Shown here: positions 1 through 64,000 of the stretch, one piece after another | How the letters are laid out: each line of letters starts with the position of its first letter | Position numbering within the stretch: position 1 is the stretch's first letter | DNA from: a virus | Taxonomy: Duplodnaviria; Caudoviricetes | Length of the DNA stretch: 64,000 nt | Strand: one strand, 5' to 3' | IMG/VR virus record: IMGVR_UViG_3300043959_000228 | Translations under genes and position numbers: made by a program | Notes under the pieces: generated by a model | What the model was told of the DNA's origin: nothing | Database searches by the model: none | Seen by the model: only the letters and a program-made list of their open reading frames with translations

Positions 1-1
1 G

Positions 2-280
2 TCACTAAGATTCACCACCTTACTACAATCGAATCCAGCAATGAGCGACGACGAGAAGAAAGCTGTTCTATCATCGTTTGATGAATCAGATTTGAAGAGT
101 TCAGCTAGTAAGACCATTGATATGAGTACATCTAAGCAGTCAGAGAAGAGTAAGATGCTAGATAATCGCTTAGAGCTGGCGAGAGCATTCAGTAAAGCCG
201 GTGACGAAGTGACGAGGAAGTTACATAGTGATGTTGATACTGTGTCAGCATTGCAATCAGACCAGCATTCATCTGATTGA
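2..280 (+). CDS. hypothetical protein, probably the 3' part of a gene starting before the window
   Basis: The frame of ORF 41..280 is open back to the window edge and is followed by a strong hairpin. Confidence 0.55.
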   Translation, partial: SLRFTTLLQSNPAMSDDEKKAVLSSFDESDLKSSASKTIDMSTSKQSEKSKMLDNRLELARAFSKAGDEVTRKLHSDVDTVSALQSDQHSSD

Positions 281-304
281 TTCACACGATATCCATTTGA
301 TGAA

Positions 305-339
305 GAATAGCCCCATTGAATGTTCCGATGGGGCTATTC
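305..339 (+). terminator. intrinsic terminator-like hairpin
   Basis: GAATAGCCCCATTG / CGATGGGGCTATTC inverted repeat downstream of the stop at 280. Confidence 0.7.
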
Positions 340-362
340 TCAGATAAGCCTCTAGATTCTTA

Positions 363-382
363 GCGTCTTGATATCTAATTAT
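363..382 (+). promoter_or_regulatory. class II (GATATCT) promoter element, 20 bp identical to 41051..41070
   Basis: GCGTCTTGATATCTAATTAT occurs at both sites, each upstream of a gene. Confidence 0.65.
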
Positions 383-416
383 TGTAATAGCCAATACCTA
401 ATTAAAGGAGATCATC

Positions 417-1004
417 TTGTCAGATTATCAGGATAACGTATTCAATGAAACCAACGATCAGCAGGGTGACGCCTTATCATTTGACGTTCCAGACGAGGTA
501 TCCCATGATGTGTCCGACCAGCCTAAGAAGAAATCATCTAAGAACACGAAGAGGGTCATTAGAAAGGCGAATATCACGCCTCAGGCTGTAGAAGCCGTAT
601 TAGCTTGGCGTGATCGTTTAGAGTCAGCTGATGATCGTACGAAGAACTTAGCTGCGGAATTATTGAATCTTAAGAATACTGATGAATCGAAATTCATTTC
701 CGCTCTTATGGATAATGATACTGTGGCCATGGCGCGTAAGAGCATTAGTGAGGCGTTTGAATTATCACGATTATCAGATATGGGATTCGCCGTCGAGGTG
801 GCTAAGGTTGATCGTACCGATCGTAGGGATCTCTGGGATCTAGAATCGAAGATTGATCCCGAGCTGGCGAACGTGTTAACGAATGGATCTAATAAGCTTC
901 CTGTGAATGACCTTTATGAAGAAGTCAATCTTCTTCGTAGGATGCAGAAGGAATCAACAATCTTTAAGGACACGCTAGATGCTGTTACCGATCTTCTAGG
1001 ATGA
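417..1004 (+). CDS. hypothetical protein
   Basis: 195 aa ORF with TTG start and AAGGAG RBS. Confidence 0.75.
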   Translation: MSDYQDNVFNETNDQQGDALSFDVPDEVSHDVSDQPKKKSSKNTKRVIRKANITPQAVEAVLAWRDRLESADDRTKNLAAELLNLKNTDESKFISALMDNDTVAMARKSISEAFELSRLSDMGFAVEVAKVDRTDRRDLWDLESKIDPELANVLTNGSNKLPVNDLYEEVNLLRRMQKESTIFKDTLDAVTDLLG

Positions 1005-1056
1005 TGTTCCGGGCATGACGGTATTATGAGGAATACGATGAAGGAGAGAACATATT

Positions 1057-1848
1057 ATGGCAGAAGCATTGACTGATCGACAGAAAGAGTTAATTCGTCG
1101 TAGACGACGTGTGGCTAGACTGGTGTCATCAGGCAAGTCTAAAACTGATGTCGCTAAGAGTTTGAGTATTTCGACGCAGACGGTTACCCGAGACCTTCTC
1201 TGGATTAAAGAGCATGAATCGGAAAGACTCACGGCTAAGCCTAAATCTAAAACAAAGAAAACGCCTACTCGTAAGAAGAGTGGCGCTCACTCATCGGTAT
1301 CATCTACTCGTCCAAAGAAGACCGCGTCAGAAAAGATCGTCCAGAAAGACGATAATGACACTACAGCCTCAGACGTACAGAACCGCCGGTCTAACGGATC
1401 GGTAAAACCACCCGTACAATTACAGGTACGTGATGATAAAGACGAATCTGAGGCCGTTACAGAGTCTTTTAGAGCCATTCCACAGCAATCTGAGGACGGA
1501 TTTGATGAAGACGAGTCACAGACGTTCTCTGATGAGTTCAAGAAGACCATGAATCTCCTTGCTGACACGAAGCATACATCAGATTATCCAGATGTGCTGA
1601 CCTGGTGGAAGAATGATTCTAGTACACCATCAGAAGCCGCAGAGGGCGAGAAGAGTTATGCTGACGCGACTCATTCAGACCTCAAATCAGCGGATCGAGA
1701 GGCCGATGCAATAGACGCCTTTAACGCTATACCCGATGAGGATAAGTATGTGTACATGAAACATGAAGTGCAGGCCGCAAGATTGAGTGTTATTATCGGC
1801 GGTGTGTTCATAGGCTTAATTCTTTTTATGTTCTCAATGCTTTCATAG
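1057..1848 (+). CDS. HTH-domain protein with low-complexity linker and C-terminal TM helix
   Basis: RRRRVARLVSSGKSKTDVAKSLSISTQTVTRDL HTH, hydrophobic C-terminus, AAGGAG RBS. Confidence 0.7.
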   Translation: MAEALTDRQKELIRRRRRVARLVSSGKSKTDVAKSLSISTQTVTRDLLWIKEHESERLTAKPKSKTKKTPTRKKSGAHSSVSSTRPKKTASEKIVQKDDNDTTASDVQNRRSNGSVKPPVQLQVRDDKDESEAVTESFRAIPQQSEDGFDEDESQTFSDEFKKTMNLLADTKHTSDYPDVLTWWKNDSSTPSEAAEGEKSYADATHSDLKSADREADAIDAFNAIPDEDKYVYMKHEVQAARLSVIIGGVFIGLILFMFSMLS

Positions 1849-1858
1849 GAAGGATGAT

Positions 1859-2716
1859 ATGCAAGACGATTGGTCTGAGGAAAGCCCTGCGTCGTGGAAG
1901 AGTTCTTGGATAGAAGACGATGAGAACGATGATGAGCCTGAATTAAGTGTCAGTCACGAGTACTATGATTTAGACGCAGCGGCCGGTATGCCCATATGGG
2001 TAGACGAAGACACATTAGAATTCATCTTCTCCATTAGGTATAACTCTCCGGCATTCGATGGATCACTCCTTCAGGAAGACTATCGAATTATGGCTCATAA
2101 GGCCTTCTCAGACCTTATCATTGATCTTATCAAGCAGAAGCTGAAGATGATGGCCGCACGACCAGATCTTTATGACATGAATAAGATGCGTGACCGAAAA
2201 TATAATCTCACGACTATTAACACTGACAATATCATTGATATTGCTAAGAGTATGGGTATCAATCCCACGAAGACATCCGTTTTGACATTGGTCGCTGATG
2301 TGACCAGCGCATTAGAGAAAATTGTCATGCGGTCAATATCAGAAAGACCGGGCATGAATACTGCTGATAAGAATCTTGCTAAGAGTTTCTTGGAGAATCA
2401 GTTATGGGATGAAGACGCGCAATTACGATGGAGAGCAGTTCACGCTCATACATTAGCGGCCATGTATTCATATGACGCCTTACCTAAAAGCATTAAAATC
2501 CTCCATCATCTTGATGATTACATTCTTAGTGAAATGCACGATGGATCATTACAAGCGGCCAATCTTAATGTGACCTTTATGGACGCCTATCTTAATGACG
2601 ACGTTGTTCTCTATGTATTAGAAAGATTAGGTGACCCATATGATACGCGTGATGATGACATGATTATTGATGAGGCCATAGAGGATGTACGAACCGGGGA
2701 ATGGCAGGATTTCTAA
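1859..2716 (+). CDS. hypothetical protein
   Basis: 285 aa ORF with RBS, directly after the previous gene. Confidence 0.75.
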   Translation: MQDDWSEESPASWKSSWIEDDENDDEPELSVSHEYYDLDAAAGMPIWVDEDTLEFIFSIRYNSPAFDGSLLQEDYRIMAHKAFSDLIIDLIKQKLKMMAARPDLYDMNKMRDRKYNLTTINTDNIIDIAKSMGINPTKTSVLTLVADVTSALEKIVMRSISERPGMNTADKNLAKSFLENQLWDEDAQLRWRAVHAHTLAAMYSYDALPKSIKILHHLDDYILSEMHDGSLQAANLNVTFMDAYLNDDVVLYVLERLGDPYDTRDDDMIIDEAIEDVRTGEWQDF

Positions 2717-2795
2717 TTAGACGACATCGTTTTCGTGAATATGATATAATATCGATACGATGCTATGATTATCGTAATAGGAAAGGATACGATCG

Positions 2796-3443
2796 ATGAA
2801 ACGATCAAATACATGGATACTCGACGTGCTTATCGTCTCCTTAGGCGTCATCGGTGGGGTGCTCATGATTTTTGACATGCATCTCTTCATCATGTATCTT
2901 ATTGGATTGGGCATTGTTTCCTGTATAGCCATTGGCGTATCCATACCTATAGCCATGATGATTAGAAAAACTAAATTCAGACGCGAGATCAAAGCCATGA
3001 GAAAAAAGCAACACGATCTCGACATTGCTCGCCAGCAAGACGCTGAACGAACCAGGGACGCTCTTGATAATGTTGACACGACGTCTCCAGTAACCTATCT
3101 ACAGGATAGAGCCCAACATGGCAATATAACCGCGTCTAACATCATATCGATGTATAAGAAACTTGAAGTCCTCCGCCTTAGAAACGATATGTCCGTTGAC
3201 TCTTTACGTGAACAATATCAGAATAGATTTGAGGCTCTTAATAGTCTCATGGATTTCCAGCAGGATATGCATCAGGACGCCTCATTGTATACGATGACAC
3301 CAGATGAAGCTCGCAGTATGATTAACAAATCAGCTACAGCATTAGAACGATCATTACGCGATGATATTAAACAGATCGTTGATAATCAGACTATGAAAGC
3401 CCAGGCTGCGGCCGATTATCTCACTGCGGAGTCATCCATCTGA
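2796..3443 (+). CDS. membrane protein, 2 TM plus helical C-terminal domain (XpaC-like architecture)
   Basis: Two N-terminal hydrophobic helices; TGATATAAT extended -10 at about 2742 and AAAGGA RBS. Confidence 0.7.
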   Translation: MKRSNTWILDVLIVSLGVIGGVLMIFDMHLFIMYLIGLGIVSCIAIGVSIPIAMMIRKTKFRREIKAMRKKQHDLDIARQQDAERTRDALDNVDTTSPVTYLQDRAQHGNITASNIISMYKKLEVLRLRNDMSVDSLREQYQNRFEALNSLMDFQQDMHQDASLYTMTPDEARSMINKSATALERSLRDDIKQIVDNQTMKAQAAADYLTAESSI

Positions 3444-3536
3444 CAGCGTAAGACCTTTCAGCCTATGGCGTGTCTAATCGCGCGTATATGATACAATAGA
3501 TTCTACTATCAAATACTGATAAGATGGAGATGTATC

Positions 3537-4076
3537 ATGCGTCAAGAACAACAGGACACTCAGAGGATACCCGTAATACAACCAGTCATATATGACAAGG
3601 ATGAACCAGCGTCATCTAAGAATAAGAAGACCATTCCTACTTGGATCTGGGTAATCATTGGCTTCATTGTCGTTATCATTATCATGAATATGATCACTGG
3701 TGGTCATCAAACCACATCATCAGCAACACCATCAGCGTCGACATCGACCTCTCAGCCAGCAGTAAGAAAAACGATGAAAACTATTGCTCTTGACGGTCTC
3801 GCGGGTCAGAAATGGTCCAACGCTAAGAAGATCATTCTTTCACGAGGGGCCATTGTAGAAGACGCCGTTGTTCTTACAGACGATGGTAAGGAGCCAGTGA
3901 TTGATAGTAATTGGACGGTAGACTCCGTAGCAAGAGACACGAATGGTCAGGTGACTATTCATCTCAAGCATGATACGAATACTGATGTCAGTGGCGTTGC
4001 TGGTGACCTTAAGAACAAGGTGTCAGACGCTTACACCAATCTTACCGACGGATCTATTGGTCTGGGTAAGCATTGA
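3537..4076 (+). CDS. membrane-anchored PASTA-like protein
   Basis: TM helix, Ser/Thr linker, then a GLAGQKWSNAK...VIDSNWTV pattern; TGATACAAT upstream. Confidence 0.6.
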   Translation: MRQEQQDTQRIPVIQPVIYDKDEPASSKNKKTIPTWIWVIIGFIVVIIIMNMITGGHQTTSSATPSASTSTSQPAVRKTMKTIALDGLAGQKWSNAKKIILSRGAIVEDAVVLTDDGKEPVIDSNWTVDSVARDTNGQVTIHLKHDTNTDVSGVAGDLKNKVSDAYTNLTDGSIGLGKH

Positions 4077-4328
4077 GCCGTAGTCCGACTAGCCGGTTTC
4101 CTATAATCCATCATCCGATGATACAATAGTATGGTTCCATATAGGATGATTGGAGAGAAGAATGCCTAGAATGCAGTATCGGCCGCAAGGCGGACATGAT
4201 CGAGAGCACAATCAGCAGGAGAGGATTAGCGTGAATGGAAACAGTATGATGTCATTTGTCACATCATCGAATACAATTACTATTCCGCTCGTCAGCGTCC
4301 TTGAGTTCATGATGGGATCTAAGCGATT

Positions 4329-4814
4329 ATGACGGCTATTCACACCAATGATTATCGACAATTACGCGATAAAGACATGGCTATTTATCAGATTGGTAAA
4401 GACTCTAATACCATGTTAACGCAGGACATTGTTGAGCAGACGGGACGAAGGAGTCATGTTCGTCTGAAGGTCAATGGACACGATATTGAGGAATTTGCTA
4501 ATTCTGATGAATTAGAATTATTAGGATTCGTTCGTCTTGAATACCATGACGATATTCCTCATTTGAATGTGAAGAAAACCAATATAGCCTATCTGATGGA
4601 GACTCTTAGATTTGCTTTAGGTGATTGGTATCATAGTGAGCTTCTTCGTCAATCAATATGGATGGATCTCGATGGCTCGTTCGCCAGATCGAGGAAAATC
4701 AATAAACGTCTTGCGGAATCGTGCATGGCCACTCTGAGAGACGTATACGACGCTAAGTTCTCGTCATCTTGGTTTGATGCTATGGAGAATTATGCGAAGG
4801 AACAAGTGTTCTGA
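4329..4814 (+). CDS. hypothetical protein
   Basis: 161 aa ORF co-oriented with its neighbours. Confidence 0.6.
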   Translation: MTAIHTNDYRQLRDKDMAIYQIGKDSNTMLTQDIVEQTGRRSHVRLKVNGHDIEEFANSDELELLGFVRLEYHDDIPHLNVKKTNIAYLMETLRFALGDWYHSELLRQSIWMDLDGSFARSRKINKRLAESCMATLRDVYDAKFSSSWFDAMENYAKEQVF

Positions 4815-4909
4815 TAGGCTTAGATGGTAACAGTTGTAACGATATCTACCATACAGTGGTATAATGCTATTATAGTTGATGACGTTGATTCACATAAGGA
4901 GAATTATAG

Positions 4910-7048
4910 GTGGCTATGAATAAGACCGCATCAGTTGATGCTGATAACTACACCGCGGACGATATCCTGCATTTCGAGTATCCATTATCGATATGGAAGC
5001 GACCATCCATGTATCTTGGTGAACGTGGAGGACAGCAATCAGTTGGTATTAGAGAGTTGACCGATAACGCGACCCAAGAAGGCCTACGTGGATTCGCTGA
5101 TCGTGTTCGAGTGGTCTTTAATGAAGATGGGTCAATCATCGTTCAAGACAATGGACGAGGACTTCCTGTTGACATGAACAAGAAGAGCCATGAGAATGGT
5201 ATCATCCTGACGATGGCCACACTTCACGCAGGTGCAAACTTCAAGTCAGACGTTAAGGCTGGGCAAGCTGGAGCTGGTCTTAACGGTGTTGGCGCATCTG
5301 TTACGAACGCCTTATCGAAACGATTCGACGTCCTCGTCTATCGTAATGGTAAAACCCATAGTCTGTCCTTCCAGAATGGCTATGCTGGACACTTCACTGG
5401 TGATGGGCCTGACGCTGACTTCACGAAGAGTGATGATATCGTAGTTACTAAGGACAATCGTCCCGCGTCAGAGAAAAAGTCTTGGAAAACAGGGACATGG
5501 ATTCGTCTATGGTATAACAAGGAGCGATTCCCAGAGGACGAGCATGTCGATAGGGACGATCTTATTGAGCGATTACGTGGTGTCAGTTACATCATTCCGA
5601 AGCTGCACATTGACATTCAGGATAGAATGCGTGTCAACGAGGATGGATCTCCTTATGAATACTCCTTCTACTCAGAATATGGCATCCCAGAATTCGTAGA
5701 GAACACGGCCCCCGATGAATTACTTCCAGAGTCAAATACGAATGGCTCAGAGTTTGAGAAGAAGGGCATTTACAGTATTAGCGTTGAGGGTCATTATCAA
5801 GAGCACACAACTGACGAACATGGTAAGGCGATTATCGCTGATCGAACAGTCACGGCTGATCTCGCCATGAGATGGGGTATCGGTTATGAGAAGACCCTGA
5901 AATCCTATGTCAATACGATCCAAACACATAATGGAGGCATTCATGAGGAGGCCTTCGAGAATTCCTTAACGAGGAGCGTCGTCAAGAAGATGGACTCCAT
6001 GAGGAGCGTCTTAACGAAGAAGGACGAGACGCCAATATCCGATGACGTACTATCTGGTGCTACAGTGATCCTATCAGTCAATGTACCCGAGCCACAGTTC
6101 GTTGGTCAGCAGAAGGATAAATTGTCTGGGCCTGAGGTCAAGAAAGCTCTTACAACCGCGTTGTCCAAGGGATTAAGCGACCTATTCGACTCGAATAAGA
6201 GTTTGCCGGCCTTTCGGGCAATCTTCGACAAAATTAAGACCACGGCTAATGACCGGCGTTCTGCTGATGAAGCGAAACTGTTGAAGCGTCAGTCACACCG
6301 AGTAACTAGTGCCTCGCTGCCAGCCAAACTATCCGATTGTGATATGGTTGGTTCCTCAGAATCAGAGTTACTGATTTGTGAGGGTGATTCAGCCGCGGGA
6401 ACAATTGTGAAGGCTCGTGACGCGACGTATCAGGCTGTCATTCCTATTCGAGGTAAGATTCTGAATTGTCTGAAAGCGTCGATGAGACAAATTCTGAAGA
6501 ACACGGAGATTGCTGACATTGCTAAGGCTCTAGGCGCAGGTATGGGCGACACGTTCGACTCTGATAAACTTCGATATGGGCGAGTTATCTTCGCTGCTGA
6601 TGCTGATGTGGATGGATTACAGATTGATAATCTGCTCTATACGGTTTTCAATAGATTATTCCATGATATGATCGTTGAGGGCAGGGTGTTCCAGGCCGTA
6701 TCACCATTATACGAGATTCGTTCTGGCTCTGGAAAGAACCAATCCACGTTCTATGCTATTGATGGTGATGAACGTGATAAAATTACTAAGCGGCTTGATG
6801 CTCAGAAGAAGACGTATAAGGTTGATCGTGATAAGGGACTCGGTGAGATGGAGCCAGATGACTTCTGGAATGCTGTGCTTGATCCTGAACAACGAACCTT
6901 GAAGCGAATTACTCTTGATGACGTGGCTCAGGCTGAGGAGGCGTTGACCTTAACGATGGATGATTCATCTGACGAGAAGAAGGATTTTATGGGCGACAAC
7001 TTCCAAGTAGCTATTGACACTGGGCTCATTGAAGGCTTCGGAGACTGA
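4910..7048 (+). CDS. gyrB: type IIA DNA topoisomerase subunit B (GyrB/ParE family)
   Basis: RPSMYLG, ELTDNA, DNGRGLP, EGDSA, PIRGKILN, DADVDG and KGLGEM motifs. Confidence 0.95.
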   Translation: MAMNKTASVDADNYTADDILHFEYPLSIWKRPSMYLGERGGQQSVGIRELTDNATQEGLRGFADRVRVVFNEDGSIIVQDNGRGLPVDMNKKSHENGIILTMATLHAGANFKSDVKAGQAGAGLNGVGASVTNALSKRFDVLVYRNGKTHSLSFQNGYAGHFTGDGPDADFTKSDDIVVTKDNRPASEKKSWKTGTWIRLWYNKERFPEDEHVDRDDLIERLRGVSYIIPKLHIDIQDRMRVNEDGSPYEYSFYSEYGIPEFVENTAPDELLPESNTNGSEFEKKGIYSISVEGHYQEHTTDEHGKAIIADRTVTADLAMRWGIGYEKTLKSYVNTIQTHNGGIHEEAFENSLTRSVVKKMDSMRSVLTKKDETPISDDVLSGATVILSVNVPEPQFVGQQKDKLSGPEVKKALTTALSKGLSDLFDSNKSLPAFRAIFDKIKTTANDRRSADEAKLLKRQSHRVTSASLPAKLSDCDMVGSSESELLICEGDSAAGTIVKARDATYQAVIPIRGKILNCLKASMRQILKNTEIADIAKALGAGMGDTFDSDKLRYGRVIFAADADVDGLQIDNLLYTVFNRLFHDMIVEGRVFQAVSPLYEIRSGSGKNQSTFYAIDGDERDKITKRLDAQKKTYKVDRDKGLGEMEPDDFWNAVLDPEQRTLKRITLDDVAQAEEALTLTMDDSSDEKKDFMGDNFQVAIDTGLIEGFGD

Positions 7049-7069
7049 TAAGGAGAGGTATAAGACAAA

Positions 7070-9478
7070 ATGGTGCGTAAGAAGAAGAATCATAGTGAAT
7101 TGACGGAGGAATCCCGTCTGAAATTCACGAAGGTCGCTAAGAATCTACAGGTTGTGTCGACACAGGACTGGTTGAAGACGAACTTCATTCCCTATGCCTG
7201 GTCATACACACTTGACCGAGCATTAGTTGATGTCTCCGGATTGAAGCCAGTGCAACGTAGAATTCTGTATACCATGTTCAAAAGGGGTCTCAGCCCGACC
7301 AGTAACAGAGTCAAGGTGGCGACGTTAGGCGGAGCGGTGCTGCAATTCCATCCTCACGGTGATGCGTCGGTCGTTCAGGCTCTGAAGAACATCGAACGAA
7401 AACACATTTTCAGGGTGCCATTAATCGATGGTAAGGGAGATTTTGGATCCATCGGTATGCCCGGCGCCGCTGGTCGTTATATCGAGGCTCGACTGTCTAA
7501 AGCTGCTTGGTTGAACGTTGAGGATATTAGCCAGAACGCTGTAGAAATGATCCCCAATTATGACAATACAACAGTTGAGCCAAAGCGTATTCCCGTCAAA
7601 TGGCCTGTTGGCGTCATTAACGGTGGATCTGGAATGGCTATCGCTTACGCGTCGAAGATTCCATCTCATAATCCTGGTGAGATTATGAAGGCGTGTATCG
7701 AATTAGTTAAGAATCCAAACGCAACGCATAGGAAATTAGAATCGATTATTAAGGGTCCTGACTTCGCTATGGGTGGTGTTATTGTCAGTAATGATGGTAT
7801 CAAGGATTATCTAGAGACTGGTTCTGGAACGTTCACGCTGAGATCAAAGTATGAGCTCATACCAATGAAGCGTGGCGCGTATCGAATCGAATATTATGAG
7901 ATTCCATTCGGTACGAATCCTGAGAAGATTATTGAGGACATTCAGAAGCAAATGGATAAGGGGAATCTTAAGGAGATCTCTAATTATAAGAACCTTTCTG
8001 ATTTGAAGCATCCTGTCCGCATGATTGTTGAGGTGAAAGCCGGTTCTCAAATTAAGAAGGTCATTGAGGATCTCTTCAGGATGACCTCGTTGCAGATACG
8101 ATTCTCAGTGAATATGACGACCATCGTCAATAATCGTCCTGAACAATTGCCTATGAGGGATATCCTATTAGACTTTATCGAATTCAGAAAGCTATGCATT
8201 GTTAATAAGACCAAATACATCCTTTCTAAAAAGCAAGACCGCCTCCATCTTATTGATGGATTAATGAAGGTTCTACTAGATATTGACGCTACCATCAAAA
8301 TTATTCGTGGTGCAGACAATGTGGATATTGCTCGTGAGAAACTGGCGAAGAAATTCCATATTGATGATGATCAAGCGAATTACGTCCTGTCATTGCAATT
8401 GCGTCGATTGACGAAGATGGATAAGCTAGAGTTGAATAACGAACACGATCAGCTGATTGACGAGGTTACATCAATGACTGATCTTATCAGTGACGGCACA
8501 AAGCTGAACGATTATCTTATCAAGGAGTTCAAGGAGACACTGAAAGTCATTGACGATGAACGCTGTACGGAGATTTCTGATCTCAGTGACGAGGAGTTCA
8601 ATAATCAAAAGACGACAGAGGTCAAGCAGATGAAAGCCGCTGGTAAGGGTGTGAAGACCTACGTGTACCAATTAGCTGACGGATCAATCTTCAAGACTCC
8701 GGTGAAACTGTCCACGGCAAAGGATCTAGAACAATCTAATCCTAGTCTTAAAGCCACGCCAATCACGTCAATGATGACCATGCCAGGTAATGCTGACATG
8801 GCTGTCCTTGATTCATCTGGACAGGCTTACACAACAAGCTTGCTCAGTATCGAGGATAATAAGAGCATCGACTTGAAGAAAAGTGGACTTCATCCTAATA
8901 AGCACACTAAGCCATTACTTACCATTGGTGATGGAGAATCAACGATCCTACTGGTAACGAAGACAGGAAGAACCAGACATATTAAGGTAGACAATGTCGG
9001 TAAGTGGTCTTCTACTGATGTCGTTAAACTAGATGATGGGGATGATATTGTTGGAGCTGTTGACACGTCGTCAGCAGTCAAGGGGTCAACGGTTATTATG
9101 GTTAGTAAACGTGGTAAGGTTCTACGATTCCCTCTAGATACATTGAAACCCTGTAATGCTGGATGTCAGACTGTAGCCGGTATGAGATTAGGTAAGGGTG
9201 ACGAGGTTGCATCAGTGACTATCGCTCGTCCAGATGCTGAGGTTATTGTAACGACATCAAGTGTGACGGCTAAGGCTACGCCAGCGAAAGATATTCCCGT
9301 CCAGAGTAGAGGTGGCGGCGGATCTAAGTTGCATCCAATCCTTGCTACTGATAGTATCGATCAGCTAGCCGTTGATCCAGTATTCGTATATCATGGTAAG
9401 ATTGTCCCTGCACCAGCGCCATCAGCTAGAGCAAGTCGTCCAGCGCCAATGCGAAAAGGCACCTTATTGTCTATGTGA
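7070..9478 (+). CDS. gyrA: type IIA DNA topoisomerase subunit A (GyrA/ParC family)
   Basis: GLKPVQRRILY, HPHGD, catalytic RY (AAGRYIEARL), IPSHN, LQLRRLT and a beta-pinwheel-like CTD. Confidence 0.95.
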   Translation: MVRKKKNHSELTEESRLKFTKVAKNLQVVSTQDWLKTNFIPYAWSYTLDRALVDVSGLKPVQRRILYTMFKRGLSPTSNRVKVATLGGAVLQFHPHGDASVVQALKNIERKHIFRVPLIDGKGDFGSIGMPGAAGRYIEARLSKAAWLNVEDISQNAVEMIPNYDNTTVEPKRIPVKWPVGVINGGSGMAIAYASKIPSHNPGEIMKACIELVKNPNATHRKLESIIKGPDFAMGGVIVSNDGIKDYLETGSGTFTLRSKYELIPMKRGAYRIEYYEIPFGTNPEKIIEDIQKQMDKGNLKEISNYKNLSDLKHPVRMIVEVKAGSQIKKVIEDLFRMTSLQIRFSVNMTTIVNNRPEQLPMRDILLDFIEFRKLCIVNKTKYILSKKQDRLHLIDGLMKVLLDIDATIKIIRGADNVDIAREKLAKKFHIDDDQANYVLSLQLRRLTKMDKLELNNEHDQLIDEVTSMTDLISDGTKLNDYLIKEFKETLKVIDDERCTEISDLSDEEFNNQKTTEVKQMKAAGKGVKTYVYQLADGSIFKTPVKLSTAKDLEQSNPSLKATPITSMMTMPGNADMAVLDSSGQAYTTSLLSIEDNKSIDLKKSGLHPNKHTKPLLTIGDGESTILLVTKTGRTRHIKVDNVGKWSSTDVVKLDDGDDIVGAVDTSSAVKGSTVIMVSKRGKVLRFPLDTLKPCNAGCQTVAGMRLGKGDEVASVTIARPDAEVIVTTSSVTAKATPAKDIPVQSRGGGGSKLHPILATDSIDQLAVDPVFVYHGKIVPAPAPSARASRPAPMRKGTLLSM

Positions 9479-9493
9479 GATAGAATGGATGAA

Positions 9494-9533
9494 AAGATGT
9501 CCGCACATCATGACTTTGATGTGCGGACATCTT
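9494..9533 (+). terminator. intrinsic terminator after the topoisomerase operon
   Basis: Perfect 17-bp stem AAGATGTCCGCACATCA / TGATGTGCGGACATCTT. Confidence 0.8.
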
Positions 9534-9547
9534 GATATCTACATGTT

Positions 9548-10438
9548 ATGAATAATCGTGAACAGCCCTGTTGCACAACGCTTATACGTCGATGGGTCGA
9601 GTCGAAGATACGCAGTGAATCTGGATTTATGGGTATGACTCATGCTTTATCAGCAGTGGCTCTTCTTATGATTATCTTCGTTATGAGCCCCCATATCATT
9701 GCTAAGGCCTTGCATGGTGACACTCAGCCAGCGTATCTTATCCTCTTACTACTAGTTGCTGTTGGTGGGGCATTGATGCCTGATCTTGATAACACCAATT
9801 CATCGGCTAAATCTGCTTTAGGTGTTATTGGTGTTGGTATCAGTGGATTCATGAGATTCACCGCACCAGTCATTCAAGGACTGTTACATACTAAGTATGA
9901 TAAGGACTATGACAATCCGCATCGCGGTTTCTATCACACAGCTTTATCGTCAATACTCTTCGGAGGACTTACATGGTTGCTCTGTTCAGATATTATTGAT
10001 ATTCCAGTATCTGGATCATTCCATATTAATGGAAAGATGTTCGCTCTTATCATCGTGTTCATAGGATCCCATATTGCCCTATCGACACTTGGGAAGCCAA
10101 TCATGAAGAAGGTGTCTCATGCTGCTGGCGTCATCGGATTCATTATGCCGACACTATTGTCATTGGCCATTGTTGGCGTACTATGGTCACAATTATCGAA
10201 TGCTACTGATTATCGATCTGTAGGATTAGCTTTTGGATTAGGCTGGCTGATTCATATTCTCGGGGATATGTGTACGACACAGGGTGTCCCAGTACTCTTC
10301 CCCATCCCTATTAAAGGCAAGTTATGGTGGCATGTCCGTTTACTACCAATAAAAGCCGGAGGAGCAGCCGAGAATTATCTGTTCATACCAGCTTTTATCA
10401 TCATCATTGTTGCGTGCACAGTAATCCTATTACTATGA
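9548..10438 (+). CDS. YdjM-like membrane metal-dependent hydrolase
   Basis: THALS, MPDLD, HRGFYHT and HILGD...GVP motifs; multiple TM helices; leaderless start 7 nt after GATATCT. Confidence 0.85.
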   Translation: MNNREQPCCTTLIRRWVESKIRSESGFMGMTHALSAVALLMIIFVMSPHIIAKALHGDTQPAYLILLLLVAVGGALMPDLDNTNSSAKSALGVIGVGISGFMRFTAPVIQGLLHTKYDKDYDNPHRGFYHTALSSILFGGLTWLLCSDIIDIPVSGSFHINGKMFALIIVFIGSHIALSTLGKPIMKKVSHAAGVIGFIMPTLLSLAIVGVLWSQLSNATDYRSVGLAFGLGWLIHILGDMCTTQGVPVLFPIPIKGKLWWHVRLLPIKAGGAAENYLFIPAFIIIIVACTVILLL

Positions 10439-10507
10439 TCACACGTTATATAATAGTATACAAGAATAAGCAATATCCTCTGATTGATGAGGATGGAGGG
10501 TACAATA

Positions 10508-11224
10508 ATGGCATCTTGGGGCTTAACCGTTGATAAGAATGGCGTCATGCAATCGAGTATTTGTAGAGCGAAGCATCCCGGTTCGGGACGCTGTAATCAT
10601 TTCGCTCACGTCAAGAACGCCGCCAGCGCACAGAAATATATTGTTTTGCATCAATTACAACCTGATCTGATGAAGGTCGTGAATTACGATAAAGACGTTA
10701 ATTCGCTTCATGAGTCAGTAAAAGACTATATGTCAGATAGAGGAGTTGATGTTGAATACACGCCAACCGAGGATGGCGTCAATATCATTGATACATGGTT
10801 CAATGGAGATCGAAAATTAGCTGAGCGTATTCTTGGAGAGGCGCAGGAAGAGGGCGTCATTCCAAAGATCAAGGCATCTGATACTGTTCGTACTGATATT
10901 CACGATCTTACTGTTGCTGGTGTGAAGGTTGAGGTTGATGGTGACAGATTTGCTGGCATGAATCCCGAGGCCGATGTGTCACTCGACACTGATGTCTGGA
11001 TGACAGCTAATGGATTATCACATAAAATGATTGATGGTGAGGCTCCAGTAACATTAATGGTAGCTGAGGGCGCGGAGGAGGCTCATGCATCGGATAAGAT
11101 TAGATCGAATTGGTCAAAGGATCAATCACTAGATTCTCTCATCTCAGAGGAGCGTAGATCTGATTTCGAACACGCCGGATACGCTAGTCTTCATGGACAG
11201 ACCACTGATCAGATATCTGAGTAA
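10508..11224 (+). CDS. hypothetical protein with N-terminal Cys/His motif
   Basis: GGAGGG RBS places the start at 10508 (MASWGLTVDKNG...CRA...CNHFAH). Confidence 0.7.
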   Translation: MASWGLTVDKNGVMQSSICRAKHPGSGRCNHFAHVKNAASAQKYIVLHQLQPDLMKVVNYDKDVNSLHESVKDYMSDRGVDVEYTPTEDGVNIIDTWFNGDRKLAERILGEAQEEGVIPKIKASDTVRTDIHDLTVAGVKVEVDGDRFAGMNPEADVSLDTDVWMTANGLSHKMIDGEAPVTLMVAEGAEEAHASDKIRSNWSKDQSLDSLISEERRSDFEHAGYASLHGQTTDQISE

Positions 11225-11490
11225 TAGAATCATATCGGTCATAGGAATCCTAGCACGTCGTACATCTTATTAGTTATGTGACGGTTGCTAGGATTCTTTC
11301 ATTGTTAGACCGTTATTCCTCTTGTAGACGCATCTATTTGGTGCATATTTCATCATCTGTCATTTATTATTAGATTACTGATTCAGCGGTTTGCACACTC
11401 ATCATACACATCATTTTGACGGGTATAGACCATGTATCAAGAAGCAACAACTCGTTCGCGAGTATATTTTAAGGAGCAAGTATCATAAGT

Positions 11491-12465
11491 ATGTTAGCAT
11501 CAAATAATCACGCAAGCCCATCCTCACATCGTCAACCATTAGATGCAGATGACATCACCTTAATGCGTCTTGGTCATAAAGCGTCCGATGGATATTTCTT
11601 CACGCTAGATGAAGAGCTCTTCCTAGGTAAAATGATTAGATTATCGAGGACTGATTGTTCAGCGAGAGCAACACGAAGAGCCAGTAGAGCGAAACAATAT
11701 CTTGCACAGGCTAATCAACGATTAGTCTTTAAAATGGCTAATAAAGTCTATTCGAGTTATCCTAAAGGAACGACTCGTGAGGATGTCGTGTCCGCAGGAA
11801 ATCTAGGTCTCAGCAGAGCATTAGAAGATTATGATGATACCATGGGTAATAAATTGTCCACATATGCTACATGGTGGATCAGACATTATATTCAACGATT
11901 AGGTCATAAAATCGCTCGCATTGGTACTCTGCCTGATAGCAAGATTGGTATCATATCTGACGTTAAGAAGGAGACACTCCGCATTGAGGAGGAGGGCCGA
12001 TCAGTAACGAGTGAGGAAATGAAGACGATTCTCCAAACCCATGGTATTGATGAGGCTGAGTACAATAAGATCATGTCATTCAACAATACGCCATTCAGTT
12101 TTGATGCGCCAGTATTCAACGATGATTCTACTGAGGCTTCTGAGGTGATGAATTATGATGATACTCGTAATGAAATTATGGGTACGCCATTGGAGACGCC
12201 TGAGGGATCAGCAATCAAGAATGATACGATCAGCATATTCAATAAGGCCCTATCAGAATTGACGCCACTACAACAATCTCTCATTAACATGTCGTATATT
12301 GAGGATCGGCCTATGGGCGTTAATGGAGAAATTAAAAGAACGCAAGCGTCAATCCGTAGGACTCTTGGCGTCACGAAATCAGTAGCTGAAAGAGAATTGC
12401 AGAAGGGTCTCGCTCATCTTCGCGAACAAATGACATCATATGGCTATGGACCAAATCAGGAATGA
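11491..12465 (+). CDS. sigma-70 family RNA polymerase sigma factor (RpoD/SigB-like regions 2-4)
   Basis: ANQRLV, GNLGLSRA and LSTYATWWIR motifs; SFDAPV; region-4 HTH; AAGGAG RBS. Confidence 0.9.
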   Translation: MLASNNHASPSSHRQPLDADDITLMRLGHKASDGYFFTLDEELFLGKMIRLSRTDCSARATRRASRAKQYLAQANQRLVFKMANKVYSSYPKGTTREDVVSAGNLGLSRALEDYDDTMGNKLSTYATWWIRHYIQRLGHKIARIGTLPDSKIGIISDVKKETLRIEEEGRSVTSEEMKTILQTHGIDEAEYNKIMSFNNTPFSFDAPVFNDDSTEASEVMNYDDTRNEIMGTPLETPEGSAIKNDTISIFNKALSELTPLQQSLINMSYIEDRPMGVNGEIKRTQASIRRTLGVTKSVAERELQKGLAHLREQMTSYGYGPNQE

Positions 12466-12525
12466 CTCTATACTAACCGTTAGATATTCAATGACTGATC
12501 ATAACGATACATTGGGGATGAGTGA

Positions 12526-14802
12526 ATGAGTACATCTGAGGACACGTGGCATATGACGCCTAATGGCCCAACACCATGTCATGCAAAGATGAAGGAACGG
12601 TGTCCATATCGTGACAGGACACACGGGTCACAAAAGGATCTAGAGCGTCAGTATGAATCGGATATGACCATCGTAAATGATCTTAAGCATCGATTGACCA
12701 CAGCTGCACAGGCTTATTATCAGGGATCTGATACCGATTCACCAATGACCGATGACGAATACGATGCTGGTATCAAATACCTCAAACAATTGAATACCTC
12801 GTATCGTCTTAATGATCAGGACATTACGAATCTTATCGACGGTAAGGTAGCGGGTGGCACGACAGTTGACGTGAAGAATGATCACAAAGTCCATCACGAC
12901 GTACCAATGCTATCATTACGTAAAGCCGATAGCGAGGAGCAAGTGACCAGTTATCTCCAGGATATGGAGACTCAAGGAGCCACCGGATTCAAATTACAGG
13001 CTAAACTTGATGGTATTGCCTGCTCCGCAGAATACGAGCAGGGCCACTTGGAGAGGATGTCTACTCGTGGTAATGGTGCTGATGGTGAGGATATGTCATA
13101 TCTCGTGGAGAACCCAGACGTCCAAGTTAAAGGTCTTCCACAACAGTTGAACGGTAAACTGGCGAATGCTGACGTCGAGATTAGAGGAGAGCTATTCCTT
13201 CGACCATCTGAGTTTGATAAGATGAATGCAGCTAAACGAGCCTCAGGAGACGATGAATACAAGAATCCTAGGAACACGAATGCTGGTATCGTCAAACGAG
13301 CGGCTAATGGCATGCATGGAGAAAAAGCTACTCTGCAATTTGTCATGTACAAGATTGTCGGTCATAACATATCAGAGGAGGACCTAGTCAGTTCTGGTGT
13401 GGCCGAAGTATCTAGAGTGACGAAGGAAGAATGGGATAAAACTGGACTTGCTAGACCGGATCAACTGTCCATATCTATGAAGGATAGAACACCTGATGAG
13501 GTCACGAATGAGACCATGAATATCATTAATGCCTTCGGACCAGTTCGTGATGAATTAGATTTGCCAACCGATGGTATCGTCATCAAGCCGATCAATGAGC
13601 AAGCAATGGACGATCAGATGGGATCGAACGCTCATCATCCATTATCACAATTAGCCTGGAAGTATCAAGGAGCGAAGGCTCAGGTGAAAATTACGGGTGT
13701 AAGCTGGACTGTAGGAAAATCAGGTAAGCTGACGCCTACGCTTCATTATGAGCCGACAGCATTCGGAGGATCAATTAACGCGAACGCTACTCTGCATAAT
13801 CCAGCTATCTTAAATGAACTTGGCCTATCCATAGGAGCTGTGGTCGAGGTCGAGAAACGCCATGATATTCTTCCTGAGATTATTCGAGAACGACCTATAT
13901 TCACGCCCAAGGACAGCTCCATCATCAAGCCACCCGAACATTGTCCATATTGTGGATCTTTTATCAGTTCTTCTGATAGATTGTCCTTCTGTCCTAATGC
14001 TAAATGCCCATCACGTGGAGCATACATGTTGAAAGCGGCCGCTAGTAAGGGATCGTTGAATTTTGATGGTATGGGCAATCACCTCATCGAATCTTTACAG
14101 GACAATGGACAGGTGTCAACCATAGCAGATTTCTACGATCTTACTGAGGATTCATTATCAAACACGCCAGTAGGCATAAATGCTGACGGCAAGCCAAAGA
14201 TCTTTGGACATACACGAGCTAAGCATGTCATGGATTTTATCACGGCAAGTAAGAAATTGCCATTTCATAAGGTACTACCAAGTCTATCTATTAACGATCT
14301 CGGTCCTCAAACGGCTAAAGCCATCATTAAGGAATATCCTTCTATTGACGCTATTAGACAAGCGTCAATAGATGATCTTAGCACAATTGATGGTATTGGG
14401 CCTGAGACGGCACGTAAAGTCAAAGAGGGCATAGATGATCAGTGGGACACCATTGAACGCTTGCGTAAAGCCGGATTGCAATTTGAAGAGCACGATGATC
14501 ATGCCATGAATCCTATGCGCGATGACGACCCGGCGGTTAAGGCTGTTAAGGGGAAGTTTTTCAGTATCAGTGGTACTGTGCCATCGGGATATGCTAATCG
14601 TTCGGAGTGGCAGGAATTCGTTTCAGCTATGGGTGGAACTGCTCAAGGATCACCGAATAAAACCACGGATTATATGATCGGTAATCCAGATGATACGTCA
14701 AGTAAGATCATCAAAGCTAAGAAATTAGGCGTGACGATCATATCTCCAGATGACTTCATGAGAGCCGTGAGAAATGGTTCTTTCGAAGATAACGTGGCGT
14801 GA
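12526..14802 (+). CDS. ligA: NAD-dependent DNA ligase with an extra N-terminal Cys/His module
   Basis: MTDDEYD, PMLSL, KLDG, TRGNG, EIRGE, NPRN, DGIVIK, C4 zinc finger, HhH repeats and BRCT. Confidence 0.95.
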   Translation: MSTSEDTWHMTPNGPTPCHAKMKERCPYRDRTHGSQKDLERQYESDMTIVNDLKHRLTTAAQAYYQGSDTDSPMTDDEYDAGIKYLKQLNTSYRLNDQDITNLIDGKVAGGTTVDVKNDHKVHHDVPMLSLRKADSEEQVTSYLQDMETQGATGFKLQAKLDGIACSAEYEQGHLERMSTRGNGADGEDMSYLVENPDVQVKGLPQQLNGKLANADVEIRGELFLRPSEFDKMNAAKRASGDDEYKNPRNTNAGIVKRAANGMHGEKATLQFVMYKIVGHNISEEDLVSSGVAEVSRVTKEEWDKTGLARPDQLSISMKDRTPDEVTNETMNIINAFGPVRDELDLPTDGIVIKPINEQAMDDQMGSNAHHPLSQLAWKYQGAKAQVKITGVSWTVGKSGKLTPTLHYEPTAFGGSINANATLHNPAILNELGLSIGAVVEVEKRHDILPEIIRERPIFTPKDSSIIKPPEHCPYCGSFISSSDRLSFCPNAKCPSRGAYMLKAAASKGSLNFDGMGNHLIESLQDNGQVSTIADFYDLTEDSLSNTPVGINADGKPKIFGHTRAKHVMDFITASKKLPFHKVLPSLSINDLGPQTAKAIIKEYPSIDAIRQASIDDLSTIDGIGPETARKVKEGIDDQWDTIERLRKAGLQFEEHDDHAMNPMRDDDPAVKAVKGKFFSISGTVPSGYANRSEWQEFVSAMGGTAQGSPNKTTDYMIGNPDDTSSKIIKAKKLGVTIISPDDFMRAVRNGSFEDNVA

Positions 14803-14966
14803 TAACGACCACGTTATATTCATCCTACGATGATCTCAGGACGACGGGAAAAGTTGTATTACAACACGATGTCAGATTATCTACGTAAGATTAATGATAC
14901 TGATATCTACTTCATCCTGAACCTATCTAATTACGATAATCAAACAATATAAGGAGTGCAACTACT

Positions 14967-15188
14967 ATGGTTAAGATCTACACGAAACAGCGATGCCCAC
15001 AATGCGAGGCCACGAAAAGGCGGATGCGTAAGAATGGCGTAGATTATATTGAAGAGGACGCCATCAGTCATCTAGACGATTTAAAGACCATGGGCTTCAT
15101 GGCTGCTCCAGTCGTGATGACAGATCAGACGAACTGGTCTGGTTATCGCCCAGATCTTATTGATGCATTAACAACGGTTAACGTCTGA
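14967..15188 (+). CDS. nrdH: glutaredoxin-like NrdH
   Basis: IYTK..CPQC, APVV, WSGYRPD; AAGGAG RBS. Confidence 0.9.
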   Translation: MVKIYTKQRCPQCEATKRRMRKNGVDYIEEDAISHLDDLKTMGFMAAPVVMTDQTNWSGYRPDLIDALTTVNV

Positions 15189-15223
15189 AAAATAATGCCC
15201 TACCAGTGCTATACTCACTGGAT

Positions 15224-15356
15224 TAGATCTAGTTAGGCTCAGAACATGACTCTTTACTCATGTTCTGAGCCTATTCAGATTGGTGCTGGCCGTAAAAGCC
15301 CTCAGATGATACGTTATACTAGACGAGACAAGAATTAGGATTAGACGCGAGATCTA
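15224..15356 (+). repeat. 133-bp dispersed element, copy 1
   Basis: TAGATCT...AGATCTA ends and an internal 15-bp inverted repeat; near-identical copies at 27704 and 43654. Confidence 0.9.
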
Positions 15357-15372
15357 CAGTGATCGTAGCTGA

Positions 15373-15401
15373 TTGACAAAAGATCATTGATAACATATAA
15401 T
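15373..15401 (+). promoter_or_regulatory. consensus primary-sigma promoter
   Basis: TTGACA-17-TATAAT upstream of 15412. Confidence 0.8.
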
Positions 15402-15411
15402 CAATCATATT

Positions 15412-16005
15412 GTGTTAGCTATTATGAAGGAAGAAGACGTGCATCAAATCATTATGAGCCCATCTGATCTTCATATGATCAGTACTCGATCAGTGTCATA
15501 CGCCTGTGGAAGAATGACCTATGTCACTGATGTTATCAAAGATGCGATCATGATGCTACGACCGATACTGGATACATCGTCTATACATGATATCATATCG
15601 ATGGTTCAACACAGAATTGATACGAATACAGCTGGTATGTCATACGATAGGGATATGGTATGGTCATCACTCATCAAATCGTTATCATCTAAAGAATCAG
15701 TATCAACATCAACGGTCAGCTTGCCCTCAGACACGTATTACTCAATCATCAGTTCTGCCTTTAGAGATATGAGCGCTGATTGGCCACATCATATTGACGA
15801 GCATGAGATCATATCCATGACGAACCTGATGACAGCCATATGGCCATATATGAATCTACGATGGAGAACCGTTATGATGAATGATTGGATAGAGCTTAAT
15901 CGTTATGCGCACATATCACTTGATCAACCTCTACGTATGGATGATCGTACTCTAAACGACGATGAATATCTTACTGTCATCGTATCAAGGAATCGGGAGT
16001 GTTAA
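15412..16005 (+). CDS. hypothetical protein
   Basis: 197 aa ORF after a consensus promoter; SYACGRMTYV motif. Confidence 0.65.
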   Translation: MLAIMKEEDVHQIIMSPSDLHMISTRSVSYACGRMTYVTDVIKDAIMMLRPILDTSSIHDIISMVQHRIDTNTAGMSYDRDMVWSSLIKSLSSKESVSTSTVSLPSDTYYSIISSAFRDMSADWPHHIDEHEIISMTNLMTAIWPYMNLRWRTVMMNDWIELNRYAHISLDQPLRMDDRTLNDDEYLTVIVSRNREC

Positions 16006-16702
16006 CATCGTGAATCATAGAATTATCGGATTAGCCACTGGAGGTTTCATCGGCAGTGTGGTTTTCCTCATGCAGCCAGTGGGCGCATCGATATGGACAT
16101 TCGCTGTGGCTTTAGGTGTTGGTCTCGGTATTGGAGCGGTCATCTCACATCTATTCGATGAAACGAAGAATCAATTATCACTATCCAATGTCGCTAAGCC
16201 ATTAACTCGACCATCGTCCTCGTCGATTCGACTGGATAACGCTCAATCATTCCTAGCCATGCTATCTGATAAACAGGGTCAGGTTCAGGATGACGCGGTC
16301 TCTGAGGAGATAGGTGAATTAATAGACGTATCCACATTACTCGTGCAATATGTGCAGAATTATCCGCATCAGAGTACATCGTTAAGCGCGTTCTTATCAT
16401 CGTATTCTGCTCAGACCGAACAGGTTCTCACTGGGTACATCACTGTTGAGAAATATCATGGAAAGAATCTTGACGCTACAAAACAATATACGATATCAGC
16501 TCTTAATGCATTAGAGGGAGCGGCTCAAGGTGTGCTTGACTCTGCTAATGATCAGCAAAGTACAGCTGTTGAGGCTAGCAGTGAGGCTATTAATCGACTG
16601 GCAGCGATGCAAGGATTCACACCTGATGCTGATCATCCTAGTGAGGCATTGCAAGCAGCCGAGGACTTGAAACGCTTAACGGTGAATAAACCATCCGTGT
16701 AA
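15962..16702 (+). CDS. XpaC-like (5-bromo-4-chloroindolyl phosphate hydrolysis family) membrane protein; true start probably about 16010
   Basis: Two TM helices plus a helical domain (FLSSY...YITVE), immediately upstream of telA as in xpaC-yaaN pairs. Confidence 0.7.
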   Translation: MNILLSSYQGIGSVNIVNHRIIGLATGGFIGSVVFLMQPVGASIWTFAVALGVGLGIGAVISHLFDETKNQLSLSNVAKPLTRPSSSSIRLDNAQSFLAMLSDKQGQVQDDAVSEEIGELIDVSTLLVQYVQNYPHQSTSLSAFLSSYSAQTEQVLTGYITVEKYHGKNLDATKQYTISALNALEGAAQGVLDSANDQQSTAVEASSEAINRLAAMQGFTPDADHPSEALQAAEDLKRLTVNKPSV

Positions 16703-16769
16703 GGATGATGACTAATTGCCATCATCCGATGCATAGGATAAAATACATTATCAATCAAAGGAGCAAAGA

Positions 16770-17951
16770 ATGTCAGACACGAATGGCAGTAATATCAGAA
16801 TTGATGGTGAGCAGAAATCCATCTCCATGGACGATCTCATGAAATCATCCACTCAGGGTGATGTCCAATCACAAATCCAGCCTATGAGTGATCCTAGTGC
16901 GAGTCAGCCAACTCAAGTGGAGGCCGTTGACCATCTTACTGATGCCGATCAGCAACAGGTTGATGAAATTGCAAAGAGTATTGATCTCACTAAAAACGAT
17001 CTTGATTCATCGTATGGTGCTGAGGCTCAGAGAACGATGGGTCAATTTGCCGAGTCTATTCTATCCAATACTCGATCCAAGGATGCTGGACAAGCGGGAC
17101 AGTTAATGCAGAGTCTTGTAACGACCATTGACGATTCTCATCTTAGCGGCGTGAAGAAAGTTCCAATTATCGGTAAGATCGTCATGAAGACCGAGGAGAT
17201 CAAACGGCAGTATCAAAAGGTCACACCTCAGATTGACGATATTGTCGATAAGCTGTTACAGTCACAGGCTCAGATGCAGGCTGATATTGCCATGTATGAT
17301 ACGATGTATGATAAGAATCTTGAGCAATACAAATCGTTGAAGATTTACGTGGCTGCCGGTCGTAAGAGCCTTAACGATTTTAGGGAGCAGCAGCTACCAG
17401 CGTTAGAGCAGCAGTCAACGACATCTGGTGATCCTATGCAGGCTCAGATTCTTAAGGACTTCAAGGATAAGCTTGATCGTTTTGAGAAGAGATTAGACGA
17501 TCTTGATCGTATCAGTGTTGTATCACTCCAGAACGCTCCTCAAATTAAGATCCTTCAGAATGCTGATCGAAAGATTGCTGATAAAGTCAATACGACGATT
17601 ACAACGACCATTCCATTATGGAAGTCCCAGATGGTCATCGCACTGGGCTTGGCTCGCCAGAACGAAGCCCTTAAGTTGCAGAATAGTGTTGACGATACGA
17701 CGAATAAGCTGCTGAGTCAGAACGCTGCCGCTCTTCACACTGGAGTCGTAAATGCTGAGAAGGCTAATCAGCGTAGTGTCGTTGATATTGAGACTCTACA
17801 GAAAGTCAACTCTGAATTAATAGCAACCTTGAAGGAGACACAGCAGATTCAGGAGGATGGTCGAAAGAAGCGAGCTGCCGCCGAGGATCAGATGCGAGAA
17901 ATCGAGGCTAATCTGAGAACAGCTCTCATGGATAATATCACATCTGCCTGA
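16770..17951 (+). CDS. telA: toxic anion resistance protein TelA/KlaA family
   Basis: YGAEAQ, RFEKRLDDL, APQIKILQN, TTIPLWKSQMVIAL and VDIETL motifs. Confidence 0.9.
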   Translation: MSDTNGSNIRIDGEQKSISMDDLMKSSTQGDVQSQIQPMSDPSASQPTQVEAVDHLTDADQQQVDEIAKSIDLTKNDLDSSYGAEAQRTMGQFAESILSNTRSKDAGQAGQLMQSLVTTIDDSHLSGVKKVPIIGKIVMKTEEIKRQYQKVTPQIDDIVDKLLQSQAQMQADIAMYDTMYDKNLEQYKSLKIYVAAGRKSLNDFREQQLPALEQQSTTSGDPMQAQILKDFKDKLDRFEKRLDDLDRISVVSLQNAPQIKILQNADRKIADKVNTTITTTIPLWKSQMVIALGLARQNEALKLQNSVDDTTNKLLSQNAAALHTGVVNAEKANQRSVVDIETLQKVNSELIATLKETQQIQEDGRKKRAAAEDQMREIEANLRTALMDNITSA

Positions 17952-17961
17952 TCATAGGTTT

Positions 17962-18004
17962 TTAGGGCCAATTCTTTAGATATGATAACGAGAATTGGCC
18001 CTAA
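17962..18004 (+). terminator. terminator hairpin
   Basis: TTAGGGCCAATTCT / AGAATTGGCCCTAA. Confidence 0.7.
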
Positions 18005-18041
18005 GATCATGTTAGAGGCGGCATCCTGATATATTCATATT

Positions 18042-18818
18042 GTGAAAATTTTGACTTGGAATATCTTGAATAAGACAGATACGTTGTGGGATCGTTTACC
18101 CATGATTATGGAGGTTCTTGACTTTGAGAATCCTGATTGCATCTGTATTCAAGAAGTTCTCGACGCTGGTAAGAACTCCGTTAGAGCAAGTCTTAAACGC
18201 ATAGGATACGACATGAGCAATGGCTCTAAGAGCGCAACAAAAGACCGCTCATACGTTGCCTGGAAGACAAAAGATTATCACGTCATTGATGAAAGAACAA
18301 TAGATGATATTGATGTTGACGCTGTCCGTCTTCAATCCGATACGAATAAAACAATAAGTCTATTATCATATCATGGATTATACGGCGCTGAACACAGTGG
18401 TGGCAGACTTCGAGAACTACGATCAATCATGCATCTTACTGATCACCGTAATCCTGATAGCATTAATGCATCTGAAGATGACGTTTACCTCGCGGGAGAT
18501 TTTAATGCTCTACCAAATGAGATTGGGATGAGAGCTATGAGGGGTCTAGAAGGAGACGCGGTTTACTGGACTGACGCTTTTGACGCCTCGCCTAGGGTTC
18601 GTGGTCTCGAGGATGGAACCTCAATAAGGACAGGATTAGGATTGATTACGGCCTTGAACAATGATGTTCTCATACCCGCTAGTCTTCCCAAGAGAAGAAT
18701 TGACTATATCCTACATCAAGGATGGTCGTATGGAAAACCTGGAGGATTTACCAATCTAAAAGGCGTGAATCGTGATGACTTATCCGATCATGTCATTCTC
18801 ATAGCAGAGACGCTATGA
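18042..18818 (+). CDS. endonuclease/exonuclease/phosphatase (EEP) family protein
   Basis: LTWNI, CIQEV, AGDFN, RIDYI and SDH motifs. Confidence 0.9.
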   Translation: MKILTWNILNKTDTLWDRLPMIMEVLDFENPDCICIQEVLDAGKNSVRASLKRIGYDMSNGSKSATKDRSYVAWKTKDYHVIDERTIDDIDVDAVRLQSDTNKTISLLSYHGLYGAEHSGGRLRELRSIMHLTDHRNPDSINASEDDVYLAGDFNALPNEIGMRAMRGLEGDAVYWTDAFDASPRVRGLEDGTSIRTGLGLITALNNDVLIPASLPKRRIDYILHQGWSYGKPGGFTNLKGVNRDDLSDHVILIAETL

Positions 18819-18980
18819 TCGTATTAGACGTCCTCTGACTCATAGTTCGAGCGCGTTGCTATGAACCAGTGGCCGAGAGCCTGGGTGTATGCCCAGGCTT
18901 TTATTTATTGGTTGACATGATCAGGCCATTCGTGATACAATAGTATCTGTCAATAATTCATCACAGAAAGGTGTCTCATT

Positions 18981-19592
18981 ATGGTTTCAGCAGTATCAGC
19001 ATCGAAGGACGAAATGCTCGTTAAGGACGTCGCCGCAGCATTGAATCTTAGTAAGAGCGTCATTCTTGGTCATATCAGAGCCAAGAATCTTAAAGCATCA
19101 AAGCGTATGGTCTCATATCCTGACAAGTCCGTGAATGGCGTGTCACTCGTCTATCCAACGTACTTCATCAAACAATCTGACTTCAAGACCTTCAAGCGCA
19201 ATCTTGCTCGCGGAGCCGTCAACGAGGTATTCACTGATGGTATCAAGGTGCCAACAGCTGCGAAGAAATATGGTCTGACTCAGAATGAAATTCGCTATGG
19301 TGTCACCTCCGGTAAGATTCGTAAACTCGGCTCTCAGAACCTTCTCATCGTCAAGGAATCTGACGTGAAGAAATACGCTAATGAGAAGAACGAATCGTAT
19401 CTTCCCATGAAGCCACTGCTCAATCGTCTCGCTAAGGTCGGGTACGATGTTAACGACGGTAAGATCAGGTATCTCCAGCACAAGGGATCCATTCGTTCCA
19501 AGGACGGGCTGTCTGACAATTCGTCAACGTCAAGAATCTACTTCAACATCAATGATGCTCTGAAGGTTCTTAGGGCAAAGTCCTCTAAGTAA
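18981..19592 (+). CDS. basic DNA-binding protein with three tandem MerR/excisionase-like HTH units
   Basis: VKDVAAALNLS..IRAKNLKA, VPTAAKKYGLT..VTSGKIR and a third degenerate unit; TTGACA-18-TACAAT promoter at 18912..18941. Confidence 0.7.
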   Translation: MVSAVSASKDEMLVKDVAAALNLSKSVILGHIRAKNLKASKRMVSYPDKSVNGVSLVYPTYFIKQSDFKTFKRNLARGAVNEVFTDGIKVPTAAKKYGLTQNEIRYGVTSGKIRKLGSQNLLIVKESDVKKYANEKNESYLPMKPLLNRLAKVGYDVNDGKIRYLQHKGSIRSKDGLSDNSSTSRIYFNINDALKVLRAKSSK

Positions 19593-19609
19593 TTAATCGT
19601 ACTTAGCAG

Positions 19610-19643
19610 AGTGGGGCGGAACACCAATGTGTTCCGCCCCACT
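19610..19643. terminator. bidirectional terminator-like hairpin
   Basis: AGTGGGGCGGAACAC / GTGTTCCGCCCCACT. Confidence 0.8.
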
Positions 19644-19739
19644 TGTATATGTATTAGCATTTACCATATCAGAGAAGAGCCTATTAGACGGCCTTCTAAC
19701 GAATGATTAGCCTTATATGATATATTTTACGTCAATATA

Positions 19740-20050
19740 GTCATAGTCCGTTAGACCGGCGGTTCTGTGCCTCTCAGTATCATCTTATCAGCATTCCTCG
19801 GCTGATAGGGCCCGAATCAGGTGAGACTACTGGTTCACTGTAACTTCGTGTAGTGGTAATCCCTGTGGCCTTGGTGCATGGCGTCAGTTTTTTGGGGGGT
19901 GGTGGGAATTTGGGGAACCGCGGCACCGCAACGATAGAGCGTGTGCACGAGGAAGCATATCCTAGGAATACGATTTGCATGATCGGTCTGTTAATGCCCA
20001 CCCCACGACCCACCACTAACACGACCAACCATCCAGGACATCCTAAACAA
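19740..20050 (-). ncRNA. candidate structured ncRNA or single-strand/origin element
   Basis: Non-coding gap. A long stem at 19957..20041 pairs fully only on the minus strand (5 G-U pairs); promoter-like TTGACC/TATACT at about 20053..20079. Confidence 0.45.
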
Positions 20051-20128
20051 CTAGTATAGACTATACACACTTAGGTCAAGTATTAATCATACTAGACCAT
20101 CGACGCTAAGTGGCGTATCCCTACATCA

Positions 20129-20575
20129 TTATGCAACGATACTCTTCATGAAGTTGTCATACTGGCGTTCATTATGAACAGTTACGGGATCAAATTTGAA
20201 CATACGTTGTTCTTCCTGCTCATTCCTCACTAAGATAGCTCCAACAGTATGATCAAATTCTATTTGCATCGTTTTTAACGGTGTGCGAACATAAACATCG
20301 ATAATGCCGTCATGAAGCATTAAGGTATCGTGTTCTACTACGTCGACATGATGTTGTAATCTCTCGATCATAAGATTTGCTCTATCTTCAAGAGGCCATG
20401 ACGAAAGGTCTTCTGTTGATAGGACGTCTTCCTTCGCTTCGGGTATCGATGTGTCCTCTGTGTCGACATGGTGTGACGGAACCTGTAAATCTTGATTGAC
20501 TTCAGATGATTCGTCCGTAACGATATTCGCATCGTCTTCGATTGTGTCTTGTCTTTTCTTAAACCAGAATGCCAT
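20129..20575 (-). CDS. hypothetical protein
   Basis: 148 aa ORF with a leaderless start 7 nt after GATATCG. Confidence 0.7.
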   Translation of the reverse strand: MAFWFKKRQDTIEDDANIVTDESSEVNQDLQVPSHHVDTEDTSIPEAKEDVLSTEDLSSWPLEDRANLMIERLQHHVDVVEHDTLMLHDGIIDVYVRTPLKTMQIEFDHTVGAILVRNEQEEQRMFKFDPVTVHNERQYDNFMKSIVA

Positions 20576-20653
20576 GATAATACGATATCAATAGAATAGC
20601 TTTGCGTGAATATCTTCTATACGATATAATAAGTATTACATAGTGAGGAGGTT

Positions 20654-21535
20654 ATGATGGAGAAGACATTAATCGTAGGTGATGTCCATGATAAATGGTC
20701 ATCTATTCTGCCAGAGATTGATACCGTTGTATCTATCCATCGTATCCAGCGCATAGTATTTTTAGGTGATTTGACGAATGAATGGAATATCAGCGCTATT
20801 GACGAGTTTCATGAAATCAAGGCACTTCATGATTGGGTGAAACAGCAGTCAGTGAAAATTGACATTCTCATTGGTAATCATGATGTTTACTACCTATTAG
20901 ACGCACGAGACAATAGTGACGGCGCTGAACACGTCCGTCAATGGTCTCCAGGTCATCATTACGAGCTTAAGGGTGAAATCAAGAGCCTATTAATGAATAT
21001 GGGCGTTCGATTGAAAGCCGCATTAACTCTTACTGTGCATGACGAGGACGTCCTGTTAAGCCATGCTGGTTTTATGAGTAGATGGCTATATGCTCATATG
21101 CCTAATGCTTTTACGGCTAAAGACATTGCTCGTGAGACGAATAGCATGCTTGCTCAAGAGGATTGGCAGGAATTATATACAGGTTTTGGAGATACAAGAA
21201 TGGTTTGCCCGGGACCGTTATGGGCGAGAATTAAAGAGTTGCGGTCAGATGCTGTCACTGGTATACCACAGATTGTTGGGCATACACCCGTGGACACCAT
21301 ATCGTACTTCGAGCCGTTGAATGCTGATCAGCGGGGCCATTGGCCACTTATTTTCTGTGACACATTAAGTCTTTATGGGGATGGTGTCACGCCAATTGGT
21401 GATAAAACAGTTCTTCTCATTAGTGACGATCAGTATTACACGATACCATTAGGTCAACCAGATCAAGTACAGATGTTAGAGCGCAAATCTGACTACCGGT
21501 ATGATGATAGAGGCAAGAAGCATCACGCTCAGTGA
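20654..21535 (+). CDS. calcineurin-like metallophosphoesterase
   Basis: GDVH, FLGD, GNHD, SHAG and GHTP motifs. Confidence 0.9.
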   Translation: MMEKTLIVGDVHDKWSSILPEIDTVVSIHRIQRIVFLGDLTNEWNISAIDEFHEIKALHDWVKQQSVKIDILIGNHDVYYLLDARDNSDGAEHVRQWSPGHHYELKGEIKSLLMNMGVRLKAALTLTVHDEDVLLSHAGFMSRWLYAHMPNAFTAKDIARETNSMLAQEDWQELYTGFGDTRMVCPGPLWARIKELRSDAVTGIPQIVGHTPVDTISYFEPLNADQRGHWPLIFCDTLSLYGDGVTPIGDKTVLLISDDQYYTIPLGQPDQVQMLERKSDYRYDDRGKKHHAQ

Positions 21536-21588
21536 ACGATGAACGATATCTTACCCATATCGTAACAATTTCGATATAGGAGGTCATC

Positions 21589-21897
21589 ATGTTCTCGACT
21601 ATTACATTACTGATCGTATCTGTTTTTCTGTTCATTGTCATATCACCATTACTGTTCTCATCAGTTGAACGGGGTAAGTCAGCGTCATTATTCGCCGTAT
21701 TCATGATTATTGAAGCTGTGCTGTTGGGTATTATCGTCTTCAATGGATTCAAGATCTTCTTAATTGGATTGTCTTTCGTCATATCAATTACTCTGAACGT
21801 AATCATGGCCGTATTGATTATCATTGGCATGATTGCCGCCTATCGTTGGGTTAGAAGAGTAACGAGCAATAGTGATCGTAATCAACAGGAAGATTAA
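21589..21897 (+). CDS. small membrane protein
   Basis: Three hydrophobic segments, AGGAGG RBS, GATATCT at 21545. Confidence 0.7.
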   Translation: MFSTITLLIVSVFLFIVISPLLFSSVERGKSASLFAVFMIIEAVLLGIIVFNGFKIFLIGLSFVISITLNVIMAVLIIIGMIAAYRWVRRVTSNSDRNQQED

Positions 21898-22078
21898 AAA
21901 CTCCTCGCGATTAGGATTTTTTCGTCATTAGGTAGGTACAATAATCATTGTGCAAGTGACTAGTCTTAGATCACTTGACGGTATACTATTATCGATTGAT
22001 TGAGATGGTACGGAGACGCATGGTTATCATGGGTACTCGCTGTAGGTCGAATTGATCCTGATAAAGGAGTAAGTAGCA

Positions 22079-23848
22079 TTGAAGAAGAAAAGAACGACGT
22101 CTATCACGACGGACACTATGTTGTTCTCAGGTGTAGGACTGCCGAAGATTGAGTATGATTTTCATCCATCGTATCCTATTACGGATGTGAAGATACCTTA
22201 TGCCATCGATGAGCCTTATGACGCTGATCATGGTTTGAGGAAATATGACGCTGAGGCCGATGAAGCGATGCGCGAGAGCATGAAGCAATTCGGGTTCATT
22301 GATCCTATCGTCATTACCGAGGATGGATCAATCATTCATGGTGTCCATCGACTTCTTGTGGCCATGGATCTGCAACAGGCGAAGGTGCCTGTTCTTATTA
22401 TTAAGAATTGGTATAAGACCCGTGATGAAACGCAATTCTATAACATCATTGCTAATAAGTTGAATGATTGGTCAACATGGCTAGCTCCGAATGTCGATAA
22501 AATTCTGAGATCAGTTGACGGTGGCGTTAAGAACACGGTTATCAGAGGTGACGATGGCACATTCATTGTCGTGCCTGATGAAGCTGGTGAATATCGCGAT
22601 CTAGCGAAGAAATTAGGTCTCTTCGTTGATGTCATTCCCCATCAATTGTGCGCATCAACTGTTGATCTCTTGTTACTGGCTAAGATGCGTATTAAGACGT
22701 TAGGTCGTAGGTATCAGTATAACGATGAACAGATTCTGTATATTGAGACTCTTAGGGATCAGATTGATACGTATCGGAGAAAGGCAGTTGACGCTGGTCT
22801 TGATAAGACGTCTAATCTTAAGCAGAAACTCGATCAAATGAATATCTGGGATACGAATAATATGAATGATGGTATTGCCGTCGCGCGTATCGTCTTCCTA
22901 CACTCTATTGGTCTTCCTAATGAGCAGATCGCTGCTGAGGTTGGCGTTCCTGTTGATAATAAGGCTGACCGTGAGAAGGCCCGCGAAGCGAATATTAGTG
23001 CATTCATGGAGCAGGTCACCGTTGAAAACGCGATTATGAGATCGTCTAAACGACCGTTCGATCCTTTGCAATCATATGGTTACTGGATTAAGGAAACGTT
23101 AGTGTCTCGTCATGATGTTATGAAGGATCCTGAGGTAGAGGAAGCATTCCATCAGCTAGAATCCTTCAGAGTGTCAGCAGATCAAGTGGCTAACGAGGAT
23201 GGATTGATGCCTCCTTCAACCCGATTGGATCTGTCATCACCTGAGGCTAACGATCTTTTCCATAAGACCGTGGATTTGATTACGAAGAAGATATCGCGTA
23301 ACGATCAGGATGATCTTCCTCAGGCTGTTATTGAGGACTGGGTGAAATGGCCGGAGAAATTGAAGTTCTATGCTAACGAGTGCTTCAGAAACGTGATTGC
23401 TGTGGATAAGAAAGTTCATCCTAAGATTGCTAAGGTTAAGACACCTATGGATGTTAAGACTACACGTCAGACAACTGACAAGGCTTGCTCTAAACTGGAG
23501 TGGAATGAAATTCGCTACCTCGATGCTGTTTGTGATGGATCTATTGAGGAACCAGCCATTGATCTGAATTACGATTTGATTGCTGACCGTAAGGATCTGA
23601 GTGACGATGAGGCCTTAGCCCTGGTCGCCGCTGACGCTAATGCTCGTAGGGATCAGGAGATTGCTCAGTTACGGAAGACTATTGATCGTGAATCAAGCAA
23701 GATCTACGATTCGATGGTTGCTCGTGATTTTAACCAGATTCTCATTGATATTAGGGGTAAGTATAAGAAGGGTCCGTTGAATCTCTTCTCTACCGGACCT
23801 AATCGTGATGGGGACATGAGTGCAGATCCCGCATTGGATAAGAGGTGA
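22079..23848 (+). CDS. ParB/Srx N-terminal domain protein with a large unknown C-terminal region
   Basis: SMKQFGFIDPIVI..DGSIIHGVHRL..A..L...VPV..NKLN; TTG start with AAGGAG. Confidence 0.8.
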   Translation: MKKKRTTSITTDTMLFSGVGLPKIEYDFHPSYPITDVKIPYAIDEPYDADHGLRKYDAEADEAMRESMKQFGFIDPIVITEDGSIIHGVHRLLVAMDLQQAKVPVLIIKNWYKTRDETQFYNIIANKLNDWSTWLAPNVDKILRSVDGGVKNTVIRGDDGTFIVVPDEAGEYRDLAKKLGLFVDVIPHQLCASTVDLLLLAKMRIKTLGRRYQYNDEQILYIETLRDQIDTYRRKAVDAGLDKTSNLKQKLDQMNIWDTNNMNDGIAVARIVFLHSIGLPNEQIAAEVGVPVDNKADREKAREANISAFMEQVTVENAIMRSSKRPFDPLQSYGYWIKETLVSRHDVMKDPEVEEAFHQLESFRVSADQVANEDGLMPPSTRLDLSSPEANDLFHKTVDLITKKISRNDQDDLPQAVIEDWVKWPEKLKFYANECFRNVIAVDKKVHPKIAKVKTPMDVKTTRQTTDKACSKLEWNEIRYLDAVCDGSIEEPAIDLNYDLIADRKDLSDDEALALVAADANARRDQEIAQLRKTIDRESSKIYDSMVARDFNQILIDIRGKYKKGPLNLFSTGPNRDGDMSADPALDKR

Positions 23849-23852
23849 ACTG

Positions 23853-25025
23853 ATGAGCCCAGTATTTATTCCGAGTAAGGGTCGTGCATCTAATTGCAAT
23901 ACCCATCGTAACTTAGAAGCCTTCGATATGCATAATTGGGTGTATATCGTAGAGCCAGATGATTATTGGTCGTATATTCATCGTCTCCGTGATGATGGTG
24001 TCTACATGCCGGAGACGCATGTCTTCGCTTTCGATGTGGACAGGTTCAAGAGTCCTCGAAGTAAGAATCATCCTGATGGATTCGATTATTGTGACGATCT
24101 AGGATGGCGTCCAGGATTGACTACTGGACCTGGACCTGCACGTAATGCTCTGCATCAGCTAGCCATTGATATGGGTATTAAAACCTACTGGATGATGGAT
24201 GACGACATCGTATCATTCTCTATTGACGCCTTCTACTTCCAGAAGAACATTTGGACGAAGGATCTTGCTAATGGTGGCGTGAAGGAACGTCGTATGAGTC
24301 TTGTCGACATTTTCGATTTATATGAACGCTTCTTGGATAAATTTGATAACATTGGACTCGCTGAAATTGATAAGCAGGGATTGGTTCAGAATCATAGGAA
24401 GAACAGTCACTTCTCAGTGAACTGTAAGACCTATACGTGCATCAGATTCAGAACTGATGGCCCAAAGATTCCATGGCGTTCAAGATTTAATGATGACGTG
24501 ATGATCTCACTTGATTATGAGAAGAGAGGATTCGTGAACGTATCGAGCAAGATTCTCTCCTATCAGACACCAGACACACAGAAGCAGGCTGGAGGCATGA
24601 CTGAGGCCTTCCATCAGGAGGGAACGCTACGTAAGGTGAAGTATCTTGTCAAGCAGTATCCAGAGACGACGTTTGCTATTCTGAAATTCGGTAGGATTCA
24701 TCATTTTGTTGATTATTCAAAGTTCAGGCAGAGTCTTGTCAAGAAACTTGGACCCGAGACGATTGAGGACATCATGTCTCTATCGTTTGATCCTGATGGA
24801 TCGTTCCTGCCATATATGGAGGGCGTCACCAGCCAGGCTGATCTTGATGAACATTGGAGAAATATTGATGATGCTCTAATGAGACAATACATTCAGGATC
24901 AACAGGATGCAGGATTCCACTTCGGAGAGGGTAATAGGACGATCATGCGTAAGGAACTGTTAGATGACCCTGAGGCCAACGTCAAACAAGACGATGTCGT
25001 ATCTCAGGACGACGTCGAGTTTTAA
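23853..25025 (+). CDS. GT-A fold glycosyltransferase, phage GREB1/TET-associated (TAGT)-like
   Basis: PVFIPSKGRA, IVEP, GPGPARN, YWMMDDD, WRSRFNDD, TQKQAGGMT and KFGRIHHFVDY motifs. Confidence 0.75.
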   Translation: MSPVFIPSKGRASNCNTHRNLEAFDMHNWVYIVEPDDYWSYIHRLRDDGVYMPETHVFAFDVDRFKSPRSKNHPDGFDYCDDLGWRPGLTTGPGPARNALHQLAIDMGIKTYWMMDDDIVSFSIDAFYFQKNIWTKDLANGGVKERRMSLVDIFDLYERFLDKFDNIGLAEIDKQGLVQNHRKNSHFSVNCKTYTCIRFRTDGPKIPWRSRFNDDVMISLDYEKRGFVNVSSKILSYQTPDTQKQAGGMTEAFHQEGTLRKVKYLVKQYPETTFAILKFGRIHHFVDYSKFRQSLVKKLGPETIEDIMSLSFDPDGSFLPYMEGVTSQADLDEHWRNIDDALMRQYIQDQQDAGFHFGEGNRTIMRKELLDDPEANVKQDDVVSQDDVEF

Positions 25026-25037
25026 GGAGGACGATTC

Positions 25038-25916
25038 ATGTCAAAATCATCGTCAAAGAAATCATCACCAAAAGATGATGTGGCCATATCAGGTTATGCT
25101 GACATATCCTCGAAGGAGGCTAAACAGCAGACCATCATCGGTATCATTGTGGTTATACTGATTGTGGCCATTGTTGGAGGCATTGTCGCTTGGAGGGTAA
25201 TAGCCAGTCACAATGCGTCATCGAGTACTGAGCAAGCGCTCGTCACAGCACAGAAGAACATCACGTCATCAACAGCCGTCAAGCCATCAAATTGGATAGC
25301 TAAGGATGGCGCTATCGTTTTCAATAAGAATGGTATTGTTGAGCATCCTGATACTGCTCTCACTGATAGTGAAAAGAAGATGAAACAGGTAGATGTGTAT
25401 CTCGATTTGAACTGTCCTGGATGTGGCGCTGTTGATCGTAGTCTGAATATGTATTATCAGCAGTACTTATCTTCTGGGAAAATCATTCTGCGGATGCATC
25501 CAATTGCTTTCCTCGATGCTACAAGTATGGGTGATCATTACTCCACTAGATCTGCTAATAGTGTGTATAGGCTATTGGATATTGACCCATCAGCCGTGTA
25601 TTCGTATGTCACCTATCTGTTCTCAGATGGCGTACAGCCAGGTGAGGGTAGCGATTATAAGAAATTCACTGACGAGATGCTTATATCAGCAGCTAGGAAA
25701 GTTGGCGTGACATCAGATAAAGTGTCTGAGTTAACTGATAAGAAATACGCGACGTATGTAAAGAACGTCACATTATCAGTGGTGAATAATACTGATTTAT
25801 GGAGACCTAATGCTCAGCAGTTCTCAACGCCTGTTGTCACTATTGATGGTAAACAGTTAACCTTTGATACCAGTGGCGCATTCGTTAAGCAATTCACCAC
25901 TGCGATTGTTGGCTAA
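25038..25916 (+). CDS. membrane-anchored DsbA/thioredoxin-fold oxidoreductase
   Basis: N-terminal TM, DLNCPGC, HPIAFLD..YSTRSAN and the STP cis-Pro motif. Confidence 0.85.
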   Translation: MSKSSSKKSSPKDDVAISGYADISSKEAKQQTIIGIIVVILIVAIVGGIVAWRVIASHNASSSTEQALVTAQKNITSSTAVKPSNWIAKDGAIVFNKNGIVEHPDTALTDSEKKMKQVDVYLDLNCPGCGAVDRSLNMYYQQYLSSGKIILRMHPIAFLDATSMGDHYSTRSANSVYRLLDIDPSAVYSYVTYLFSDGVQPGEGSDYKKFTDEMLISAARKVGVTSDKVSELTDKKYATYVKNVTLSVVNNTDLWRPNAQQFSTPVVTIDGKQLTFDTSGAFVKQFTTAIVG

Positions 25917-26000
25917 ACGCATAAGGTCGTTAATCTCCTTGTCCTCTAACACGTTATATTGTACTTGTCTAACGTTGTTATCAGTACAAGGAGATTTATT

Positions 26001-27284
26001 ATGGCCGGATTCCATATCACCGCTAACGGCGACGTGAAAAAGTGCACTGCCGAGAAGAGAGCATGCCCGTTACGAAAGTCAAATGGTGATCCTGTTCCCC
26101 ATTATGCTACGGCTGAACAGGCCTATGAGGCGTTATATGCTAAGAAGAGCCTATCCTTAAATGAATCTTTGAAATATGAGGAGAAATACGCTGATTGGGC
26201 GGATAAGGATCAGGACATCGAGAAAATTATCAATAACGCCTTCACCGGTAAGAAATGGATTAAGGCTAAAATTGGTAGTGAGTCAATCACCCTACCAGTA
26301 AAAAGCATCCGACAGTCAAGTAAGAGTAAGAACATCACTGATGCTCTACGTCGTGATTTCGACGCTACCATGGCCGCGCAGAAGGCCTTACCATCAACAA
26401 CTAGGATGGCTACTCAATACGCATCATTATCATCCTTAGAGGGTGATATCAAAATCCTTAAAGCAAGAGCATCAGAGGACGCTATATCAAATGTCATGTA
26501 TGTAAACGCGGCTAATGATGGAGCCTTCCATGTGCAGACATCAGCATCAATTGATAAGGAACGCTTACTCTCCGATCTTGACGCTAAGCAGGTTGACGGT
26601 AAGGATCGAGAAGCGCTGTATACTACTAGTGATAAGGGCTACTCAGTGTCGAAGGTGAAGGCCGCGTTTAACGCCATCATGGCCGAGAAAATACCAAAGG
26701 GATCTAAGGGTGCGCCTGCCGCTAGGAAAGCCGCATGGGATCAAAGCGGATTAGCTCATGAGAACATATCGTACGTGCCAGATCCTAAGATGTACACAGA
26801 CGTGATGGCATCTAATCCAGAGGCCGTGATTGCACCAAGATTCTCCGATGGGCAAGTAGATTCAATGTCCGGATCAACTGTAAGAGCAACCCTATGTGAG
26901 CTTGGCGTTCAACATCAGGCTCTGAAGGACGCTGTTACGAATGATGAGGAACGATTACGTCGTGAAAGCATGAAGACATCGAATAATCCAACAGCTGCGT
27001 TTAAGAATCTCGCCGATCAACCGTCAGGTCACCTTAAATTCAAGGCTTCGAAGAGCACAGTATTAAACGATAAGGCCATTGATGACTTCGCGGCAGCCTA
27101 TGGATTATCGAAGAAGGATCTAAGGAACACGAATCATAATATGAGTGTGGATAATTTGAAACGATTCTCCGATGCTCATGGCATGAGCGCATATCGATAT
27201 CTCAAGCCACGTAAATCTGTGAGTTTCCGTGATATGTCTGATCAGAAGAGTTACGATCAACATAACGTGGTTGCGAGGGGATAA
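26001..27284 (+). CDS. hypothetical protein with N-terminal His/Cys motif
   Basis: AAGGAG RBS places the start at 26001 (MAGFHITANGDVKKCTAEKRACP...H). Confidence 0.75.
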   Translation: MAGFHITANGDVKKCTAEKRACPLRKSNGDPVPHYATAEQAYEALYAKKSLSLNESLKYEEKYADWADKDQDIEKIINNAFTGKKWIKAKIGSESITLPVKSIRQSSKSKNITDALRRDFDATMAAQKALPSTTRMATQYASLSSLEGDIKILKARASEDAISNVMYVNAANDGAFHVQTSASIDKERLLSDLDAKQVDGKDREALYTTSDKGYSVSKVKAAFNAIMAEKIPKGSKGAPAARKAAWDQSGLAHENISYVPDPKMYTDVMASNPEAVIAPRFSDGQVDSMSGSTVRATLCELGVQHQALKDAVTNDEERLRRESMKTSNNPTAAFKNLADQPSGHLKFKASKSTVLNDKAIDDFAAAYGLSKKDLRNTNHNMSVDNLKRFSDAHGMSAYRYLKPRKSVSFRDMSDQKSYDQHNVVARG

Positions 27285-27386
27285 CGTTCTTTTGTCGTAT
27301 GATTGGGTTGTCTGATATATTTGAGGCAACCCAATTTTTATGATATAATAATAATTGTATGATGATTGAATCATGGAGGAATGAGT

Positions 27387-27680
27387 ATGAGCAATACTAC
27401 GTCGAATAATACTAATACCGTTGATTTTGTGAGCTGGTGGATTAACGATAATCCACAACGTGACATTAATGAGGACACTTGTATCGTTCTTCAAGCCATG
27501 ATCGGCGATGAGATCAATTACGATTTGGGTCCATACGCCATTGAGTTTACCTCACCAGATAGCATGCGCTTCTTTTATGCTAACGGTTTAGATCAGATTG
27601 TCCGTCATTTAGAGGACACTCACGAGGGCGTGAGATTCGAGACCGTATCACTCAGTGATTATACAGATGACGACGAGTGA
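27387..27680 (+). CDS. small acidic hypothetical protein
   Basis: GGAGG RBS and TGATATAAT upstream. Confidence 0.6.
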   Translation: MSNTTSNNTNTVDFVSWWINDNPQRDINEDTCIVLQAMIGDEINYDLGPYAIEFTSPDSMRFFYANGLDQIVRHLEDTHEGVRFETVSLSDYTDDDE

Positions 27681-27703
27681 CGATCGACAATTTTATGATC
27701 TCT

Positions 27704-27836
27704 TAGATCTCGTGTCTAATCCTGCTTCTAGTCTCGTCTAGTATAACGTATCATCTGAGGGCTTTTACGGCCAGCACCAATCTTAATAGGCTCAGAACAT
27801 GAGTAAAGAGTCATGTTCTGAGCCTAACTAGATCTA
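27704..27836 (-). repeat. 133-bp dispersed element, copy 2
   Basis: Reverse-complement match to 15224..15356. Confidence 0.9.
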
Positions 27837-27884
27837 AGCACTACTTATATCTTCCTCAATGTTGAGGATTCATAGGTCGTTCAC

Positions 27885-28613
27885 TTATTCTATCTTTCGT
27901 AGTAAAATCTGATTATCAGATTGCTTGGCAATACGCGGAGAGTGGGTCACGATGATGACGCTTTTCTCGTCATCGTGAGCCAGACTGGTAAAAATATCCA
28001 TAATATCCTGTTCGGTTTGACTATCGAGATTTCCCGTTGGCTCATCAGCTATGATAACTGATGGATCATAACTCAACGCTCGCGCTATGGCTACTCGTTG
28101 TTGCTCTCCTCCTGATAGATGTAATACTGGCTTAGATGCGTACGATATTGGTAGCTTAACCTTATCGAGGAGTTCGTCAATGACATCGTCTTTTGACTTT
28201 ACATATCGTTTACCCGATGCATCCATAGACAATCTAATATTATCAGATACGTTAAATTGAGGGAGAAGATTGAAGGATTGGAATATAACGCCCGCGTCCT
28301 GACTTCGATAATCGTACGTGTTCATGGTCAATAAGTCAGTTCCCTTGTAGATGACGCGACCATCGGTTGGTCTAGTTAACCCAGCTAATAAGGATAATAG
28401 CGTGGTCTTACCAGCTCCTGATGGCCCTACGATGGTATGTGTCATCATCGGTGCAAATTCAGCATTAAACTGGTCAATCACCTTTCCAGATCGCTTATCA
28501 TATTGATAGGACACATGATCTAATTGTAATGTAGGCGGCATACTCTTCCTCATTGCTTCTGGTAATTCACTAATTCTTCTAGTATTTGATACGATAAAAT
28601 CCATATCAATCAA
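27885..28613 (-). CDS. ABC transporter ATP-binding protein (LolD/MacB-like)
   Basis: GPSGAGKT, FQSFNL, LSGGEQQRVAIARAL, ADEPTGNLD and VTH motifs. Confidence 0.95.
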   Translation of the reverse strand: MIDMDFIVSNTRRISELPEAMRKSMPPTLQLDHVSYQYDKRSGKVIDQFNAEFAPMMTHTIVGPSGAGKTTLLSLLAGLTRPTDGRVIYKGTDLLTMNTYDYRSQDAGVIFQSFNLLPQFNVSDNIRLSMDASGKRYVKSKDDVIDELLDKVKLPISYASKPVLHLSGGEQQRVAIARALSYDPSVIIADEPTGNLDSQTEQDIMDIFTSLAHDDEKSVIIVTHSPRIAKQSDNQILLRKIE

Positions 28614-30172
28614 CTCCTTTCTGATAGTATTTGCAATGGTTCAAATCTCATGACGAAAATCACTCCGATAAGACCTGATAATAGAGCTAATGCCATGCCA
28701 ACAAGCAGTAACTCTCCCAGAACGGTAAGATTTACTGATGCATCGATGGTTTTCACATATTGATTCGTCTTTTGGGTAGCTGTTTGCATCATAGGACCCT
28801 GCTGGCCAGAGGAAGACCCCGTATTAGCGTTTTGTCCACCAGGAGCTGCATTCTGCGAACGACCTAATTGGGCAGTAGTTGATGTCATTGAGGACACCTG
28901 TGAGGATAATAGTTGATTCGATACTGGTGCAGATGACACCGCGCCAATAACCGCACCTATACCTAAGGCGAACATGGTGACTATCAGTATCTCAATCATA
29001 AATTGCGCAGCTACCTTACCCTTTCTAATACCAATAGCCGTCAAAACACCTACTTCATATTTTCTTTCTCGAATATTGAATAAGGTAAGAACAATTAGGA
29101 TGATTGCTCCCACAGCGAAGATAATCATTAATAACATCACTGAGAATTTGGATAGATTGCGTAATGGCGTCATGCTCGATTCATATTGATCAACATCAGT
29201 TGAGGACACGGTGTAGTCAGTGCTGAGACCAGCGGTTTTCACGTCCTTCTTGAATTGTTGATATCGTGATACATTACTGAAGACGTATGTGTACGATATC
29301 GTTGTTTTTGGTGTTGTCGTGCCATCGGCCTGTGCTAATGTCGATGCATCTAATCCAATTGACGTTAACGTCGTCATACTGGTGTAGATAGCGTTATCTG
29401 CTGATGTCTGATTTCCTGGTCCACCTTGACTTGACGAACTTGTGTTCTTATAGATGCCAACAATAGTGAACGTGTACGAGGTGCTTGATCCATCAATTGG
29501 AGAAGCTACTGTAATAGTATCACCAACGTTCACATTGTTAAATGACGCTAATGTATTACTAATGACGACCTCGTTCTTAGATGTACGAGTAAACATCTTG
29601 CCTGATGTAATCTTATAATTACCAGAATTGGCCTTTGATACGGCCGTGTCATCACTGAAACCGGTAATCGTAAAATCAGTAGCATACGATGATTGCTGAT
29701 CCTGCTGATCCTGCATACCGCCAGGCATGCCCTCAGAACGATTTGATGAATCATTATCAGCATTCTTAGCCGCATTCTCTGATGTAGATTCTACTGGTTG
29801 GAATGACGATGTCTTACCTAGATACGATTGTTCACTGTAATAGGTTGATGATACAGAAGATGATGCTGATGCATATTTTTGATAGTCATTCAGCGTAAGA
29901 TCGTTCTTATCAAGAGCAGAGCGTATATTGTTTTGACGTTCAGTAGTATCTGATGATGTCTTTGCCTTTGACATGAGTTTCGATCTATCTAATGAGATCT
30001 GTCCAGTTATTGTCGTGTTAGCAAGACCTTCATTCAATTTATCGTCAGCCGCGTTCTTAATAGACAGTCCTATGGTGGCCGCTACTGATATGATCATAAT
30101 AATCATCATGATAAGAATATTCCTACCCTTATTCTTGCGAATGGATTTCCAAGCGTTTCGTATGATATACAT
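28610..30172 (-). CDS. ABC transporter permease (MacB/FtsX-like)
   Basis: N-terminal TM, large extracellular domain, RERKYEVGVLTAIG and C-terminal TMs. Confidence 0.9.
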   Translation of the reverse strand: MYIIRNAWKSIRKNKGRNILIMMIIMIISVAATIGLSIKNAADDKLNEGLANTTITGQISLDRSKLMSKAKTSSDTTERQNNIRSALDKNDLTLNDYQKYASASSSVSSTYYSEQSYLGKTSSFQPVESTSENAAKNADNDSSNRSEGMPGGMQDQQDQQSSYATDFTITGFSDDTAVSKANSGNYKITSGKMFTRTSKNEVVISNTLASFNNVNVGDTITVASPIDGSSTSYTFTIVGIYKNTSSSSQGGPGNQTSADNAIYTSMTTLTSIGLDASTLAQADGTTTPKTTISYTYVFSNVSRYQQFKKDVKTAGLSTDYTVSSTDVDQYESSMTPLRNLSKFSVMLLMIIFAVGAIILIVLTLFNIRERKYEVGVLTAIGIRKGKVAAQFMIEILIVTMFALGIGAVIGAVSSAPVSNQLLSSQVSSMTSTTAQLGRSQNAAPGGQNANTGSSSGQQGPMMQTATQKTNQYVKTIDASVNLTVLGELLLVGMALALLSGLIGVIFVMRFEPLQILSERS

Positions 30173-30309
30173 ATGATCCTCCTCCTTACGATGTTCCTAG
30201 AATAAACATATGGATGATATTACAGCCATAAGATTGAGAAGATCCTGACATCTGCATGATGATCACCATAATCTTTTACTATGAGATCCTGCATACACCT
30301 TGACGACCA

Positions 30310-30338
30310 TTGTCTTTTCGCAATAATGGTGATATACT
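30310..30338 (+). promoter_or_regulatory. tmRNA promoter
   Basis: TTGTCT-17-TATACT directly upstream of the tmRNA. Confidence 0.7.
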
Positions 30339-30347
30339 TAGTCATAT

Positions 30348-30700
30348 GGGGTCGAAATGGCATCGATTGACTCTTATAACTGAATAGTGCAGGCGATGGA
30401 ATAGTAGTAGTACCATCTAAAAACTATCTGCTAACAATAATAGCTGCTAATACCAGTTCTGCTTTCGCGCTAGCCGCGTGAGCCGTGGATATATGATGTC
30501 AACGCCTCATCATACTATCCGCGTCAATCTAGGCGTCGGGGGATGATTCTAGAACTCAGTCATCCTGGTTGTTGAGTTCACCATTGATATGATCATATGC
30601 GTGTCATCAATCCTATCATATCAACATTATTGATGAGAAAGCCTGTACATCACTATCAGGGCGAGAGAGCAAGACCCGGGTTCGAATCCCGGCGACTCCA
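30348..30700 (+). ncRNA. ssrA: tmRNA; tag (A)ANTSSAFALAA encoded at 30446..30481
   Basis: GGGGTCG/CGACTCC acceptor stem with G3-U, discriminator A, T-arm CCGGGTTCGAATCCCGG, and a tag ORF ending in ALAA-stop. Confidence 0.93.
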
Positions 30701-30803
30701 CTGTCATCTTGTATACATATGTGTACAAGATCAATATGGTGCAAGATCGTATATGCATATGGTACAATTCCTCATAGTAATAGCATCTATTAGAGGAGGC
30801 CTT

Positions 30804-31346
30804 ATGGTTAAAGCATTGATTGGTACATCACTAAGGACATATTCAGTTGTCTATATTCAATATGACGGGCCACAATCAATTGAAGAACTCTCCAAGAATA
30901 TCGTAAATTGGGTATCTTCATCATCTATTCGTGAACTCACTAGGAATGGGCATATCACGAATCTTGGTTCTGGATTTGAAGGAACAAAATGGAAGCGATC
31001 AGAGAATGGCGTTAAATACAGGGATGTCCATTCCATCGCTCTCACCAGTAAAGAAGATTTCGAGAAACTCATGACACGATCACTGCCATCTATTAAACGT
31101 GATCAATTCAAGAAAGAATCTGATGAATACAACGCTAATCTTCCTAGCGGAAAACGCAAGAAGAGTCCAAAACTTTGTCATTACACTGATGACGGTTTTA
31201 GACCAGACGTGCTCTTCCTATGCACATCTATTCTGAATAATACGGCTATTCAATGGTCTGAATACACGTCTAAGAAGACTGGGTGGACGATATTGAAAAC
31301 CCTACAGGATCAAGCTGAGAAGGAATCACCGAAGAAGAAATCGTGA
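30804..31346 (+). CDS. hypothetical basic protein
   Basis: GGAGG RBS before ATG 30804 and TGGTACAAT upstream; the longer ORF call overlaps the tmRNA. Confidence 0.7.
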   Translation: MVKALIGTSLRTYSVVYIQYDGPQSIEELSKNIVNWVSSSSIRELTRNGHITNLGSGFEGTKWKRSENGVKYRDVHSIALTSKEDFEKLMTRSLPSIKRDQFKKESDEYNANLPSGKRKKSPKLCHYTDDGFRPDVLFLCTSILNNTAIQWSEYTSKKTGWTILKTLQDQAEKESPKKKS

Positions 31347-31365
31347 TTATCAATTAGCAGTATCA

Positions 31366-31403
31366 TTAAGGCCGGAATAATTTGCATATTATTCCGGCCT
31401 TAA
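31366..31403. terminator. bidirectional terminator between convergent genes
   Basis: TTAAGGCCGGAATAAT / ATTATTCCGGCCTTAA. Confidence 0.8.
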
Positions 31404-31429
31404 CTATAATGGTGACTAATCGTGTCTCA

Positions 31430-32344
31430 TCATGAGGAACACGATGATAACACGGTTTTCAGAGTTTGTTGATCTCGCTGAGTTACCGATATATGATACG
31501 ATAAAGCCGTATCAACCCATCTGCTGACATATGTACAGGATAACGCCTTATTCTTAGGCCTCCAAGCCGTAGGACCCTTTGACCCACGATCTCCTGATGT
31601 CGATGATGATACAACGGACAAGATCGACTGATCATTAGCATATGATGCACGTTGCTCGGTCGACCAGGACGACCCCCCATGTTGTTGTACATATTCTAAT
31701 GGAATAATTGGTATAACCGTCGATGAGCCAATATCCTTGATAACATCACCAGTATAGGCGTCTTTAGCTGATCCAGATATCGGCCTACATTTATCATCAG
31801 TGGTGAATCCTGCTGTCCTCATAACTAATTCCCGTGCATCGCATTGACCACTAATCATTTTCCAATGTGGCCATTCAGAAGCCTTATACGTGTCCTTTGA
31901 AGCCTCGCTAACGATTAACTGATCGGCCTTATTTGATGTTATTTGATTCTTATCATTCGCTGTAGCATCATGAGCATTAGCGTATTCGCTAGAATCCTTA
32001 TCATCAATCACGCCATCGCCATTGACGTCTCCAATTTTCTGTTGATTATCATGAGTATATAGACATGATGGATCGTCAACGAAATTACAGATTTGAGCAT
32101 TACTAATGTCCTTATCAACACCGGCTGCTCGTAATGATTGTGACGTATCATTAGATAATCCTCTGAAATACTCGATACCTGCTTCGATACTCGTGATATT
32201 GTTCACTTTGAGGAAAGCTAATAACGCGCCAATGGCTATTAAGGCTAATAACCATCCTACCATTGGGTGGGCTTGACCATGAGATCCTTTACCTGTTGGT
32301 CGCCTCTTCGTTTGACGACGATTATTCGCTGGCATACCGAGCAC
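31430..32344 (-). CDS. membrane-anchored DUF1524/HNH-like protein, catalytic residues apparently lost
   Basis: WPHW..CDARELV, DAYTG, GGSSWS..RASYAND, KGP.AWRP and C.YV.RW pattern, without the DH and N residues. Confidence 0.7.
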   Translation of the reverse strand: MLGMPANNRRQTKRRPTGKGSHGQAHPMVGWLLALIAIGALLAFLKVNNITSIEAGIEYFRGLSNDTSQSLRAAGVDKDISNAQICNFVDDPSCLYTHDNQQKIGDVNGDGVIDDKDSSEYANAHDATANDKNQITSNKADQLIVSEASKDTYKASEWPHWKMISGQCDARELVMRTAGFTTDDKCRPISGSAKDAYTGDVIKDIGSSTVIPIIPLEYVQQHGGSSWSTEQRASYANDQSILSVVSSSTSGDRGSKGPTAWRPKNKALSCTYVSRWVDTALSYHISVTQRDQQTLKTVLSSCSS

Positions 32345-32359
32345 CCCCTATTGACGATA

Positions 32360-32737
32360 TTATGATCTATGCAGAATCCGATTGATAGCTCTGCGCAACT
32401 GATCGGTAACATCCCTTATGACATATCGACATCCTAGCGTCCTAGCTTCTCTTACATATGACATGATTATGAAAGCATTCCAGCCAATGGCGAAGAATAT
32501 TAATGTCCAAACAGCGTATATCATACCAAGTATTGATATAACGCCAAGAGACACCCATGTAGATATGACCACACCAACATTATATGCTGTTAATAACAGC
32601 ATGATCCAATCATTCAACGTTCTAGGACCACCGAATATCCTCCAATTCCGGAAAGGAAAAACGCCCTTCTTCCAATTATCGGCTGTTAACATGGTGACTA
32701 AGGCCGTAAGGATCGTGTTGACTATAAGGTATACCAT
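32360..32737 (-). CDS. small membrane protein
   Basis: Hydrophobic helices; leaderless start 7 nt after TATATCT. Confidence 0.7.
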   Translation of the reverse strand: MVYLIVNTILTALVTMLTADNWKKGVFPFRNWRIFGGPRTLNDWIMLLLTAYNVGVVISTWVSLGVISILGMIYAVWTLIFFAIGWNAFIIMSYVREARTLGCRYVIRDVTDQLRRAINRILHRS

Positions 32738-32774
32738 ATGAATAAGATATAGGTGCTACACCTTAACATGCCGT

Positions 32775-34589
32775 CTACAGTCTGTTCCTAATCATCCTTG
32801 TACGATACTTCTTGACGTATTGATAACATGACTCCTCATCGTGGAACATAGCTTCTAAGCTGATATCTTTACCAATATCCTTCTCGATACGTAATCTGGC
32901 GGCCTTTGAACCGGCTCCACGTAAAGCAGCCTCAAGATCCTTAACTCTATGCTCATTATCCATAAGGCCTTCTCTGGCTTTCAACGCTCGTCTTCTCACA
33001 GCGTCATCAGCTTTCTTAGCGTCAGAGTCAATCATGAACGCTTCATCAGAGAGATCGTGACCCTCCATAATGACATCGTCAATAGATCGACAACGACTTA
33101 AAGCTACATATCCTAATCCACGTTGAAAGCAGTTACTAAGATTAATGACTGCTCCATCTAATGTCTGACCCTGAGATTTATGGACAGTGATTGCCCAGGC
33201 TAATCGTAACGGAAGGTACCGCACGAGAGCATCGGTAATCTCAACTTCCTTCAGTATTGTTGATCCATCATCAGCAATCACCGGTTTCACCTCAGTGTGC
33301 GTCTTAGTCGCGTCGATATAGTGAATCGTCACCTCTCTGAGCTCTTCATCTAATGATGGATCTAAGTTCTCAATATCCATATCATCTGATGATCTACTGT
33401 TCATTCTGACCTTGATAATTGGAATTTTCTGACCAGAACCATCCACAGAGGATCCTAATGATGTGACCACGCCCATCGATCCGTTTACATATCCTGGGAG
33501 AGCGTTATTTGATGTCAACATGATCACAGCGCCCTCCTTCAATTCTACGAATTTCAGATGTCCATTCTTAATGATTTCCTTACAATCATCTGGATCACCA
33601 TGACGTTGCAACGGATATCGATGTAATTCTGATGGTAATTCATCCAATCGATTCTGATTGTACTCATCAACACTTCTATTCACCGTGCGTAATCTCGTAT
33701 ACACTTTATCAGATGCTGGCTGTACATGGAATCTTGGATAGATGATTGGTCTCAACGTGTCAACATCAACGCCATCTCTGATACCATTGAGAAGATCGTT
33801 AAGTCTCATATCCTTAGATCTTCTGATCCTATCAAGATAGCAGAATTTGAAACCAGCTGATGAGAATAGTTTCTTACCATCTGTTCCCCTAGCGTGGAAG
33901 CAATATCCACTGTCGACTGGTTGACCAGAGCTGTCCAGCTGATGCGTATCGACTGGTGGTAACTGGAGGAAATCGCCAACTAAAACGATCTGTAATCCAC
34001 CAAAAGGTTGGTCCTTACCCCTAGCCTTACGACAAGCAGCGTCCAAATTAGACAGGAAATATGATGGCAGCATTGACACCTCATCAATAATCAAAATATC
34101 AGTGGCTTTAATGCGCTGCTTCGCTTTATACCATATCCTTTTCTGTTTCTCCGTCATTGTTGTCTCGTCAAAAGGGTCAACACTGATACCAAGACCTGAC
34201 CATGAGTGAATGGTCTTACCAAAAATCAAAGAGGCGGCGACGCCAGTACTAGCCGTAGCAGCAATTTCGATATTCCTGTATTCATTATTAAGACGAGGCC
34301 TAAATGAACAGATAATATCCTGGTACTTATCGATGACCCATGATTTTCCAGCACCCGCAGATCCGCAAAGAACAACATTATCACCGTGTAACAGCCAGTA
34401 AAGAGCCTCCTCTTGACTGGTGTACACGCTATTTGACAATTCATCATGCTCGTCAAAGACAGGTACGTACTGATGTAATCCAGCAGCATATGCTGCTTGT
34501 TGGATACTGGACGGTGATGACTCTATGGCCATATCATCAGAGAATAAATCAATCACGCTTCCTATAACCTCCATATTCAACCATCGCAT
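32775..34589 (-). CDS. Pif1-like SF1B DNA helicase
   Basis: GSAGAGKS, TASTGVAA, TIHSWSG, IIDEVSM, PFGGLQ..GDFLQLPPV, PLRLAWAITVHKSQG and YVALSR motifs. Confidence 0.92.
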   Translation of the reverse strand: MRWLNMEVIGSVIDLFSDDMAIESSPSSIQQAAYAAGLHQYVPVFDEHDELSNSVYTSQEEALYWLLHGDNVVLCGSAGAGKSWVIDKYQDIICSFRPRLNNEYRNIEIAATASTGVAASLIFGKTIHSWSGLGISVDPFDETTMTEKQKRIWYKAKQRIKATDILIIDEVSMLPSYFLSNLDAACRKARGKDQPFGGLQIVLVGDFLQLPPVDTHQLDSSGQPVDSGYCFHARGTDGKKLFSSAGFKFCYLDRIRRSKDMRLNDLLNGIRDGVDVDTLRPIIYPRFHVQPASDKVYTRLRTVNRSVDEYNQNRLDELPSELHRYPLQRHGDPDDCKEIIKNGHLKFVELKEGAVIMLTSNNALPGYVNGSMGVVTSLGSSVDGSGQKIPIIKVRMNSRSSDDMDIENLDPSLDEELREVTIHYIDATKTHTEVKPVIADDGSTILKEVEITDALVRYLPLRLAWAITVHKSQGQTLDGAVINLSNCFQRGLGYVALSRCRSIDDVIMEGHDLSDEAFMIDSDAKKADDAVRRRALKAREGLMDNEHRVKDLEAALRGAGSKAARLRIEKDIGKDISLEAMFHDEESCYQYVKKYRTRMIRNRL

Positions 34590-34627
34590 GCATTCAGAAG
34601 CATTACGCCTAATAGAATCTATTGTTA

Positions 34628-34770
34628 CTAAAAGTTGTAGTAAATTGTATCACGTTTTTTATGGCGGTACAAAAGTGAACTTTTAGCTGTACCTCCTGCG
34701 GAGGGCCGCAGTCCCGAGTAAGATTCGGGTGATTGCGGCGGGAGCTCGACAATTTGCGAGCTCCTCTTTA
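34628..34770 (-). ncRNA. putative omegaRNA (reRNA) scaffold overlapping the tnpB 3' end
   Basis: Four consecutive hairpins at 34666..34764 inside the CDS tail. Confidence 0.55.
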
Positions 34771-36136
34771 CTAGCTGCTTAAATTCTTGTCTGATATGAT
34801 TACGGTAAGATTTGGGTATCCTCACCTGACGCGGCGTCGGATGCCTCTTCTTAAGTTTCAGGATTTTATTCCTAGTCCTGCGTTTGTTCCGAACGGCGAG
34901 ATTCACCGCGGCCAGGGTGTCCCGGTCAATGGTTTTACCATCACTGAAAGTAACGGTTCTCCCTGATTTGACACCCTTATCCAGCGTGACCTGGTGCTGA
35001 GAAGAGGAATTCATCGCTGAGACCCGCTCCACGGTGATACCAGCCCGCTCCGCGGACGCAACGATCCGCTCATGAATCTCGGCGTGATTCCATTTACCGC
35101 CCTGGGATTTCAGCCACCGTAAGTCTTCAATATGGATCGTTGAGCAGTGTTGCTGCTTCGCAACGCAAACCACGGCTCGGCCGACCAAGTTGGCTAATTC
35201 TTGATGCTGATTCGTGATTTTCGATCTTACACGATTATATTCTGTCAAGAGCGTGGCTTCCCGGCCCGACAGTGCCGGGTTCTTTAAAGCTCGTATCCTG
35301 GAGATTTTTTCGTAGAGAGAATCCTTGTTCCTCTGAAGACGGCGAATCTTGTCGGCCAGTCGTTTCAGGTAACGATTCTGTATGTATTCATTACCATACC
35401 GGCCGGACGGGTATAAGGCCACCGCACTGAAAATCTTCACTCTACCAATATCTACGCCCAGAATACCGTTGCCTTCCGTCCGGCCCGGTGTGTATTCGAA
35501 GGCACATGTACCGATGAGTCTTCCGTCTCTTCTGCGACGGAAGAACCGTGGCTTTGCAATTTTGCCTGTCGGCTTCTCACTCAACGTATACGGGAACAAA
35601 ATGTCGTAGTCAAGCCACTTCCCGTCAAGAAGTTGGATTCGACAGGATGTACCCGTGAGCGTGAAATTCTGTGGAGCACTCACCGTGTAATCGAGTTGAA
35701 ATGTAGCCTCGCGAGCCATCTCGGGTTTAAGTTTACCTGAAAGAATATTCTCTACGCGACCCGAGGTCGCGTAGATTCTATGCTTCTTAGCTAAATTATT
35801 AAAAAGCTCAGGCGTAATTTTATCGTCATTATTCTTCAACTCATCAAAAATGATCTGGTTCTCAATCTTCGATTGCACCTCACGCCTGATGTTCTCGAAC
35901 AACATGATCCCGTACCAGGCGCGATTAGAAATAGGCCAGGTCTTCACACGCGCGCCTAGTTTCTTATTCATCTCGCGCCAAACATTACCCCTGTGTTGGG
36001 TGTAATCCACGGAAGCGATGAGCTTCCGTGATTCCTCATCCGAGAGGAAGAAGATGAGTTCCTTCTGGAGGAAATCGTATAGGGGTAGTAATTCGTCAGG
36101 GAATCTGATGTTGAAGGCTAGCCAGTGTTGCTTCAT
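34628..36136 (-). CDS. tnpB: TnpB-like RNA-guided RuvC nuclease (IS200/IS605/IS607 OrfB type)
   Basis: RuvC triad GVDIG, IEDL and DRDTLAAVNL; GGAGG RBS before ATG 36136; composition differs from the flanks. Confidence 0.85.
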   Translation of the reverse strand: MKQHWLAFNIRFPDELLPLYDFLQKELIFFLSDEESRKLIASVDYTQHRGNVWREMNKKLGARVKTWPISNRAWYGIMLFENIRREVQSKIENQIIFDELKNNDDKITPELFNNLAKKHRIYATSGRVENILSGKLKPEMAREATFQLDYTVSAPQNFTLTGTSCRIQLLDGKWLDYDILFPYTLSEKPTGKIAKPRFFRRRRDGRLIGTCAFEYTPGRTEGNGILGVDIGRVKIFSAVALYPSGRYGNEYIQNRYLKRLADKIRRLQRNKDSLYEKISRIRALKNPALSGREATLLTEYNRVRSKITNQHQELANLVGRAVVCVAKQQHCSTIHIEDLRWLKSQGGKWNHAEIHERIVASAERAGITVERVSAMNSSSQHQVTLDKGVKSGRTVTFSDGKTIDRDTLAAVNLAVRNKRRTRNKILKLKKRHPTPRQVRIPKSYRNHIRQEFKQLVKRSSQIVELPPQSPESYSGLRPSAGGTAKSSLLYRHKKRDTIYYNF

Positions 36137-36289
36137 TCTTCCTCCAAACCTGTATATATATATTATATCAAGAATCACGATGATTGACGAGATTCAATAA
36201 TTGTTAACGATGATATCATGTATGTTACCATAAATATCAATTATAAGAAATTATTGTTATTATACCATTCAATGGCTGTCTTGTAGGTG

Positions 36290-37522
36290 TTACATCAACG
36301 TGATCATGGTTCTATCCGTCATAAACTCAGGGCTGATGGCCGTTGATGTAGACATTTTGAAAGCATTATCATAGGCAGCACTACATACGGTAATAATACC
36401 ATCACGAGGATTCACCGCTGAACGATACACATCCGAGCCAATAAGCCAATGGAGATCATCGGGCAATGATCCCGCAATGATTCTTACTTGGATTTGAGGC
36501 ATCAGTGGTATCAGCACTGGTATTGAACCATCAGACACTAAAACAATTAAGAATCCGCTAGATGCAGCTATAGTCATTAACGTATATAAATTCATCATGA
36601 ATTGTCTCGATGGTCCATCCAGACTAGCAAACGGATCATACGATGGTCGTAGAACAGCAATAGCCTTTTTAACTTGGTCAGCTGAACCGGAATATTCAAT
36701 ATTCAGACCCAATCCCGGTCCAGAGCGGAAGAATGACGGAGCAGCTTCAACGGCTAAACGATTATATCGAAGACGAGAGGCAAAAATAAATAATGGCTCT
36801 CCCTCTACCTGCGACATTAGTAATGCCACTGACAAGGCTACATCTTCTCCGCATTCATTGCTGATGCTCTCAATCGTCAATATGTCCTTATCGTCTGACT
36901 GTTGATCAATCATAGATAAGGCTAGCAGACATACTGATGCACTAGTCGTATTAGGACACGGGGCGTGAAGAGCGTCACTATCAGATCCTGGTTGAATAAA
37001 ATCAATAATTGCCGTCAGTACATCCTGTGATAAGACCATAGCTGATAATCTCTGTGCAGTCGACCAACAATCCTGGTCATAATGTTGATCTGTCCCTTGA
37101 TCGCTATGATTCTCCTCAGCGTTCTTTAGACTAGCCTCCCATCCCTCAAGCACGAGGAGATGGTTAACCTGCTGGTCATGATCATCACTAGGTGTCGCCT
37201 TCGTCATGGATAGTAAAGCGTCATGAGTCATAATGGAAACAGATGATTGTAAATCATGGTCAGACCAATCATGAACACCATCTATCTGATCGCTCCTCGT
37301 CATAATGTCTTCTTGAATATTGAGTTCATGAAGAGCTGATATGACTTTACGAGCCACATCAATACGATCCTCACCAGCTATGATCATATTCTTCTTCGAC
37401 GATGGAGACATATCAATCGTCCAGTTCGTATTATTCTGATCGAATCGTAAGCCATGTTTGAAACCATTGTTCTTACGAGGCTTGTATTCTCGCTCTCTGC
37501 GCTTCTTTCCAAAACCAAACAT
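36290..37522 (-). CDS. hypothetical protein
   Basis: Long ORF; leaderless ATG at 37522 lies 7 nt after TGATATAAT. Confidence 0.7.
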   Translation of the reverse strand: MFGFGKKRREREYKPRKNNGFKHGLRFDQNNTNWTIDMSPSSKKNMIIAGEDRIDVARKVISALHELNIQEDIMTRSDQIDGVHDWSDHDLQSSVSIMTHDALLSMTKATPSDDHDQQVNHLLVLEGWEASLKNAEENHSDQGTDQHYDQDCWSTAQRLSAMVLSQDVLTAIIDFIQPGSDSDALHAPCPNTTSASVCLLALSMIDQQSDDKDILTIESISNECGEDVALSVALLMSQVEGEPLFIFASRLRYNRLAVEAAPSFFRSGPGLGLNIEYSGSADQVKKAIAVLRPSYDPFASLDGPSRQFMMNLYTLMTIAASSGFLIVLVSDGSIPVLIPLMPQIQVRIIAGSLPDDLHWLIGSDVYRSAVNPRDGIITVCSAAYDNAFKMSTSTAISPEFMTDRTMITLM

Positions 37523-37608
37523 ACAATATATTATATCATTCGATCTTAGGTCTTGATATCTTATTGTCACTACAGTAGAAGCACACCTGTACGAGAGGAG
37601 GATAGTTC

Positions 37609-38163
37609 ATGAGTGATAAGAATACAACACGTAAGGATGATCAGGTAGAGGATAAGAATTCTCAAGACGAATCTAGGCCTGTATTATCAGAAGGATTGAA
37701 CGACGATCATGATACCAATGCTACCGATCAACCATCGTCTACGAAGAAGAAGCATGTTGACATTCCTAGTCATCAAGGAGGAAAGTTGCCCTCATTCGAT
37801 GCTCTGAGAAAAGAGCATGATATGATTATTGTTATTAGGATTATCATGTTAATTGCAGTAGCTGTCATTCTCATGATTCCAATCCCCATTGCCTTTGTGG
37901 GTATGAAATTCGTCATCTTCGCATTCTTAGCTTACGCATCGATCTATAATGAGATTGAATTACGTAAAGAATCAGCTATGCGAGGTGATAAATTCTCGAA
38001 ACGCGCTCATACCGCATCGTATGCTGCTTTCATCATTGTCCTCATCCTATTCATCACGCTGTGTCTTATGGTAGGATCAAAGGTAAATATGATGGTTGAT
38101 GTTACGAATCAAGCCGTATCAACCTTACAGCAACTAGGATACGGAACCGTTATCATTAAATAA
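37609..38163 (+). CDS. membrane protein
   Basis: Three TM helices, GAGGAGG RBS, GATATCT at 37555. Confidence 0.75.
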   Translation: MSDKNTTRKDDQVEDKNSQDESRPVLSEGLNDDHDTNATDQPSSTKKKHVDIPSHQGGKLPSFDALRKEHDMIIVIRIIMLIAVAVILMIPIPIAFVGMKFVIFAFLAYASIYNEIELRKESAMRGDKFSKRAHTASYAAFIIVLILFITLCLMVGSKVNMMVDVTNQAVSTLQQLGYGTVIIK

Positions 38164-38195
38164 TGTCGTCAATTTTTGATTGATCCTCGTTACTA

Positions 38196-39656
38196 CTACT
38201 TGACCAGCCTGTTCTCATATAATCGATATCCGCTGCCAGTACCAACTGGCTGCAGATTAAGATTTTGAGCGCAGGCTGTATCTAAATTCGATCCAATAGG
38301 ATACAAATACCATCGAACATCATGTTGCAATGACGCGATATATCGACTCGATGTTGATCCACCATCAAGTAAGGCATCGGCATAATCCATCCAATCGCGA
38401 TGACCATTATGCGTGATGGTGTTAGATGATAATTCTGGACGAGCATCAATAGCTGTCTTCAATCCCATCCAGATGATCATGTTCCCATAATCCTCGGTTG
38501 AAGCCACCGGTCCTGGTTGATTCATCACGATATTGGCAAGACGATGGTTAATAACTGGCTGTTCTGTATAGGACGATTGTTGCATGCCAAGCGTTAATAT
38601 GATCATCATAACGCTAACTGATAAAGCAATCGTTATGTTCAATGAACGATGATCGTGGGGAAGTCGATGGCCATATCGTTGTTCAAATAGGACGGATGCA
38701 AGAAGCATAGGAATAACGATAAGCAAATAATTACGTATTGACCAGCAGGTTCCAATTATCACGAGTATCGAGAATAATAGCGTCGACCACCATAACGATG
38801 ATGATCTATAAGAGATGATTAGTGCTAGCATCATGATCGCTATGATGCCCATCAGCAATACAATGTCCATACTAGCCAAACTGGATATAGGCCGCATTTC
38901 TCGTATCACGTTTCTATATGCAGCCACGCCATATGATTGGAAGACGAAAATGAATCCACGCCATCCATATGGATTGATGATTAACGATATAATTTGGATG
39001 CAGCCGAGTAGACATATACCTTTAGCCGACCATATTGACGCTTGACGATGTACGATAACATCAATGATCATGTATCCAATAGGTATGGCAACGGTTAAAA
39101 TAGCCATAGCCATATGGAGATTACCGGCTAGTACGGTAACGGAAAGGAGCATAATAGCATAGTGATTATGATGACCTTCACGCCAGCTGACCACGATTAG
39201 TATCGAGAGCATGGCCGTGATGATGCTCCATATTGATGGTCGCATGGATGTGATCATCATGAGTATCACATATGATGCGCTAATGCCTATGATTGTAGGA
39301 ATACTGATTTGATGGTTAACGATGATTACTATCCTATACATGATTAGAATTAGTATGGATAATTGTAATCCGTGAATGCAAGCCAATCCGAATTGTCCAG
39401 CTAAATGATACGCTCCGTATGATATGACGGCTGATAGCCATTGTTCAATAATAACTGAACCACCATGGATAGTCCATGGATTCGTGGATGGGAATCCATG
39501 AGTGAGTATCCATCGACCATTCTCCAGAATGAACCATTGATCAGTTGCATAGGCTCCATTGCGTAAAGCTGACCATGTAATACTCATCATCGTTACGATG
39601 AGAGCGATCATTATTGGCTTCATGATTGCTCGATGATGCATGCTCAATATTCTCAT
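38196..39656 (-). CDS. polytopic membrane protein, probable GT-C glycosyltransferase
   Basis: DQWFILENGRWILTHGFP..EQWLS first loop, MRP, NLH, INPYG, IREM and IDAR motifs, about 12 TM helices. Confidence 0.6.
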   Translation of the reverse strand: MRILSMHHRAIMKPIMIALIVTMMSITWSALRNGAYATDQWFILENGRWILTHGFPSTNPWTIHGGSVIIEQWLSAVISYGAYHLAGQFGLACIHGLQLSILILIMYRIVIIVNHQISIPTIIGISASYVILMMITSMRPSIWSIITAMLSILIVVSWREGHHNHYAIMLLSVTVLAGNLHMAMAILTVAIPIGYMIIDVIVHRQASIWSAKGICLLGCIQIISLIINPYGWRGFIFVFQSYGVAAYRNVIREMRPISSLASMDIVLLMGIIAIMMLALIISYRSSSLWWSTLLFSILVIIGTCWSIRNYLLIVIPMLLASVLFEQRYGHRLPHDHRSLNITIALSVSVMMIILTLGMQQSSYTEQPVINHRLANIVMNQPGPVASTEDYGNMIIWMGLKTAIDARPELSSNTITHNGHRDWMDYADALLDGGSTSSRYIASLQHDVRWYLYPIGSNLDTACAQNLNLQPVGTGSGYRLYENRLVK

Positions 39657-39725
39657 ATGCTGTAGATATGGCTGAGAGTATATCTTATTTATGAAGATTA
39701 TAGGCTCTACTGATATAGGGGTATT

Positions 39726-40934
39726 ATGGCTAGAAAAACTCCAAAGAGAGGCGCCCGTGCATTCGGGAAGTCCTCGTCGTTCAAAGACACAAAAATGATT
39801 TGGGTTCTCATCGTCCTAGTGGCGTTGGTCATCGGATCTGGTGTGTTCTATATTCTGAATTCTATCATGAAGCAGGATACGTATTACGTCTTAAACGTGA
39901 ATGTACCTTCAAGAACTCAGATTACAACTGATTATCTGACACCAGTGACCACCAGTCATGGATCAGCTCCTCAAAATGCGTTAGGGTTAAGTGAGGTACA
40001 GAGTGGAACTCTGTATTCAAAATATCCACTGAATGCTGGCGACGTCATAGCCGCATCAAACTCTGGTGCGCTAGACTCAATTAATGAGGGCGTACCTGAT
40101 AATTGGGTCATCACGTCGTTCAATCCTGGAAGCTCAGATCCTATAGTACAGAACTTGCAGCGTGGAGATTACTTCGATCTCATGGTTACGAACATGAAGA
40201 AAGAGGATCAAACCACGACCGATGATCAGAATAATGTGACGAAGAACATTAAGGTTGGACAATGGCTCTTCAGGAATCTTATGATTCTTGATAATCCGAA
40301 TGCCACGGTGACATCGAAGACATCTGATTCAGCTAATTCAGCGACTACATCAACTCAAAACAGCACGACGATGTTCATGCTGGGTATGAGCCCACAGAAT
40401 GCTAGCATTCTTGCAATGGCCGCTAATCAATACGACATGAAGATCGTCATTAGCCCACGTCAGAATTCATACGCCAATCCTAAGACTCTTGACGCCTTAT
40501 ATCAGAGCTTCGATTTCAACGACGTCATTGGTAAGAATCCTACTGGTATCATAGCCAGCAATTGTGTGAGCTCCAAGACTGGACAAGAGGAACAAAAGGA
40601 TTGTACTGATAATACCTTCTCCGCTCAGCAGAGAGATAAATTCGGTGTGCCATACAGCTATAACGCCTCTGATGGTGATACACTCGACGAGAACGGTAAC
40701 CCACAGCCATTGACCGCTCATGAAATTGAATGGTGTGAACAACTGTTCGACGGAGCAGACGGTTACTACTCCAACTCTAAGTGGACGGATGAGAAGGAAT
40801 ACTGCGCTAAGCATTCCACGAAGGATCATAACTTCAAATCTCAACTAGCCGATGAGAACAAAGCTAAGAAGGAGGCCGCTAATGACTCAGCTGCAAACAG
40901 TCTTGGTGACACGTCCTCAAAGACTTCTCAGTGA
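39726..40934 (+). CDS. cpaB: Flp pilus assembly CpaB/RcpC-like SAF-domain protein
   Basis: TM helix, then YYVLNVNVPSRTQIT, PLNAGDVI, LQRGDYFDL and LFRNLMILD. Confidence 0.7.
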   Translation: MARKTPKRGARAFGKSSSFKDTKMIWVLIVLVALVIGSGVFYILNSIMKQDTYYVLNVNVPSRTQITTDYLTPVTTSHGSAPQNALGLSEVQSGTLYSKYPLNAGDVIAASNSGALDSINEGVPDNWVITSFNPGSSDPIVQNLQRGDYFDLMVTNMKKEDQTTTDDQNNVTKNIKVGQWLFRNLMILDNPNATVTSKTSDSANSATTSTQNSTTMFMLGMSPQNASILAMAANQYDMKIVISPRQNSYANPKTLDALYQSFDFNDVIGKNPTGIIASNCVSSKTGQEEQKDCTDNTFSAQQRDKFGVPYSYNASDGDTLDENGNPQPLTAHEIEWCEQLFDGADGYYSNSKWTDEKEYCAKHSTKDHNFKSQLADENKAKKEAANDSAANSLGDTSSKTSQ

Positions 40935-41108
40935 GGCGTAATCAGTAATTAGAGTCACGCCATGCGATACTCAGCCGCGTAGTAATACGTTCTGAGTATC
41001 GCATTTTATATTAGTTAATCATGCCTAAAGATCATCATGACCCGTAAACGGCGTCTTGATATCTAATTATCAGCAACAAGGCATCAACTTCACGAAGAGA
41101 GGCACAGA

Positions 41109-42578
41109 GTGGAAGCAGTGTTTATTGGTAACCAAGGTACCTATGATTTTCTCAGGCAGAACATCAAGCCTGATTGGAATTGGCAGATTCCTATAACCAG
41201 TATAGCCGATTTCTGGAAGGCCATGGATGAAGAGAAACTCAGTGATGATACTAATGTAATCATCGTTTCAGACGAATTCTATAATCAAGCTAGAAGATCA
41301 CATAATGAAGCCCTCCGGGACGCCTTCCTAGAATTGGTCTTTATCAGCACTCAGTCAGCATTGACCATGGTCGTCGAGTATTATCAGGATAAAGATCTCA
41401 TCGAAGGTGACCTTCTGAAATACGCTGGTGGACATCAAGAGGATGGAGAGATATTACACGACTACTGGTGGATAGACCCGAACAGGCCAAACCCATCTAT
41501 TGACTCTGCGATTAAATCGTACATCAACTCTAACGAAGCAGATCCAGATAATGTCAAAATGATAGCAGATGCTGAAAACATCCCAATGATGCATTATCAG
41601 GAAGAGGAAGAACCAGTAGATGACACGATAGAAGAGACATCATGGGCTGGTATTGAACAACCAGAAGAACAATACACGAATAATTATGGTAAGAAAGCCC
41701 GTATTATCTGTGTTACATCAACCAAAGGCGGCGTCGGAAAGACGACAACCGCTCTTGGTGGAGGCTCATGGCTAGCAGCATCAAGCTTGCAGTCAGAGGA
41801 AGCTGGCACGATGAAGGCTCGGCTAAAGGTCTGTGTCGTTGACCTTGACGTTGCTGATGCTCAGATAGGGTCTACCATTGGTAAGGCCTCACCGAATATT
41901 CTGCAGATAGCCATTAGTGAGGAAATCAACCAGGATGTGGTTGCTAAGAATCTAATTTATTCTGACAGAATGAAATGTTGGTTCTTACTAGCTCCTAAAC
42001 TTCCAACCTCGTCGGATAATATCCCCACCAGCAAATTCGCTGAAACCATCGACACGCTACAATACATGTTTGATGTGGTCATCCTGGACACCTCAGTGAA
42101 TTATAAGTCACAATTATTGAGCACGGTAGCCTATCCCAAGGCCGATAAGATTCTATTCGTCACCAGCCTTGACCGCAGGGCTGTCATTGGTATGATGAAA
42201 TGGATCATTTACAGTGGATCAAGTAAGGAAGCAAATGGTTCTGAAATTGATCTAGGAAAAACGTGTGTCGTTGTGAATATGAGTAGGAAGGGCGTTAAGA
42301 TGACTCGTAAAGAGCTCATCTCATCCATTAATAGTTCTACTCAACGGGCATACTCTTCATTGGATAGAAGCATTAACCCAGATGATTATAAGACCCCTGC
42401 CTTGATTGGCGCTGTACCAGACATTCCTGATGGCATGTTGATGCGACTATCGAATATGCAGCAATTCCAATTAGCCTTGGGCATACCTCCATTCGAGGGG
42501 CCCATCGGTGAGATCTTCAGGCAGCTAATGCCAAAGGCCTTCCAATCTGTTCTGCCGGCCGTTAAAATAGAGAATTAG
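41109..42578 (+). CDS. CpaE/TadZ-like MinD/ParA-family ATPase with N-terminal receiver-like domain
   Basis: STKGGVGKTT, VVDLD, FDVVILDT and VVN motifs; follows the cpaB-like gene. Confidence 0.75.
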   Translation: MEAVFIGNQGTYDFLRQNIKPDWNWQIPITSIADFWKAMDEEKLSDDTNVIIVSDEFYNQARRSHNEALRDAFLELVFISTQSALTMVVEYYQDKDLIEGDLLKYAGGHQEDGEILHDYWWIDPNRPNPSIDSAIKSYINSNEADPDNVKMIADAENIPMMHYQEEEEPVDDTIEETSWAGIEQPEEQYTNNYGKKARIICVTSTKGGVGKTTTALGGGSWLAASSLQSEEAGTMKARLKVCVVDLDVADAQIGSTIGKASPNILQIAISEEINQDVVAKNLIYSDRMKCWFLLAPKLPTSSDNIPTSKFAETIDTLQYMFDVVILDTSVNYKSQLLSTVAYPKADKILFVTSLDRRAVIGMMKWIIYSGSSKEANGSEIDLGKTCVVVNMSRKGVKMTRKELISSINSSTQRAYSSLDRSINPDDYKTPALIGAVPDIPDGMLMRLSNMQQFQLALGIPPFEGPIGEIFRQLMPKAFQSVLPAVKIEN

Positions 42579-42621
42579 TCAGCTGCATAGTAGTAGCCTA
42601 GGAAACGAAGAGGACGATAGG

Positions 42622-43524
42622 ATGAGTTCAGAAGAGGAAGAGGATAAGGTTATATCACCTATTCCGCTTATTAACTGGCGCGATGTTACGATCCGACCAT
42701 TCACGTCTTGTCATCATGTCAATGATCGACAAGGACAGATTGTGTATGATGCTCTCATGCATGGTAAACGTCATTTCGGCGTATCATCAGCTTCGTTATC
42801 ATGGATGAAATCGGATAAGATGAAGAATAAGCTTCCAGAAGGATGGAAGCCAGAGGTCGTTGATGTGGCTATAGATGCTGAGCATCGTACCACAAGGACG
42901 ATCATAAACTGGATGAAGAACAAACCAGCGGCCGTACTTATCGACTCAGTTCATATACCTGGCGTAGGAAAAGAGACAGTAGACGAGGAGACTGGATTAA
43001 TTGAGGGTGGAGACACAGATCATATTTTGATTATTGGGTCGAATATCTATGTTATCGACACTAAGAATTGGAAGAAGAAATCTCGATACACAATTGACGA
43101 TGATGGTAAGATTCTTCGGAATGGCAAATCCTTTCCGGGTGGTAAAGTCCATATGGACGCAGCCATTAAGATGTGGTATAAGTACATTGACGCTAATGTT
43201 GATAATGGCGCAGAATTAGCCGGAGCTATCTATATTGACAATGAGGATAAGCCAGATCCCAAAACGAAAGAATGGACGACGAGTGTTTTCCGCGACCAGA
43301 ATTGGTATCAACACTTTTGGTATCTCATTGAGGAGAGACGATGGATTGATTGGCTAGACAGCAAATATGTTGAACAAGCCGGATATGACAAGGATACTGG
43401 AGAAATCATGAATCCAGAGGCTATCAACACTATCTATCCATCATTGATAGCGCAGGTAGCTGTAACTTGCGTTAAACCCTATAATCGGAGAGAGGGTCTC
43501 ATTAATATGGCCGCTCTTAAATAG
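42622..43524 (+). CDS. NERD-domain nuclease-like protein
   Basis: AE..T, DSVHIP, DTDHILIIGSNIYVIDTKNWK. Confidence 0.75.
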   Translation: MSSEEEEDKVISPIPLINWRDVTIRPFTSCHHVNDRQGQIVYDALMHGKRHFGVSSASLSWMKSDKMKNKLPEGWKPEVVDVAIDAEHRTTRTIINWMKNKPAAVLIDSVHIPGVGKETVDEETGLIEGGDTDHILIIGSNIYVIDTKNWKKKSRYTIDDDGKILRNGKSFPGGKVHMDAAIKMWYKYIDANVDNGAELAGAIYIDNEDKPDPKTKEWTTSVFRDQNWYQHFWYLIEERRWIDWLDSKYVEQAGYDKDTGEIMNPEAINTIYPSLIAQVAVTCVKPYNRREGLINMAALK

Positions 43525-43550
43525 AATGCATCATCCTCGTTATATTTGAA

Positions 43551-43622
43551 GTGAATGCTTTTATGATGACTCTCCTTTTCCGCATTCATGGTAGCCCACA
43601 ATTGTGGGCTACTTGCCATTTT
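43551..43622 (+). ncRNA. candidate small RNA (stem with anti-SD loop plus terminator)
   Basis: GTGAATGC/GCATTCAT stem enclosing CTCTCCTTTT, then GTAGCCCACA/TGTGGGCTAC and a T-run. Confidence 0.35.
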
Positions 43623-43653
43623 AGATCATATATCCTACATATAAAACGACGCT

Positions 43654-43786
43654 TAGATCTAGTTAGGTTCAGAACACAAGTAAAGAGTCATGTTCTGAAC
43701 CCATTAAAATTGGTACTGGCCGTAAAAGCCCTCAGATGATACGTTATACTAGATGACTAGTTCTAGCTAATTAGAAGCGAGATCTA
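43654..43786 (+). repeat. 133-bp dispersed element, copy 3 (diverged, loop inverted)
   Basis: Same ends and length as copies 1 and 2; shared core CTGGCCGTAAAAGCCCTCAGATGATACGTTATACTAGA. Confidence 0.9.
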
Positions 43787-43807
43787 GGTCATCATTATCA
43801 TATGAAA

Positions 43808-43845
43808 ATAGCATTGGCGTTACCAACTGGTAACGCCAATGCTAT
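43808..43845 (-). terminator. terminator of the surface protein gene
   Basis: ATAGCATTGGCGTTACC / GGTAACGCCAATGCTAT. Confidence 0.8.
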
Positions 43846-43862
43846 CATTTATACGATAAGGG

Positions 43863-46661
43863 TCAGATTGATTCCGACACTGACTGCTTACGCTTGCTGG
43901 TCACCTCAAATCCAATTCCGAGAAGCAAGGCGGCAGCGGCAGACACAGCAAGGATGCTGACATCAGAGCCTGTTTTACCAAGTTCCTTAGTGACCTTACC
44001 ATTACCGGTGGTCTTATATACCGTAGATGCCGGAGCAATCTTCGGCGTTGGCTTGGTGGTATCACGATTCACCAGATTGTTCACATAGGCCGCCGTTGAT
44101 GTCTGAGCCGATGAGGTGTCTGATGCATGAGACGCTGATCCACTAGTAGAGGAAGATCCGTTAGACGATCCCTGCTGATTGTTACCAGTATCAGATCCAT
44201 TCTGCTGATTGACAAGAGCATCAAGCTTTGCCTGAGCGTCAGCGAGATTAGCCTTAGCGGTATTCAATGCCGCAAGAGCCAATTGCAATTCCTCATTCGA
44301 GGTGTCGGCCTTAGCTTTGGCGGCAGTATATGCTTCGGTAGCTGTATCATAGGCCTTCTGAGCATCAGCAAGTTTCGCCTGAGCCTTTTCTAAGGCGTTC
44401 AGCTTCGACAGTGCATCAGCGTACTTTGACTCAGCAGCTGTTGCAGCCGCCTTAGCCTTATTCAGATCAGCTTCAGACGCCTTCACAGTGTCAGCGGCCT
44501 TTGCAGATGCGGCGGCCGTAGTAGCCACGGTGTCCTTAGCCTTGGCAAGAACAGTATTAGCATCGTTCAACTTGGTCTGTGCAGTATCGGCTGCTGTCTT
44601 CGCTGCTGCGAATTTGGTCTGAGCATCGGAAAGAGCCTGCTTAGCTGCGGCCAGACGATTAGCCGCATTATGGACGTTCTGAGCATGAGTCTCAGCAGCC
44701 GTAGCCTTGGCAAGAGCATTAGTCAGGTCAGATGACGCCTTGGCAAGAGCATCCTTAGTGGTTGTCACTGCAGCCGCTTTCGCCTCAGCGTCCGATGTAG
44801 CAGTAGTGAGAGCCTGCTTAGCTGCATCTGCTTCGGCATGAGCCTGAGTCTGAGCGTTAGACACCTTCTCGAAATTCGCCTCAGCGGCAGTAAGAGCAGC
44901 TTTAGCTTCATCCAGTGAAACTGCCGTCGAATTCTCCACGTAATCCTTATACTGCTGGAGGAGACTCAAATAATCAGCAACGGTGATTGATGTTGTGTAG
45001 CCATAACTCGACGCCTTAAAGATCTGTGTAGATCCATATGTCTGACCAGGCTGGTCGTTATAAGCCATTCCGAACACGGTCGTTCCCTTAGCCATGAAGT
45101 TCAGATAATGGCCGACCTTCTCGAACTCACCTGGATACGCCTTATACATCTGGTACGAGGTCATGTTCGCAGCATCAGGATGCGTCTTTACGAACTCCTC
45201 AAACTCAGCCTTCTCCTCGTCATACCAACCTGAGTAAGGCCATGCATGAGTACCATCGGCATTATTCGCGTATTCACCTGGACCGCCCCAAGCAAGATTC
45301 TCCACAGAATCGTCGTAATACATAAACGAACCGGCGTGAAGAGTATGATTAGCTGAATAATCTCCGTTCAGCATAGATACGGCCATCATCGTCAGGGTGA
45401 CATTCATTTCAGGAAGTCCATTCGCCCTACGAATAGCATTTACCTCATTCAAATACGAGGCAGCTTTGAACAAATTCTCGTAACTGGTCGTATCACCAGT
45501 TGCACCGAGCTTGACGTAATCGTTATACCATGTAGCACCTGAATTGACAGCATATCCATTATGATTAGTAATGAAATACAATGCACGAGTAGCGTCAGCA
45601 AGCTGGGCGCTAGTCACACCAGGTCGCTTGGACATCCAGTCAAAGAAAGCCTGTGCGCCACCGGCCTTCAACTGAGCAGACTGATCTGAAGTAGATGTAC
45701 CATTCTCAATCTTAGCAATAGTGTCCTTCGCCTTCTGGACGTCATTGTACGCATTTACAAGGTCCTGATCCGACTGATCGGACTGTGCGGCCTTAGCGTC
45801 AGCAGTCTTCTGTGCGGCCTCCTTGGCGGCGGCCGCTTCATCCGACGCGGCCTTAGCAGCGTCAGCGTCCTTCTGAGCCGAGTCCTTCTGAGCCTGAGCA
45901 GTATTAGCAGCGTCCTTAGCGTCTGACGCAGCCTTGTCGGCGGTTGCTGGATCTTCCTTGGCGTCATTAGCTGCCTGATCCGCGGTCTTCTGAGCATTGT
46001 CAACATCAGTCTGAGCAGATGACTGATTCTTGTCAGCAGCTGCCTTGTCAGCAGCTGCCTGATCCTTTGCCTTCTGTGCGGCTTCCTGGTCTGCGGCGGC
46101 CTTCTGAGCGGCCTGATCCGCGGCAGCCTGCGCTGCCTTATCAGCTTCGGCCTTCTGTGCGGCTTCATCGGCCGCTTTCTGAGCAGCGTCCTTCTGAGCC
46201 TGAGCATTGTCCACATCGGACTGCGAGGTAGATCCACCTGGCTGAGCGGCCTTGTTCACATCGGTCTGAGCGTTGTTGACATCGGTCTGAGCAGACGACT
46301 GATTAGCTTTAGCGGCGTCAGCGGCCGCGTTATTCTGATTGGCTGTCTGCTGAGCGGTGTTAGCGGCAGACTGAGCATTGTTCACATCGGTCTGAGCATT
46401 ATCAACATTCGTCTTAGCGTCCTGTACCGGATCAACCGCAGGAGTAGATGCCGCATTGGTCGTCTCAGTAGTTGGCGAATCACTGGTCTGAGAAGTTTGA
46501 GTAGGTGCCTGATCCGTAGGCGTAGCTTCATCAGCCATGGCCGTCTGACCGAACAGCATGCTCGAACCGGCAAGAGCGAGGGCGCCAGAAGCGATCACCA
46601 AGCCAGTCTTCGTACTACTCTTCATGCGATTATTCGCTGGATCATTGTATTCTGTTTTCAT
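43863..46661 (-). CDS. sortase-anchored surface protein with Ala-rich coiled coils and a central CAP/SCP domain
   Basis: Signal peptide (AMA-DE), TDVNNAQ/QKAAD repeats, VNAIRRANGL..ENLAWG..GHYLN, then LGKTG, TM and basic tail. Confidence 0.85.
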   Translation of the reverse strand: MKTEYNDPANNRMKSSTKTGLVIASGALALAGSSMLFGQTAMADEATPTDQAPTQTSQTSDSPTTETTNAASTPAVDPVQDAKTNVDNAQTDVNNAQSAANTAQQTANQNNAAADAAKANQSSAQTDVNNAQTDVNKAAQPGGSTSQSDVDNAQAQKDAAQKAADEAAQKAEADKAAQAAADQAAQKAAADQEAAQKAKDQAAADKAAADKNQSSAQTDVDNAQKTADQAANDAKEDPATADKAASDAKDAANTAQAQKDSAQKDADAAKAASDEAAAAKEAAQKTADAKAAQSDQSDQDLVNAYNDVQKAKDTIAKIENGTSTSDQSAQLKAGGAQAFFDWMSKRPGVTSAQLADATRALYFITNHNGYAVNSGATWYNDYVKLGATGDTTSYENLFKAASYLNEVNAIRRANGLPEMNVTLTMMAVSMLNGDYSANHTLHAGSFMYYDDSVENLAWGGPGEYANNADGTHAWPYSGWYDEEKAEFEEFVKTHPDAANMTSYQMYKAYPGEFEKVGHYLNFMAKGTTVFGMAYNDQPGQTYGSTQIFKASSYGYTTSITVADYLSLLQQYKDYVENSTAVSLDEAKAALTAAEANFEKVSNAQTQAHAEADAAKQALTTATSDAEAKAAAVTTTKDALAKASSDLTNALAKATAAETHAQNVHNAANRLAAAKQALSDAQTKFAAAKTAADTAQTKLNDANTVLAKAKDTVATTAAASAKAADTVKASEADLNKAKAAATAAESKYADALSKLNALEKAQAKLADAQKAYDTATEAYTAAKAKADTSNEELQLALAALNTAKANLADAQAKLDALVNQQNGSDTGNNQQGSSNGSSSTSGSASHASDTSSAQTSTAAYVNNLVNRDTTKPTPKIAPASTVYKTTGNGKVTKELGKTGSDVSILAVSAAAALLLGIGFEVTSKRKQSVSESI

Positions 46662-46876
46662 TGTCATCCTTTGATTTAGACGTGTATGATCTGCATAGCT
46701 CTTAATGCAAACTATGATTACATAATAACACAATATTAGATATGTACAATTTTTGTCAATATGACTGGCGTGTCGAAAATCGTATCATCGTTCTAACGTT
46801 GACTGATATGCTATTCATCTTCTGTCATGGTACAATGATCCATATAATTAATCATTGATGTAGGAGGTCATGATTC

Positions 46877-49800
46877 ATGTCGTCTGACGGTTCAGGATTC
46901 GTCAATCTTCACACTCATTCTCATTATTCTATCCTTGATGGATACGCTACACCAGAGGAGTATCTGCGCCGGGCGTCATCACTAGGTCAGTCTGCTCTCG
47001 GTCTTACTGATCATGGTAATCTTTATGGCGTGCACGAACTCATTAAAACCGCTAGGGACCTTTCTAGAAGTAAGAACAAGAAAGGCAAGCCGCAGAATCC
47101 TATCTACGTGAAGCCAATTGTTGGTATAGAGGCCTACGTCGCGCCGTTGAATGAGGATGGGGCACGACATAAGGGTCCTATTTACTACGGTCAAGGCGAT
47201 CATGAATCTGATGTATCGGCCAGTGGAGCGTATCTCCACTTGACCCTGTTGGCCATTAACGATATAGGATTCCACAATCTTATCAAACTCAGCACGGAAT
47301 CATTCAAACGAGAGAACTTTTACTATAAGAATCGTATTGACCAGGACATGCTGGCCAAGTGGAATGAAGGCATCGTCGCTTTCACTGGATGTCCTTCAGG
47401 AGAGATCCAAACACGATTACGATTAGGTCAGAAGAAGGAGGCCTATGACTACGCTCGAAGAATGATGGACTTATTCCCAGATCGATATTATGTCGAGATC
47501 ATGCAACATCATATGAAACGCGGATTAGAGAGGGAAATTCTACCAGAGCTGGTTACACTAGCTGATGATCTTAATCTGCCCTTAGTGGCCACGAATGATG
47601 CTCATTACTCTGCTCCAGAGGACGCCCTACACCAGGATGAAATGTTATGCATCCAGACCAACACGACCGGTGGTTCCTCCTATATGAACGACGCTACTAA
47701 AGATGAGGGAGGCCCACGATTCTCATTTGATGGAGACGACTATTATCTAAAATCAGAAGAAGAAATGTTATCAGTCTTTCCAGATGACCAGTATCCCAAT
47801 GCCGTGAGTAATACTGTTCGCATAGCGAACATGGTCGGTGACTGGTGGTCGAACGACGACGCTCTTATTGATCTACCTCATGCTCATGGTGGCATCGATG
47901 AACATATGAATCCATCTGGAAAAGGATTCACTTATTTCTCATCAACTACGTCAAACGTCAATGGATTCCAACATACTGATCGTAAGAGAATGCAGAGTCT
48001 TATTGATGATGGATCCATAGCACTTGGCCCATATGATCTCAGTCTGACAAAAGGCATTAGGCCAAAGATCACCATACCTGAGGGCTGGTCTGAAACTGAT
48101 TGGTTCAAGAAGAAGATTAATGATGGCTATGAGAATCGTCGTGTTATGGCCGGTGATAGCCCAGAGGTCTTAGCTGAATCGAAGAGGCGCATCAATGAGG
48201 AGATGCCCGTCTTCGTTAATAACGATTTCACGCAATATATGCTGGTCGTTCAGGATTATATCAATGCTGCTCGTCAAGCCGGCATATCCATAGGATATGG
48301 CCGAGGATCTGTTGGAGGCAGTGAGATAGCCTATCTGTTAGATATCTCAAGGACTGATCCTATCAAGCACGATCTGCTGTTCGAGAGGTTCTTGAATCCT
48401 GAGCGAGTGAGCCCACCAGATGTGGACACTGACTTTCAATCAAGCCGTAAGAACGAAGTCCTCGTCTACGCCAAATCTAAGTATGGTTCAGACAAGGTTG
48501 CTAATATCATTACCTTTGGCACGTTTGGCTGTAAGCAGGCTTTCCGTGACGCTGCTAAGATCTATCATATGCTACCGAATGAGGTCAATCTCGTATCAGG
48601 TATGATACCTGATGGAAGCACTGAGGAAGGCAATCCGACTATGGAGGCCATGTACGACCCAGAGTCTAAATGGTATCCTCTTGCTGGTGATTTTCGGAAG
48701 GCGGTTGCCGACGGTGGTGACAAATGGTCGAAGATCGGTGATGCAGCCATCGCTCTACAGGGGCGGATCAAATCTCTTGGTACGCATGCTTGTGGCGTAA
48801 TCATGAGTGATGAACCAATTAGTGATCGCGTGCCATTATGTTGGGAAAGCAACGAGAAGAAAGCCGCGGAGAATGTCTGGGTTGATTGCAGAGTGCAATG
48901 GGGATATGAGGCTTGTGAATCTATGGGCCTTATCAAGATGGACTTCCTATCCTTATCCGATCTTGATGTGGTTCAGGATACGCTACATAACATTGACAAT
49001 ATCGAGAATGCTGAGGAGGGGCTTAGTCATGTTGATGGTGTAGTCGATCAGATTGTTCGTGCACACAAGGATCCGCCTGACTTTGACGCTATTGTTCATG
49101 GAGATATGGATGATATTGATACGTATGCTATGCTGAGTAAAGGTGATTCTATTGGATGCTTCCAGCTAGGTAGTGAGGGCCAGCAAGATCTGCTCCGATT
49201 AATGCGGCCAACTGAGTTCAATGACATCGTTGCTATCAATGCTCTATATCGTCCTGGACCTATGAAGCAGAACGCTCATCTAGCATACTCGAACAGGAAG
49301 AACGGTCGAGAGCCTGTATACGTCATTAATAAGGACTTGGATCGCGCGTTCAAGGGCACGCCAGTTGAAGACATTCTTAGTACAACATGGGGATGCATGG
49401 TCTACCAGGAGCAGATCATGCAGATATCCAGGAGATTGTCTGGATATTCTAGAGGCGAGGCCGATTCTCTTCGTAAGGCCATTGGTCATAAGATTCCCGC
49501 TGAGATGGAGAGGAATAAGACTAAATTCATTGAAGGCGCTATGACGAATAACGCTGATCATAAATATCATTATACGAAATCTGATGTGGAGAATCTTTGG
49601 TCATTCATCGAAGGATTTGCTAAGTACGGATTCAATAAGAGCCATTCAGTGTCATACGCTATCACAGCCTATGAGACGGCCTATTTGAAAGCCCATTATC
49701 CTTCTGAATTCTATGCTGCTCTGATGACTGAGAAGATCGGTAAGAAGGACGATCTAGCAAAACTGTTAGCGTCTCTACGGGCACGGGGTTTGAACATTGG

Positions 49801-50983
49801 CGCTATTAACATTAATAACTCTACATCATTAATCACATCAGCCGTCAAAATTCACCCAGATGATCCTGATATCGTATTCGGTTTTGCCATGATTAAGAAG
49901 ATCAGCGCGAATATTGGTGACGAGATCGTAGCAGCTCGTAAAGCTAATGGTGGACGATTTAAAGATTTTGACGACTTCATCAAACATGCTCCTGATAAAG
50001 TCTTGAAGAAGGGTGTTCTCGAGAGATTGGCAGATGTAGGTGCGTTTGATTGTCTAGGCATGACGAGAAAAGGCATAGCTGATAACGCCGAGGCCATAAC
50101 TATTGCGGAGAACAAGCGTCGCTCAGTATCAAAGCAAATGGCTGGTTCCCTATTCTCTATGATTGGTAATAGCGCGTCTACGACTAAGGAAACCCATTTT
50201 GATATTCCTAACACCAAGGATCTTCCATGGTTGCAACGCCTTGACTTAGAATCAGATCTACTGGGTATGACCATATCCGGTGAGCCGATGGATCACATTG
50301 GAGAGGGTCTGAACTTCTATATGTCAGCTGAACCAGACCATTCCCTATATACGACCGTCAAAACGTTGAATGAGGCGGCTGCTGTTCATCGAGAAGCCAT
50401 GAGGAACGTACAATCTGATGGCGTGTTTAGACGAAGAGCGCGGAAACCGGTGGTTCTTGCTGGATCGCTCGTTGACGTCGAGAAGAAGAAGCTGAAAAGC
50501 GGTAATGGCTTCTGGCTCTCCTGTAAGATCAAGGACTCTACTGGCGTCATATCAGCGCGAATGGGCTCTAAGCAGATTGATGAGATTAGTAAGCGTTTAG
50601 GATCTGATCCAATAGAGAACGTCATTTACTGTATTCATGGATCAGCTGGAGACGATTCCGTTAGCATACAGGATCTCGAAATCATACCTGTAGACGATGA
50701 GGGACGAGTACCCATCTTTGTTCGCATCAGCGAGGGATCCTCACAGAATCAGAAGATTAAGGATCTTAAGCTAGCTTTTAATAGGCATCCCGGGAACACA
50801 CCAGTATGTTTTAACATCAGAAAAAAGAATAATAGTGGCCTATGGAATTACGATCAGGAACAATTAGCTGGATACATTGCTCTTGATGAGGACGCCATCA
50901 TTGATTACGAGGCTATCGTTGGAAGAAGTCGTCTATGTTCATGGGTACAACATCTTAAACAACGCGATCAGGACATGTCATGA
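46877..50983 (+). CDS. dnaE: DNA polymerase III alpha subunit
   Basis: HTHSHYS, TDHG, TNDAH, GRGS, FERFLNPERVSPPDVDTD, THACG, KMDFL, YQEQ and YGFNKSH motifs. Confidence 0.96.
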   Translation: MSSDGSGFVNLHTHSHYSILDGYATPEEYLRRASSLGQSALGLTDHGNLYGVHELIKTARDLSRSKNKKGKPQNPIYVKPIVGIEAYVAPLNEDGARHKGPIYYGQGDHESDVSASGAYLHLTLLAINDIGFHNLIKLSTESFKRENFYYKNRIDQDMLAKWNEGIVAFTGCPSGEIQTRLRLGQKKEAYDYARRMMDLFPDRYYVEIMQHHMKRGLEREILPELVTLADDLNLPLVATNDAHYSAPEDALHQDEMLCIQTNTTGGSSYMNDATKDEGGPRFSFDGDDYYLKSEEEMLSVFPDDQYPNAVSNTVRIANMVGDWWSNDDALIDLPHAHGGIDEHMNPSGKGFTYFSSTTSNVNGFQHTDRKRMQSLIDDGSIALGPYDLSLTKGIRPKITIPEGWSETDWFKKKINDGYENRRVMAGDSPEVLAESKRRINEEMPVFVNNDFTQYMLVVQDYINAARQAGISIGYGRGSVGGSEIAYLLDISRTDPIKHDLLFERFLNPERVSPPDVDTDFQSSRKNEVLVYAKSKYGSDKVANIITFGTFGCKQAFRDAAKIYHMLPNEVNLVSGMIPDGSTEEGNPTMEAMYDPESKWYPLAGDFRKAVADGGDKWSKIGDAAIALQGRIKSLGTHACGVIMSDEPISDRVPLCWESNEKKAAENVWVDCRVQWGYEACESMGLIKMDFLSLSDLDVVQDTLHNIDNIENAEEGLSHVDGVVDQIVRAHKDPPDFDAIVHGDMDDIDTYAMLSKGDSIGCFQLGSEGQQDLLRLMRPTEFNDIVAINALYRPGPMKQNAHLAYSNRKNGREPVYVINKDLDRAFKGTPVEDILSTTWGCMVYQEQIMQISRRLSGYSRGEADSLRKAIGHKIPAEMERNKTKFIEGAMTNNADHKYHYTKSDVENLWSFIEGFAKYGFNKSHSVSYAITAYETAYLKAHYPSEFYAALMTEKIGKKDDLAKLLASLRARGLNIGAININNSTSLITSAVKIHPDDPDIVFGFAMIKKISANIGDEIVAARKANGGRFKDFDDFIKHAPDKVLKKGVLERLADVGAFDCLGMTRKGIADNAEAITIAENKRRSVSKQMAGSLFSMIGNSASTTKETHFDIPNTKDLPWLQRLDLESDLLGMTISGEPMDHIGEGLNFYMSAEPDHSLYTTVKTLNEAAAVHREAMRNVQSDGVFRRRARKPVVLAGSLVDVEKKKLKSGNGFWLSCKIKDSTGVISARMGSKQIDEISKRLGSDPIENVIYCIHGSAGDDSVSIQDLEIIPVDDEGRVPIFVRISEGSSQNQKIKDLKLAFNRHPGNTPVCFNIRKKNNSGLWNYDQEQLAGYIALDEDAIIDYEAIVGRSRLCSWVQHLKQRDQDMS

Positions 50984-51040
50984 ACACGATACACCGATAT
51001 CTTACTCATATCGTAGGAAACTTATCATTATGCTAAGGAG

Positions 51041-52618
51041 ATGTTCGTGGTTAGGAAGAGATTTGATGACTTCTCCTCATGGGATACGCCATCAACATCA
51101 ACAACCAGAAAAGCGTCAAAGTATAGTATTGACGCTTGGGATGATGATACTCCGAATCAACCGCCAGAACCAGTACAACGACATCGCGTTCTTCCTACGG
51201 CTACTCCTGCAACCAAGCAAGCCGCTAAGCCGAATCATATTACACCAGTAGATTCTCCATCATCGCAACAAGTTGCTCCTCATCATGAGAAGCCTAAGGA
51301 AGATCAAGAATCGTTTATTACGCCATTCGAGGATTTCCTGGGTACAGATGAGGACATCCAAGACGAGGAATTATTACAACCAAAATCTACAGACGATCAA
51401 CCATCTAATGATTTAGAAAACCGTCAGAAAGCAGCTAGTGAGAATCGTCATCATGGTCTTAGCGCCATGATGAGGAAACACGCCATAAGCCATCATACCG
51501 CTATACCCGCATCTAATCAGACGACTCCTGCTGAGGTGCCTGACACGGCCTATAATCAACAGTTAGACACAGACCATCCATCAAATCAAATAGACGATAT
51601 AGGTACTGATACCACCTCTGCGTCCTCATCTCCATACGATTTCAATGATTACGATATCGAGCCTGATTTCAAACAACCAATCGTTGAAGATCAACCCCAA
51701 TTGACATCTGAAAGCATAGAACCAGCTGATTATTTCACCTCTGATGAGGGCAAGCCTATCGATCCTGAATCTGATGAAAATCTCCCCTGGTCTATACCAG
51801 ATGGACACGTTCAGGATGATAACTTCGTTTTTGATGATTCCTCAACGCCAAGTGATGATCACGTAGACGGCAATGCAGACGAGTATGAGATGGCTACTGA
51901 TCCATCTAATGATAATGAACAGGATGACCCTACCGATGACGCAGATGAGGTCCCAATTCAGGAACCAGAGGATAGTGATCAATCATCAGACGATGAGCCT
52001 AATCAGGATGATATGAAACATCGGCTTGGATCATTATGGCATCAGATTAAATCTGATTTAACTGGTGGAGACGATCAGTCATCCCATCAGGGTGGAGAGA
52101 ATAATCAGAATGATCGTCATCCTAAACAAATCGGATCTGGTACAAGTCATCCTTCTATCCATCCTATCCATTGGCTGAGAAGCATTATTAATGCAGTATT
52201 CTCATTACTGCATATTACTGGTAGAATCGCTAAGATAGGCATATCATTAGGATTCATCCTTATACTAGCTTGGCTAGTGCTCAATATTATCACAGCATTT
52301 GATAAGGGATCCTCAATTCATGAGAGTCATGATGAGGGTGTGGTATCCGTCGTGTCAACGTCCTGGCATGATGCATCATTATCTACGAGGGTGACCAATC
52401 ACTCAGATCTTATCGCTCATATCACTGGTAAGGCTATAGTCAAAGCATGGTCACCGAATCTTAATCCTATATCACTCGTCAATCCTAGTGTGATAGCAAC
52501 ATGCTCGTTCACATCTCTTGACGTGAATCCTGGAGCTACGGTTGATTGGCCGTCAACGTGCTCTAAACAAGGATCTGGCTTATGGAATAGGATATCAGTC
52601 ACGATTGAATATCAGTGA
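51041..52618 (+). CDS. acidic low-complexity protein with a TM helix and small C-terminal extracellular domain
   Basis: Asp/Pro-rich region, a hydrophobic helix, AAGGAG and GATATCT (50996) upstream. Confidence 0.7.
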   Translation: MFVVRKRFDDFSSWDTPSTSTTRKASKYSIDAWDDDTPNQPPEPVQRHRVLPTATPATKQAAKPNHITPVDSPSSQQVAPHHEKPKEDQESFITPFEDFLGTDEDIQDEELLQPKSTDDQPSNDLENRQKAASENRHHGLSAMMRKHAISHHTAIPASNQTTPAEVPDTAYNQQLDTDHPSNQIDDIGTDTTSASSSPYDFNDYDIEPDFKQPIVEDQPQLTSESIEPADYFTSDEGKPIDPESDENLPWSIPDGHVQDDNFVFDDSSTPSDDHVDGNADEYEMATDPSNDNEQDDPTDDADEVPIQEPEDSDQSSDDEPNQDDMKHRLGSLWHQIKSDLTGGDDQSSHQGGENNQNDRHPKQIGSGTSHPSIHPIHWLRSIINAVFSLLHITGRIAKIGISLGFILILAWLVLNIITAFDKGSSIHESHDEGVVSVVSTSWHDASLSTRVTNHSDLIAHITGKAIVKAWSPNLNPISLVNPSVIATCSFTSLDVNPGATVDWPSTCSKQGSGLWNRISVTIEYQ

Positions 52619-53454
52619 CGGTCACGAAGTAGATTCCTACCGACTTTCTGAAGAGTTTGTTCCTTCAATGAACTCTTGGCTGTCTTACTGGCTTTCGTGT
52701 TATCAATGGTCTGTCCCCACCAGTTTGATCCAACAACCCTGGAGTGGACACCATGATTTGAACAGGACGCACCAGTCCCATCATGCTCTGCTTCACTGAT
52801 AATCCAGCACTCAGTCCTGCTTAGTATATCAGGTGTAAGATCATGCTGTCGAGGATCGTCACTCGGAATCATTTCTTTGATTTGTTGAAGGATGACCTCA
52901 ACCTGTCCATCTCGTTCTGCATTCAGAATAGCCTCCTGATACCGTAGAACCTGATAGACATCGTTCTTCTTTGCTCGCCTCTTGACTTCGACAATAATCA
53001 ATGATTGAGTTGACTGACGATATCCTATAAGATCAATACTGCCGTTCACGGTTTTCAGTTCTCGTCCAAGACAATATGAATCTTGACCAACGTATTCAGA
53101 CCAATGATCGTCGCGTGACAGCCATTCCTGTAATTGCCGTTCAGTCCCATTCACCATGCTCTTAGCCGTGTCAGTAGTCATTGGAATGGTCATATCAAGA
53201 AAGATCTCATAAATTGTGACATCAATGATCTCACCCTTCTTGCTTTCCACGCTAATAATCGATTGGCCGTCGGTAGACGCTGATTCTGTAACGTTAATCA
53301 CATCAGTCATGTAATTGACTGGCTTCACACCAGTAGATCGATGGATGAGGAACGATCCATCGTCCTTCAATATCAGCAGTCTGACACCACGACCTCTACG
53401 TGTTGATCCACGACCGTCATAATCAACTTCACAATCTACTTTCAGGAGCCTCAT
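52612..53454 (-). CDS. nucS: mismatch-specific endonuclease NucS/EndoMS
   Basis: CEVDYDGR, RLLILKDDGSFLIH, KPVNYM, GTERQLQ, IDL..VEVKR..QVLRY; TATAAT-N7-ATG at 53454. Confidence 0.88.
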   Translation of the reverse strand: MRLLKVDCEVDYDGRGSTRRGRGVRLLILKDDGSFLIHRSTGVKPVNYMTDVINVTESASTDGQSIISVESKKGEIIDVTIYEIFLDMTIPMTTDTAKSMVNGTERQLQEWLSRDDHWSEYVGQDSYCLGRELKTVNGSIDLIGYRQSTQSLIIVEVKRRAKKNDVYQVLRYQEAILNAERDGQVEVILQQIKEMIPSDDPRQHDLTPDILSRTECWIISEAEHDGTGASCSNHGVHSRVVGSNWWGQTIDNTKASKTAKSSLKEQTLQKVGRNLLRDRH

Positions 53455-53506
53455 ATGGCGCATTATACCTACGGTAGAGTGACCTGTAATGGCATATCTA
53501 TATCAT

Positions 53507-55474
53507 ATGAGCCATATATCATCAACCGCATTCGACGATTTGGGAAGACGCAAACCAGGAACATATGCTAATGGCGATGAAGCAAGATTAGGTCATCGCA
53601 AACAACCATCAACCATTCATCATGCATCCAATAGTTATCCTCAGCAGAATGCGCCCGATGCGGCTAAATCAAACCGACGAACCGTTCTCGAGGTCCCTTT
53701 TGAGGATCGGTACGAGGCTCGGAACGCTGGTGTCAAATATGACGCTAAGTTAAAGATGAGTTATGTTGAGGGCGACGTACCAAATCGTTTACAACGATGG
53801 GCGTCTCTTGATTATTCATATCCAAGATGGATTGAGGATCAAATGAATGGACGGTTAGCTCCTGTCGCTTTAGGTCCGACATTGTTCTCACCATATCCTC
53901 ATCAGGAGCGGGCAGCTAAAGCAATTCTAGGGGCATACACGAAAGGGTTACCCGGTTTTCTCATTGCTGACAGCACCGGACTAGGAAAGACGCTGAGCAT
54001 CGTAGCGGGCATAGCCGATATTGCTAAACAACGTGGAGCATCATCGAAGAGACGATTGAAAGTCCTCATATCGTGTCCTAAGGGAGCCATGCCAGTATGG
54101 CGTCAGACATTGAAATCATATGCTGATAGTCAGTTACTCAGACCCATGATTCTTAATTATCAACAATTACAGAAATTATTGAAAGAGCCCTCCTCTATGA
54201 AGAAGGAATCGAGTAAAGCCCGTAAGGCTAAGACGGGTACAGGACGTAAACACGCTAAGAGTAGAGCCGCCAGGAATCTTACTCGTGATGGAGAGCCAAG
54301 AATTAATTTTGACATTATCGTATATGATGAATCGCACTATTTAAAGAACTATGGTTCCAGTAATATGAGCATGGCCGCAGCGAACATTGCTAAGCTGCAT
54401 CAACCATATCATCGCGGTAAGAGTCCATTTATCGTGTATTCAACCGCAACACCAGGAAGCACGCCGTTACATCTTGCTATTATGAGCCCGTTGCTATCTA
54501 GGCTTATTGATCCTTCATTGTCTAAGCATATCGATCCTAAGCAATGGGGCTCATTCCTCCACGATGAGGGTTTTCACGTATCACGGAAAAACGCATCAAG
54601 CCCATGGTCGTGGATTAGTGTCCCCTGGTATGGTGCGCATTCTACTGATCCTAAGGAACGCAAGAAATACGAGGACGCTAAAAAGAAGACACTAGCGATT
54701 CAGAATGCTGACACTGAGCGCATAGGGTCAGCGTGGTCGTCCTCGTCTGGATACATAGCCAGGGACCCATCAGATCTTAAGGGCTGGCCATTACAACAAG
54801 TCGAGCCGTATTACATCGAATTAGACGCACAGGGCCGAGAAGCATACGATGAGGCTTGGACGAGATTCAGATCGTTCCTACGATTGAAGTCGAAGGGGCA
54901 GTCAGATCCTAAAAGCGCATTGACAGAGAATCTCCGATTCAGACAGAAGGCCTCATTATTGAAAGCTCCAACGATAGCTGAGCATGCCCTTGATCTTGTT
55001 GATGAGGGTAAGCAGGTATTCATTGGATGCCAATTCTTAGAGACTGTGGACACCATAGAGAAGATCCTAACAGCGAGAAAAGCTAAGTGGACTGAGGTCA
55101 GTGGACGAGTTGACGATAAGGTGGCTAATAGGCTGATATTCCAGCGAGGTGAAGCCAATATCGTGCTCTGCACCGTTACTGAGGCCGTGTCCTTCCATGC
55201 TGGTGAGACGTTACCTGATGGATCTAAAGCTACGATGAATGACCGTGTAACCATTATGGCCGATATCAGACAGAATCCTAATGATTGTATCCAGCAAATG
55301 GGCAGATGCCATCGTGAAGGTCGACATTCCCTCTGCGAGTTCCCTGTGATTCTGGACACCGTCGATGTGAAGGTTATGGAGTCATTCATTACGAAAGCAC
55401 GGAATTTGAAAAAGATGAAGCAGGAATCAGATCCAGATTATCTTGACCGAGTCTTTGAGGAGATGCCTGCATGA
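53507..55474 (+). CDS. SNF2-like SF2 helicase with an N-terminal DUF5710-like segment
   Basis: LEVPFEDR..A..AGVKYD, YPHQ, ADSTGLGKT, DESH, TATP and QQMGRCHR motifs. Confidence 0.85.
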   Translation: MSHISSTAFDDLGRRKPGTYANGDEARLGHRKQPSTIHHASNSYPQQNAPDAAKSNRRTVLEVPFEDRYEARNAGVKYDAKLKMSYVEGDVPNRLQRWASLDYSYPRWIEDQMNGRLAPVALGPTLFSPYPHQERAAKAILGAYTKGLPGFLIADSTGLGKTLSIVAGIADIAKQRGASSKRRLKVLISCPKGAMPVWRQTLKSYADSQLLRPMILNYQQLQKLLKEPSSMKKESSKARKAKTGTGRKHAKSRAARNLTRDGEPRINFDIIVYDESHYLKNYGSSNMSMAAANIAKLHQPYHRGKSPFIVYSTATPGSTPLHLAIMSPLLSRLIDPSLSKHIDPKQWGSFLHDEGFHVSRKNASSPWSWISVPWYGAHSTDPKERKKYEDAKKKTLAIQNADTERIGSAWSSSSGYIARDPSDLKGWPLQQVEPYYIELDAQGREAYDEAWTRFRSFLRLKSKGQSDPKSALTENLRFRQKASLLKAPTIAEHALDLVDEGKQVFIGCQFLETVDTIEKILTARKAKWTEVSGRVDDKVANRLIFQRGEANIVLCTVTEAVSFHAGETLPDGSKATMNDRVTIMADIRQNPNDCIQQMGRCHREGRHSLCEFPVILDTVDVKVMESFITKARNLKKMKQESDPDYLDRVFEEMPA

Positions 55475-56928
55475 TCAACACGATGACGCGACGAGTGATG
55501 CATGGTTGTCGGAAATTAGTTCAGCATCGGTATGCACCATACGTCATAGCGTCTATGCCACAATTGATTTGTCTGCTCATTTTCTGGCCAGGCGTTCTAC
55601 AATTTGATCACACGGTCAGCATGCTTGGTATCGAATATGGGCAGCCTAATGCTTGGCATAGCGTGCTCTGGGGATATATGGCCGCACCATTCGTCTATGA
55701 TGCACCCTCATATGGTGTCTATGGGCTTATCCAGGTTAGTATACAGGTGGCTATTGTCTGTTACTCATTGAAAGCGATGATGAATATGGGTATTGTTCAT
55801 CGCAGAGGACAATACGTCTTAGCCTTCATATACGGGCTCAGTCCATGTTATCTCATGTATGGTCTCCTATGGGGAACAGATACGTTATTCGGTTTGATGA
55901 TGCTGCTCTTAACGACACAATTAATGATGATCCATCACGATGATAACATCATTACGAAGCGATCGTGGATATTCATTATGATCGTTAATCTGTTCCTCCT
56001 GGAGGAGTTCCGGAAGAACGCTATTCTTCTTATCTTCATCGTAGGCATAACCCTGCTGATCCATTATAAACGGCGGCATCTTATCCGGACCATGGCCATA
56101 TTACTGATACCCTTGATGATGAGTATAGGATTGTCAGCTATTTTTACGACTATCGGGGTCATACCCTCCCCAACGCAAGAAGCATTATCCGTTCCTGCTC
56201 AGCAAATCGCGAGGGTATCGTCTACTGGTGGTACGGTGTCTCCATGGGCGAAACATGTTTTTGAAAAGACGAGATCATGGGAATCTTGGGGTAAAGAGTA
56301 CCTGCCAACATTCGCCGATCCAGAGAAGAAGAACCTGCATGTTGACGCTGACTTCTACAAGGCCTGGTTAGACACGGGATTGAAGAATCCTATGGTGTAT
56401 TTCCAAGCATGGCGTGATCTTATGTTCCCATACTGGCAGATGGGAACCGATCGTCTTCACACCGTACGAGTAGATGATGTCATACAGGATTTTAATCAAT
56501 ACCGCTTATTCAAAGACGTCTGTATTCCTACAGGAACGATCTGCTATAATGACAATAGCATTAATCAACGCTTGACAAGTCGTCATTCACCAGCTTTAGT
56601 GCTCCTACAAAACTCCTATGGCTACATAGTCTATGGTCATGTTCCTGTAGTGTCAGAAGCCTATATGCTCATATTCTTCAATAATGCTCTACCATTATGG
56701 GTTCTTATCATATCCTTCATTATGGTGAGACGAAAGCGATCGTGGTTCATGATTGGTCTGCCATTATTGTATATCATGTTGAGCCTATTAGCGTTCTCCC
56801 CGGTGGCGTTATTTAGATACGCCATCCAATTATACTGGTCACTTCCAGTATTCATTGCTTGGGCTATGCATGAAAGGAGGACGTCAAATGGTCGACGCGT
56901 CAATCGTCATCATCATTCCTTGTCTTAA
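55471..56928 (+). CDS. polytopic membrane protein (DUF6020-like, probable GT-C glycosyltransferase)
   Basis: WPGVLQFD, WHSV, FRKN, EALSVPAQQIAR and FRY motifs; coupled to a GT2 gene. Confidence 0.65.
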   Translation: MINTMTRRVMHGCRKLVQHRYAPYVIASMPQLICLLIFWPGVLQFDHTVSMLGIEYGQPNAWHSVLWGYMAAPFVYDAPSYGVYGLIQVSIQVAIVCYSLKAMMNMGIVHRRGQYVLAFIYGLSPCYLMYGLLWGTDTLFGLMMLLLTTQLMMIHHDDNIITKRSWIFIMIVNLFLLEEFRKNAILLIFIVGITLLIHYKRRHLIRTMAILLIPLMMSIGLSAIFTTIGVIPSPTQEALSVPAQQIARVSSTGGTVSPWAKHVFEKTRSWESWGKEYLPTFADPEKKNLHVDADFYKAWLDTGLKNPMVYFQAWRDLMFPYWQMGTDRLHTVRVDDVIQDFNQYRLFKDVCIPTGTICYNDNSINQRLTSRHSPALVLLQNSYGYIVYGHVPVVSEAYMLIFFNNALPLWVLIISFIMVRRKRSWFMIGLPLLYIMLSLLAFSPVALFRYAIQLYWSLPVFIAWAMHERRTSNGRRVNRHHHSLS

Positions 56929-57565
56929 TGAAGAATTGACTATAGGATCGGTCATCGACGATTTCGCTGACGCCGTTCCACAAGCTGACATCGTGGTATA
57001 CGATAACGGATCGACGGATCGTACTGCTGACATTGCTAGAGATCATCATGCTCGAATCGTTACCGTATCGGAACGAGGAAAAGGATTAGTCCTTAGACAG
57101 GCCTTCACGGAACTTGACTATGATATTTACGTGATGGTTGATGGTGACGCGACGTATCCGGCAGGGCCTTGCGTCCAAATGATTCACGATCTCTGCAAGC
57201 ATCATGCTGATATGATCGTTGGTGACAGATTATCATCAACTTATTTCACAGAGAATAAAAGGCCGTTGCACGGATTCGGTAATCGTATCGTCCGATGGAT
57301 GATTAATACTATCTTTCACGGATCGATAAAAGACGTTATGAGCGGATATCGAGTTCTGAGTAGGCGCATGGTGAAGTCAATATCAATTCGTCATGACGGC
57401 TTCGAGGTGGAGACTGAACTCACTATTTATGCTCTTCAGCATCATCTGATGGTAATGGAGCAGCCAGTGAATTATGTTGATCGACCTGAGGGATCAACGA
57501 GTAAACTCCATACGATAAAAGATGGGTTCAGGGTGATGAGAACCATCTTTCAATGTTGGATATAG
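56888..57565 (+). CDS. GT2 polyprenol-phosphate glycosyltransferase (GtrB/DPM1-like)
   Basis: IIPCLNEE, YDNGSTD, GKG, VDGDATY, DVMSGYR and FEVETE motifs; AGGAGG RBS. Confidence 0.9.
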   Translation: MVDASIVIIIPCLNEELTIGSVIDDFADAVPQADIVVYDNGSTDRTADIARDHHARIVTVSERGKGLVLRQAFTELDYDIYVMVDGDATYPAGPCVQMIHDLCKHHADMIVGDRLSSTYFTENKRPLHGFGNRIVRWMINTIFHGSIKDVMSGYRVLSRRMVKSISIRHDGFEVETELTIYALQHHLMVMEQPVNYVDRPEGSTSKLHTIKDGFRVMRTIFQCWI

Positions 57566-57701
57566 ACTCATTGTGACACCACGAACAATATAATCCTATC
57601 CATATAAAATCTTCATCTCAGCCATTATTCGTCATAAATGATCGTTTTTCTCGTCAGAAGACCGTTATGAGATAACAATGATTATTGTTGACAATCTGCA
57701 A

Positions 57702-57721
57702 AACGTTGCTATAGCAACGTT
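57702..57721. promoter_or_regulatory. perfect 20-bp palindrome upstream of the pilin promoter (candidate operator)
   Basis: AACGTTGCTATAGCAACGTT, 15 nt before GATATCT at 57737. Confidence 0.5.
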
Positions 57722-57823
57722 CGTTTATATGACCCTGATATCTTTATTGCATGGGAACGTGCTTTTTGCGCGTTTCCACGGACAAAATAGAAACGCGCAA
57801 AAATCCATATGGAGGTTCCTACA

Positions 57824-58084
57824 ATGAAGGAATATTTTTCTGACAAGGTGAAGTCTGAGGACGGAGCTGAGACGATCGAGATCATCATCGGTATCGTGGT
57901 CTTCGTGGTCTTCGGTTTGACTGTGTTCGGAATGATCACCAAGGCCGGTGGCAACAAGGCTGCCAGCATTTCCAACTGTTTCGCTAAGTCAGGAAACATT
58001 TTGAGTCAGACATCTGACAACGCTAGCACGAAGACTACGTGCAACGATGACAGTGACACTGCCTCATACTCTTACAACAAGTGA
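57824..58084 (+). CDS. Flp/type IV prepilin
   Basis: Class III signal SEDG^AETIE with E5 and a hydrophobic helix; two Cys; GGAGG RBS. Confidence 0.8.
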   Translation: MKEYFSDKVKSEDGAETIEIIIGIVVFVVFGLTVFGMITKAGGNKAASISNCFAKSGNILSQTSDNASTKTTCNDDSDTASYSYNK

Positions 58085-58123
58085 GAGTAATCATTTAGAA
58101 GAGCCTCTCTTCTGAATGATGCC

Positions 58124-58163
58124 AATTTAGCCCACGAGTATACTATTATTCGTGGGCTAAATT
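58124..58163 (+). terminator. terminator after the pilin
   Basis: AATTTAGCCCACGA / TCGTGGGCTAAATT. Confidence 0.75.
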
Positions 58164-58217
58164 TATGCCCGACGCCGAGAAAGACCCAGGAAACGTATGG
58201 GCTGATATCTTTACCTC

Positions 58218-59132
58218 ATGAACGTTTTCACACCGAAGCTGCTAGCAGTATTAGTATTCATTATGATTATTCTAATCGGATACGCCTTCACCGTCAGGAA
58301 ATCGTCTATTGATGCCCATTTTGACACTCTAGAAAAATCGAAGGGCATGACGAAATACCTCGCTTTACTCGGTCAGGAAACCGTTAAGATTATTCCTGAA
58401 CGTATCGTTAGGACTGATCGAGTCAAAGAGGGATCTATTAATGCTCGCCTCCGACGAGCTGGTAATCCATGGGGTGTGAATGCCACCGAGTTTATGGTTC
58501 TTAAAGTCGGATCGTGCGTCGCTGGACTAATTCTAGGTGCTGTGTTATGGTTCTTAATGAAGGATTACATGTCCATACCTGTGTATGTATTCATGATAGC
58601 ATGCGCACTATTTGGATACATCTATCCTGACCGCGTATTATCAAAACGTGAGAAGCAGCGAGTCATTTCTTTCAGAAAAGAGCTTCCTGAGGCTCTGGAA
58701 TTACTAGTCGACTCGATGTCCGTATCGAACTCTATGGAAATCGCCATGCCTAAGATTACACCATTGTTAAAGGATGGATTAGTCAAGCAGGAATTCACCA
58801 GAGTCTGTGATGATTTGAAAGCTAAGCGTGGACTAGTCGAGGCGTTAACCGATTTATCTGAACGTGCGCCATCAGCCGATATTGAAGCTTTCGTGAATAT
58901 CGTTATCCAAGCACGACGAACAGGTACAGACATCACGGCAGCCTTGCTGAGAAGATCGAAGACATCACGACAAGAATACATTGCTCTTCTTGATAATCGT
59001 ATTGCTTCCCTTGAATCAAAGATCATGGCCATGCTAATGCCTACCATGACTGGTGCATTAATCTGCGTATCAGTTGGACCATCGTTAGTGTCCATCTTCG
59101 GCGCACTTGGTGGCAGTGGAAGCGTCATCTAA
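58218..59132 (+). CDS. tadC: TadC-like (T2SS F domain) pilus platform protein
   Basis: RLRRAGNP, ELPEALELL, QEF..V..DL, QARRTGT and terminal TM helices. Confidence 0.85.
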   Translation: MNVFTPKLLAVLVFIMIILIGYAFTVRKSSIDAHFDTLEKSKGMTKYLALLGQETVKIIPERIVRTDRVKEGSINARLRRAGNPWGVNATEFMVLKVGSCVAGLILGAVLWFLMKDYMSIPVYVFMIACALFGYIYPDRVLSKREKQRVISFRKELPEALELLVDSMSVSNSMEIAMPKITPLLKDGLVKQEFTRVCDDLKAKRGLVEALTDLSERAPSADIEAFVNIVIQARRTGTDITAALLRRSKTSRQEYIALLDNRIASLESKIMAMLMPTMTGALICVSVGPSLVSIFGALGGSGSVI

Positions 59133-59214
59133 CACATTTTATCATCTATTGATATCCTAATCATGAACAGGTCATGAGAACCTATTAGCAGCAATCATAA
59201 AGGAGAGCCTCTAA

Positions 59215-60696
59215 ATGACATTCGACACTATTAAGAGTGAATTGCAATCACGAACGCAATTCAGCCACGTCACCTTCCGTCCTAGTAATAGTGACTTGGG
59301 TTTGTACGTAGTTCTCATCAAAGATGGGTCAATTGTTGGAGCGTATAACACTAACAATAAATTCAGAGCAAATATCAGAGCTGGGTTTAGTCTTGACCCA
59401 GAAATCGTCAAGACATCATTAGATCCAGGAGCTCTTCAAATCAAGTTAGCAGACGACCCTGAGACACTAGCTGATTGGAGGGAGAATTATCTGACAGAGA
59501 CGCTAGCTGAATTATCTAAGATCAACGATGTAGGTTTGACTATTGAGACCGATACTGAACCATTCACGTCAAACGAGGAGTCCATTCTCATTGAGCCTGT
59601 ATCCATTGAGGACATCGAATACGCCGTCAATGATGAGCTCAACGACATTGAGGCGGCTAATCGCAGAATCGGATTGAATGGTCTGCAGGATGTCACTATC
59701 AAGATAATTAACGATTATACGCCGTCAAGTGATGAACAGAAGTTCATTTATCTAGCTACGCAGACCAATGGCAAAAGCTTTAACGATATTCTGAAATTCT
59801 CTAATGGATTCCTATTAAGCAAACTTCTAGAATCAGCTGTAGCATTGACTCTGAATGGATCGATTGAATTTGCTGAGATCCTGTCTGACGGGTCAGTCGG
59901 TGAGAAAGTCGAAATCTCAGCTGAGAAGCCAGAGCCTAAAGTTGATGGTGATTCACTCAGCAAGTACGTTGATGATACGCTTGATGATGGATCTGACAGC
60001 AAGATGGCCGAAGCGATCATTAACGAGGGCCTTCAGGAAGAGGATTACCCTGAACACGATCAATCCAATGATATTCCGATTATTGATCTTCCACAGACTG
60101 ATGACGCCGAACAAGATGAAGAGGTACAGGAACCAGCACAGGTCGATCACAAGGATTCAGATGGTCAGCAATATGACGACGATCTGAGTGTGCCAGTACT
60201 CACGCCAGTTGACATGAATGAAACCGTTAGTGTCGATCAACTGTTACCGCAGGAAGCCGATGAGGATAATCATGAGGACACAGAGAATGCTGATCCAGAT
60301 GACGATTCAGAGGTTGAGTCTATGCTCGATAAGGTTGTTGATACTGCTGATCATGGAGACAATGTTGATGAATTAGTGTCATATGTCGAGCACGCTAAGC
60401 AGAAACTTGTCGAACTGAAGGATCGTAAGGAAGAGGTTGATTCAGACATTAACGACCTACCGGTTGAGGAAGCCGCCAAGATCGATAAGGAGATTGACTC
60501 CTTGAAGGAGGATCGACTCGAATTAGATCGAAGAATCACCGATCTTCGAGCCCAGAAATCAGATATCGATAGTCAGATATCTGACGCCCGTCAAAGGAGA
60601 TCTGATGTTGACGAGGCTCTATCCCATAAGGATGAGTTAGAGGCCGAACAGGCCGAGCTATCTGATAAGATCTCATCATTGGAAAGCGTTCTCTAA
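59215..60696 (+). CDS. acidic protein with a C-terminal coiled coil
   Basis: 493 aa ORF, AAGGAG RBS, heptad pattern at the C-terminus. Confidence 0.75.
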   Translation: MTFDTIKSELQSRTQFSHVTFRPSNSDLGLYVVLIKDGSIVGAYNTNNKFRANIRAGFSLDPEIVKTSLDPGALQIKLADDPETLADWRENYLTETLAELSKINDVGLTIETDTEPFTSNEESILIEPVSIEDIEYAVNDELNDIEAANRRIGLNGLQDVTIKIINDYTPSSDEQKFIYLATQTNGKSFNDILKFSNGFLLSKLLESAVALTLNGSIEFAEILSDGSVGEKVEISAEKPEPKVDGDSLSKYVDDTLDDGSDSKMAEAIINEGLQEEDYPEHDQSNDIPIIDLPQTDDAEQDEEVQEPAQVDHKDSDGQQYDDDLSVPVLTPVDMNETVSVDQLLPQEADEDNHEDTENADPDDDSEVESMLDKVVDTADHGDNVDELVSYVEHAKQKLVELKDRKEEVDSDINDLPVEEAAKIDKEIDSLKEDRLELDRRITDLRAQKSDIDSQISDARQRRSDVDEALSHKDELEAEQAELSDKISSLESVL

Positions 60697-60731
60697 ACAC
60701 TGAGATTCCTTAATTAGATAATGATGAAGAG

Positions 60732-60773
60732 CATATGGCTCCATGGTGACAACAACGACCATGGAGCCATATG
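60732..60773 (+). terminator. hairpin/terminator
   Basis: CATATGGCTCCATGGT / ACCATGGAGCCATATG. Confidence 0.7.
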
Positions 60774-60795
60774 ACGATAATAAAGAGGTCGTACT

Positions 60796-61446
60796 ATGGA
60801 TGAAGATGTAGAACCAGTATACATTAACGTATACACGAGTTTCTTCAAGAAGGATCTTCAGATCTATGCTCTGGGTGATATTCGATTCCAAAAGCCTAAG
60901 AGTATTAAGGCCGTTGGATACACGATTATTCTTATGGCTATCTGGTCATTACCAATGTTAATGCTCATTGGGGCTGACAGAGTATTGTCAAATGTCGTGT
61001 GGACCACCATCGTTGTTGGACCACCAATTCTTTTAGGTATGGTCATGAGTAAACCTGTATTCCATAATAAACCTCTCATAAAGGATCTCGTCAGTATCTT
61101 CAGATACGTTGGACAGGCTAGGAAATACACTGATTTTGTCTCCTATGATTATGGAAAGGACGTCTCAACGAATTTTTCCTTATGGACCGCTGATTGGGAT
61201 TGCTACGGCCAAGAGGAGAAGGATTTTGATGAGCCAGATGGAGGACTACGATCAGCGAAATCACTACGCCGGTCTATGAAACATCAGTCTGTAAGAGCAC
61301 CTAAACAAAAGGCGGCTAAAAGACAGAAACCTCCACGCAATCATAAACAGAAGTCAGATCGCCCGTTGGCTATTCCGTTGAATGATTCGGCGCGAAAGTT
61401 AATAAACGATGCTCAAATAAATCACAATCAATCGGACAATGCATGA
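60796..61446 (+). CDS. TcpE/VirB3-like conjugation membrane protein
   Basis: YTSFFKKDLQIYALGDIRF, two TM helices and KP motif, directly upstream of the VirB4-like ATPase. Confidence 0.65.
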   Translation: MDEDVEPVYINVYTSFFKKDLQIYALGDIRFQKPKSIKAVGYTIILMAIWSLPMLMLIGADRVLSNVVWTTIVVGPPILLGMVMSKPVFHNKPLIKDLVSIFRYVGQARKYTDFVSYDYGKDVSTNFSLWTADWDCYGQEEKDFDEPDGGLRSAKSLRRSMKHQSVRAPKQKAAKRQKPPRNHKQKSDRPLAIPLNDSARKLINDAQINHNQSDNA

Positions 61447-61466
61447 TATAGACATATCTACATCAT

Positions 61467-62690
61467 ATGAGTAATGATAAGAAAACGACGCCATGGAAGG
61501 GCCCTGTCATTGGTTTGAATCAGCAGGGATATCCTACGCCAGTGTTTTTCGACACTCATACAGCAATTAATATGAAATCAAAATCTGGTGGCATTGTTAT
61601 TGTCGGTGCGCCTGGATCTGGTAAGACGCAATTAGGCGAATCATTAGCTGTCATGAGCGGACTCTCTGGTAAGAAGACTATCTATGTCGATCCGAAGAAC
61701 GACGCTGTGGGTCTGAGTGAATTGAAAGACGAGTTTGACGGTCATCTCGATATTAGGGATCTAAATAGTGGTAAGAAGGATGGATCAATGGATCCATTGA
61801 TTACAGAAATAGATCCAGCGAAGAAAGTTGCCAAGACACTGGCACTTATTGAGATTCTCGTCGGGGAACTAAGCGAAGAACAAAAGATATCCTTACCGCC
61901 AATTGTAACTGACGTTGCCTACGGCGATGACCCATCATTGACATTACTCGTCCAACGACTTCAACGTCATAAGGATAATGCATTAGCAGCCATTGGATCG
62001 ACTTTAAGAACAATGGAGATATCGAACCCCATCTCCGGATTACTCTTTAAACGATCGAGAGAGAAAACGGTCATCAAAGACTTTAACGATGGTCTTACCG
62101 TTTTAATCATCCTTGGACTCAAGATGCCATCACCAGGTTCAGATCCTAAGCAATATAAGTCCGAGGAGCGACTATCACTCGGCATTATGTATCTTATCGT
62201 CGAATTCCTTCTGAGCACAATGTCTGATCAGAATCATAAGCTTGAGCCTAAGACCATTCTTATTGATGAGGCTTGGGCGTTCATTGCCTCCGCTGCTGGT
62301 AGGAATGCTGTTAGCAGTATGTTCCGATTAGGCCGTTCCATGAATACAGCCTGCATCCTCATGACGCAGAATTTATCTGATCTTCAGGCACCTGGTGATG
62401 AATCGGAGAATAATTCATTATTGAATTCCGCTGTGACCAAGTTTGCGTTTAGGACAGACGATCCTAACGAAATCAAAAAGCTCTGTGAGAATTTAGGCAT
62501 TAGCTACGCTGCATTTGGAGAGCAATTCCAAGAATTAGAGTCAGGATGCTGTATTATGAAGGATTATTTAGGACGAGTAAGCAGAATATACATCATCCAA
62601 CAGAATGAACGATGGAAACACGCTTTTGAAACGAATCCATTGAAGAAGCAACAGCAACAGGAAGCCATTGCGTCACAGGAGGAAGAGTAA
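61467..62690 (+). CDS. VirB4/TcpF-like conjugative ATPase (ATPase domain only)
   Basis: GAPGSGKT, VDPKND, IDEAW, RLGRSMN, TQ and GCCIMKDYLGR motifs. Confidence 0.85.
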   Translation: MSNDKKTTPWKGPVIGLNQQGYPTPVFFDTHTAINMKSKSGGIVIVGAPGSGKTQLGESLAVMSGLSGKKTIYVDPKNDAVGLSELKDEFDGHLDIRDLNSGKKDGSMDPLITEIDPAKKVAKTLALIEILVGELSEEQKISLPPIVTDVAYGDDPSLTLLVQRLQRHKDNALAAIGSTLRTMEISNPISGLLFKRSREKTVIKDFNDGLTVLIILGLKMPSPGSDPKQYKSEERLSLGIMYLIVEFLLSTMSDQNHKLEPKTILIDEAWAFIASAAGRNAVSSMFRLGRSMNTACILMTQNLSDLQAPGDESENNSLLNSAVTKFAFRTDDPNEIKKLCENLGISYAAFGEQFQELESGCCIMKDYLGRVSRIYIIQQNERWKHAFETNPLKKQQQQEAIASQEEE

Positions 62691-62692
62691 TC

Positions 62693-63547
62693 ATGCCTCG
62701 ACAACGACTTATTAAAACCAAGAAGGACATGATTCTAGCTGGAGTGATCATTATCGTCATTGCCATCTTCGTCATTGTGACTATTGTCTCCTCATTATCG
62801 TCATCATCGTCATCAAAACCATCATATACCATTAGTAAGGATGACAAGACAGCGATGAATACGACCATCACTACATTCATATCAAAGGATGGCACCTTTG
62901 GTCTTGATTGGTCTAAAGTTGATGAGCATGTTGACATCTCGGCTCTCCGCAGCGCTATGATTGTATCTACGTCTACCCGACAAGATATTGATGCTGCATA
63001 TAGCTCACTGGTAACCACAAGAACGATGGCTATAGCGGGACTTCTCCAACAACGTGATAACGGTCATCCTTCAGTTTTATCACCATCAAGTTCTATGGCG
63101 AAATTAGATGGAGATGGTCTTAATGTTTTAAGCGACGCCTTATGGTTGTCGAAGATTGAAACGAGATCATCTGATGTTCATATTCACTGGAATACCGCTC
63201 ATGCTACTGCCGGCGACGATGGAAAGCCTGTAACCAAGGTGACTATAGATTGGACGGCTAATTGGACACGATCAATGAAGACGCCCGACGCCTATAAGAA
63301 TACGACTAAGAGTGATTGGAATGTCACCTCTGATAAGATATCTATGAAGAGTATCGAGGTTACGTTGCAACAAGCGGACAATGGTCATCAATGGCAGGTC
63401 ATCAGTATTAACGATACGAATGGACATACTGATCTTAATGATCATGGCTTCGTGTTAGCGACCGCTGGAGACATATCTTATAATCAGCACGGTATTATAA
63501 CTGCCCATAACGTGAATAAAAACCAAGATAACAACGATGCGAGCTGA
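62693..63547 (+). CDS. bitopic membrane protein in the conjugation cluster
   Basis: N-terminal TM, Ser linker and beta-rich extracellular domain. Confidence 0.7.
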   Translation: MPRQRLIKTKKDMILAGVIIIVIAIFVIVTIVSSLSSSSSSKPSYTISKDDKTAMNTTITTFISKDGTFGLDWSKVDEHVDISALRSAMIVSTSTRQDIDAAYSSLVTTRTMAIAGLLQQRDNGHPSVLSPSSSMAKLDGDGLNVLSDALWLSKIETRSSDVHIHWNTAHATAGDDGKPVTKVTIDWTANWTRSMKTPDAYKNTTKSDWNVTSDKISMKSIEVTLQQADNGHQWQVISINDTNGHTDLNDHGFVLATAGDISYNQHGIITAHNVNKNQDNNDAS

Positions 63548-63548
63548 T

Positions 63549-64000
63549 ATGACGACTACACAATCATCAAATGACCGTTCATCACAGGATTACGATGACA
63601 CGATCAATCGTCTCCAAGCAGAGTTAGATGCTCTGAAGAAGGATAGAACCATCGTACCGTCTATTACGACGGACACTGATGATTTAGACCCTATATCTGA
63701 TGAAGACGAGGCTCTAGATCGTGAAGAAGAAACATCGTCATCCGAGGATCAGGTTGATGATGAATCCGAGCATGAGGAACTCGATGATAGCACATACGAG
63801 GATCTTATTAATGATACTGATCCCAAGGACGATCATGATGAGATGATTCTAGAGTCAGTCGATAACGCCGCTTTCCGAATACTAGGATCAATGGTATATT
63901 ACGATACGAAGAATTGGATCAATCCAGCAACGGGCAAACCGTATAATCGACTGCATCTTAATAAGGACTTGCCTAAATTTACGATCAGACAACATCAAGA
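63549..64000 (+). CDS. acidic hypothetical protein, truncated by the window end
   Basis: Open frame from ATG 63549 (MTTTQSSNDR...) to the window edge. Confidence 0.65.
   Translation, partial: MTTTQSSNDRSSQDYDDTINRLQAELDALKKDRTIVPSITTDTDDLDPISDEDEALDREEETSSSEDQVDDESEHEELDDSTYEDLINDTDPKDDHDEMILESVDNAAFRILGSMVYYDTKNWINPATGKPYNRLHLNKDLPKFTIRQHQ

Follow-up and report, generated by a model that had tools for sequence, protein, structure and literature searches.

The motif (T)(G/C)ATATCT(T) is probably the -10-region element of promoters that form a class of their own and lack a -35, present on a family of uncultured, plasmid-like conjugative elements of 0.3-0.5 Mb. We infer its role as a promoter element; what sequence statistics and comparison do show is the motif itself, together with its geometry, its distinctness from ordinary -10 sequences and the gene set that it heads. 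The window is the whole stretch of 64,000 nt analysed, and a relative of 420 kb (G001) was used for comparison. Genes preceded by ATATCT are termed class A and those preceded by TGnTAnnAT class B.

All 17 sites listed by an earlier note on this DNA were located in the window as claimed. The motif is spelled GATATCT (11 sites), CATATCT (3) or TATATCT (2); GATATAT at 18028 and GATATCG at 20577-20583 on the minus strand each deviate by one base. Across the window, GATATCT has 26 occurrences, a chance-level count (24.6 +/- 6.2 in dinucleotide shuffles); the non-randomness of ATATCT resides in placement, not in this total. Within sense-strand regions from -60 to -1, ATATCT was found 13 times before window genes where 1.3 are expected (p 2e-9), which bears out the proposed upstream enrichment. 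It holds rank 1 among 60 words of equal composition, and in the ranking of upstream words it takes second place, below the Shine-Dalgarno (SD) word and above TATAAT. Between genes of the window, [GC]ATATCT has 12 sites, with 3.5 expected. In terms of orientation, 11 [GC]ATATCT sites face a start codon at most 150 nt away, with 4 in the opposite orientation.

The distance to the start codon is also far from uniform. In the window, 6 sites lie exactly 7 nt before an ORF start, while every other distance from 0 to 30 has a maximum of 2. Counted by first start codons, ATATCT-N7 precedes 6 long ORFs, or 8 with one-mismatch variants, and a motif-blind search returned ATATCT as the commonest hexamer at this fixed offset.

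A similar picture is seen in G001, where ATATCT is the top upstream hexamer, above the SD word (83 occurrences, 10.3 expected, p 1e-45), and where 20 sites lie 7 nt before an ORF start, with at most 5 at any other distance. The commonest form there is TGATATCTT, with 38 of its 43 occurrences in the sense-strand 120 nt upstream of a gene; CATATCTT and AATATCTT are enriched too. Class A heads about a quarter of all G001 genes. The motif had been described as a second promoter class; it is indeed a distinct class, but "second" does not hold, since it is the main one in G001.

Furthermore, orthologous genes agree in class: the motif recurs at the G001 orthologue for 12 of 14 motif-bearing window genes (odds ratio 15.8, p 7e-4), with upstream flanks only 30% identical. 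In a second, more distant relative, of 35% GC (G002), the core is kept as tGATATT before the Tad genes, and replication genes are headed by TGnTATAAT. G002 has neither the CT(T) of the motif nor the leaderless habit. The GATAT core is found at GC contents of 35%, 44% and 49.5%, in elements that probably have different hosts.

As for geometry, the motif spans -15 to -7 when the A of the start codon at leaderless sites is taken as +1. This places TAT at -12 to -10, so that ATATCT would occupy the -10 position, as the earlier note had suggested. Positions upstream of -15 carry no information, and the best TTGACA scores at 16-18 bp resemble background. Of 26 leaderless sites in all, 20 have T at -7; in the window, only about half of the sites do. 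Among 122 G001 sites, 61 have T at -15, and at -14 the counts are 52 for G, 33 for C and 25 for A.

Distances from motif to start are two-peaked, at either 7 nt or 19-110 nt. The leaderless fraction is 8 of about 20 sites in the window; G001, with 93 sites, has 22 leaderless and 71 with a leader, and 43 of the latter have an SD-like word before the start. Overall, such a word precedes 50 of 82 leadered and 0 of 27 leaderless sites, in agreement with the claim that leaderless genes have no ribosome-binding site. Of 61 leadered sites, 50 have a pyrimidine as the seventh base after the motif and 45 a purine as the eighth. This signature lends independent support to the earlier prediction for the transcription start, which would lie on the eighth base after ATATCT; together with the rigid 7-nt spacing, it indirectly favours starts on the first base of the start codon at leaderless sites.

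The eight start codons reported at the 7-nt spacing were confirmed; in every case the codon is the first start of a long ORF or close to the first. On the plus strand, class A motifs at 9534-9540 and 58204-58210 precede ATG 9548 (YdjM-like membrane protein) and ATG 58218 (TadC-like, T2SSF), with TGATATCC-N7-ATG and GATATCC-N7-ATG as their G001 counterparts. The GATATAT variant at 18028-18034 precedes GTG 18042 (endo/exonuclease-phosphatase family), whose G001 orthologue has GATATCT-N7-ATG. CATATCT is found at 53493-53499 before ATG 53507 (SNF2 helicase) and at 61453-61459 before ATG 61467 (VirB4-like AAA_10 ATPase). The G001 helicase starts at the aligned residue, after GATATCT-N7, and the G001 VirB4-like gene has CATATCT-N8-ATG. 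On the minus strand, the sites are GATATCG at 20577-20583 (ATG 20575, no G001 orthologue), TATATCT at 32745-32751 (ATG 32737, not conserved in G001) and CATATCT at 39664-39670 (ATG 39656). For 18042, 53507 and 58218, the alignment to the orthologue starts with residue 1 or close to it.

The predicted leaderless habit is not exclusive to motif genes, as TATAAT-type promoters also have such starts. The two cases reported at the same spacing were recovered, both on the minus strand: TGATATAAT at 37530-37538, an ordinary -10 lying 7 nt before ATG 37522 (G001 has TGATATAAT-N6-ATG), and TATAAT at 53462-53467, 7 nt before ATG 53454 (nucS).

The remaining motif sites, all on the plus strand, have a leader. 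Those followed by an SD word are cttGATATCTa at 370-376, 40 nt before TTG 417 (SD aaaggag; GATATCT also in the G001 orthologue), class A motifs at 14902-14908, 58 nt before ATG 14967 (conserved in G001), and at 21545-21551, 37 nt before ATG 21589, and cttGATATCTt at 37555-37561, 47 nt before ATG 37609 (conserved in G001). TATATCT at 39679-39685, back to back with the 39664 site, lies 40 nt before ATG 39726, where G001 has cttGATATCTt; the product has 402 aa and no Pfam match, and its gene is upstream of a ParA/CpaE-like one. The class A motifs at 41058-41064, 44 nt before GTG 41109 (the ParA/CpaE-like ATPase), and at 50996-51002, 38 nt before ATG 51041, are both conserved in G001. Another, at 57737-57743, precedes a Flp-type pilin gene (57809-58084) and is kept in G001. 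The pilin leader (57751-57808) is hairpin-forming, and its G001 counterpart likewise folds into a hairpin.

One listed site is doubtful. GATATCT at 4841-4847 precedes gyrB and is followed by an ordinary extended -10, TGGTATAAT, at 4857-4865. The gene had been said to have both promoters, but this is not conserved: G001 gyrB carries TGGTACCAT alone, without a class A site, and the window occurrence may be due to chance.

Three further plus-strand sites were not in the original list. AATATCT at 20609-20615 adjoins a TATAAT 38 nt before ATG 20654, where the G001 orthologue has GATATCT, and GATATCC at 59151-59157 lies 57 nt before ATG 59215, where G001 has cttGATATCTt. CATATCT at 63472-63478 is 58 nt before ATG 63537 and within the end of the preceding gene; it is conserved in G001, and coding sequence may be the source of this conservation.

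In terms of function, class A includes FtsK/SpoIIIE, T2SSF twice, T2SSE, TrbL/VirB6, NlpC/P60, VirB4, TcpE and CpaE-like genes. Class B includes DnaB, RecG, RecA, DnaX, topoisomerase, DnaE, GyrB, NucS and PIF1; before dnaE, the extended -10 is TGGTACAAT at 46828-46836 (plus strand) and TGGTACCAT in G001. Class A is also found before SNF2 helicase, EEP nuclease, YdjM, Cse1 and a DnaG-like primase, and further covers cell-wall hydrolase genes and many large genes of undefined function. The proposed functional split, with Tad, type IV secretion and envelope genes on one side and dnaE, gyrB, dnaB, recA, dnaX and topoisomerase on the other, was thus recovered, with class A extending beyond transfer genes. 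A putative promoter consensus distinct from the host type, which is assumed here to be TGnTAnnAT, heads a coherent gene set.

The element encodes a candidate reader of the motif, an RpoD/RpoS-like sigma factor of a private clade, at 11491-12465 (plus strand). Its product matches PF04542 (E 3e-12) and aligns to RpoD/RpoS over regions 2-4, below family cut-offs. The clade has six proteins, 3 on contigs of 349-491 kb and 3 on contigs shorter than 10 kb. The melting residues YATWW are retained. Residues by which E. coli sigma-70 recognises -12 are replaced (Q437 by H, T440 by Q), as are those for the extended -10 TG (H455 by S, E458 by G) and for the -35 (TKSVAER in place of TRERIRQ), the residue roles being as summarised in PMC2613000. 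G001 and G002 also share a second, conserved sigma-like gene of much greater divergence, which in G001 is preceded by a predicted leaderless class A promoter. We infer, more weakly than the promoter role, that the reader is one of these two element-conserved candidates; two sigmas and three elements are too few to assign either one to the motif. The 266 nt before the 11491 gene contain no recognisable ordinary promoter, and its G001 counterpart has GATATCTT upstream; a simple cascade of host polymerase first and sigma afterwards is therefore not evident. The early/late programme proposed in the earlier note concerns timing and is hypothetical.

In its commonest G001 form, the motif resembles the extended -10 promoter (TGnTATAAT) in having TG at -15/-14, T-12, A-11 and T-10, in needing no -35, and in its predicted start 6-7 nt past the hexamer. 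The differences are an invariant C-9 and T-8 where the extended -10 has A/A, selection for A-13, tolerance of C in place of G-14, and a T-7 that window sites can lack. Against a good extended -10 (TGnTATnnT), the differences are only at -9/-8 plus the preference for A at -13, and the primary sigma might therefore use the motif. A host sigma would then read it, either the primary one, for which TGATATCTT would be a strong variant of the extended -10, or an alternative one that the element exploits to time transfer, and the element sigmas would serve otherwise. This is a possibility to be taken seriously, though a rather unlikely one. It fits with TGATATCTT retaining T-15, G-14, T-12, A-11, T-10 and usually T-7 of the canonical element, with TGATAT being common to both classes in the window, with leaderless starts in both, and with a sigma gene for which no cascade wiring was detected. 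One degenerate specificity is, however, opposed by the sharp peak on a single 9-mer and by the coupling of A-13 to CT at -9/-8 in G001 (Fisher 5.5e-12), which also upholds the claimed distinction from TGnTAYAAT promoters and makes the class statistically separate from TGnTAnnAT on the same DNA. Moreover, the class of a gene is kept across orthologues and tracks function, and the GATAT core persists at all three GC contents, probably in different hosts, while two sigma genes accompany the element.

Readings other than a promoter have less in their favour. GATATC is perfectly palindromic, many sites are in short intergenic gaps, and there is one back-to-back pair (39664/39679), as might be expected of an operator that overlaps promoters and is bound by an element-encoded global repressor or activator, comparable to KorA/KorB on IncP plasmids. 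Such an operator is improbable, given that the conserved word, with T in front and CTT behind, lacks symmetry and points strongly gene-ward (60 sense against 16 antisense in G001), that the motif lies exactly at the -10 of leaderless genes with no alternative conserved promoter word there, and that a pyrimidine/purine signature follows at a fixed distance. A 7-nt spacing is also typical of SD elements, so that the word could be an unconventional ribosome-binding or translation signal inside a longer mRNA. We consider this very improbable: about 70 genes have the word 19-110 nt before their start, among them 43 that possess their own SD-like word, and the spacing is rigid at 7 instead of ranging over 5-9. 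Nor is ATATCT complementary to the usual 3' tail of 16S rRNA (...CCUCCU).

Under the promoter reading, which we prefer, strand opening by RNA polymerase would take place at the TAT core, and transcription would begin at the eighth base after ATATCT. At roughly a quarter to half of the sites, this base would be the first letter (A or G) of the start codon, and the mRNA would be leaderless and lack an SD. At the others, a leader of 12-100 nt would precede the start codon, with an SD-like word at about 60%. Class A would drive the Tad pilus, type IV secretion, cell-wall hydrolase genes, many large unknown genes and a few DNA enzymes, and ordinary extended -10 promoters (TGnTAnnAT) would serve replication and repair genes of the element. 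A bolder and unlikely extension is that the element has a self-contained expression system for transfer and envelope genes, with its own sigma, a 9-bp promoter free of a -35 and starts at the start codon without SD, which would to a large extent free the expression of conjugation genes from the host's primary sigma and ribosome-binding rules. If true, this would aid an element of 0.3-0.5 Mb in distantly related hosts.

Leaderless mRNAs of Actinobacteria, Deinococcus and archaea have a -10 element fixed 6-7 nt before the start codon and no SD. The present sites, with their putative -10, share both features, but on a mobile element whose other genes bear strong SD words. Late promoters of phage T4, read with gp55, have TATAAATA without a -35, and the motif here also lacks one. 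In phage SPO1, a cascade runs through gp28 and gp33/gp34, and the late promoters are CGTTAGA-N17-19-GATATT, as quoted in PMC3601020. That -10 is exactly the G002 core and one base off the GATATC of the window and G001; no CGTTAGA partner was found at a fixed spacing from the motif. Both phage cascades resemble the arrangement proposed here, in which a mobile element would steer the host core polymerase to private promoters, although this element is conjugative and plasmid-like, not a lytic phage.

Lastly, the large Bacillus subtilis plasmid pBS32 also encodes its own sigma-70-family factor, SigN (ZpdN; PMC6751061). Here, by comparison, the promoter set covers about a quarter of a 0.4-0.5 Mb element, with transfer and pilus genes included; the predicted promoters lack a -35 and are often leaderless; and two sigma-like genes are present, both as candidate partners of the promoter set.

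The ATATCT-type sites listed by the earlier note were all present in the window sequence. GATATCT as such occurs there at chance level (26 copies vs 24.6 expected from dinucleotide shuffles), so the case rests on placement. In an unbiased hexamer count over the sense-strand 60 nt before 54 genes (our own longest-ORF calls), ATATCT was found 13 times with 1.3 expected (p 2e-9), ranking below only AAGGAG and above TATAAT (9 vs 1.1), which bears out the claim that the motif lies non-randomly upstream of starts. It also ranks first among 60 words of the same composition (16 vs a median of 3). The form [GC]ATATCT touches intergenic DNA 12 times with 3.5 expected, and 11 of these intergenic copies aim at a start within 150 nt, with 4 in the reverse orientation. 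As for distance, six start codons that open an ORF of at least 60 aminoacids lie exactly 7 nt after ATATCT, with two at most at any other distance from 0 to 30; conversely, ATATCT is the hexamer found most often at this offset upstream of the first start codons of all long ORFs.

A stronger signal is seen in G001 (IMGVR_UViG_3300044557_000292), a relative reached through the YdjM-like protein. This element of 419,707 bp has terminal repeats and 49.5% GC; it shows synteny to the window, with protein identities of 34-78%. ATATCT is by far its most enriched upstream hexamer (83 vs 10.3 expected, p 1e-45), above the Shine-Dalgarno word. The longer word TGATATCTT has 43 copies, 38 of them in sense at most 120 nt upstream of a gene, and [GC]ATATCTT is found 62 times in intergenic DNA with 11.9 expected. 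The arrangement GATATCT-N7-ATG occurs 12 times, and its reversed control never.

The placement is shared between the two elements. Among motif-bearing window genes with a G001 orthologue, 12 of 14 orthologues also carry the motif, compared with 8 of 29 for motif-less genes (odds ratio 15.8, p 7e-4), while the DNA upstream of the motif is at the random level of 30% identity. The leaderless arrangement, with the start codon about 7 nt after the motif, is conserved in G001 for the genes at 9548, 18042, 53507, 58218 and 61467. The sites at 4841 and 32745(-) are not conserved in G001; the first belongs to gyrB, which had been said to carry both promoter types, and the motif is absent at G001 gyrB.

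Distances from motif to start in G001 fall in two peaks, one at 7 nt (16-22 sites) and the other at 19-110 nt. Leaderless sites make up a quarter to half of the total (22 of 93 in G001, 8 of about 20 in the window), and none of 27 has a Shine-Dalgarno-like word, against 50 of 82 sites with a longer leader. When the leaderless sites are aligned, information is confined to t-(G/C)-ATATCT-T, plus a spacer poor in G and a pyrimidine immediately ahead of ATG. This alignment has no conservation upstream of the word and no -35 partner was found, so this class, termed class A, has no -35 element. With the A of ATG as +1, its register is T-15 S-14 A-13 T-12 A-11 T-10 C-9 T-8 T-7. In an independent set of 61 leadered sites, the 7th base after the motif is a pyrimidine in 50 and the 8th base a purine in 45, as would be expected if transcription began as far from the motif as the leaderless +1. 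Among the in-silico evidence available, this pattern gives the best support to the +1 that the earlier note predicted. Overall, the case for the class A word being a promoter is strong but inferential.

Some class A sites have a particular layout. At 39664-39685 in the window, two motifs stand back to back, 8 nt apart, between divergent genes. A similar pair is present at 113191-113274 in G001, where both divergent genes are leaderless and one encodes a MoxR ATPase. A leaderless class A promoter also precedes the FtsK/SpoIIIE piece at 100859-101818 of G001. In the case of the Flp-type pilin gene (57809-58084), the leader at 57751-57808 of the window forms a long hairpin (-19.8 kcal/mol). Its counterpart in G001 is also hairpin-forming (-26.9 kcal/mol), and the stretch GGGAACGTGC...GCGCGTT is common to both, which may be a regulatory leader.

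Other genes are preceded by class B words, of the ordinary extended -10 form TGnTAnnAT (TGGTACCAT, TGTTATAAT, TGGTACAAT). Of the TGnTAnnnT words that precede G001 genes, 39 combine A at -13 with CT at -9/-8, and one has CT with another base at -13 (Fisher 5.5e-12). Judged by their sequences, class A and class B are two classes and not a single fuzzy one. The class is kept between window and G001 orthologues for dnaE (TGGTACAAT and TGGTACCAT, respectively), gyrB, nucS and 27366, and the 36290 gene has TGATATAAT in both elements, leaderless in each. A few genes switch class, namely 10484, 20654 and 3537.

The two classes were compared by function in G001, where the 20 largest first genes of class A and 10 large ones of class B were annotated, a set chosen by size and not at random. 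Class A included FtsK/SpoIIIE, T2SSF, T2SSE, TrbL/VirB6, NlpC/P60, MoxR, Cse1, a DnaG-like primase and a HATPase protein, plus eleven proteins that match no Pfam family, some of them 1,000-2,400 aminoacids long. Class B included DnaB, RecG, RecA, DnaX, a topoisomerase, Cas3, a TelA-like protein, an AAA_33 kinase and a DUF4379 protein. Taking this sample with the window annotations, nine transfer, secretion and cell-wall genes belong to class A and none to class B, and replication, repair and recombination genes are 2 and about 10, respectively. By our own calculation on these counts the hypergeometric p is about 2e-4. The functional split proposed in the earlier note is therefore real, but class A is not limited to transfer genes, preceding 103 of the 404 G001 genes.

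Two sigma-like genes are candidate readers of class A, neither of them assigned. The protein encoded at 11491-12465 in the window can be aligned with RpoD, SigA and RpoS across regions 2 to 4, with scores well under the family cut-offs. It has only five close relatives, two of them on contigs of 419,707 and 349,703 bp, after which identity drops to about 30%, the level of ordinary primary sigmas. This clade retains the melting residues (STYATWWIR). In E. coli sigma-70 numbering, the -12-reading positions are replaced (Q437 to H, T440 to Q), as are those for the TG motif (H455 to S, E458 to G or another residue), and the -35-reading stretch TRERIRQ becomes TKSVAER-like; the roles of these E. 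coli residues are reviewed in PMC2613000. Since the replacements at DNA-reading positions are shared by the clade, an altered promoter specificity is plausible. The second candidate, a very diverged one at 303754-304839 in G001, was picked out by a sigma-factor profile, which did not detect region 4. Its only match among solved structures is to a mycobacterial SigB over regions 1.2-3.0 (E 0.1). The gene is next to tadA and has a leaderless class A promoter in front of it.

The comparison was extended to a third, more distantly related element, G002 (309,534 bp, 35% GC), taken from the GyrA relatives. It has gyrBA, ydjM, virB4, tadC, SNF2, nucS and dnaE in common with the window, as well as the cpaE-like ATPase gene and its upstream neighbour (39726 homologue). 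Its top upstream words are TTGATATT and TGATATAA, with tGATATT before Tad genes, TGnTATAAT before ligA, dsbA and PIF1, and TGTTAATAT at nucS. No leaderless spike is present in G002. Both sigma types have homologues there, the diverged one being better conserved (28% identity between G001 303754-304839 and G002 64271-65374, E 5e-23, vs 4e-11), with NYLxQWI common to the region 2.3/2.4 helix of the G001 and G002 proteins. Across the three elements compared, the GATAT core and the two-class layout span 35-49.5% GC, a mild argument for a reader carried along by the element itself. Only the branch of the window and G001 has the CT(T) extension and the leaderless arrangement.

Mobile elements that supply their own sigma factor and private promoters are already well known, T4 gp55 being another mobile-element sigma of this kind. 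The present elements resemble SPO1, T4 gp55 and SigN of pBS32 in that a mobile element carries its own sigma gene and private promoters, the sigma-promoter pairing here being only a candidate. What appears new is a conjugative giant element with transfer, pilus and envelope genes under a common 9-bp promoter, -35-less and often leaderless. SigN is a plasmid-borne sigma (PMC6751061), and SPO1 late promoters are quoted as CGTTAGA-N17-19-GATATT in PMC3601020; unlike SPO1, the window and G001 have no such -35 partner. A link to SPO1 late promoters through CGTTAGA was rejected: GTTAGAT is enriched upstream in G001, but in several unrelated contexts and without a constant distance to GATATC. A repeated intergenic element, TCTATGGCGCGTTAGAACGCrTCT..., with a short palindrome inside, is found at about 25 places in G001 (e.g. 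121465, 123869, 276324, 354560) and accounts for part of the GTTAGA enrichment. In E. coli sigma-70, Q437H changes the -12 preference from T to C (PMC2613000). Pairing this replacement with GATATT in G002 and GATATC in the window and G001 was rejected, because the variable base is at -9, not -12, in the leaderless-start register. CRISPR-repeat-like words beside class B promoters were also discarded as regulatory sites, being terminal repeats of real CRISPR arrays. A literature search for the motif words returned unrelated papers only.

A short, sharply defined promoter word provides a map of the transcription units of these elements and sorts the many unknown genes that they carry into two regulons. 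Should an element sigma prove to be the reader, a conjugative element would run its transfer machinery from a sigma of its own and leaderless mRNAs, with a bearing on host range and a possible use as an orthogonal expression part.

Regarding gene content, the window (43-45% GC, 91% coding) belongs to a contig of 491,046 bp from bioreactor sludge, for which four sequencing runs are listed, all of DNA. Its Pfam matches are gyrB and gyrA, a YdjM-like membrane protein, the sigma-70-family gene (11491-12465), NAD-ligase, TelA, a TET-associated glycosyltransferase, DsbA, an ABC/FtsX pair, PIF1 helicase, a TnpB/Cas12f-like gene, a ParA/CpaE-like ATPase, a NERD protein, dnaE, nucS, SNF2 helicase, DUF6020, a T2SSF (TadC-like) protein, TcpE and a VirB4-like AAA_10 ATPase. 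The TnpB/Cas12f-like gene (34628-36178, minus strand) has no orthologue in G001. A tmRNA gene is present in both elements, at 30348-30703 in the window (tag ANTSSAFALAA) and at 267185-267540 in G001 (tag AAYNTSDFALAA). Own replication genes are gyrBA, dnaE and ligA in the window, with dnaB, dnaX and recA in addition in G001, which also has a block of about 50 tRNA genes for nearly all amino acids (306483-319944).

G001 has three large CRISPR arrays, at 419335-1146 (spanning the origin), 242156-244385 and 331033-333492. Their 29-nt repeat is type I-E-like and recurs with a period of 62, and they contain about 100 spacers in total; cas3 (250701-253508) and cse1 (249094-250704) are also present. 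One array ends immediately before the dnaE promoter. The repeat is absent from the window, and an exact search for it in the genome contig collection, aimed at the host, returned no match.

The VirB4-like, TadC-like and sigma proteins had no relatives in scans of the metagenome and genome contig collections. Homologues of the window gyrA (7070-9478) are present on dozens of contigs of 0.28-0.73 Mb, at 44-62% GyrA identity, which suggests that giant extrachromosomal elements of this kind form a broad clade not yet described. These uncultured elements rank among the largest known plasmid-like replicons. Lastly, the TET-associated glycosyltransferase (23820-25025 in the window) is 78% identical in G001, and its presence hints at hypermodified DNA bases.

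Follow-up and report, generated by a model that had tools for sequence, protein, structure and literature searches.

Polyvalent proteins carry 'header' or delivery domains, ArdC-N on conjugative elements and MuF on phages (Iyer et al. 2017, PMC5512222), and ART-PolyVal, zincin peptidase, 2H and LPD domains have been proposed to be delivered with the invading DNA (PMC5512222). There is also precedent for plasmid-encoded proteins being moved through conjugative T4SSs: the F-plasmid proteins ParA, ParB, SSB and PsiB are substrates, and relaxases have TSA/TSB signals (PMC8406263); unlike the N-terminal domain described below, the signals described for these systems are internal or C-terminal (PMC8406263). 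Conjugative substrates must unfold, according to the available part of PMC5826034. Finally, Inocles are described (PMC12340149, available part) as giant plasmid-like elements of oral Streptococcus, several hundred kb long with a GC content of 24-32%, that encode their own gyrase, DNA polymerase III, RecD-like helicase, sigma factor, VirB4 and VirD4.

The stretch analysed here, 64,000 nucleotides that we call the window, lies in a contig of 491,046 bp, a member of the class of giant conjugative plasmid-like elements found in Gram-positive-type hosts. The window encodes GyrB, GyrA, a sigma-70-type factor, a Pif1-like helicase and DnaE, so that the element combines an Inocle-like size with its own gyrase, Pol III alpha, RecD/Pif1-type helicase and sigma factor. 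A VirB4-like ATPase ORF (61467..62690, + strand) marks the element as conjugative; it is 36% identical over 386 residues to an ORF of the relative G604, which matches Pfam AAA_10 with 168.7 bits. AAA_10 is matched in both complete relatives, G604 and G605 (231 and 345 kb), which have 18 of the 56 window genes in common, among them those for the VirB4-like ATPase, gyrase, DnaE and sigma. The VirD4-type family T4SS-DNA_transf has no match in G603-G605, where an FtsK/TcpA-like ATPase is found instead. IMG/VR labels G604 and G605 as tailed phages; we found no support for this assignment, as the profiles of the two families tried, Terminase_6N and the HK97-type Phage_capsid, have no match in G602-G605. 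Most genes of such giant plasmid-like elements are uncharacterised. Phage-packaged proteins, polyvalent proteins and secreted toxins all offer examples of an N-terminal module that is common to diverse effectors and routes them; we know of no such module described for the giant plasmid-like elements of gut, oral or other microbiomes.

A shared N-terminal tag on three proteins of the window

A preliminary description of this DNA proposed that three proteins share an N-terminal motif, hereafter the tag, and the three N-termini read as written there: the protein encoded at 10508 begins with MASWGLTVDKNGVMQSSICRAKHPGSGRCNHFAH, the LigA encoded at 12526 with MSTSEDTWHMTPNGPTPCHAKMKERCPYRDRTH and the protein encoded at 26001 with MAGFHITANGDVKKCTAEKRACPLRKSNGDPVPH. 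When the whole 64 kb is scanned by regex in six frames, the motif appears at the three tagged N-termini only, three matches per window against a chance expectation of 0.003 (300 trinucleotide-block shuffles); residue-shuffled ORF N-termini gave no match in 2,000 rounds. A profile made mostly of other elements' proteins scores LigA at 54.9, the 26001 protein at 42.7 and the 10508 protein at 24.3 bits, the last value being partly circular given that the scoring profile also contains the 10508 protein and a LigA-type fragment. With the seed profile no other window protein scores above 8 bits; among 762 reversed decoys the highest score is 4.0 bits. All three tags stand at + strand gene starts whose ATG is preceded by a Shine-Dalgarno sequence (GGAGGG at 10508, GGGGA at LigA and AAGGAG at 26001), confirming that the shared N-termini are real and far above chance. 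The proposed consensus needs one correction: not every copy has the first His, and the 10508 protein is of a Gly type. The bodies are unrelated, as originally stated: BLASTP between the 10508 and 26001 proteins aligns the tag alone (E 0.92), and matches of LigA to known families begin at residue 46-49.

In LigA, the tag is His-type and occupies residues 1-47 (12526..12666, +), with putative ligands His9 (12550), Cys18 (12577), Cys26 (12601) and His33 (12622). It lies upstream of all known ligase domains, which occupy 12667..14802 (+) in the order Ia, adenylation, OB, Cys4 finger, HhH and BRCT. The protein is an NAD+-dependent LigA, with Pfam matches to DNA_ligase_aden (3.9e-39, residues 120-381), DNA_ligase_OB (2.3e-14), HHH_2 (1.4e-12), HHH_5 and BRCT (7.6e-07), a weak match to Nlig-Ia (E 0.011, residues 49-123), a Cys4 motif that is readable in the sequence (CPYCG...CPNAKCP) and a match to phrog_3869 over residues 46-748 (1.2e-128). 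The tag is conserved in the LigA relatives at 50-60% identity, P0007-P0015 and P0018, and absent from the related LigAs of L010, G604 and P0019-21, which agrees with the earlier statement that canonical LigA has no such extension. The public LigA gene call (P0006) starts at Met47, which has no Shine-Dalgarno sequence, and thus omits the tag.

The tag of the 10508 protein covers its first ~50 residues (10508..10657, +), with putative ligands Cys19 (10562), Cys29 (10592), His31 (10598) and His34 (10607); in the Gly-type subfamily that it represents, the fourth His comes shortly after the second Cys. This tag is kept in the orthologues P0086, P0107 and L003:7562, the L003 orthologue being syntenic and 39% identical. 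The acidic body of ~190 residues (10658..11224, +) has no match in Pfam, PHROG or NCBIfam, and its AF2 model on 4 sequences is poor (pLDDT 51). The 26001 protein carries a His-type tag in its first 50 residues (26001..26150, +), with putative ligands His5 (26013), Cys15 (26043), Cys22 (26064) and His34 (26100), followed by a body of ~377 residues (26151..27284, +) that matches no family in Pfam, PHROG or NCBIfam. Searching this tag region against a set of 5.8 billion proteins returned only the 26001 protein itself.

Fold, distribution and cargo of the tag

The tag is a domain of ~45 residues in which a beta-hairpin is followed by a Cys-x-Ala-x(4-9)-Cys knuckle and then by a His and a helix. 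AF2 on the 26001 tag alone (model ma61fe3819df6) gives a pLDDT of 85.4, with strands at 4-6 and 12-14 and a helix at 38-49, and a shape search of the ESM Atlas finds the fold at the start of unnamed proteins of 266-277 aa (TM 0.71-0.72) and in a Zeta_toxin cluster (TM 0.58). Both Cys and the distal His show little or no variation. The fourth His takes one of two positions, in strand 1 only (91 copies) or at +2/+3 after the second Cys only (13 copies, in three sub-lineages), and never both; these counts include five regex mis-assignments corrected by eye, and the exclusivity has a raw Fisher p of 6e-11. Mutually exclusive positions indicate a single four-ligand metal site. Together with the confidently predicted small fold, the conserved Cys/Cys/His and the complete covariation of the His position indirectly support the initial suggestion of metal binding; judging by sequence and predicted fold, two Cys and two His most likely hold a single zinc ion. 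The ligand spacing is His-x9-10-Cys-x6-11-Cys-x2-11-His, without a CxxC, and over 127 copies the knuckle half has a mean charge of +2.8 and the helix half of -1.8. The tag is a domain described in none of the libraries that we searched: no Pfam, NCBIfam or PHROG family covers it, its profile finds nothing in PDB sequences better than E 1.5, and structural neighbours are limited to E>1 in Foldseek and Z<=4.5 in VIA (generic Kunitz-like rows), bearing in mind that domains this small match poorly and that a remote kinship may have been missed.

The preliminary description suggested a profile search as a check and regarded the tag as a portable module, and both points were upheld: an exhaustive hmmsearch of 1.84e9 protein representatives finds 88 carriers at E<=1e-3, the tag starts at most 11 residues from the N-terminus in 75 of 80 hits, the bodies are unrelated to one another and the carriers are confined to mobile elements. 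Some small proteins have a second tag, in tandem or at the C-terminal end, and others consist of the tag only, which implies that a free N-terminus is not required. The tag heads 3-5% of the genes in giant conjugative plasmid-like elements; in the complete records G604 and G605, a six-frame search gives 12 and 9 matches, and a local HMM finds 14 tagged genes in each. It is also carried by a few integrated Bifidobacteriaceae chromosomal islands, which lack the replication genes of the giant elements and in which neither a VirB4-type nor an FtsK-type ATPase was detected near the tags. Tags are grouped on single contigs in B. vansinderenii (5 of 5, inside 66 kb) and in G091 (4 of 4).

The recognisable cargo of the tag is the element's establishment and conflict toolkit (repair, counter-defence). 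It comprises DNA ligase, YqaJ, HNH, PD-(D/E)XK, Tpt1, HD phosphoesterases and NTases, as well as RecE-like exonuclease, endonuclease VII, tRNA nucleotidyltransferase, RNase_T, two RNA ligase families, 2H-SAK and LigT. Zincin peptidases and Zeta/AAA_33-type kinases are also present, along with many bodies of no known family. For several bodies a nucleic-acid substrate is not apparent: ART-PolyVal, M78/M48/DUF6782 peptidases, glutamine deamidase, PI3/PI4-kinase-like, RelA/SpoT, HEAT, pentapeptide and SH3.

Possible roles of the tag

We tentatively favour the possibility that the tag is a common docking handle, in which the basic knuckle face and the acidic helix would allow one shared partner to recognise all tagged proteins. 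The favoured partner would be the DNA-transfer pathway, either its coupling ATPase or the outgoing single strand, in which case tagged enzymes may arrive in the recipient together with the DNA and be at work there before expression of the element's genes begins. The cargo repertoire fits an address tag for co-transfer or docking. A more specific version, that Gram-positive-type conjugation includes a pathway for protein co-transfer and that this pathway recognises its substrates by the tag, is rather doubtful in our estimate; were it so, a defined set of some 10-15 enzymes (ligases, an RNA-repair kit, ADP-ribosyltransferase, peptidases and kinases) would enter the recipient with the DNA. Several observations count against a transfer role: the tags of Bifidobacteriaceae islands with no motor detected nearby, the tags away from the N-terminus, the internal or C-terminal position of the T4SS signals described so far in the papers cited, and the need for conjugative substrates to unfold.

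Plain nucleic-acid binding is a serious rival to docking for delivery, although we consider it somewhat unlikely: the tag would be a zinc knuckle by which each enzyme finds its substrate (nicks, DNA or RNA ends, tRNA) in the producing cell, and would play no part in cell-to-cell transfer. In 94% of the 127 copies the knuckle half is basic, many of the recognisable bodies have nucleic acids as substrates, as would also be expected of a simple substrate-binding finger, double-tag proteins make sense as bivalent binders, and tags in islands lacking a transfer motor are accounted for. Such a role sits less well with the ART-PolyVal, peptidase, kinase-like, HEAT and SH3 bodies, or with LigA, which already has a Zn finger, HhH and BRCT and whose close relatives work untagged; furthermore, the PDB, Foldseek and VIA searches match the tag to no known nucleic-acid-binding finger in sequence or fold.

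Docking could instead take place on an intracellular hub outside DNA transfer, such as the element's replisome or nucleoid complex, its own sigma factor and RNA polymerase, or an AAA+ protease or unfoldase regulating carrier levels. This is unlikely in our view, even though the tag folds as a module whose bipolar surface is conserved, the elements encode their own replication and transcription proteins (and, in G604, a ClpB/ClpC-type AAA+), tag-only and double-tag proteins could be hub competitors or bridges, and the Bifidobacteriaceae islands would need no T4SS motor. Indeed, no candidate hub co-occurs with tags among comparable loci, the replication genes of the giant elements are absent from those same islands, and the effector-like cargo better suits action in a newly entered cell than housekeeping. 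Lastly, the shared N-terminus could be a functionless selfish or neutral cassette, for example one carrying a shared translation-initiation region, spread by recombination of paralogous 5' ends. Tagged genes are clustered in some elements, as would be expected (9 of 14 within 43 kb in G604, tandem paralogues in G605), but this explanation is already disfavoured and very improbable: conservation of the protein sequence across elements of 35-64% GC, invariant Cys/Cys/His, compensating His positions and a confident independent fold argue for purifying selection on structure, not on DNA.

The tag is a sequence-level handle on one functional class of genes, which it ties to the establishment and counter-defence repertoire, and it corrects gene calls that drop it, as for the window LigA. 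It is also a defined 45-residue probe for which proteins travel with DNA in Gram-positive conjugation and how they are chosen. Should the tag prove to bind nucleic acids, it would be a new nucleic-acid-binding zinc finger on ligases and repair enzymes, which is also useful.

Comparison with known systems

The resemblance to Inocles concerns context and not the tag: by gene content, the window, G604 and G605 have the same kit of replication, transcription and VirB4-like genes, but the GC content is 44% in the window and 35-59% in its relatives as opposed to 24-32%, and the passages searched in PMC12340149 mention no shared N-terminal module. As a domain, the tag is reminiscent of small zinc knuckles and ribbons (CCHC, C2H2 and the PARP-type finger of DNA ligase III), which also combine a short hairpin and a helix with two Cys and two His, and the PARP-type finger is likewise fused to a DNA ligase; none of them, however, has the ligand spacing of the tag. 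Similar to what we propose for the tagged enzymes, conjugative T4SS substrates are plasmid-encoded maintenance or establishment proteins, which the coupling protein recognises and which then pass into recipients via the conjugation channel. In contrast, these are Gram-negative systems whose signals are internal domains or C-terminal contacts with no known common N-terminal Cys/His domain, and transfer of the tagged proteins is putative.

The polyvalent headers are unrelated to the tag in sequence: ArdC-N has no hit on the window proteins (E<=1), ArdC-N and MuF are absent among the listed top Pfam families of 85 and 28 tagged proteins, and zinc ribbons or knuckles go unmentioned in PMC5512222. 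The tag was rejected as an ArdC-N on its predicted fold as well, one hairpin and one helix compared with the helices followed by a nested four-strand hairpin of ArdC-N, and it differs from the headers in being a domain of ~45 residues with Cys/His ligands. Nevertheless, both are N-terminal modules common to otherwise diverse effector architectures of mobile elements, their cargo overlaps (ART-PolyVal, zincin peptidases, 2H, LPD1/LPD34 and nucleases), and both have a proposed role in coupling that cargo to a DNA-delivery route. The effectors are joined in one giant multidomain polypeptide in polyvalent proteins, while here they are separate small tagged proteins. If these are indeed co-transferred, the tagged set would correspond to polyvalent proteins in a 'distributed' form that one zinc-knuckle motif makes readable in sequence.

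A Cys/His module at the N-termini of unrelated proteins

The tag, a Cys/His module of about 45 residues, is portable and folded, and it shows a strong N-terminal preference. Within the window it heads the 10508 protein, the DNA ligase LigA (12526) and the 26001 protein, and these three N-termini are present in the sequence exactly as the preliminary description gave them. Its consensus, run as a regular expression over all 64 kb in six frames, matches those three sites only, each 7-20 residues past a stop codon and heading a long + strand ORF (3/3). The chance expectation is 0.003 matches per shuffled window; none of 300 shuffles reached three, and 2,000 rounds of residue-shuffled ORF N-termini produced no motif match. 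A Shine-Dalgarno sequence lies 5' of each tag-including ATG (GGAGGG at 10508, GGGGA at 12526, AAGGAG at 26001), and LigA Met47, the start in the public gene call (P0006, 712 aa), is without one. That call removes the LigA tag (window 12526-12666, + strand); the relatives P0016 and P0017 are likewise called short, starting inside or just past the tag. The protein bodies are unrelated: by BLASTP, the alignment of the 10508 and 26001 proteins is confined to the tag, and LigA profiles start at residue 46-49. The fold predicted for the 10508 protein family is poor (pLDDT 51), and its body matches no known family.

LigA relatives at 50-60% identity (P0007-P0015, P0018) keep the tag as H-M-T-P-x-G-P-x-P-C-x-A-x4-C-P-Y-x-D-R-x-H-G, and orthologues of the 10508 protein retain its own variant. 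Run against 1.84 billion representative proteins, a profile of seven sequences (A1) found 88 at the cut-off of E<=0.001, with the consensus M-x-K-[YF]-H-[IVM]-[TG]-x-[DN]-G-P-x-P-C-x-A-x-x-G-x-C-P-[YLF]-G-x-x-H-[FY]-x-[ST]-x-E-E-A-Q-x-x-[YF]-E; no member of this set departs from the two Cys and the distal His, and the Gly and Ala are kept in >90%. Rebuilt from the matches, the profile scores the window tags at 54.9 (LigA), 42.7 (26001) and 24.3 (10508) bits, a control that is only partly independent, since the sequences behind the rebuilt profile include P0023, which is the 10508 protein, and P0022, a LigA-type fragment. With the seed profile, nothing in the rest of the window exceeds 8 bits, and reversed decoys score <=4.0 bits.

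A word-seeded search of 5.8 billion proteins with the tag region recovered just the protein from the window. By tblastn, neither the 26001 tag (against PLSDB plasmids) nor P0097, the canonical protein made of the tag only (against GenBank phages and PLSDB), gave anything real; either BLAST cannot work with so short a tag, or cultured records lack it. A LigA search of viral, genome and metagenome contigs found no relatives, and a P0016 search only ordinary gut LigAs at ~30% identity. A Streptomyces plasmid LigA that apparently aligned from residue 2 has no tag.

As far as the libraries searched go, the tag domain is absent from them: no Pfam, NCBIfam or PHROG model covers it on the window proteins or on 85 + 28 further carriers, no PDB sequence matches the tag profile (best E 1.5), and Foldseek with the tag model stays at E>1. 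VIA-align reaches Z<=4.5 against Kunitz/BPTI-like folds, which is under the noise level of that program, and these matches were set aside as a generic pairing of a small hairpin with a helix.

Fold and putative metal site

AlphaFold2, given a 21-sequence tag-only alignment, predicts two strands (4-6 and 12-14) and a helix (38-49) with confidence, at a pLDDT of 85.4. A shape search of the ESM Atlas recovers the same fold in unnamed proteins of 266-277 aa (TM 0.71-0.72 over 45-46 residues, rmsd about 2.0) and a Zeta-toxin/AAA_33 cluster at TM 0.58; the feature search of the same resource scored at noise level.

Most tag copies carry a His on strand 1 ([YFW]-H), as in LigA and the 26001 protein. 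In three sub-lineages Gly or Ala takes the place of this His, and a His stands instead at +2 or +3 after Cys2, in forms such as C-R-F-H-x-x-G-S-H, C-N-H-F-A-H (the 10508 protein) and C-N-H-[IV]-x-H. Before correction, the His positions in 104 domains count 86/0 versus 4/10 (Fisher p 6e-11); after by-eye correction of five mis-assignments by the regular expression, 91 have the strand-1 His only and 13 the post-Cys2 His only, with 0 exceptions. Such exclusivity is the behaviour of a four-ligand site in which one ligand has moved, with zinc as the putative metal. The preliminary interpretation is partly supported, in that the proposal of a portable, Zn-type tag used across the element holds. Across 127 copies the tag is also a charge dipole, its knuckle half averaging +2.8 (positive in 94%) and its helix half -1.8 (negative in 80%).

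Mobile elements and their tagged cargo

The tag is confined to mobile elements. The window codes for GyrB, GyrA, a sigma factor, LigA, TelA, a Pif1-like helicase, CpaB- and CpaE-like proteins, DnaE and an SNF2 helicase, and its 26001 protein is on record on a contig of 491,046 bp. It also holds a ParB-N-like protein followed by a TET-associated glycosyltransferase (TAGT, 3.9e-22; 22079-25025, + strand), a tmRNA gene (30348-30703, + strand; Rfam RF00023 at 89.6 bits, ARAGORN tag peptide ANTSSAFALAA) and a TnpB-like ORF (Cas12f1-like_TNB; 34628-36178, - strand). A 124 kb ENA scaffold (L003) is syntenic with window 1.8-14.8 kb through GyrA, YdjM, a tagged 232-aa gene, sigma and tagged LigA, at 31-58% protein identity and yet at 59% versus 44% GC; it also codes for IF3, a CCA-adding enzyme and a clamp-loader subunit.

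The carriers found by profile are all metagenomic and fall in tiny clusters, and the GC of tag-bearing DNA ranges from 35% to 64%. Their contigs belong to the same kind of element, with their own DnaE, clamp-loader subunit, SSB, LigA and RecD2-like helicase, T2SSE and CpaE-like ATPases, VirB4-like AAA_10 and sortase with SpaA pilins. One contig (L008:1519-9830) has DnaE split into a PHP/alpha N-part and an alpha/finger/HHH part, with TnpB-like and pol III delta'-like genes between the two ORFs. Among 185,579 species genomes, a back-translated DNA pattern has one real carrier, Bifidobacterium vansinderenii; in IMG/VR it finds four large contigs with the tag (G602-G605). The tag is rare and patchy in sampled genomes (4/201 in the B. 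vansinderenii family, 0/400 others across its phylum) and clustered within them, with five copies in 66 kb of B. vansinderenii (G001) and four on one contig of a second genome (G091).

The scan of whole records, the test that the preliminary description had proposed, yielded many tag matches in G602-G605: 12 in G604 (345 kb, inverted terminal repeats, 100% complete), 9 in G605 (231 kb, direct terminal repeats, 100% complete), 10 in G603 (179 kb, linear, 72% complete) and 6 in G602 (89 kb, provirus, 31% complete). On our own gene calls, the HMM finds 14 tagged genes each in G604 and G605, about 5% of genes in one record and 3% in the other, with almost all tags beginning at residue 1-13. Of the 56 window genes, 18 have counterparts in these two records at 23-45% identity, among them gyrase, YdjM, sigma, the helicases, DnaE, LigA, which is untagged in the two records, and the VirB4-like ORF at 61467-62690. 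IMG/VR labels both as complete viruses (G604, L115-L132; G605, L103-L114; CheckV 100%), and both carry a T2SSE ATPase and SpaA pilins. Despite that label they look like giant conjugative plasmid-like elements, because a strong AAA_10 match (VirB4-like ATPase) is present and matches to Terminase_6N and the HK97 capsid family are absent. A TcpA/FtsK-like coupling ATPase is a single 671-aa gene in G605 (L103:7275-9287); G604 has homologous pieces at L118:2543-3193 and L122:12496-12873, about 80 kb apart. G604 also codes for a ClpB/ClpC-type AAA+ protein (L121:6455-8467, - strand; AAA_2 9.4e-56 and ClpB_D2-small), which might serve the element as an unfoldase of the proteins that it encodes.

The tag heads unrelated enzymes of establishment and conflict type. 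Most tagged bodies match no family; besides the DNA ligase of the window, those that do include Zeta_toxin and AAA_33 P-loop kinases, PI3/PI4-kinase-like proteins, LPD1, LPD34, Tpt1/KptA, pentapeptide repeats, YqaJ, glutamine deamidase, HD, RelA/SpoT, HNH, PD-(D/E)XK, nucleotidyltransferases, minor-head-type proteins, RecE-like exonuclease, endonuclease VII and tRNA nucleotidyltransferase. In G604 and G605 they extend to HEAT repeats, 2H-SAK, ART-PolyVal, RNase_T, two RNA-ligase families, HD_4 and the peptidases M78, M48 and DUF6782. What looks like a complete RNA-repair kit is present across G604, G605 and the hit set (T4-type RNA ligase, 2H and HD phosphoesterases, Tpt1, CCA-type nucleotidyltransferase, Zeta/AAA_33 P-loop kinases) and may serve as counter-defence against anticodon nucleases. 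Five small proteins of about 150 aa (P0027, P0030, P0060, P0064, P0028) are built as tag-coiled coil-tag, one protein has two tandem Gly/Ala-type tags ahead of its body, and tag-only proteins also occur. With their two tags, these proteins might act as bivalent adaptors or compete for the partner of the tag.

A docking handle and its possible readers

We tentatively favour the tag as a common docking handle that would be read by a DNA-transfer route; an address tag for co-transfer is a plausible candidate role. Conjugative transfer of plasmid-encoded proteins has precedent (PMC8406263), and tag-mediated transfer would place ligase, repair enzymes and effectors inside the recipient ahead of transcription. 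Several observations argue against transfer. No partner was found for the tag: comparison of loci, which are small fractions of their elements, gave no co-occurring gene as a candidate reader. The tagged Bifidobacteriaceae islands carry integrases, methyltransferases, GmrSD, HNH, CHAP, SpaA and DUF5906, with neither a VirB4-type nor an FtsK-type motor detected in their vicinity. The signals described for conjugative substrates lie internally or at the C-terminus (PMC8406263). The tag-coiled coil-tag, tandem-tag and tag-only architectures also speak against transfer. Predicted docking of a G605 tag to the cytoplasmic part of the G605 TcpA/FtsK-like ATPase scored 0.00, with the partner fold itself uncertain in the predictor, and counts on neither side of the question of binding.

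In the main rival, the tag would be a basic zinc knuckle that binds nucleic acids and simply steers its enzymes towards nicks, ends or tRNA. This would account for the many nucleic-acid enzymes among the cargo but leaves the peptidases, ART, deamidase and repeat proteins unexplained, and we consider it unlikely, if worth keeping in view. A variant would join both ideas, the knuckle binding the transferred strand and the cargo hitch-hiking, as proposed for ArdC-N. Docking onto a hub outside transfer seems rather improbable to us, and a functionless cassette very improbable indeed.

As a general type, N-terminal modules that mobile-element effectors have in common are already known. In their gene content, G604 and G605 resemble the Inocles of Streptococcus (PMC12340149). 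In the polyvalent proteins the 'header' is ArdC-N, with no ribbon or knuckle mentioned (PMC5512222), and the domains that the same work assigns to proteins delivered with invading DNA overlap strongly with the cargo of the tag.

Follow-up and report, generated by a model that had tools for sequence, protein, structure and literature searches.

A conjugative, plasmid-like element of ~0.49 Mb carries a gene pair in which a ParB-like protein is followed by a glycosyltransferase (GT) of the TAGT family. The most likely target of the GT is the element's own DNA, and with a probability of about one half the pair makes up a ParB-guided module for post-replicative DNA glycosylation. In such a dedicated two-component module, the partner protein would bind the element's DNA and recruit or activate the GT on double-stranded DNA after replication; the sugar tag on the resulting plasmid DNA may shield it from restriction or CRISPR nucleases upon entry into a new host, or may mark self. 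We infer all three parts, namely DNA as the GT substrate, recruitment by the partner and the anti-restriction role, from the TAGT family match and its motifs, the ParB fold of the partner, the linkage of the two genes, one gene fusion (L083), and the precedent of ParB proteins acting with dioxygenases. The reading is weakened because no maker of a hydroxylated base was found, which characterised TAGT relatives known to us need, because both proteins carry a net negative charge (-16 and -13), and because sugar-nucleotide genes near related pairs also suit a cell-wall target.

With this pair, a TAGT enzyme and a ParB-fold protein dedicated to it are found on conjugative plasmids and on integrative elements, carriers that have no visible hydroxylase and share the cytoplasm with the chromosome. 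If DNA is the target, plasmids would pass restriction and CRISPR barriers by means of sugar marks, and the ParB partner would explain why the modification stays on one replicon. Should the target be something else, the very common ParB-TAGT cassette needs another explanation.

The glycosyltransferase and its ParB-fold partner

Both genes lie on the + strand of the window, the whole 64-kb stretch of DNA that was analysed. ORF A (22079..23848, 589 aa) ends with a TGA at 23848 and the ATG of ORF B (23853..25025, 390 aa) is at 23853, leaving a 4-nt gap, in agreement with the first-pass annotation of two genes 4 nt apart at 22079-25025. A Shine-Dalgarno-like AGAGGTG for ORF B is located inside the 3′ end of ORF A. 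The start codon of ORF A is TTG, with AAAGGAG 9 nt upstream; this start is plausible because the homologues have the same basic N-terminal extension, and the database call (P0003, 576 aa) begins at Met14 (nt 22118).

Judged from its sequence, ORF B is a true member of the TAGT family, a soluble GT-A-type enzyme with intact catalytic signatures. It matches PF20691 (TAGT) with 79.7 bits against a cut-off of 27.5 bits (E 3.6e-22), over profile positions 2-205 of 205, and the same family is found in 46/46 homologues. In PHROG, phrog_842 is matched (E 6.4e-29), with ORF B matching the “beta-glucosyl-HMC-alpha-glucosyltransferase” family. TAGT is the sole Pfam family matched, with no match to Glycos_transf_2 (PF00535), and a profile search of PDB sequences with the GT gave nothing real. 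The motifs IPSKGRA, GPGPARN and MMDDD are invariant or near-invariant columns of a 26-member alignment, and R11, R97-N98, D116-D117, R211/N213/D215, G247-G248 and H283-H284 are invariant in the ORF B alignment. The active-site pattern R...DDD...[E/N][D/E]D is formed by R11 (IPSKGR), D116-D118 (MMDDD) and N213-D214-D215; phage GT-A enzymes for which glycosylation of 5hmC in DNA has been shown carry R...DDD...EDY/F motifs (bioRxiv 10.1101/2023.12.21.572611). A catalytic core (aa 1-~300) is followed by an acidic tail (aa 301-390, net charge -17) ending in EF. Neither a TM-like segment (maximum Kyte-Doolittle 19-residue mean 0.39) nor a signal peptide was found in ORF B, and both the three motifs and the lack of a TM segment are as first described for a soluble GT. 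The TAGT family takes in the T2/T6 second-glucose transferase and the TET/5mYOX-associated phage DNA glycosyltransferases, whereas the T4 alpha- and beta-GT have a GT-B fold, unlike the GT-A TAGT enzymes. The likeness to T-even enzymes that had been suggested thus holds for the T2/T6 enzyme and fails for the two T4 enzymes.

According to structure models, the N-terminal region of ORF A is a ParB-CTPase fold of the ParB/PadC/KorB type. The ParB-N assignment was made by PHROG ParB families (E 2.6e-15) together with fold matches; ORF A had no match to the Pfam profile ParB_N (PF02195), its orthologue in G001 reached 19.9 bits, below the 26.3-bit cut-off, and a profile search of PDB sequences with the partner gave marginal ParB matches only. 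The extended ParB-CTPase/Srx-type fold covers 22145..22627 on the + strand (P0003 aa ~10-170) and includes a conserved NDWS...DGG...E.GE.R segment. With an AF2 model of this region (m4eb1c266c961, mean pLDDT 72.7), Foldseek found pNOB8 ParB-N (5k5d, E 1e-5), and then Noc, ParB of B. subtilis and M. xanthus, PadC and KorB, with E from 1e-5 to 1e-3 for 5k5d, 7nfu, 6sdk, 7bnk, 6ryk and 8qa8. VIA-align gave Z 11.4 for PadC over residues 10-170, 10.3 for KorB and 10.4 for sulfiredoxin. The translation contains IIHGVHR: in the arginine box, GVHR replaces GERR, in which Glu is changed to Val and the first Arg to His while the last Arg is kept, and in box I, Gln is changed to Gly and the Arg is kept as the invariant R41. 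In an HMM alignment, the invariant R41 and R78 correspond to the phosphate-binding Arg54 and Arg95 of M. xanthus ParB, and its hydrolysis residues Gln52 and Glu93 are Gly and Val in the partner (residue roles from PMC13229309). Probably, to go by these substitutions, the partner binds nucleotide yet hydrolyses it poorly. A ParB/Srx-domain protein with GVHR for GxRR had been described at the outset, and the fold matches and the translation confirm it.

The ~400-420 residues beyond ParB-N have no Pfam match. A conserved helical segment, LGRRYQYNDEQ.LYIE.LR... (22628..22879, + strand), was recognised by hhalign, profile search and alignment A5, and is found in every distant member of the partner family, those from actinobacteria among them (alignment A1 against A2, probability 92%, E 5.5e-7). 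It is followed on the same strand by a candidate helix-turn-helix, VARIVFLHSIGLPNEQIAAEVGVPV (22880..22954; P0003 aa 255-279), proposed from invariant columns in A1 and specific to the giant-plasmid subfamily; an ESM Atlas lead from this region to HTH-domain clusters scored 0.82, which is weak and below the trust level. The subfamily-specific C-terminal region of ~300 aa (22955..23845, + strand), delimited with an AF2 model and alignments A1 and A5, is predicted to be helical and ends in a conserved FN..L..R.KY..GP helix common to the wider family. Its AF2 model (m357fdb09a923) consists mostly of helices with pLDDT 70-88 in parts, while the full-length model is poor (pLDDT 60), and Foldseek on the latter recovers the ParB-N part only. 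The C-terminal half was also considered as a fused dioxygenase and rejected, being predicted helical with neither a beta-rich jelly-roll nor a Pfam match. Like the GT, the partner lacks a TM-like segment (maximum Kyte-Doolittle 19-residue mean 1.39). Its family is rare, with 13 representatives out of 1.84 billion in a profile search; only 10 homologues come near ORF A in length, and these share 45-63% identity with it, conserved from end to end.

Linkage of the two genes and comparison with known systems

The pairing of partner and TAGT goes far beyond chance. A partner-family protein adjoins this TAGT clade in 10/11 independent loci, the paired ones being the window, L001, L006, L007, L009, L095/96, L097, L010, L011 and L098, and partner and TAGT are the only genes common to all locus groups. 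Flanking genes vary among the paired loci, and the pair is co-directional or, in actinobacterial integrative elements, convergent. The adjacency is kept despite rearranged flanks, inserted small ORFs and change of orientation, and reaches as far as small integrated elements of actinobacteria, whose TAGTs are 45% identical. The presence of the partner on these small elements, which need no partition system, speaks for a role tied to the GT. No TAGT gene adjoins the distant partner-family members of L013 and L014. Furthermore, 66/72 viral loci of the phage TAGT clade have a short ParB-N gene immediately ahead of the TAGT gene, on the same strand and with tight spacing, bearing out the earlier remark that ParB-fold genes often neighbour such GTs; among genome loci it is directly upstream in about 37-40/68. 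In L083, ParB_N and TAGT are naturally fused in one open frame. Among the PHROG families, ParB-N further matches one of phage DNA methyltransferases, phrog_498. A conserved 184-aa neighbour and other small neighbours in the actinobacterial loci gave no family match, and a phylogenetic profile across Microbacteriaceae was uninformative, with TAGT in 1/301 genomes.

Phage clusters for the post-replicative hypermodification of pyrimidines combine a 5mYOX/TET dioxygenase, a ParB-like activator and a GT-A (TAGT) enzyme (PMC8256090; bioRxiv 10.1101/2023.12.21.572611; PMC13229309). The pair described here is like them in GT family and active-site motifs, and in having a ParB-fold gene beside a modification enzyme; the ParB hydrolysis residues, dispensable in the published phage case (PMC13229309), are lost in the partner. 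In contrast to these clusters, no dioxygenase, C5-methyltransferase or ThyA-like enzyme was found here (the TET search having no positive control), and the host is a conjugative plasmid-like element. The partner is 589 aa long, about 400 conserved residues of which are additional, whereas the published ParB is a short NBD+CTD protein that activates the dioxygenase, not the GT. A subclass of phage thymine dioxygenases requires this ParB-like protein specifically on dsDNA (PMC13229309), and the role proposed for the partner would be analogous to that of such activators; the adjacent cognate thymine dioxygenase of 5mYOX-associated ParB activators (O'Toole et al., 2026) is not seen here.

The phage and prophage cassettes with ParB-N followed by TAGT, located upstream of terminase genes, share with the pair the co-directional order, tight spacing and TAGT motifs, and the acceptor pathway is equally missing from them; the fused frame of L083 is one of their number. 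They differ in TAGT sequence (25-33% identity, with a long branch separating the clades in a tree made as a quick version only), in the partner, which has about 210-240 aa and is ParB-N only, and in location, beside packaging genes rather than among plasmid replication and maintenance genes. These cassettes fall in the “GT without 5mYOX/ThyS” class of the GT survey, whose authors regard GT contigs with neither 5mYOX nor ThyS as less obviously related to DNA.

The beta-glucosyl-HMC-alpha-glucosyltransferase of T2/T6 belongs to the same Pfam and PHROG family, is soluble and acts on DNA (PMC13390438). It adds a second glucose to glucosyl-5hmC in a pathway with a pre-replicative dCMP hydroxymethylase, which is absent here, and no ParB partner is mentioned for it in the cited literature. 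The base J glucosyltransferase (JGT) of kinetoplastids is likewise GT-A-type, glucosylates 5hmU in DNA and is structurally close to phage GT-A enzymes (bioRxiv 10.1101/2023.12.21.572611); it is eukaryotic, dependent on the JBP1/2 hydroxylases and of very low sequence identity, and is likened here by description only. For the partner, KorB (RK2), Noc and PadC have a similar N-terminal fold (Z 10-11) and are encoded by mobile elements or are orphans without ParA, with roles other than segregation. They differ from the partner in having GERR where it has GVHR and in the central and C-terminal regions, which are unmatched, while the partner is associated with a glycosyltransferase and no parS-like site was identified for it.

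Acceptor of the sugar and rival explanations

To our knowledge, glycosylated DNA bases occur in phages and kinetoplastids, always downstream of a hydroxylating enzyme, and every characterised TAGT relative requires a base that is hydroxylated or that already bears a sugar. Pfam searches of the 60 window ORFs that were scanned gave no match to Tet_JBP, Thymidylat_synt or C5 DNA_methylase, in line with the initial remark that neither TET/JBP nor a hydroxymethylase is visible in the window, although the TET part of this result is weak. The same three families (PF12851, PF00303 and PF00145) were not found in a complete 420 kb relative, the PF12851 search being weak as it had no positive control, and Tet_JBP was not found in the Leucobacter genome by a search likewise run without one. 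No dioxygenase was found beside the partner gene or elsewhere. The proposal that the element glycosylates its own DNA is favoured by the enzyme family and the ParB linkage, and is weakened by the failure to find an acceptor-making enzyme even in the 420 kb relative.

This negative result lowers the odds of the classical hydroxymethylpyrimidine route, in which 5hmU or 5hmC for glycosylation by the TAGT enzyme, as for base J, would come from a 5-methylpyrimidine dioxygenase that has diverged strongly, or from some other hydroxylase, encoded at another place on the 0.4-0.5 Mb element. Thousands of 5mYOX-like contigs have no Pfam TET/JBP annotation (O'Toole et al., PMC13229309), which would favour this route together with the missing positive control of the Tet_JBP searches and the lack of Pfam matches for most ORFs of the element. 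The route is nevertheless quite improbable: actinobacterial elements of ~12 kb carry the pair and no candidate of suitable size with an oxygenase signal, no third gene family is common to the paired loci, and no TET-like cluster was seen among the neighbours in 159 phage and genome loci. It is rather doubtful, too, that partner and TAGT form a self-sufficient, hydroxylase-independent system on conjugative plasmids and integrative elements, putting sugar onto a canonical base, the backbone or a DNA-bound protein, with the long partner confining the reaction to the element's own DNA. If so, this would be the first case of plasmid DNA marked with a sugar, with an acceptor new for DNA glycosyltransferases and new chemistry for the whole class of ParB-TAGT cassettes.

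It is possible, if somewhat unlikely, that the pair is functional and that the sugar goes onto a target other than a DNA base. This might be a protein bound to DNA, for which the partner would be one candidate, or a polymer of the cell envelope, for example teichoic acid, the type of target that prophage TarP has. GREB1, a eukaryotic TAGT-domain protein, reportedly glycosylates a protein, and the partner has an invariant Thr-rich segment, KTPMDVKTTRQ, that may receive sugar. The acceptor-base pathway missing from the 420 kb relative and the Leucobacter genome (again with a TET search lacking a positive control) is consistent with such a target, as are the UDP-galactopyranose mutase (GLF) gene beside the pair in L097 and L098, a cytidylyltransferase-like gene beside TAGT relatives in 14 viral loci, and the membrane-protein neighbours of the pair in the window (a DsbA-like protein and orf102); GLF was not found in the 420 kb relative. 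Experimentally verified phage DNA GT-A enzymes match TarP best in the PDB (bioRxiv 10.1101/2023.12.21.572611), which points the same way, and for this reason a structural grouping with cell-envelope GT2 enzymes would not discriminate between the targets. However, the near-obligate ParB-fold pairing and the fusion are hard to explain with a wall polymer, the GT has no TM segment or signal peptide, and ORF B matches TAGT, not classical GT2. The element has its own separate GT2 ORF (56855-57565; PF00535, E 3.5e-17), which adjoins a DUF6020 membrane protein in the region 55471-57565.

ORF A might instead be mainly the element's partition or silencing protein of the ParB/KorB type, with the GT next to it by inherited synteny and no mechanistic link. 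A low-copy element this large needs a segregation system, in the complete 420 kb relative nothing besides the ORF A orthologue matches ParB_N, the fold resembles KorB, Noc and ParB, and the distant family members in L013 and L014 stand apart from TAGT. Such a role is improbable as the main one, since the adjacency persists through the rearrangements, insertions, orientation change and sequence divergence described above, ORF A lacks the catalytic Glu that ParB has in its GERR box, and the short phage ParB-N proteins follow the same TAGT pairing rule. Moreover, no ParA adjoins ORF A, and the nearest ParA-like ORF (41109) is among pilus genes. Guidance of a DNA-glycosylating GT by the partner remains the reading preferred here.

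The element and the surroundings of the pair

TcpE and VirB4 are both encoded within the window (Pfam scan), and the original description as a plasmid element stands as far as plasmid-like and conjugative features are concerned. The complete 420 kb relative is classed as viral in IMG/VR, and a profile search of it gave no match to Terminase_6C. No near-identical DNA for the window was matched across plasmid and phage collections. Around both genes, repeats, promoters and terminators gave nothing above shuffled expectation, and no repeated or palindromic site stood out nearby. Pfam gave no match for most ORFs of the element.

Downstream of the pair, a 441-aa ORF (25959-27284) was considered as part of the module and rejected, as it has no copy in L006/L007 and no relative in the actinobacterial loci. 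The gene directly after the pair (25038..25916, + strand) encodes a membrane-anchored DsbA/thioredoxin-like protein (Thioredoxin_4, E 2.5e-7; TM segment at aa 33-51). It follows TAGT also in L001, L006, L007 and L009, and is missing from the actinobacterial and other loci. Its synteny with the pair is limited to the giant-plasmid clade, and the DsbA-like gene lies outside the conserved two-gene core.

The two genes and their replicon

ORF A (22079-23848, plus strand) encodes a ParB-like partner of 589 aa, and ORF B (23853-25025, plus strand) encodes a TAGT glycosyltransferase of 390 aa with an ATG start. The two ORFs are co-directional with a gap of 4 nt between the TGA of ORF A and the ATG at 23853, exactly as the first-pass annotation had placed them. 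The TTG start of ORF A, which an AAAGGAG site precedes by 9 nt, is plausible because a short basic N-terminal extension is common to the homologues, and the public gene call (P0003, 576 aa) begins at Met14. A Shine-Dalgarno-like AGAGGTG for ORF B sits within the 3′ end of ORF A. The motifs noticed earlier are all found, IIHGVHR in ORF A and IPSKGRA, GPGPARN, and MMDDD in ORF B, and hydropathy reveals no TM-like segment in either product, in agreement with the earlier description of a glycosyltransferase without TM.

In our interpretation, the element is a giant conjugative plasmid-like replicon, its viral label notwithstanding, because the window encodes TcpE and a VirB4-type AAA_10 ATPase (E 2e-49), and because a relative, G001 (IMG/VR UViG_3300044557_000292), has a VirB4-type ATPase (E 1e-48) and no match to Terminase_6C in its complete 419,707 bp; the suggestion of a plasmid thus stands. 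G001, in which the proteins of the two genes show 60% and 78% identity, has terminal repeats and is rated complete and classed as virus; it is probably a giant circular plasmid entered among the viruses. The database source of the P0003 gene product is a 491,046-bp contig. Since TcpE, sortase, and DivIVA are encoded nearby in relatives, the host probably belongs to Bacillota. The window also encodes NucS, an SNF2 helicase, a TadC/T2SSF protein, and TelA.

Furthermore, a tmRNA gene (30348-30701, plus strand; tag peptide ANTSSAFALAA) shares this one apparent giant conjugative plasmid-like element with its own diverged GyrB/GyrA (4910-9478), sigma factor (11491-12465), NAD-dependent ligase (12526-14802), and DnaE (46877-50983). 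A TnpB-like ORF of 516 aa (34628-36178, minus strand) with a weak match to a Cas12f1-like TNB domain adjoins the gene for a PIF1-type helicase (32775-34589). DnaE of related giant elements is interrupted by inteins (Intein_splicing, Hint; L006:14797-17881, L007:14288-17728, and L095:12102-14969), accompanied in L007 and L095 by a Tn7 TnsA-like N-terminal domain; no intein domain is found in the DnaE of the window.

The ParB-like partner

ORF A matches no Pfam family in the scan, and its residues 46-145 match thirteen PHROG families, the majority annotated as ParB-like and one as a DNA-methyltransferase family. A structure predicted for residues 1-271 from a 21-sequence alignment (pLDDT 72.7) is matched in Foldseek by pNOB8 ParB-N, Noc, Bacillus subtilis and Myxococcus xanthus ParB, PadC, and KorB (E 1e-5 to 1e-3), and VIA-align gives Z scores of 11.4 for PadC (residues 10-170), 10.3 for KorB, and 10.4 for sulfiredoxin, bearing out the ParB/Srx-type domain assigned at first pass. 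Because the structural matches span model residues 10-170, the conserved NDWS...DGG segment after the classical ParB_N region is, in the predicted model, part of an extended ParB-CTPase fold. In the alignment, GVHR stands where M. xanthus ParB has the GERR box. Since the phosphate-binding arginines are retained (invariant R41 and R78, P0003 numbering) and the residues corresponding to Gln52 and Glu93, used for CTP hydrolysis in M. xanthus ParB, are substituted, the partner may bind nucleotide without efficient hydrolysis. Such hydrolysis residues are dispensable in the ParB activator of a phage T-dioxygenase (PMC13229309).

Long helices follow the ParB fold, then an HTH-like motif, and finally a highly conserved, mostly helical stretch of about 300 residues, for which no relatives are detected beyond the family itself; the HTH-like motif is a candidate with a weak Atlas lead as its sole support. 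The partner family is rare: a word-based search yields 10 near-length homologues, and a full profile search with the non-ParB part as query finds 13 members in 1.84 billion representatives. Distant members have in common ParB-N, a core of about 140 residues, and a C-terminal helix, and some of them carry SAP or Rho_N DNA-binding modules.

The glycosyltransferase and its linkage to the partner

ORF B matches TAGT (PF20691) over the whole profile with 79.7 bits against a cut-off of 27.5 bits, and no other Pfam family; it also matches phrog_842, whose name is taken from the T2/T6 beta-glucosyl-HMC-alpha-glucosyltransferase. In a 26-sequence alignment, the invariant or nearly invariant columns are I6-P7-S8, G10-R11, T91-G-P-G-P-A-R97-N98, D116-D117, W208-R-x-R211-x-N213-x-D215, G247-G248, and H283-H284. 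Phage GT-A enzymes demonstrated to glycosylate 5hmC in DNA (bioRxiv 10.1101/2023.12.21.572611) have R...DDD...EDY/F active-site motifs, to which these columns correspond, so ORF B is very probably an active enzyme, and its earlier placement in a DNA-glycosyltransferase-type family is upheld. Its catalytic core has a net charge of +4; the giant-plasmid TAGT clade has an extra 90-residue tail (net charge −17), which ends with EF in most members and EY in one.

In phages and prophages, a short ParB-N ORF lies directly upstream of TAGT in 66 of 72 viral loci and about 37-40 of the 68 loci from genomes, and the pair is usually located just ahead of the terminase genes. The two are even fused in one open frame of a beta-proteobacterial MAG contig (CAIWPS010000039.1; L083:2219-4288, plus strand), with ParB_N at aa 229-283 and TAGT at aa 421-619; the word glycosyltransferase is absent from a survey of ParB-CTPase domain fusions. 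In 14 of the 79 viral loci (L101-L179), a cytidylyltransferase-like gene of about 132 aa (PF01467, E 1e-16; for example, L120:1007-1405) precedes the TAGT start by about 0.9 kb, which points to a dedicated activated donor in these phages.

Among the elements, the order ParB-like, TAGT, DsbA-like is kept in four relatives (partner identity 45-63%) with altered flanks and one to three inserted small ORFs. TAGTs of the same clade (42-57% identity) are found on other elements: L095/96, with a 376-aa partner 2 nt upstream (E 7e-53 with A1, the profile of near-length homologues); L097, with a 493-aa partner overlapping TAGT by 1 nt (E 2e-43 with A1); Leucobacter insecticola (L010), Microbacterium (L011), and L098, where a 427-448-aa protein is convergent with TAGT; and L012, the only locus without a partner within 9 kb. 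The L010 and L011 islands bear integrase, resolvase, and FtsK-like genes. BLASTP (E 2e-4) and hhalign (probability 92%, E 5.5e-7) assign the convergent protein to the partner family as a remote member, and the profile of this protein matches the partners in L095/96 and L097 and family members in L013 and L014 (E 1e-24 to 1e-33). An all-against-all comparison finds no third gene family common to these locus groups. In a quick tree, element-borne TAGTs cluster together (SH-aLRT 82), and the branch to the phage/prophage clade is long (length 1.73, SH-aLRT 99). Functional coupling of partner and TAGT is the best-supported statement, because their adjacency survives rearrangements and a change of orientation, and because a natural fusion exists.

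Sugar acceptor and proposed mechanism

Characterised TAGT relatives all transfer a sugar to 5hmC, 5hmU, or a sugar that one of these bases already carries (bioRxiv 10.1101/2023.12.21.572611, among other sources). ORF B has the sequence characters of TAGT but lacks a visible TET association, which is behind the name of the family. At first pass, no TET/JBP or hydroxymethylase was seen in the window, and Tet_JBP, Thymidylat_synt, and C5 DNA_methylase are absent from the 60 window ORFs scanned with Pfam; they have no match in the complete 420 kb relative, which has one TAGT, nor does Tet_JBP match in the genome of Leucobacter and five genomes with prophages, the Tet_JBP searches never having yielded a positive control. 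Neighbour families in 159 TAGT loci comprise replication and packaging genes, HNH, N6/N4 methylases, and the cytidylyltransferase-like protein, with no oxygenase among them.

We propose, with a probability of about 0.5, that the pair is a partner-guided DNA-glycosylation module. The partner, possibly acting as a nucleotide-gated clamp, would use its helical and HTH-like region to bind DNA of the element and would recruit or activate TAGT on dsDNA, and TAGT would move the sugar from a nucleotide sugar onto DNA. As plasmid and chromosome share the cytoplasm, a replicon-specific loader could keep the mark on self DNA. Among experimental precedents, ParB176 comes closest; it is required by a phage thymine dioxygenase on dsDNA only (PMC13229309). 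In its mode of action, the locus would resemble both the phage 5mYOX-ParB-GT clusters and the ParB-TAGT cassettes that lack a hydroxylase; it differs from known cases in its occurrence on giant conjugative plasmids and on integrative elements of actinobacteria, in the long partner of a rare family, and in the convergent genes of the actinobacterial loci.

Of the rivals, an acceptor other than DNA weighs most, though we consider it unlikely. A DUF6020 membrane protein gene followed by a classical GT2 gene (55471-57565, plus strand; GT2 at 56855-57565, PF00535, E 3.5e-17) is probably a separate envelope-glycosylation pair, and this GT2 shows how an envelope glycosyltransferase looks on the same element, as against ORF B. 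A partition or silencing ParB whose synteny with TAGT is incidental gains some weight, as the 420 kb relative encodes no ParB_N protein besides the partner; set against the conserved adjacency and the fusion, this reading is quite improbable. Slightly less probable still is a return to the classical pathway through a hidden hydroxylase: many 5mYOX-like proteins escape the Pfam model (O'Toole et al., 2026; PMC13229309), and the majority of ORFs of the element are unannotated, which bears on the Pfam-based negatives. In a survey of glycosyltransferases, about 65% of the GT contigs have no neighbouring 5mYOX or ThyS.

In two unrelated loci (L097:5118-6302 and L098:22-336), the gene immediately upstream of the partner/TAGT pair encodes a UDP-galactopyranose mutase (GLF), which hints at galactofuranose as the sugar transferred there; the 420 kb relative lacks such a gene. 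In L013, a 550-aa adenylosuccinate-synthetase-family protein (L013:1943-3595), possibly a PurZ-like enzyme of 2-aminoadenine DNA, and a methyltransferase are encoded 3-5 kb upstream of P0062, a distant partner-family member that has a SAP domain and lacks a neighbouring TAGT; downstream of it, and likewise in L014, are genes for an AAA_33 kinase and a T4 Rnl1-like ligase.
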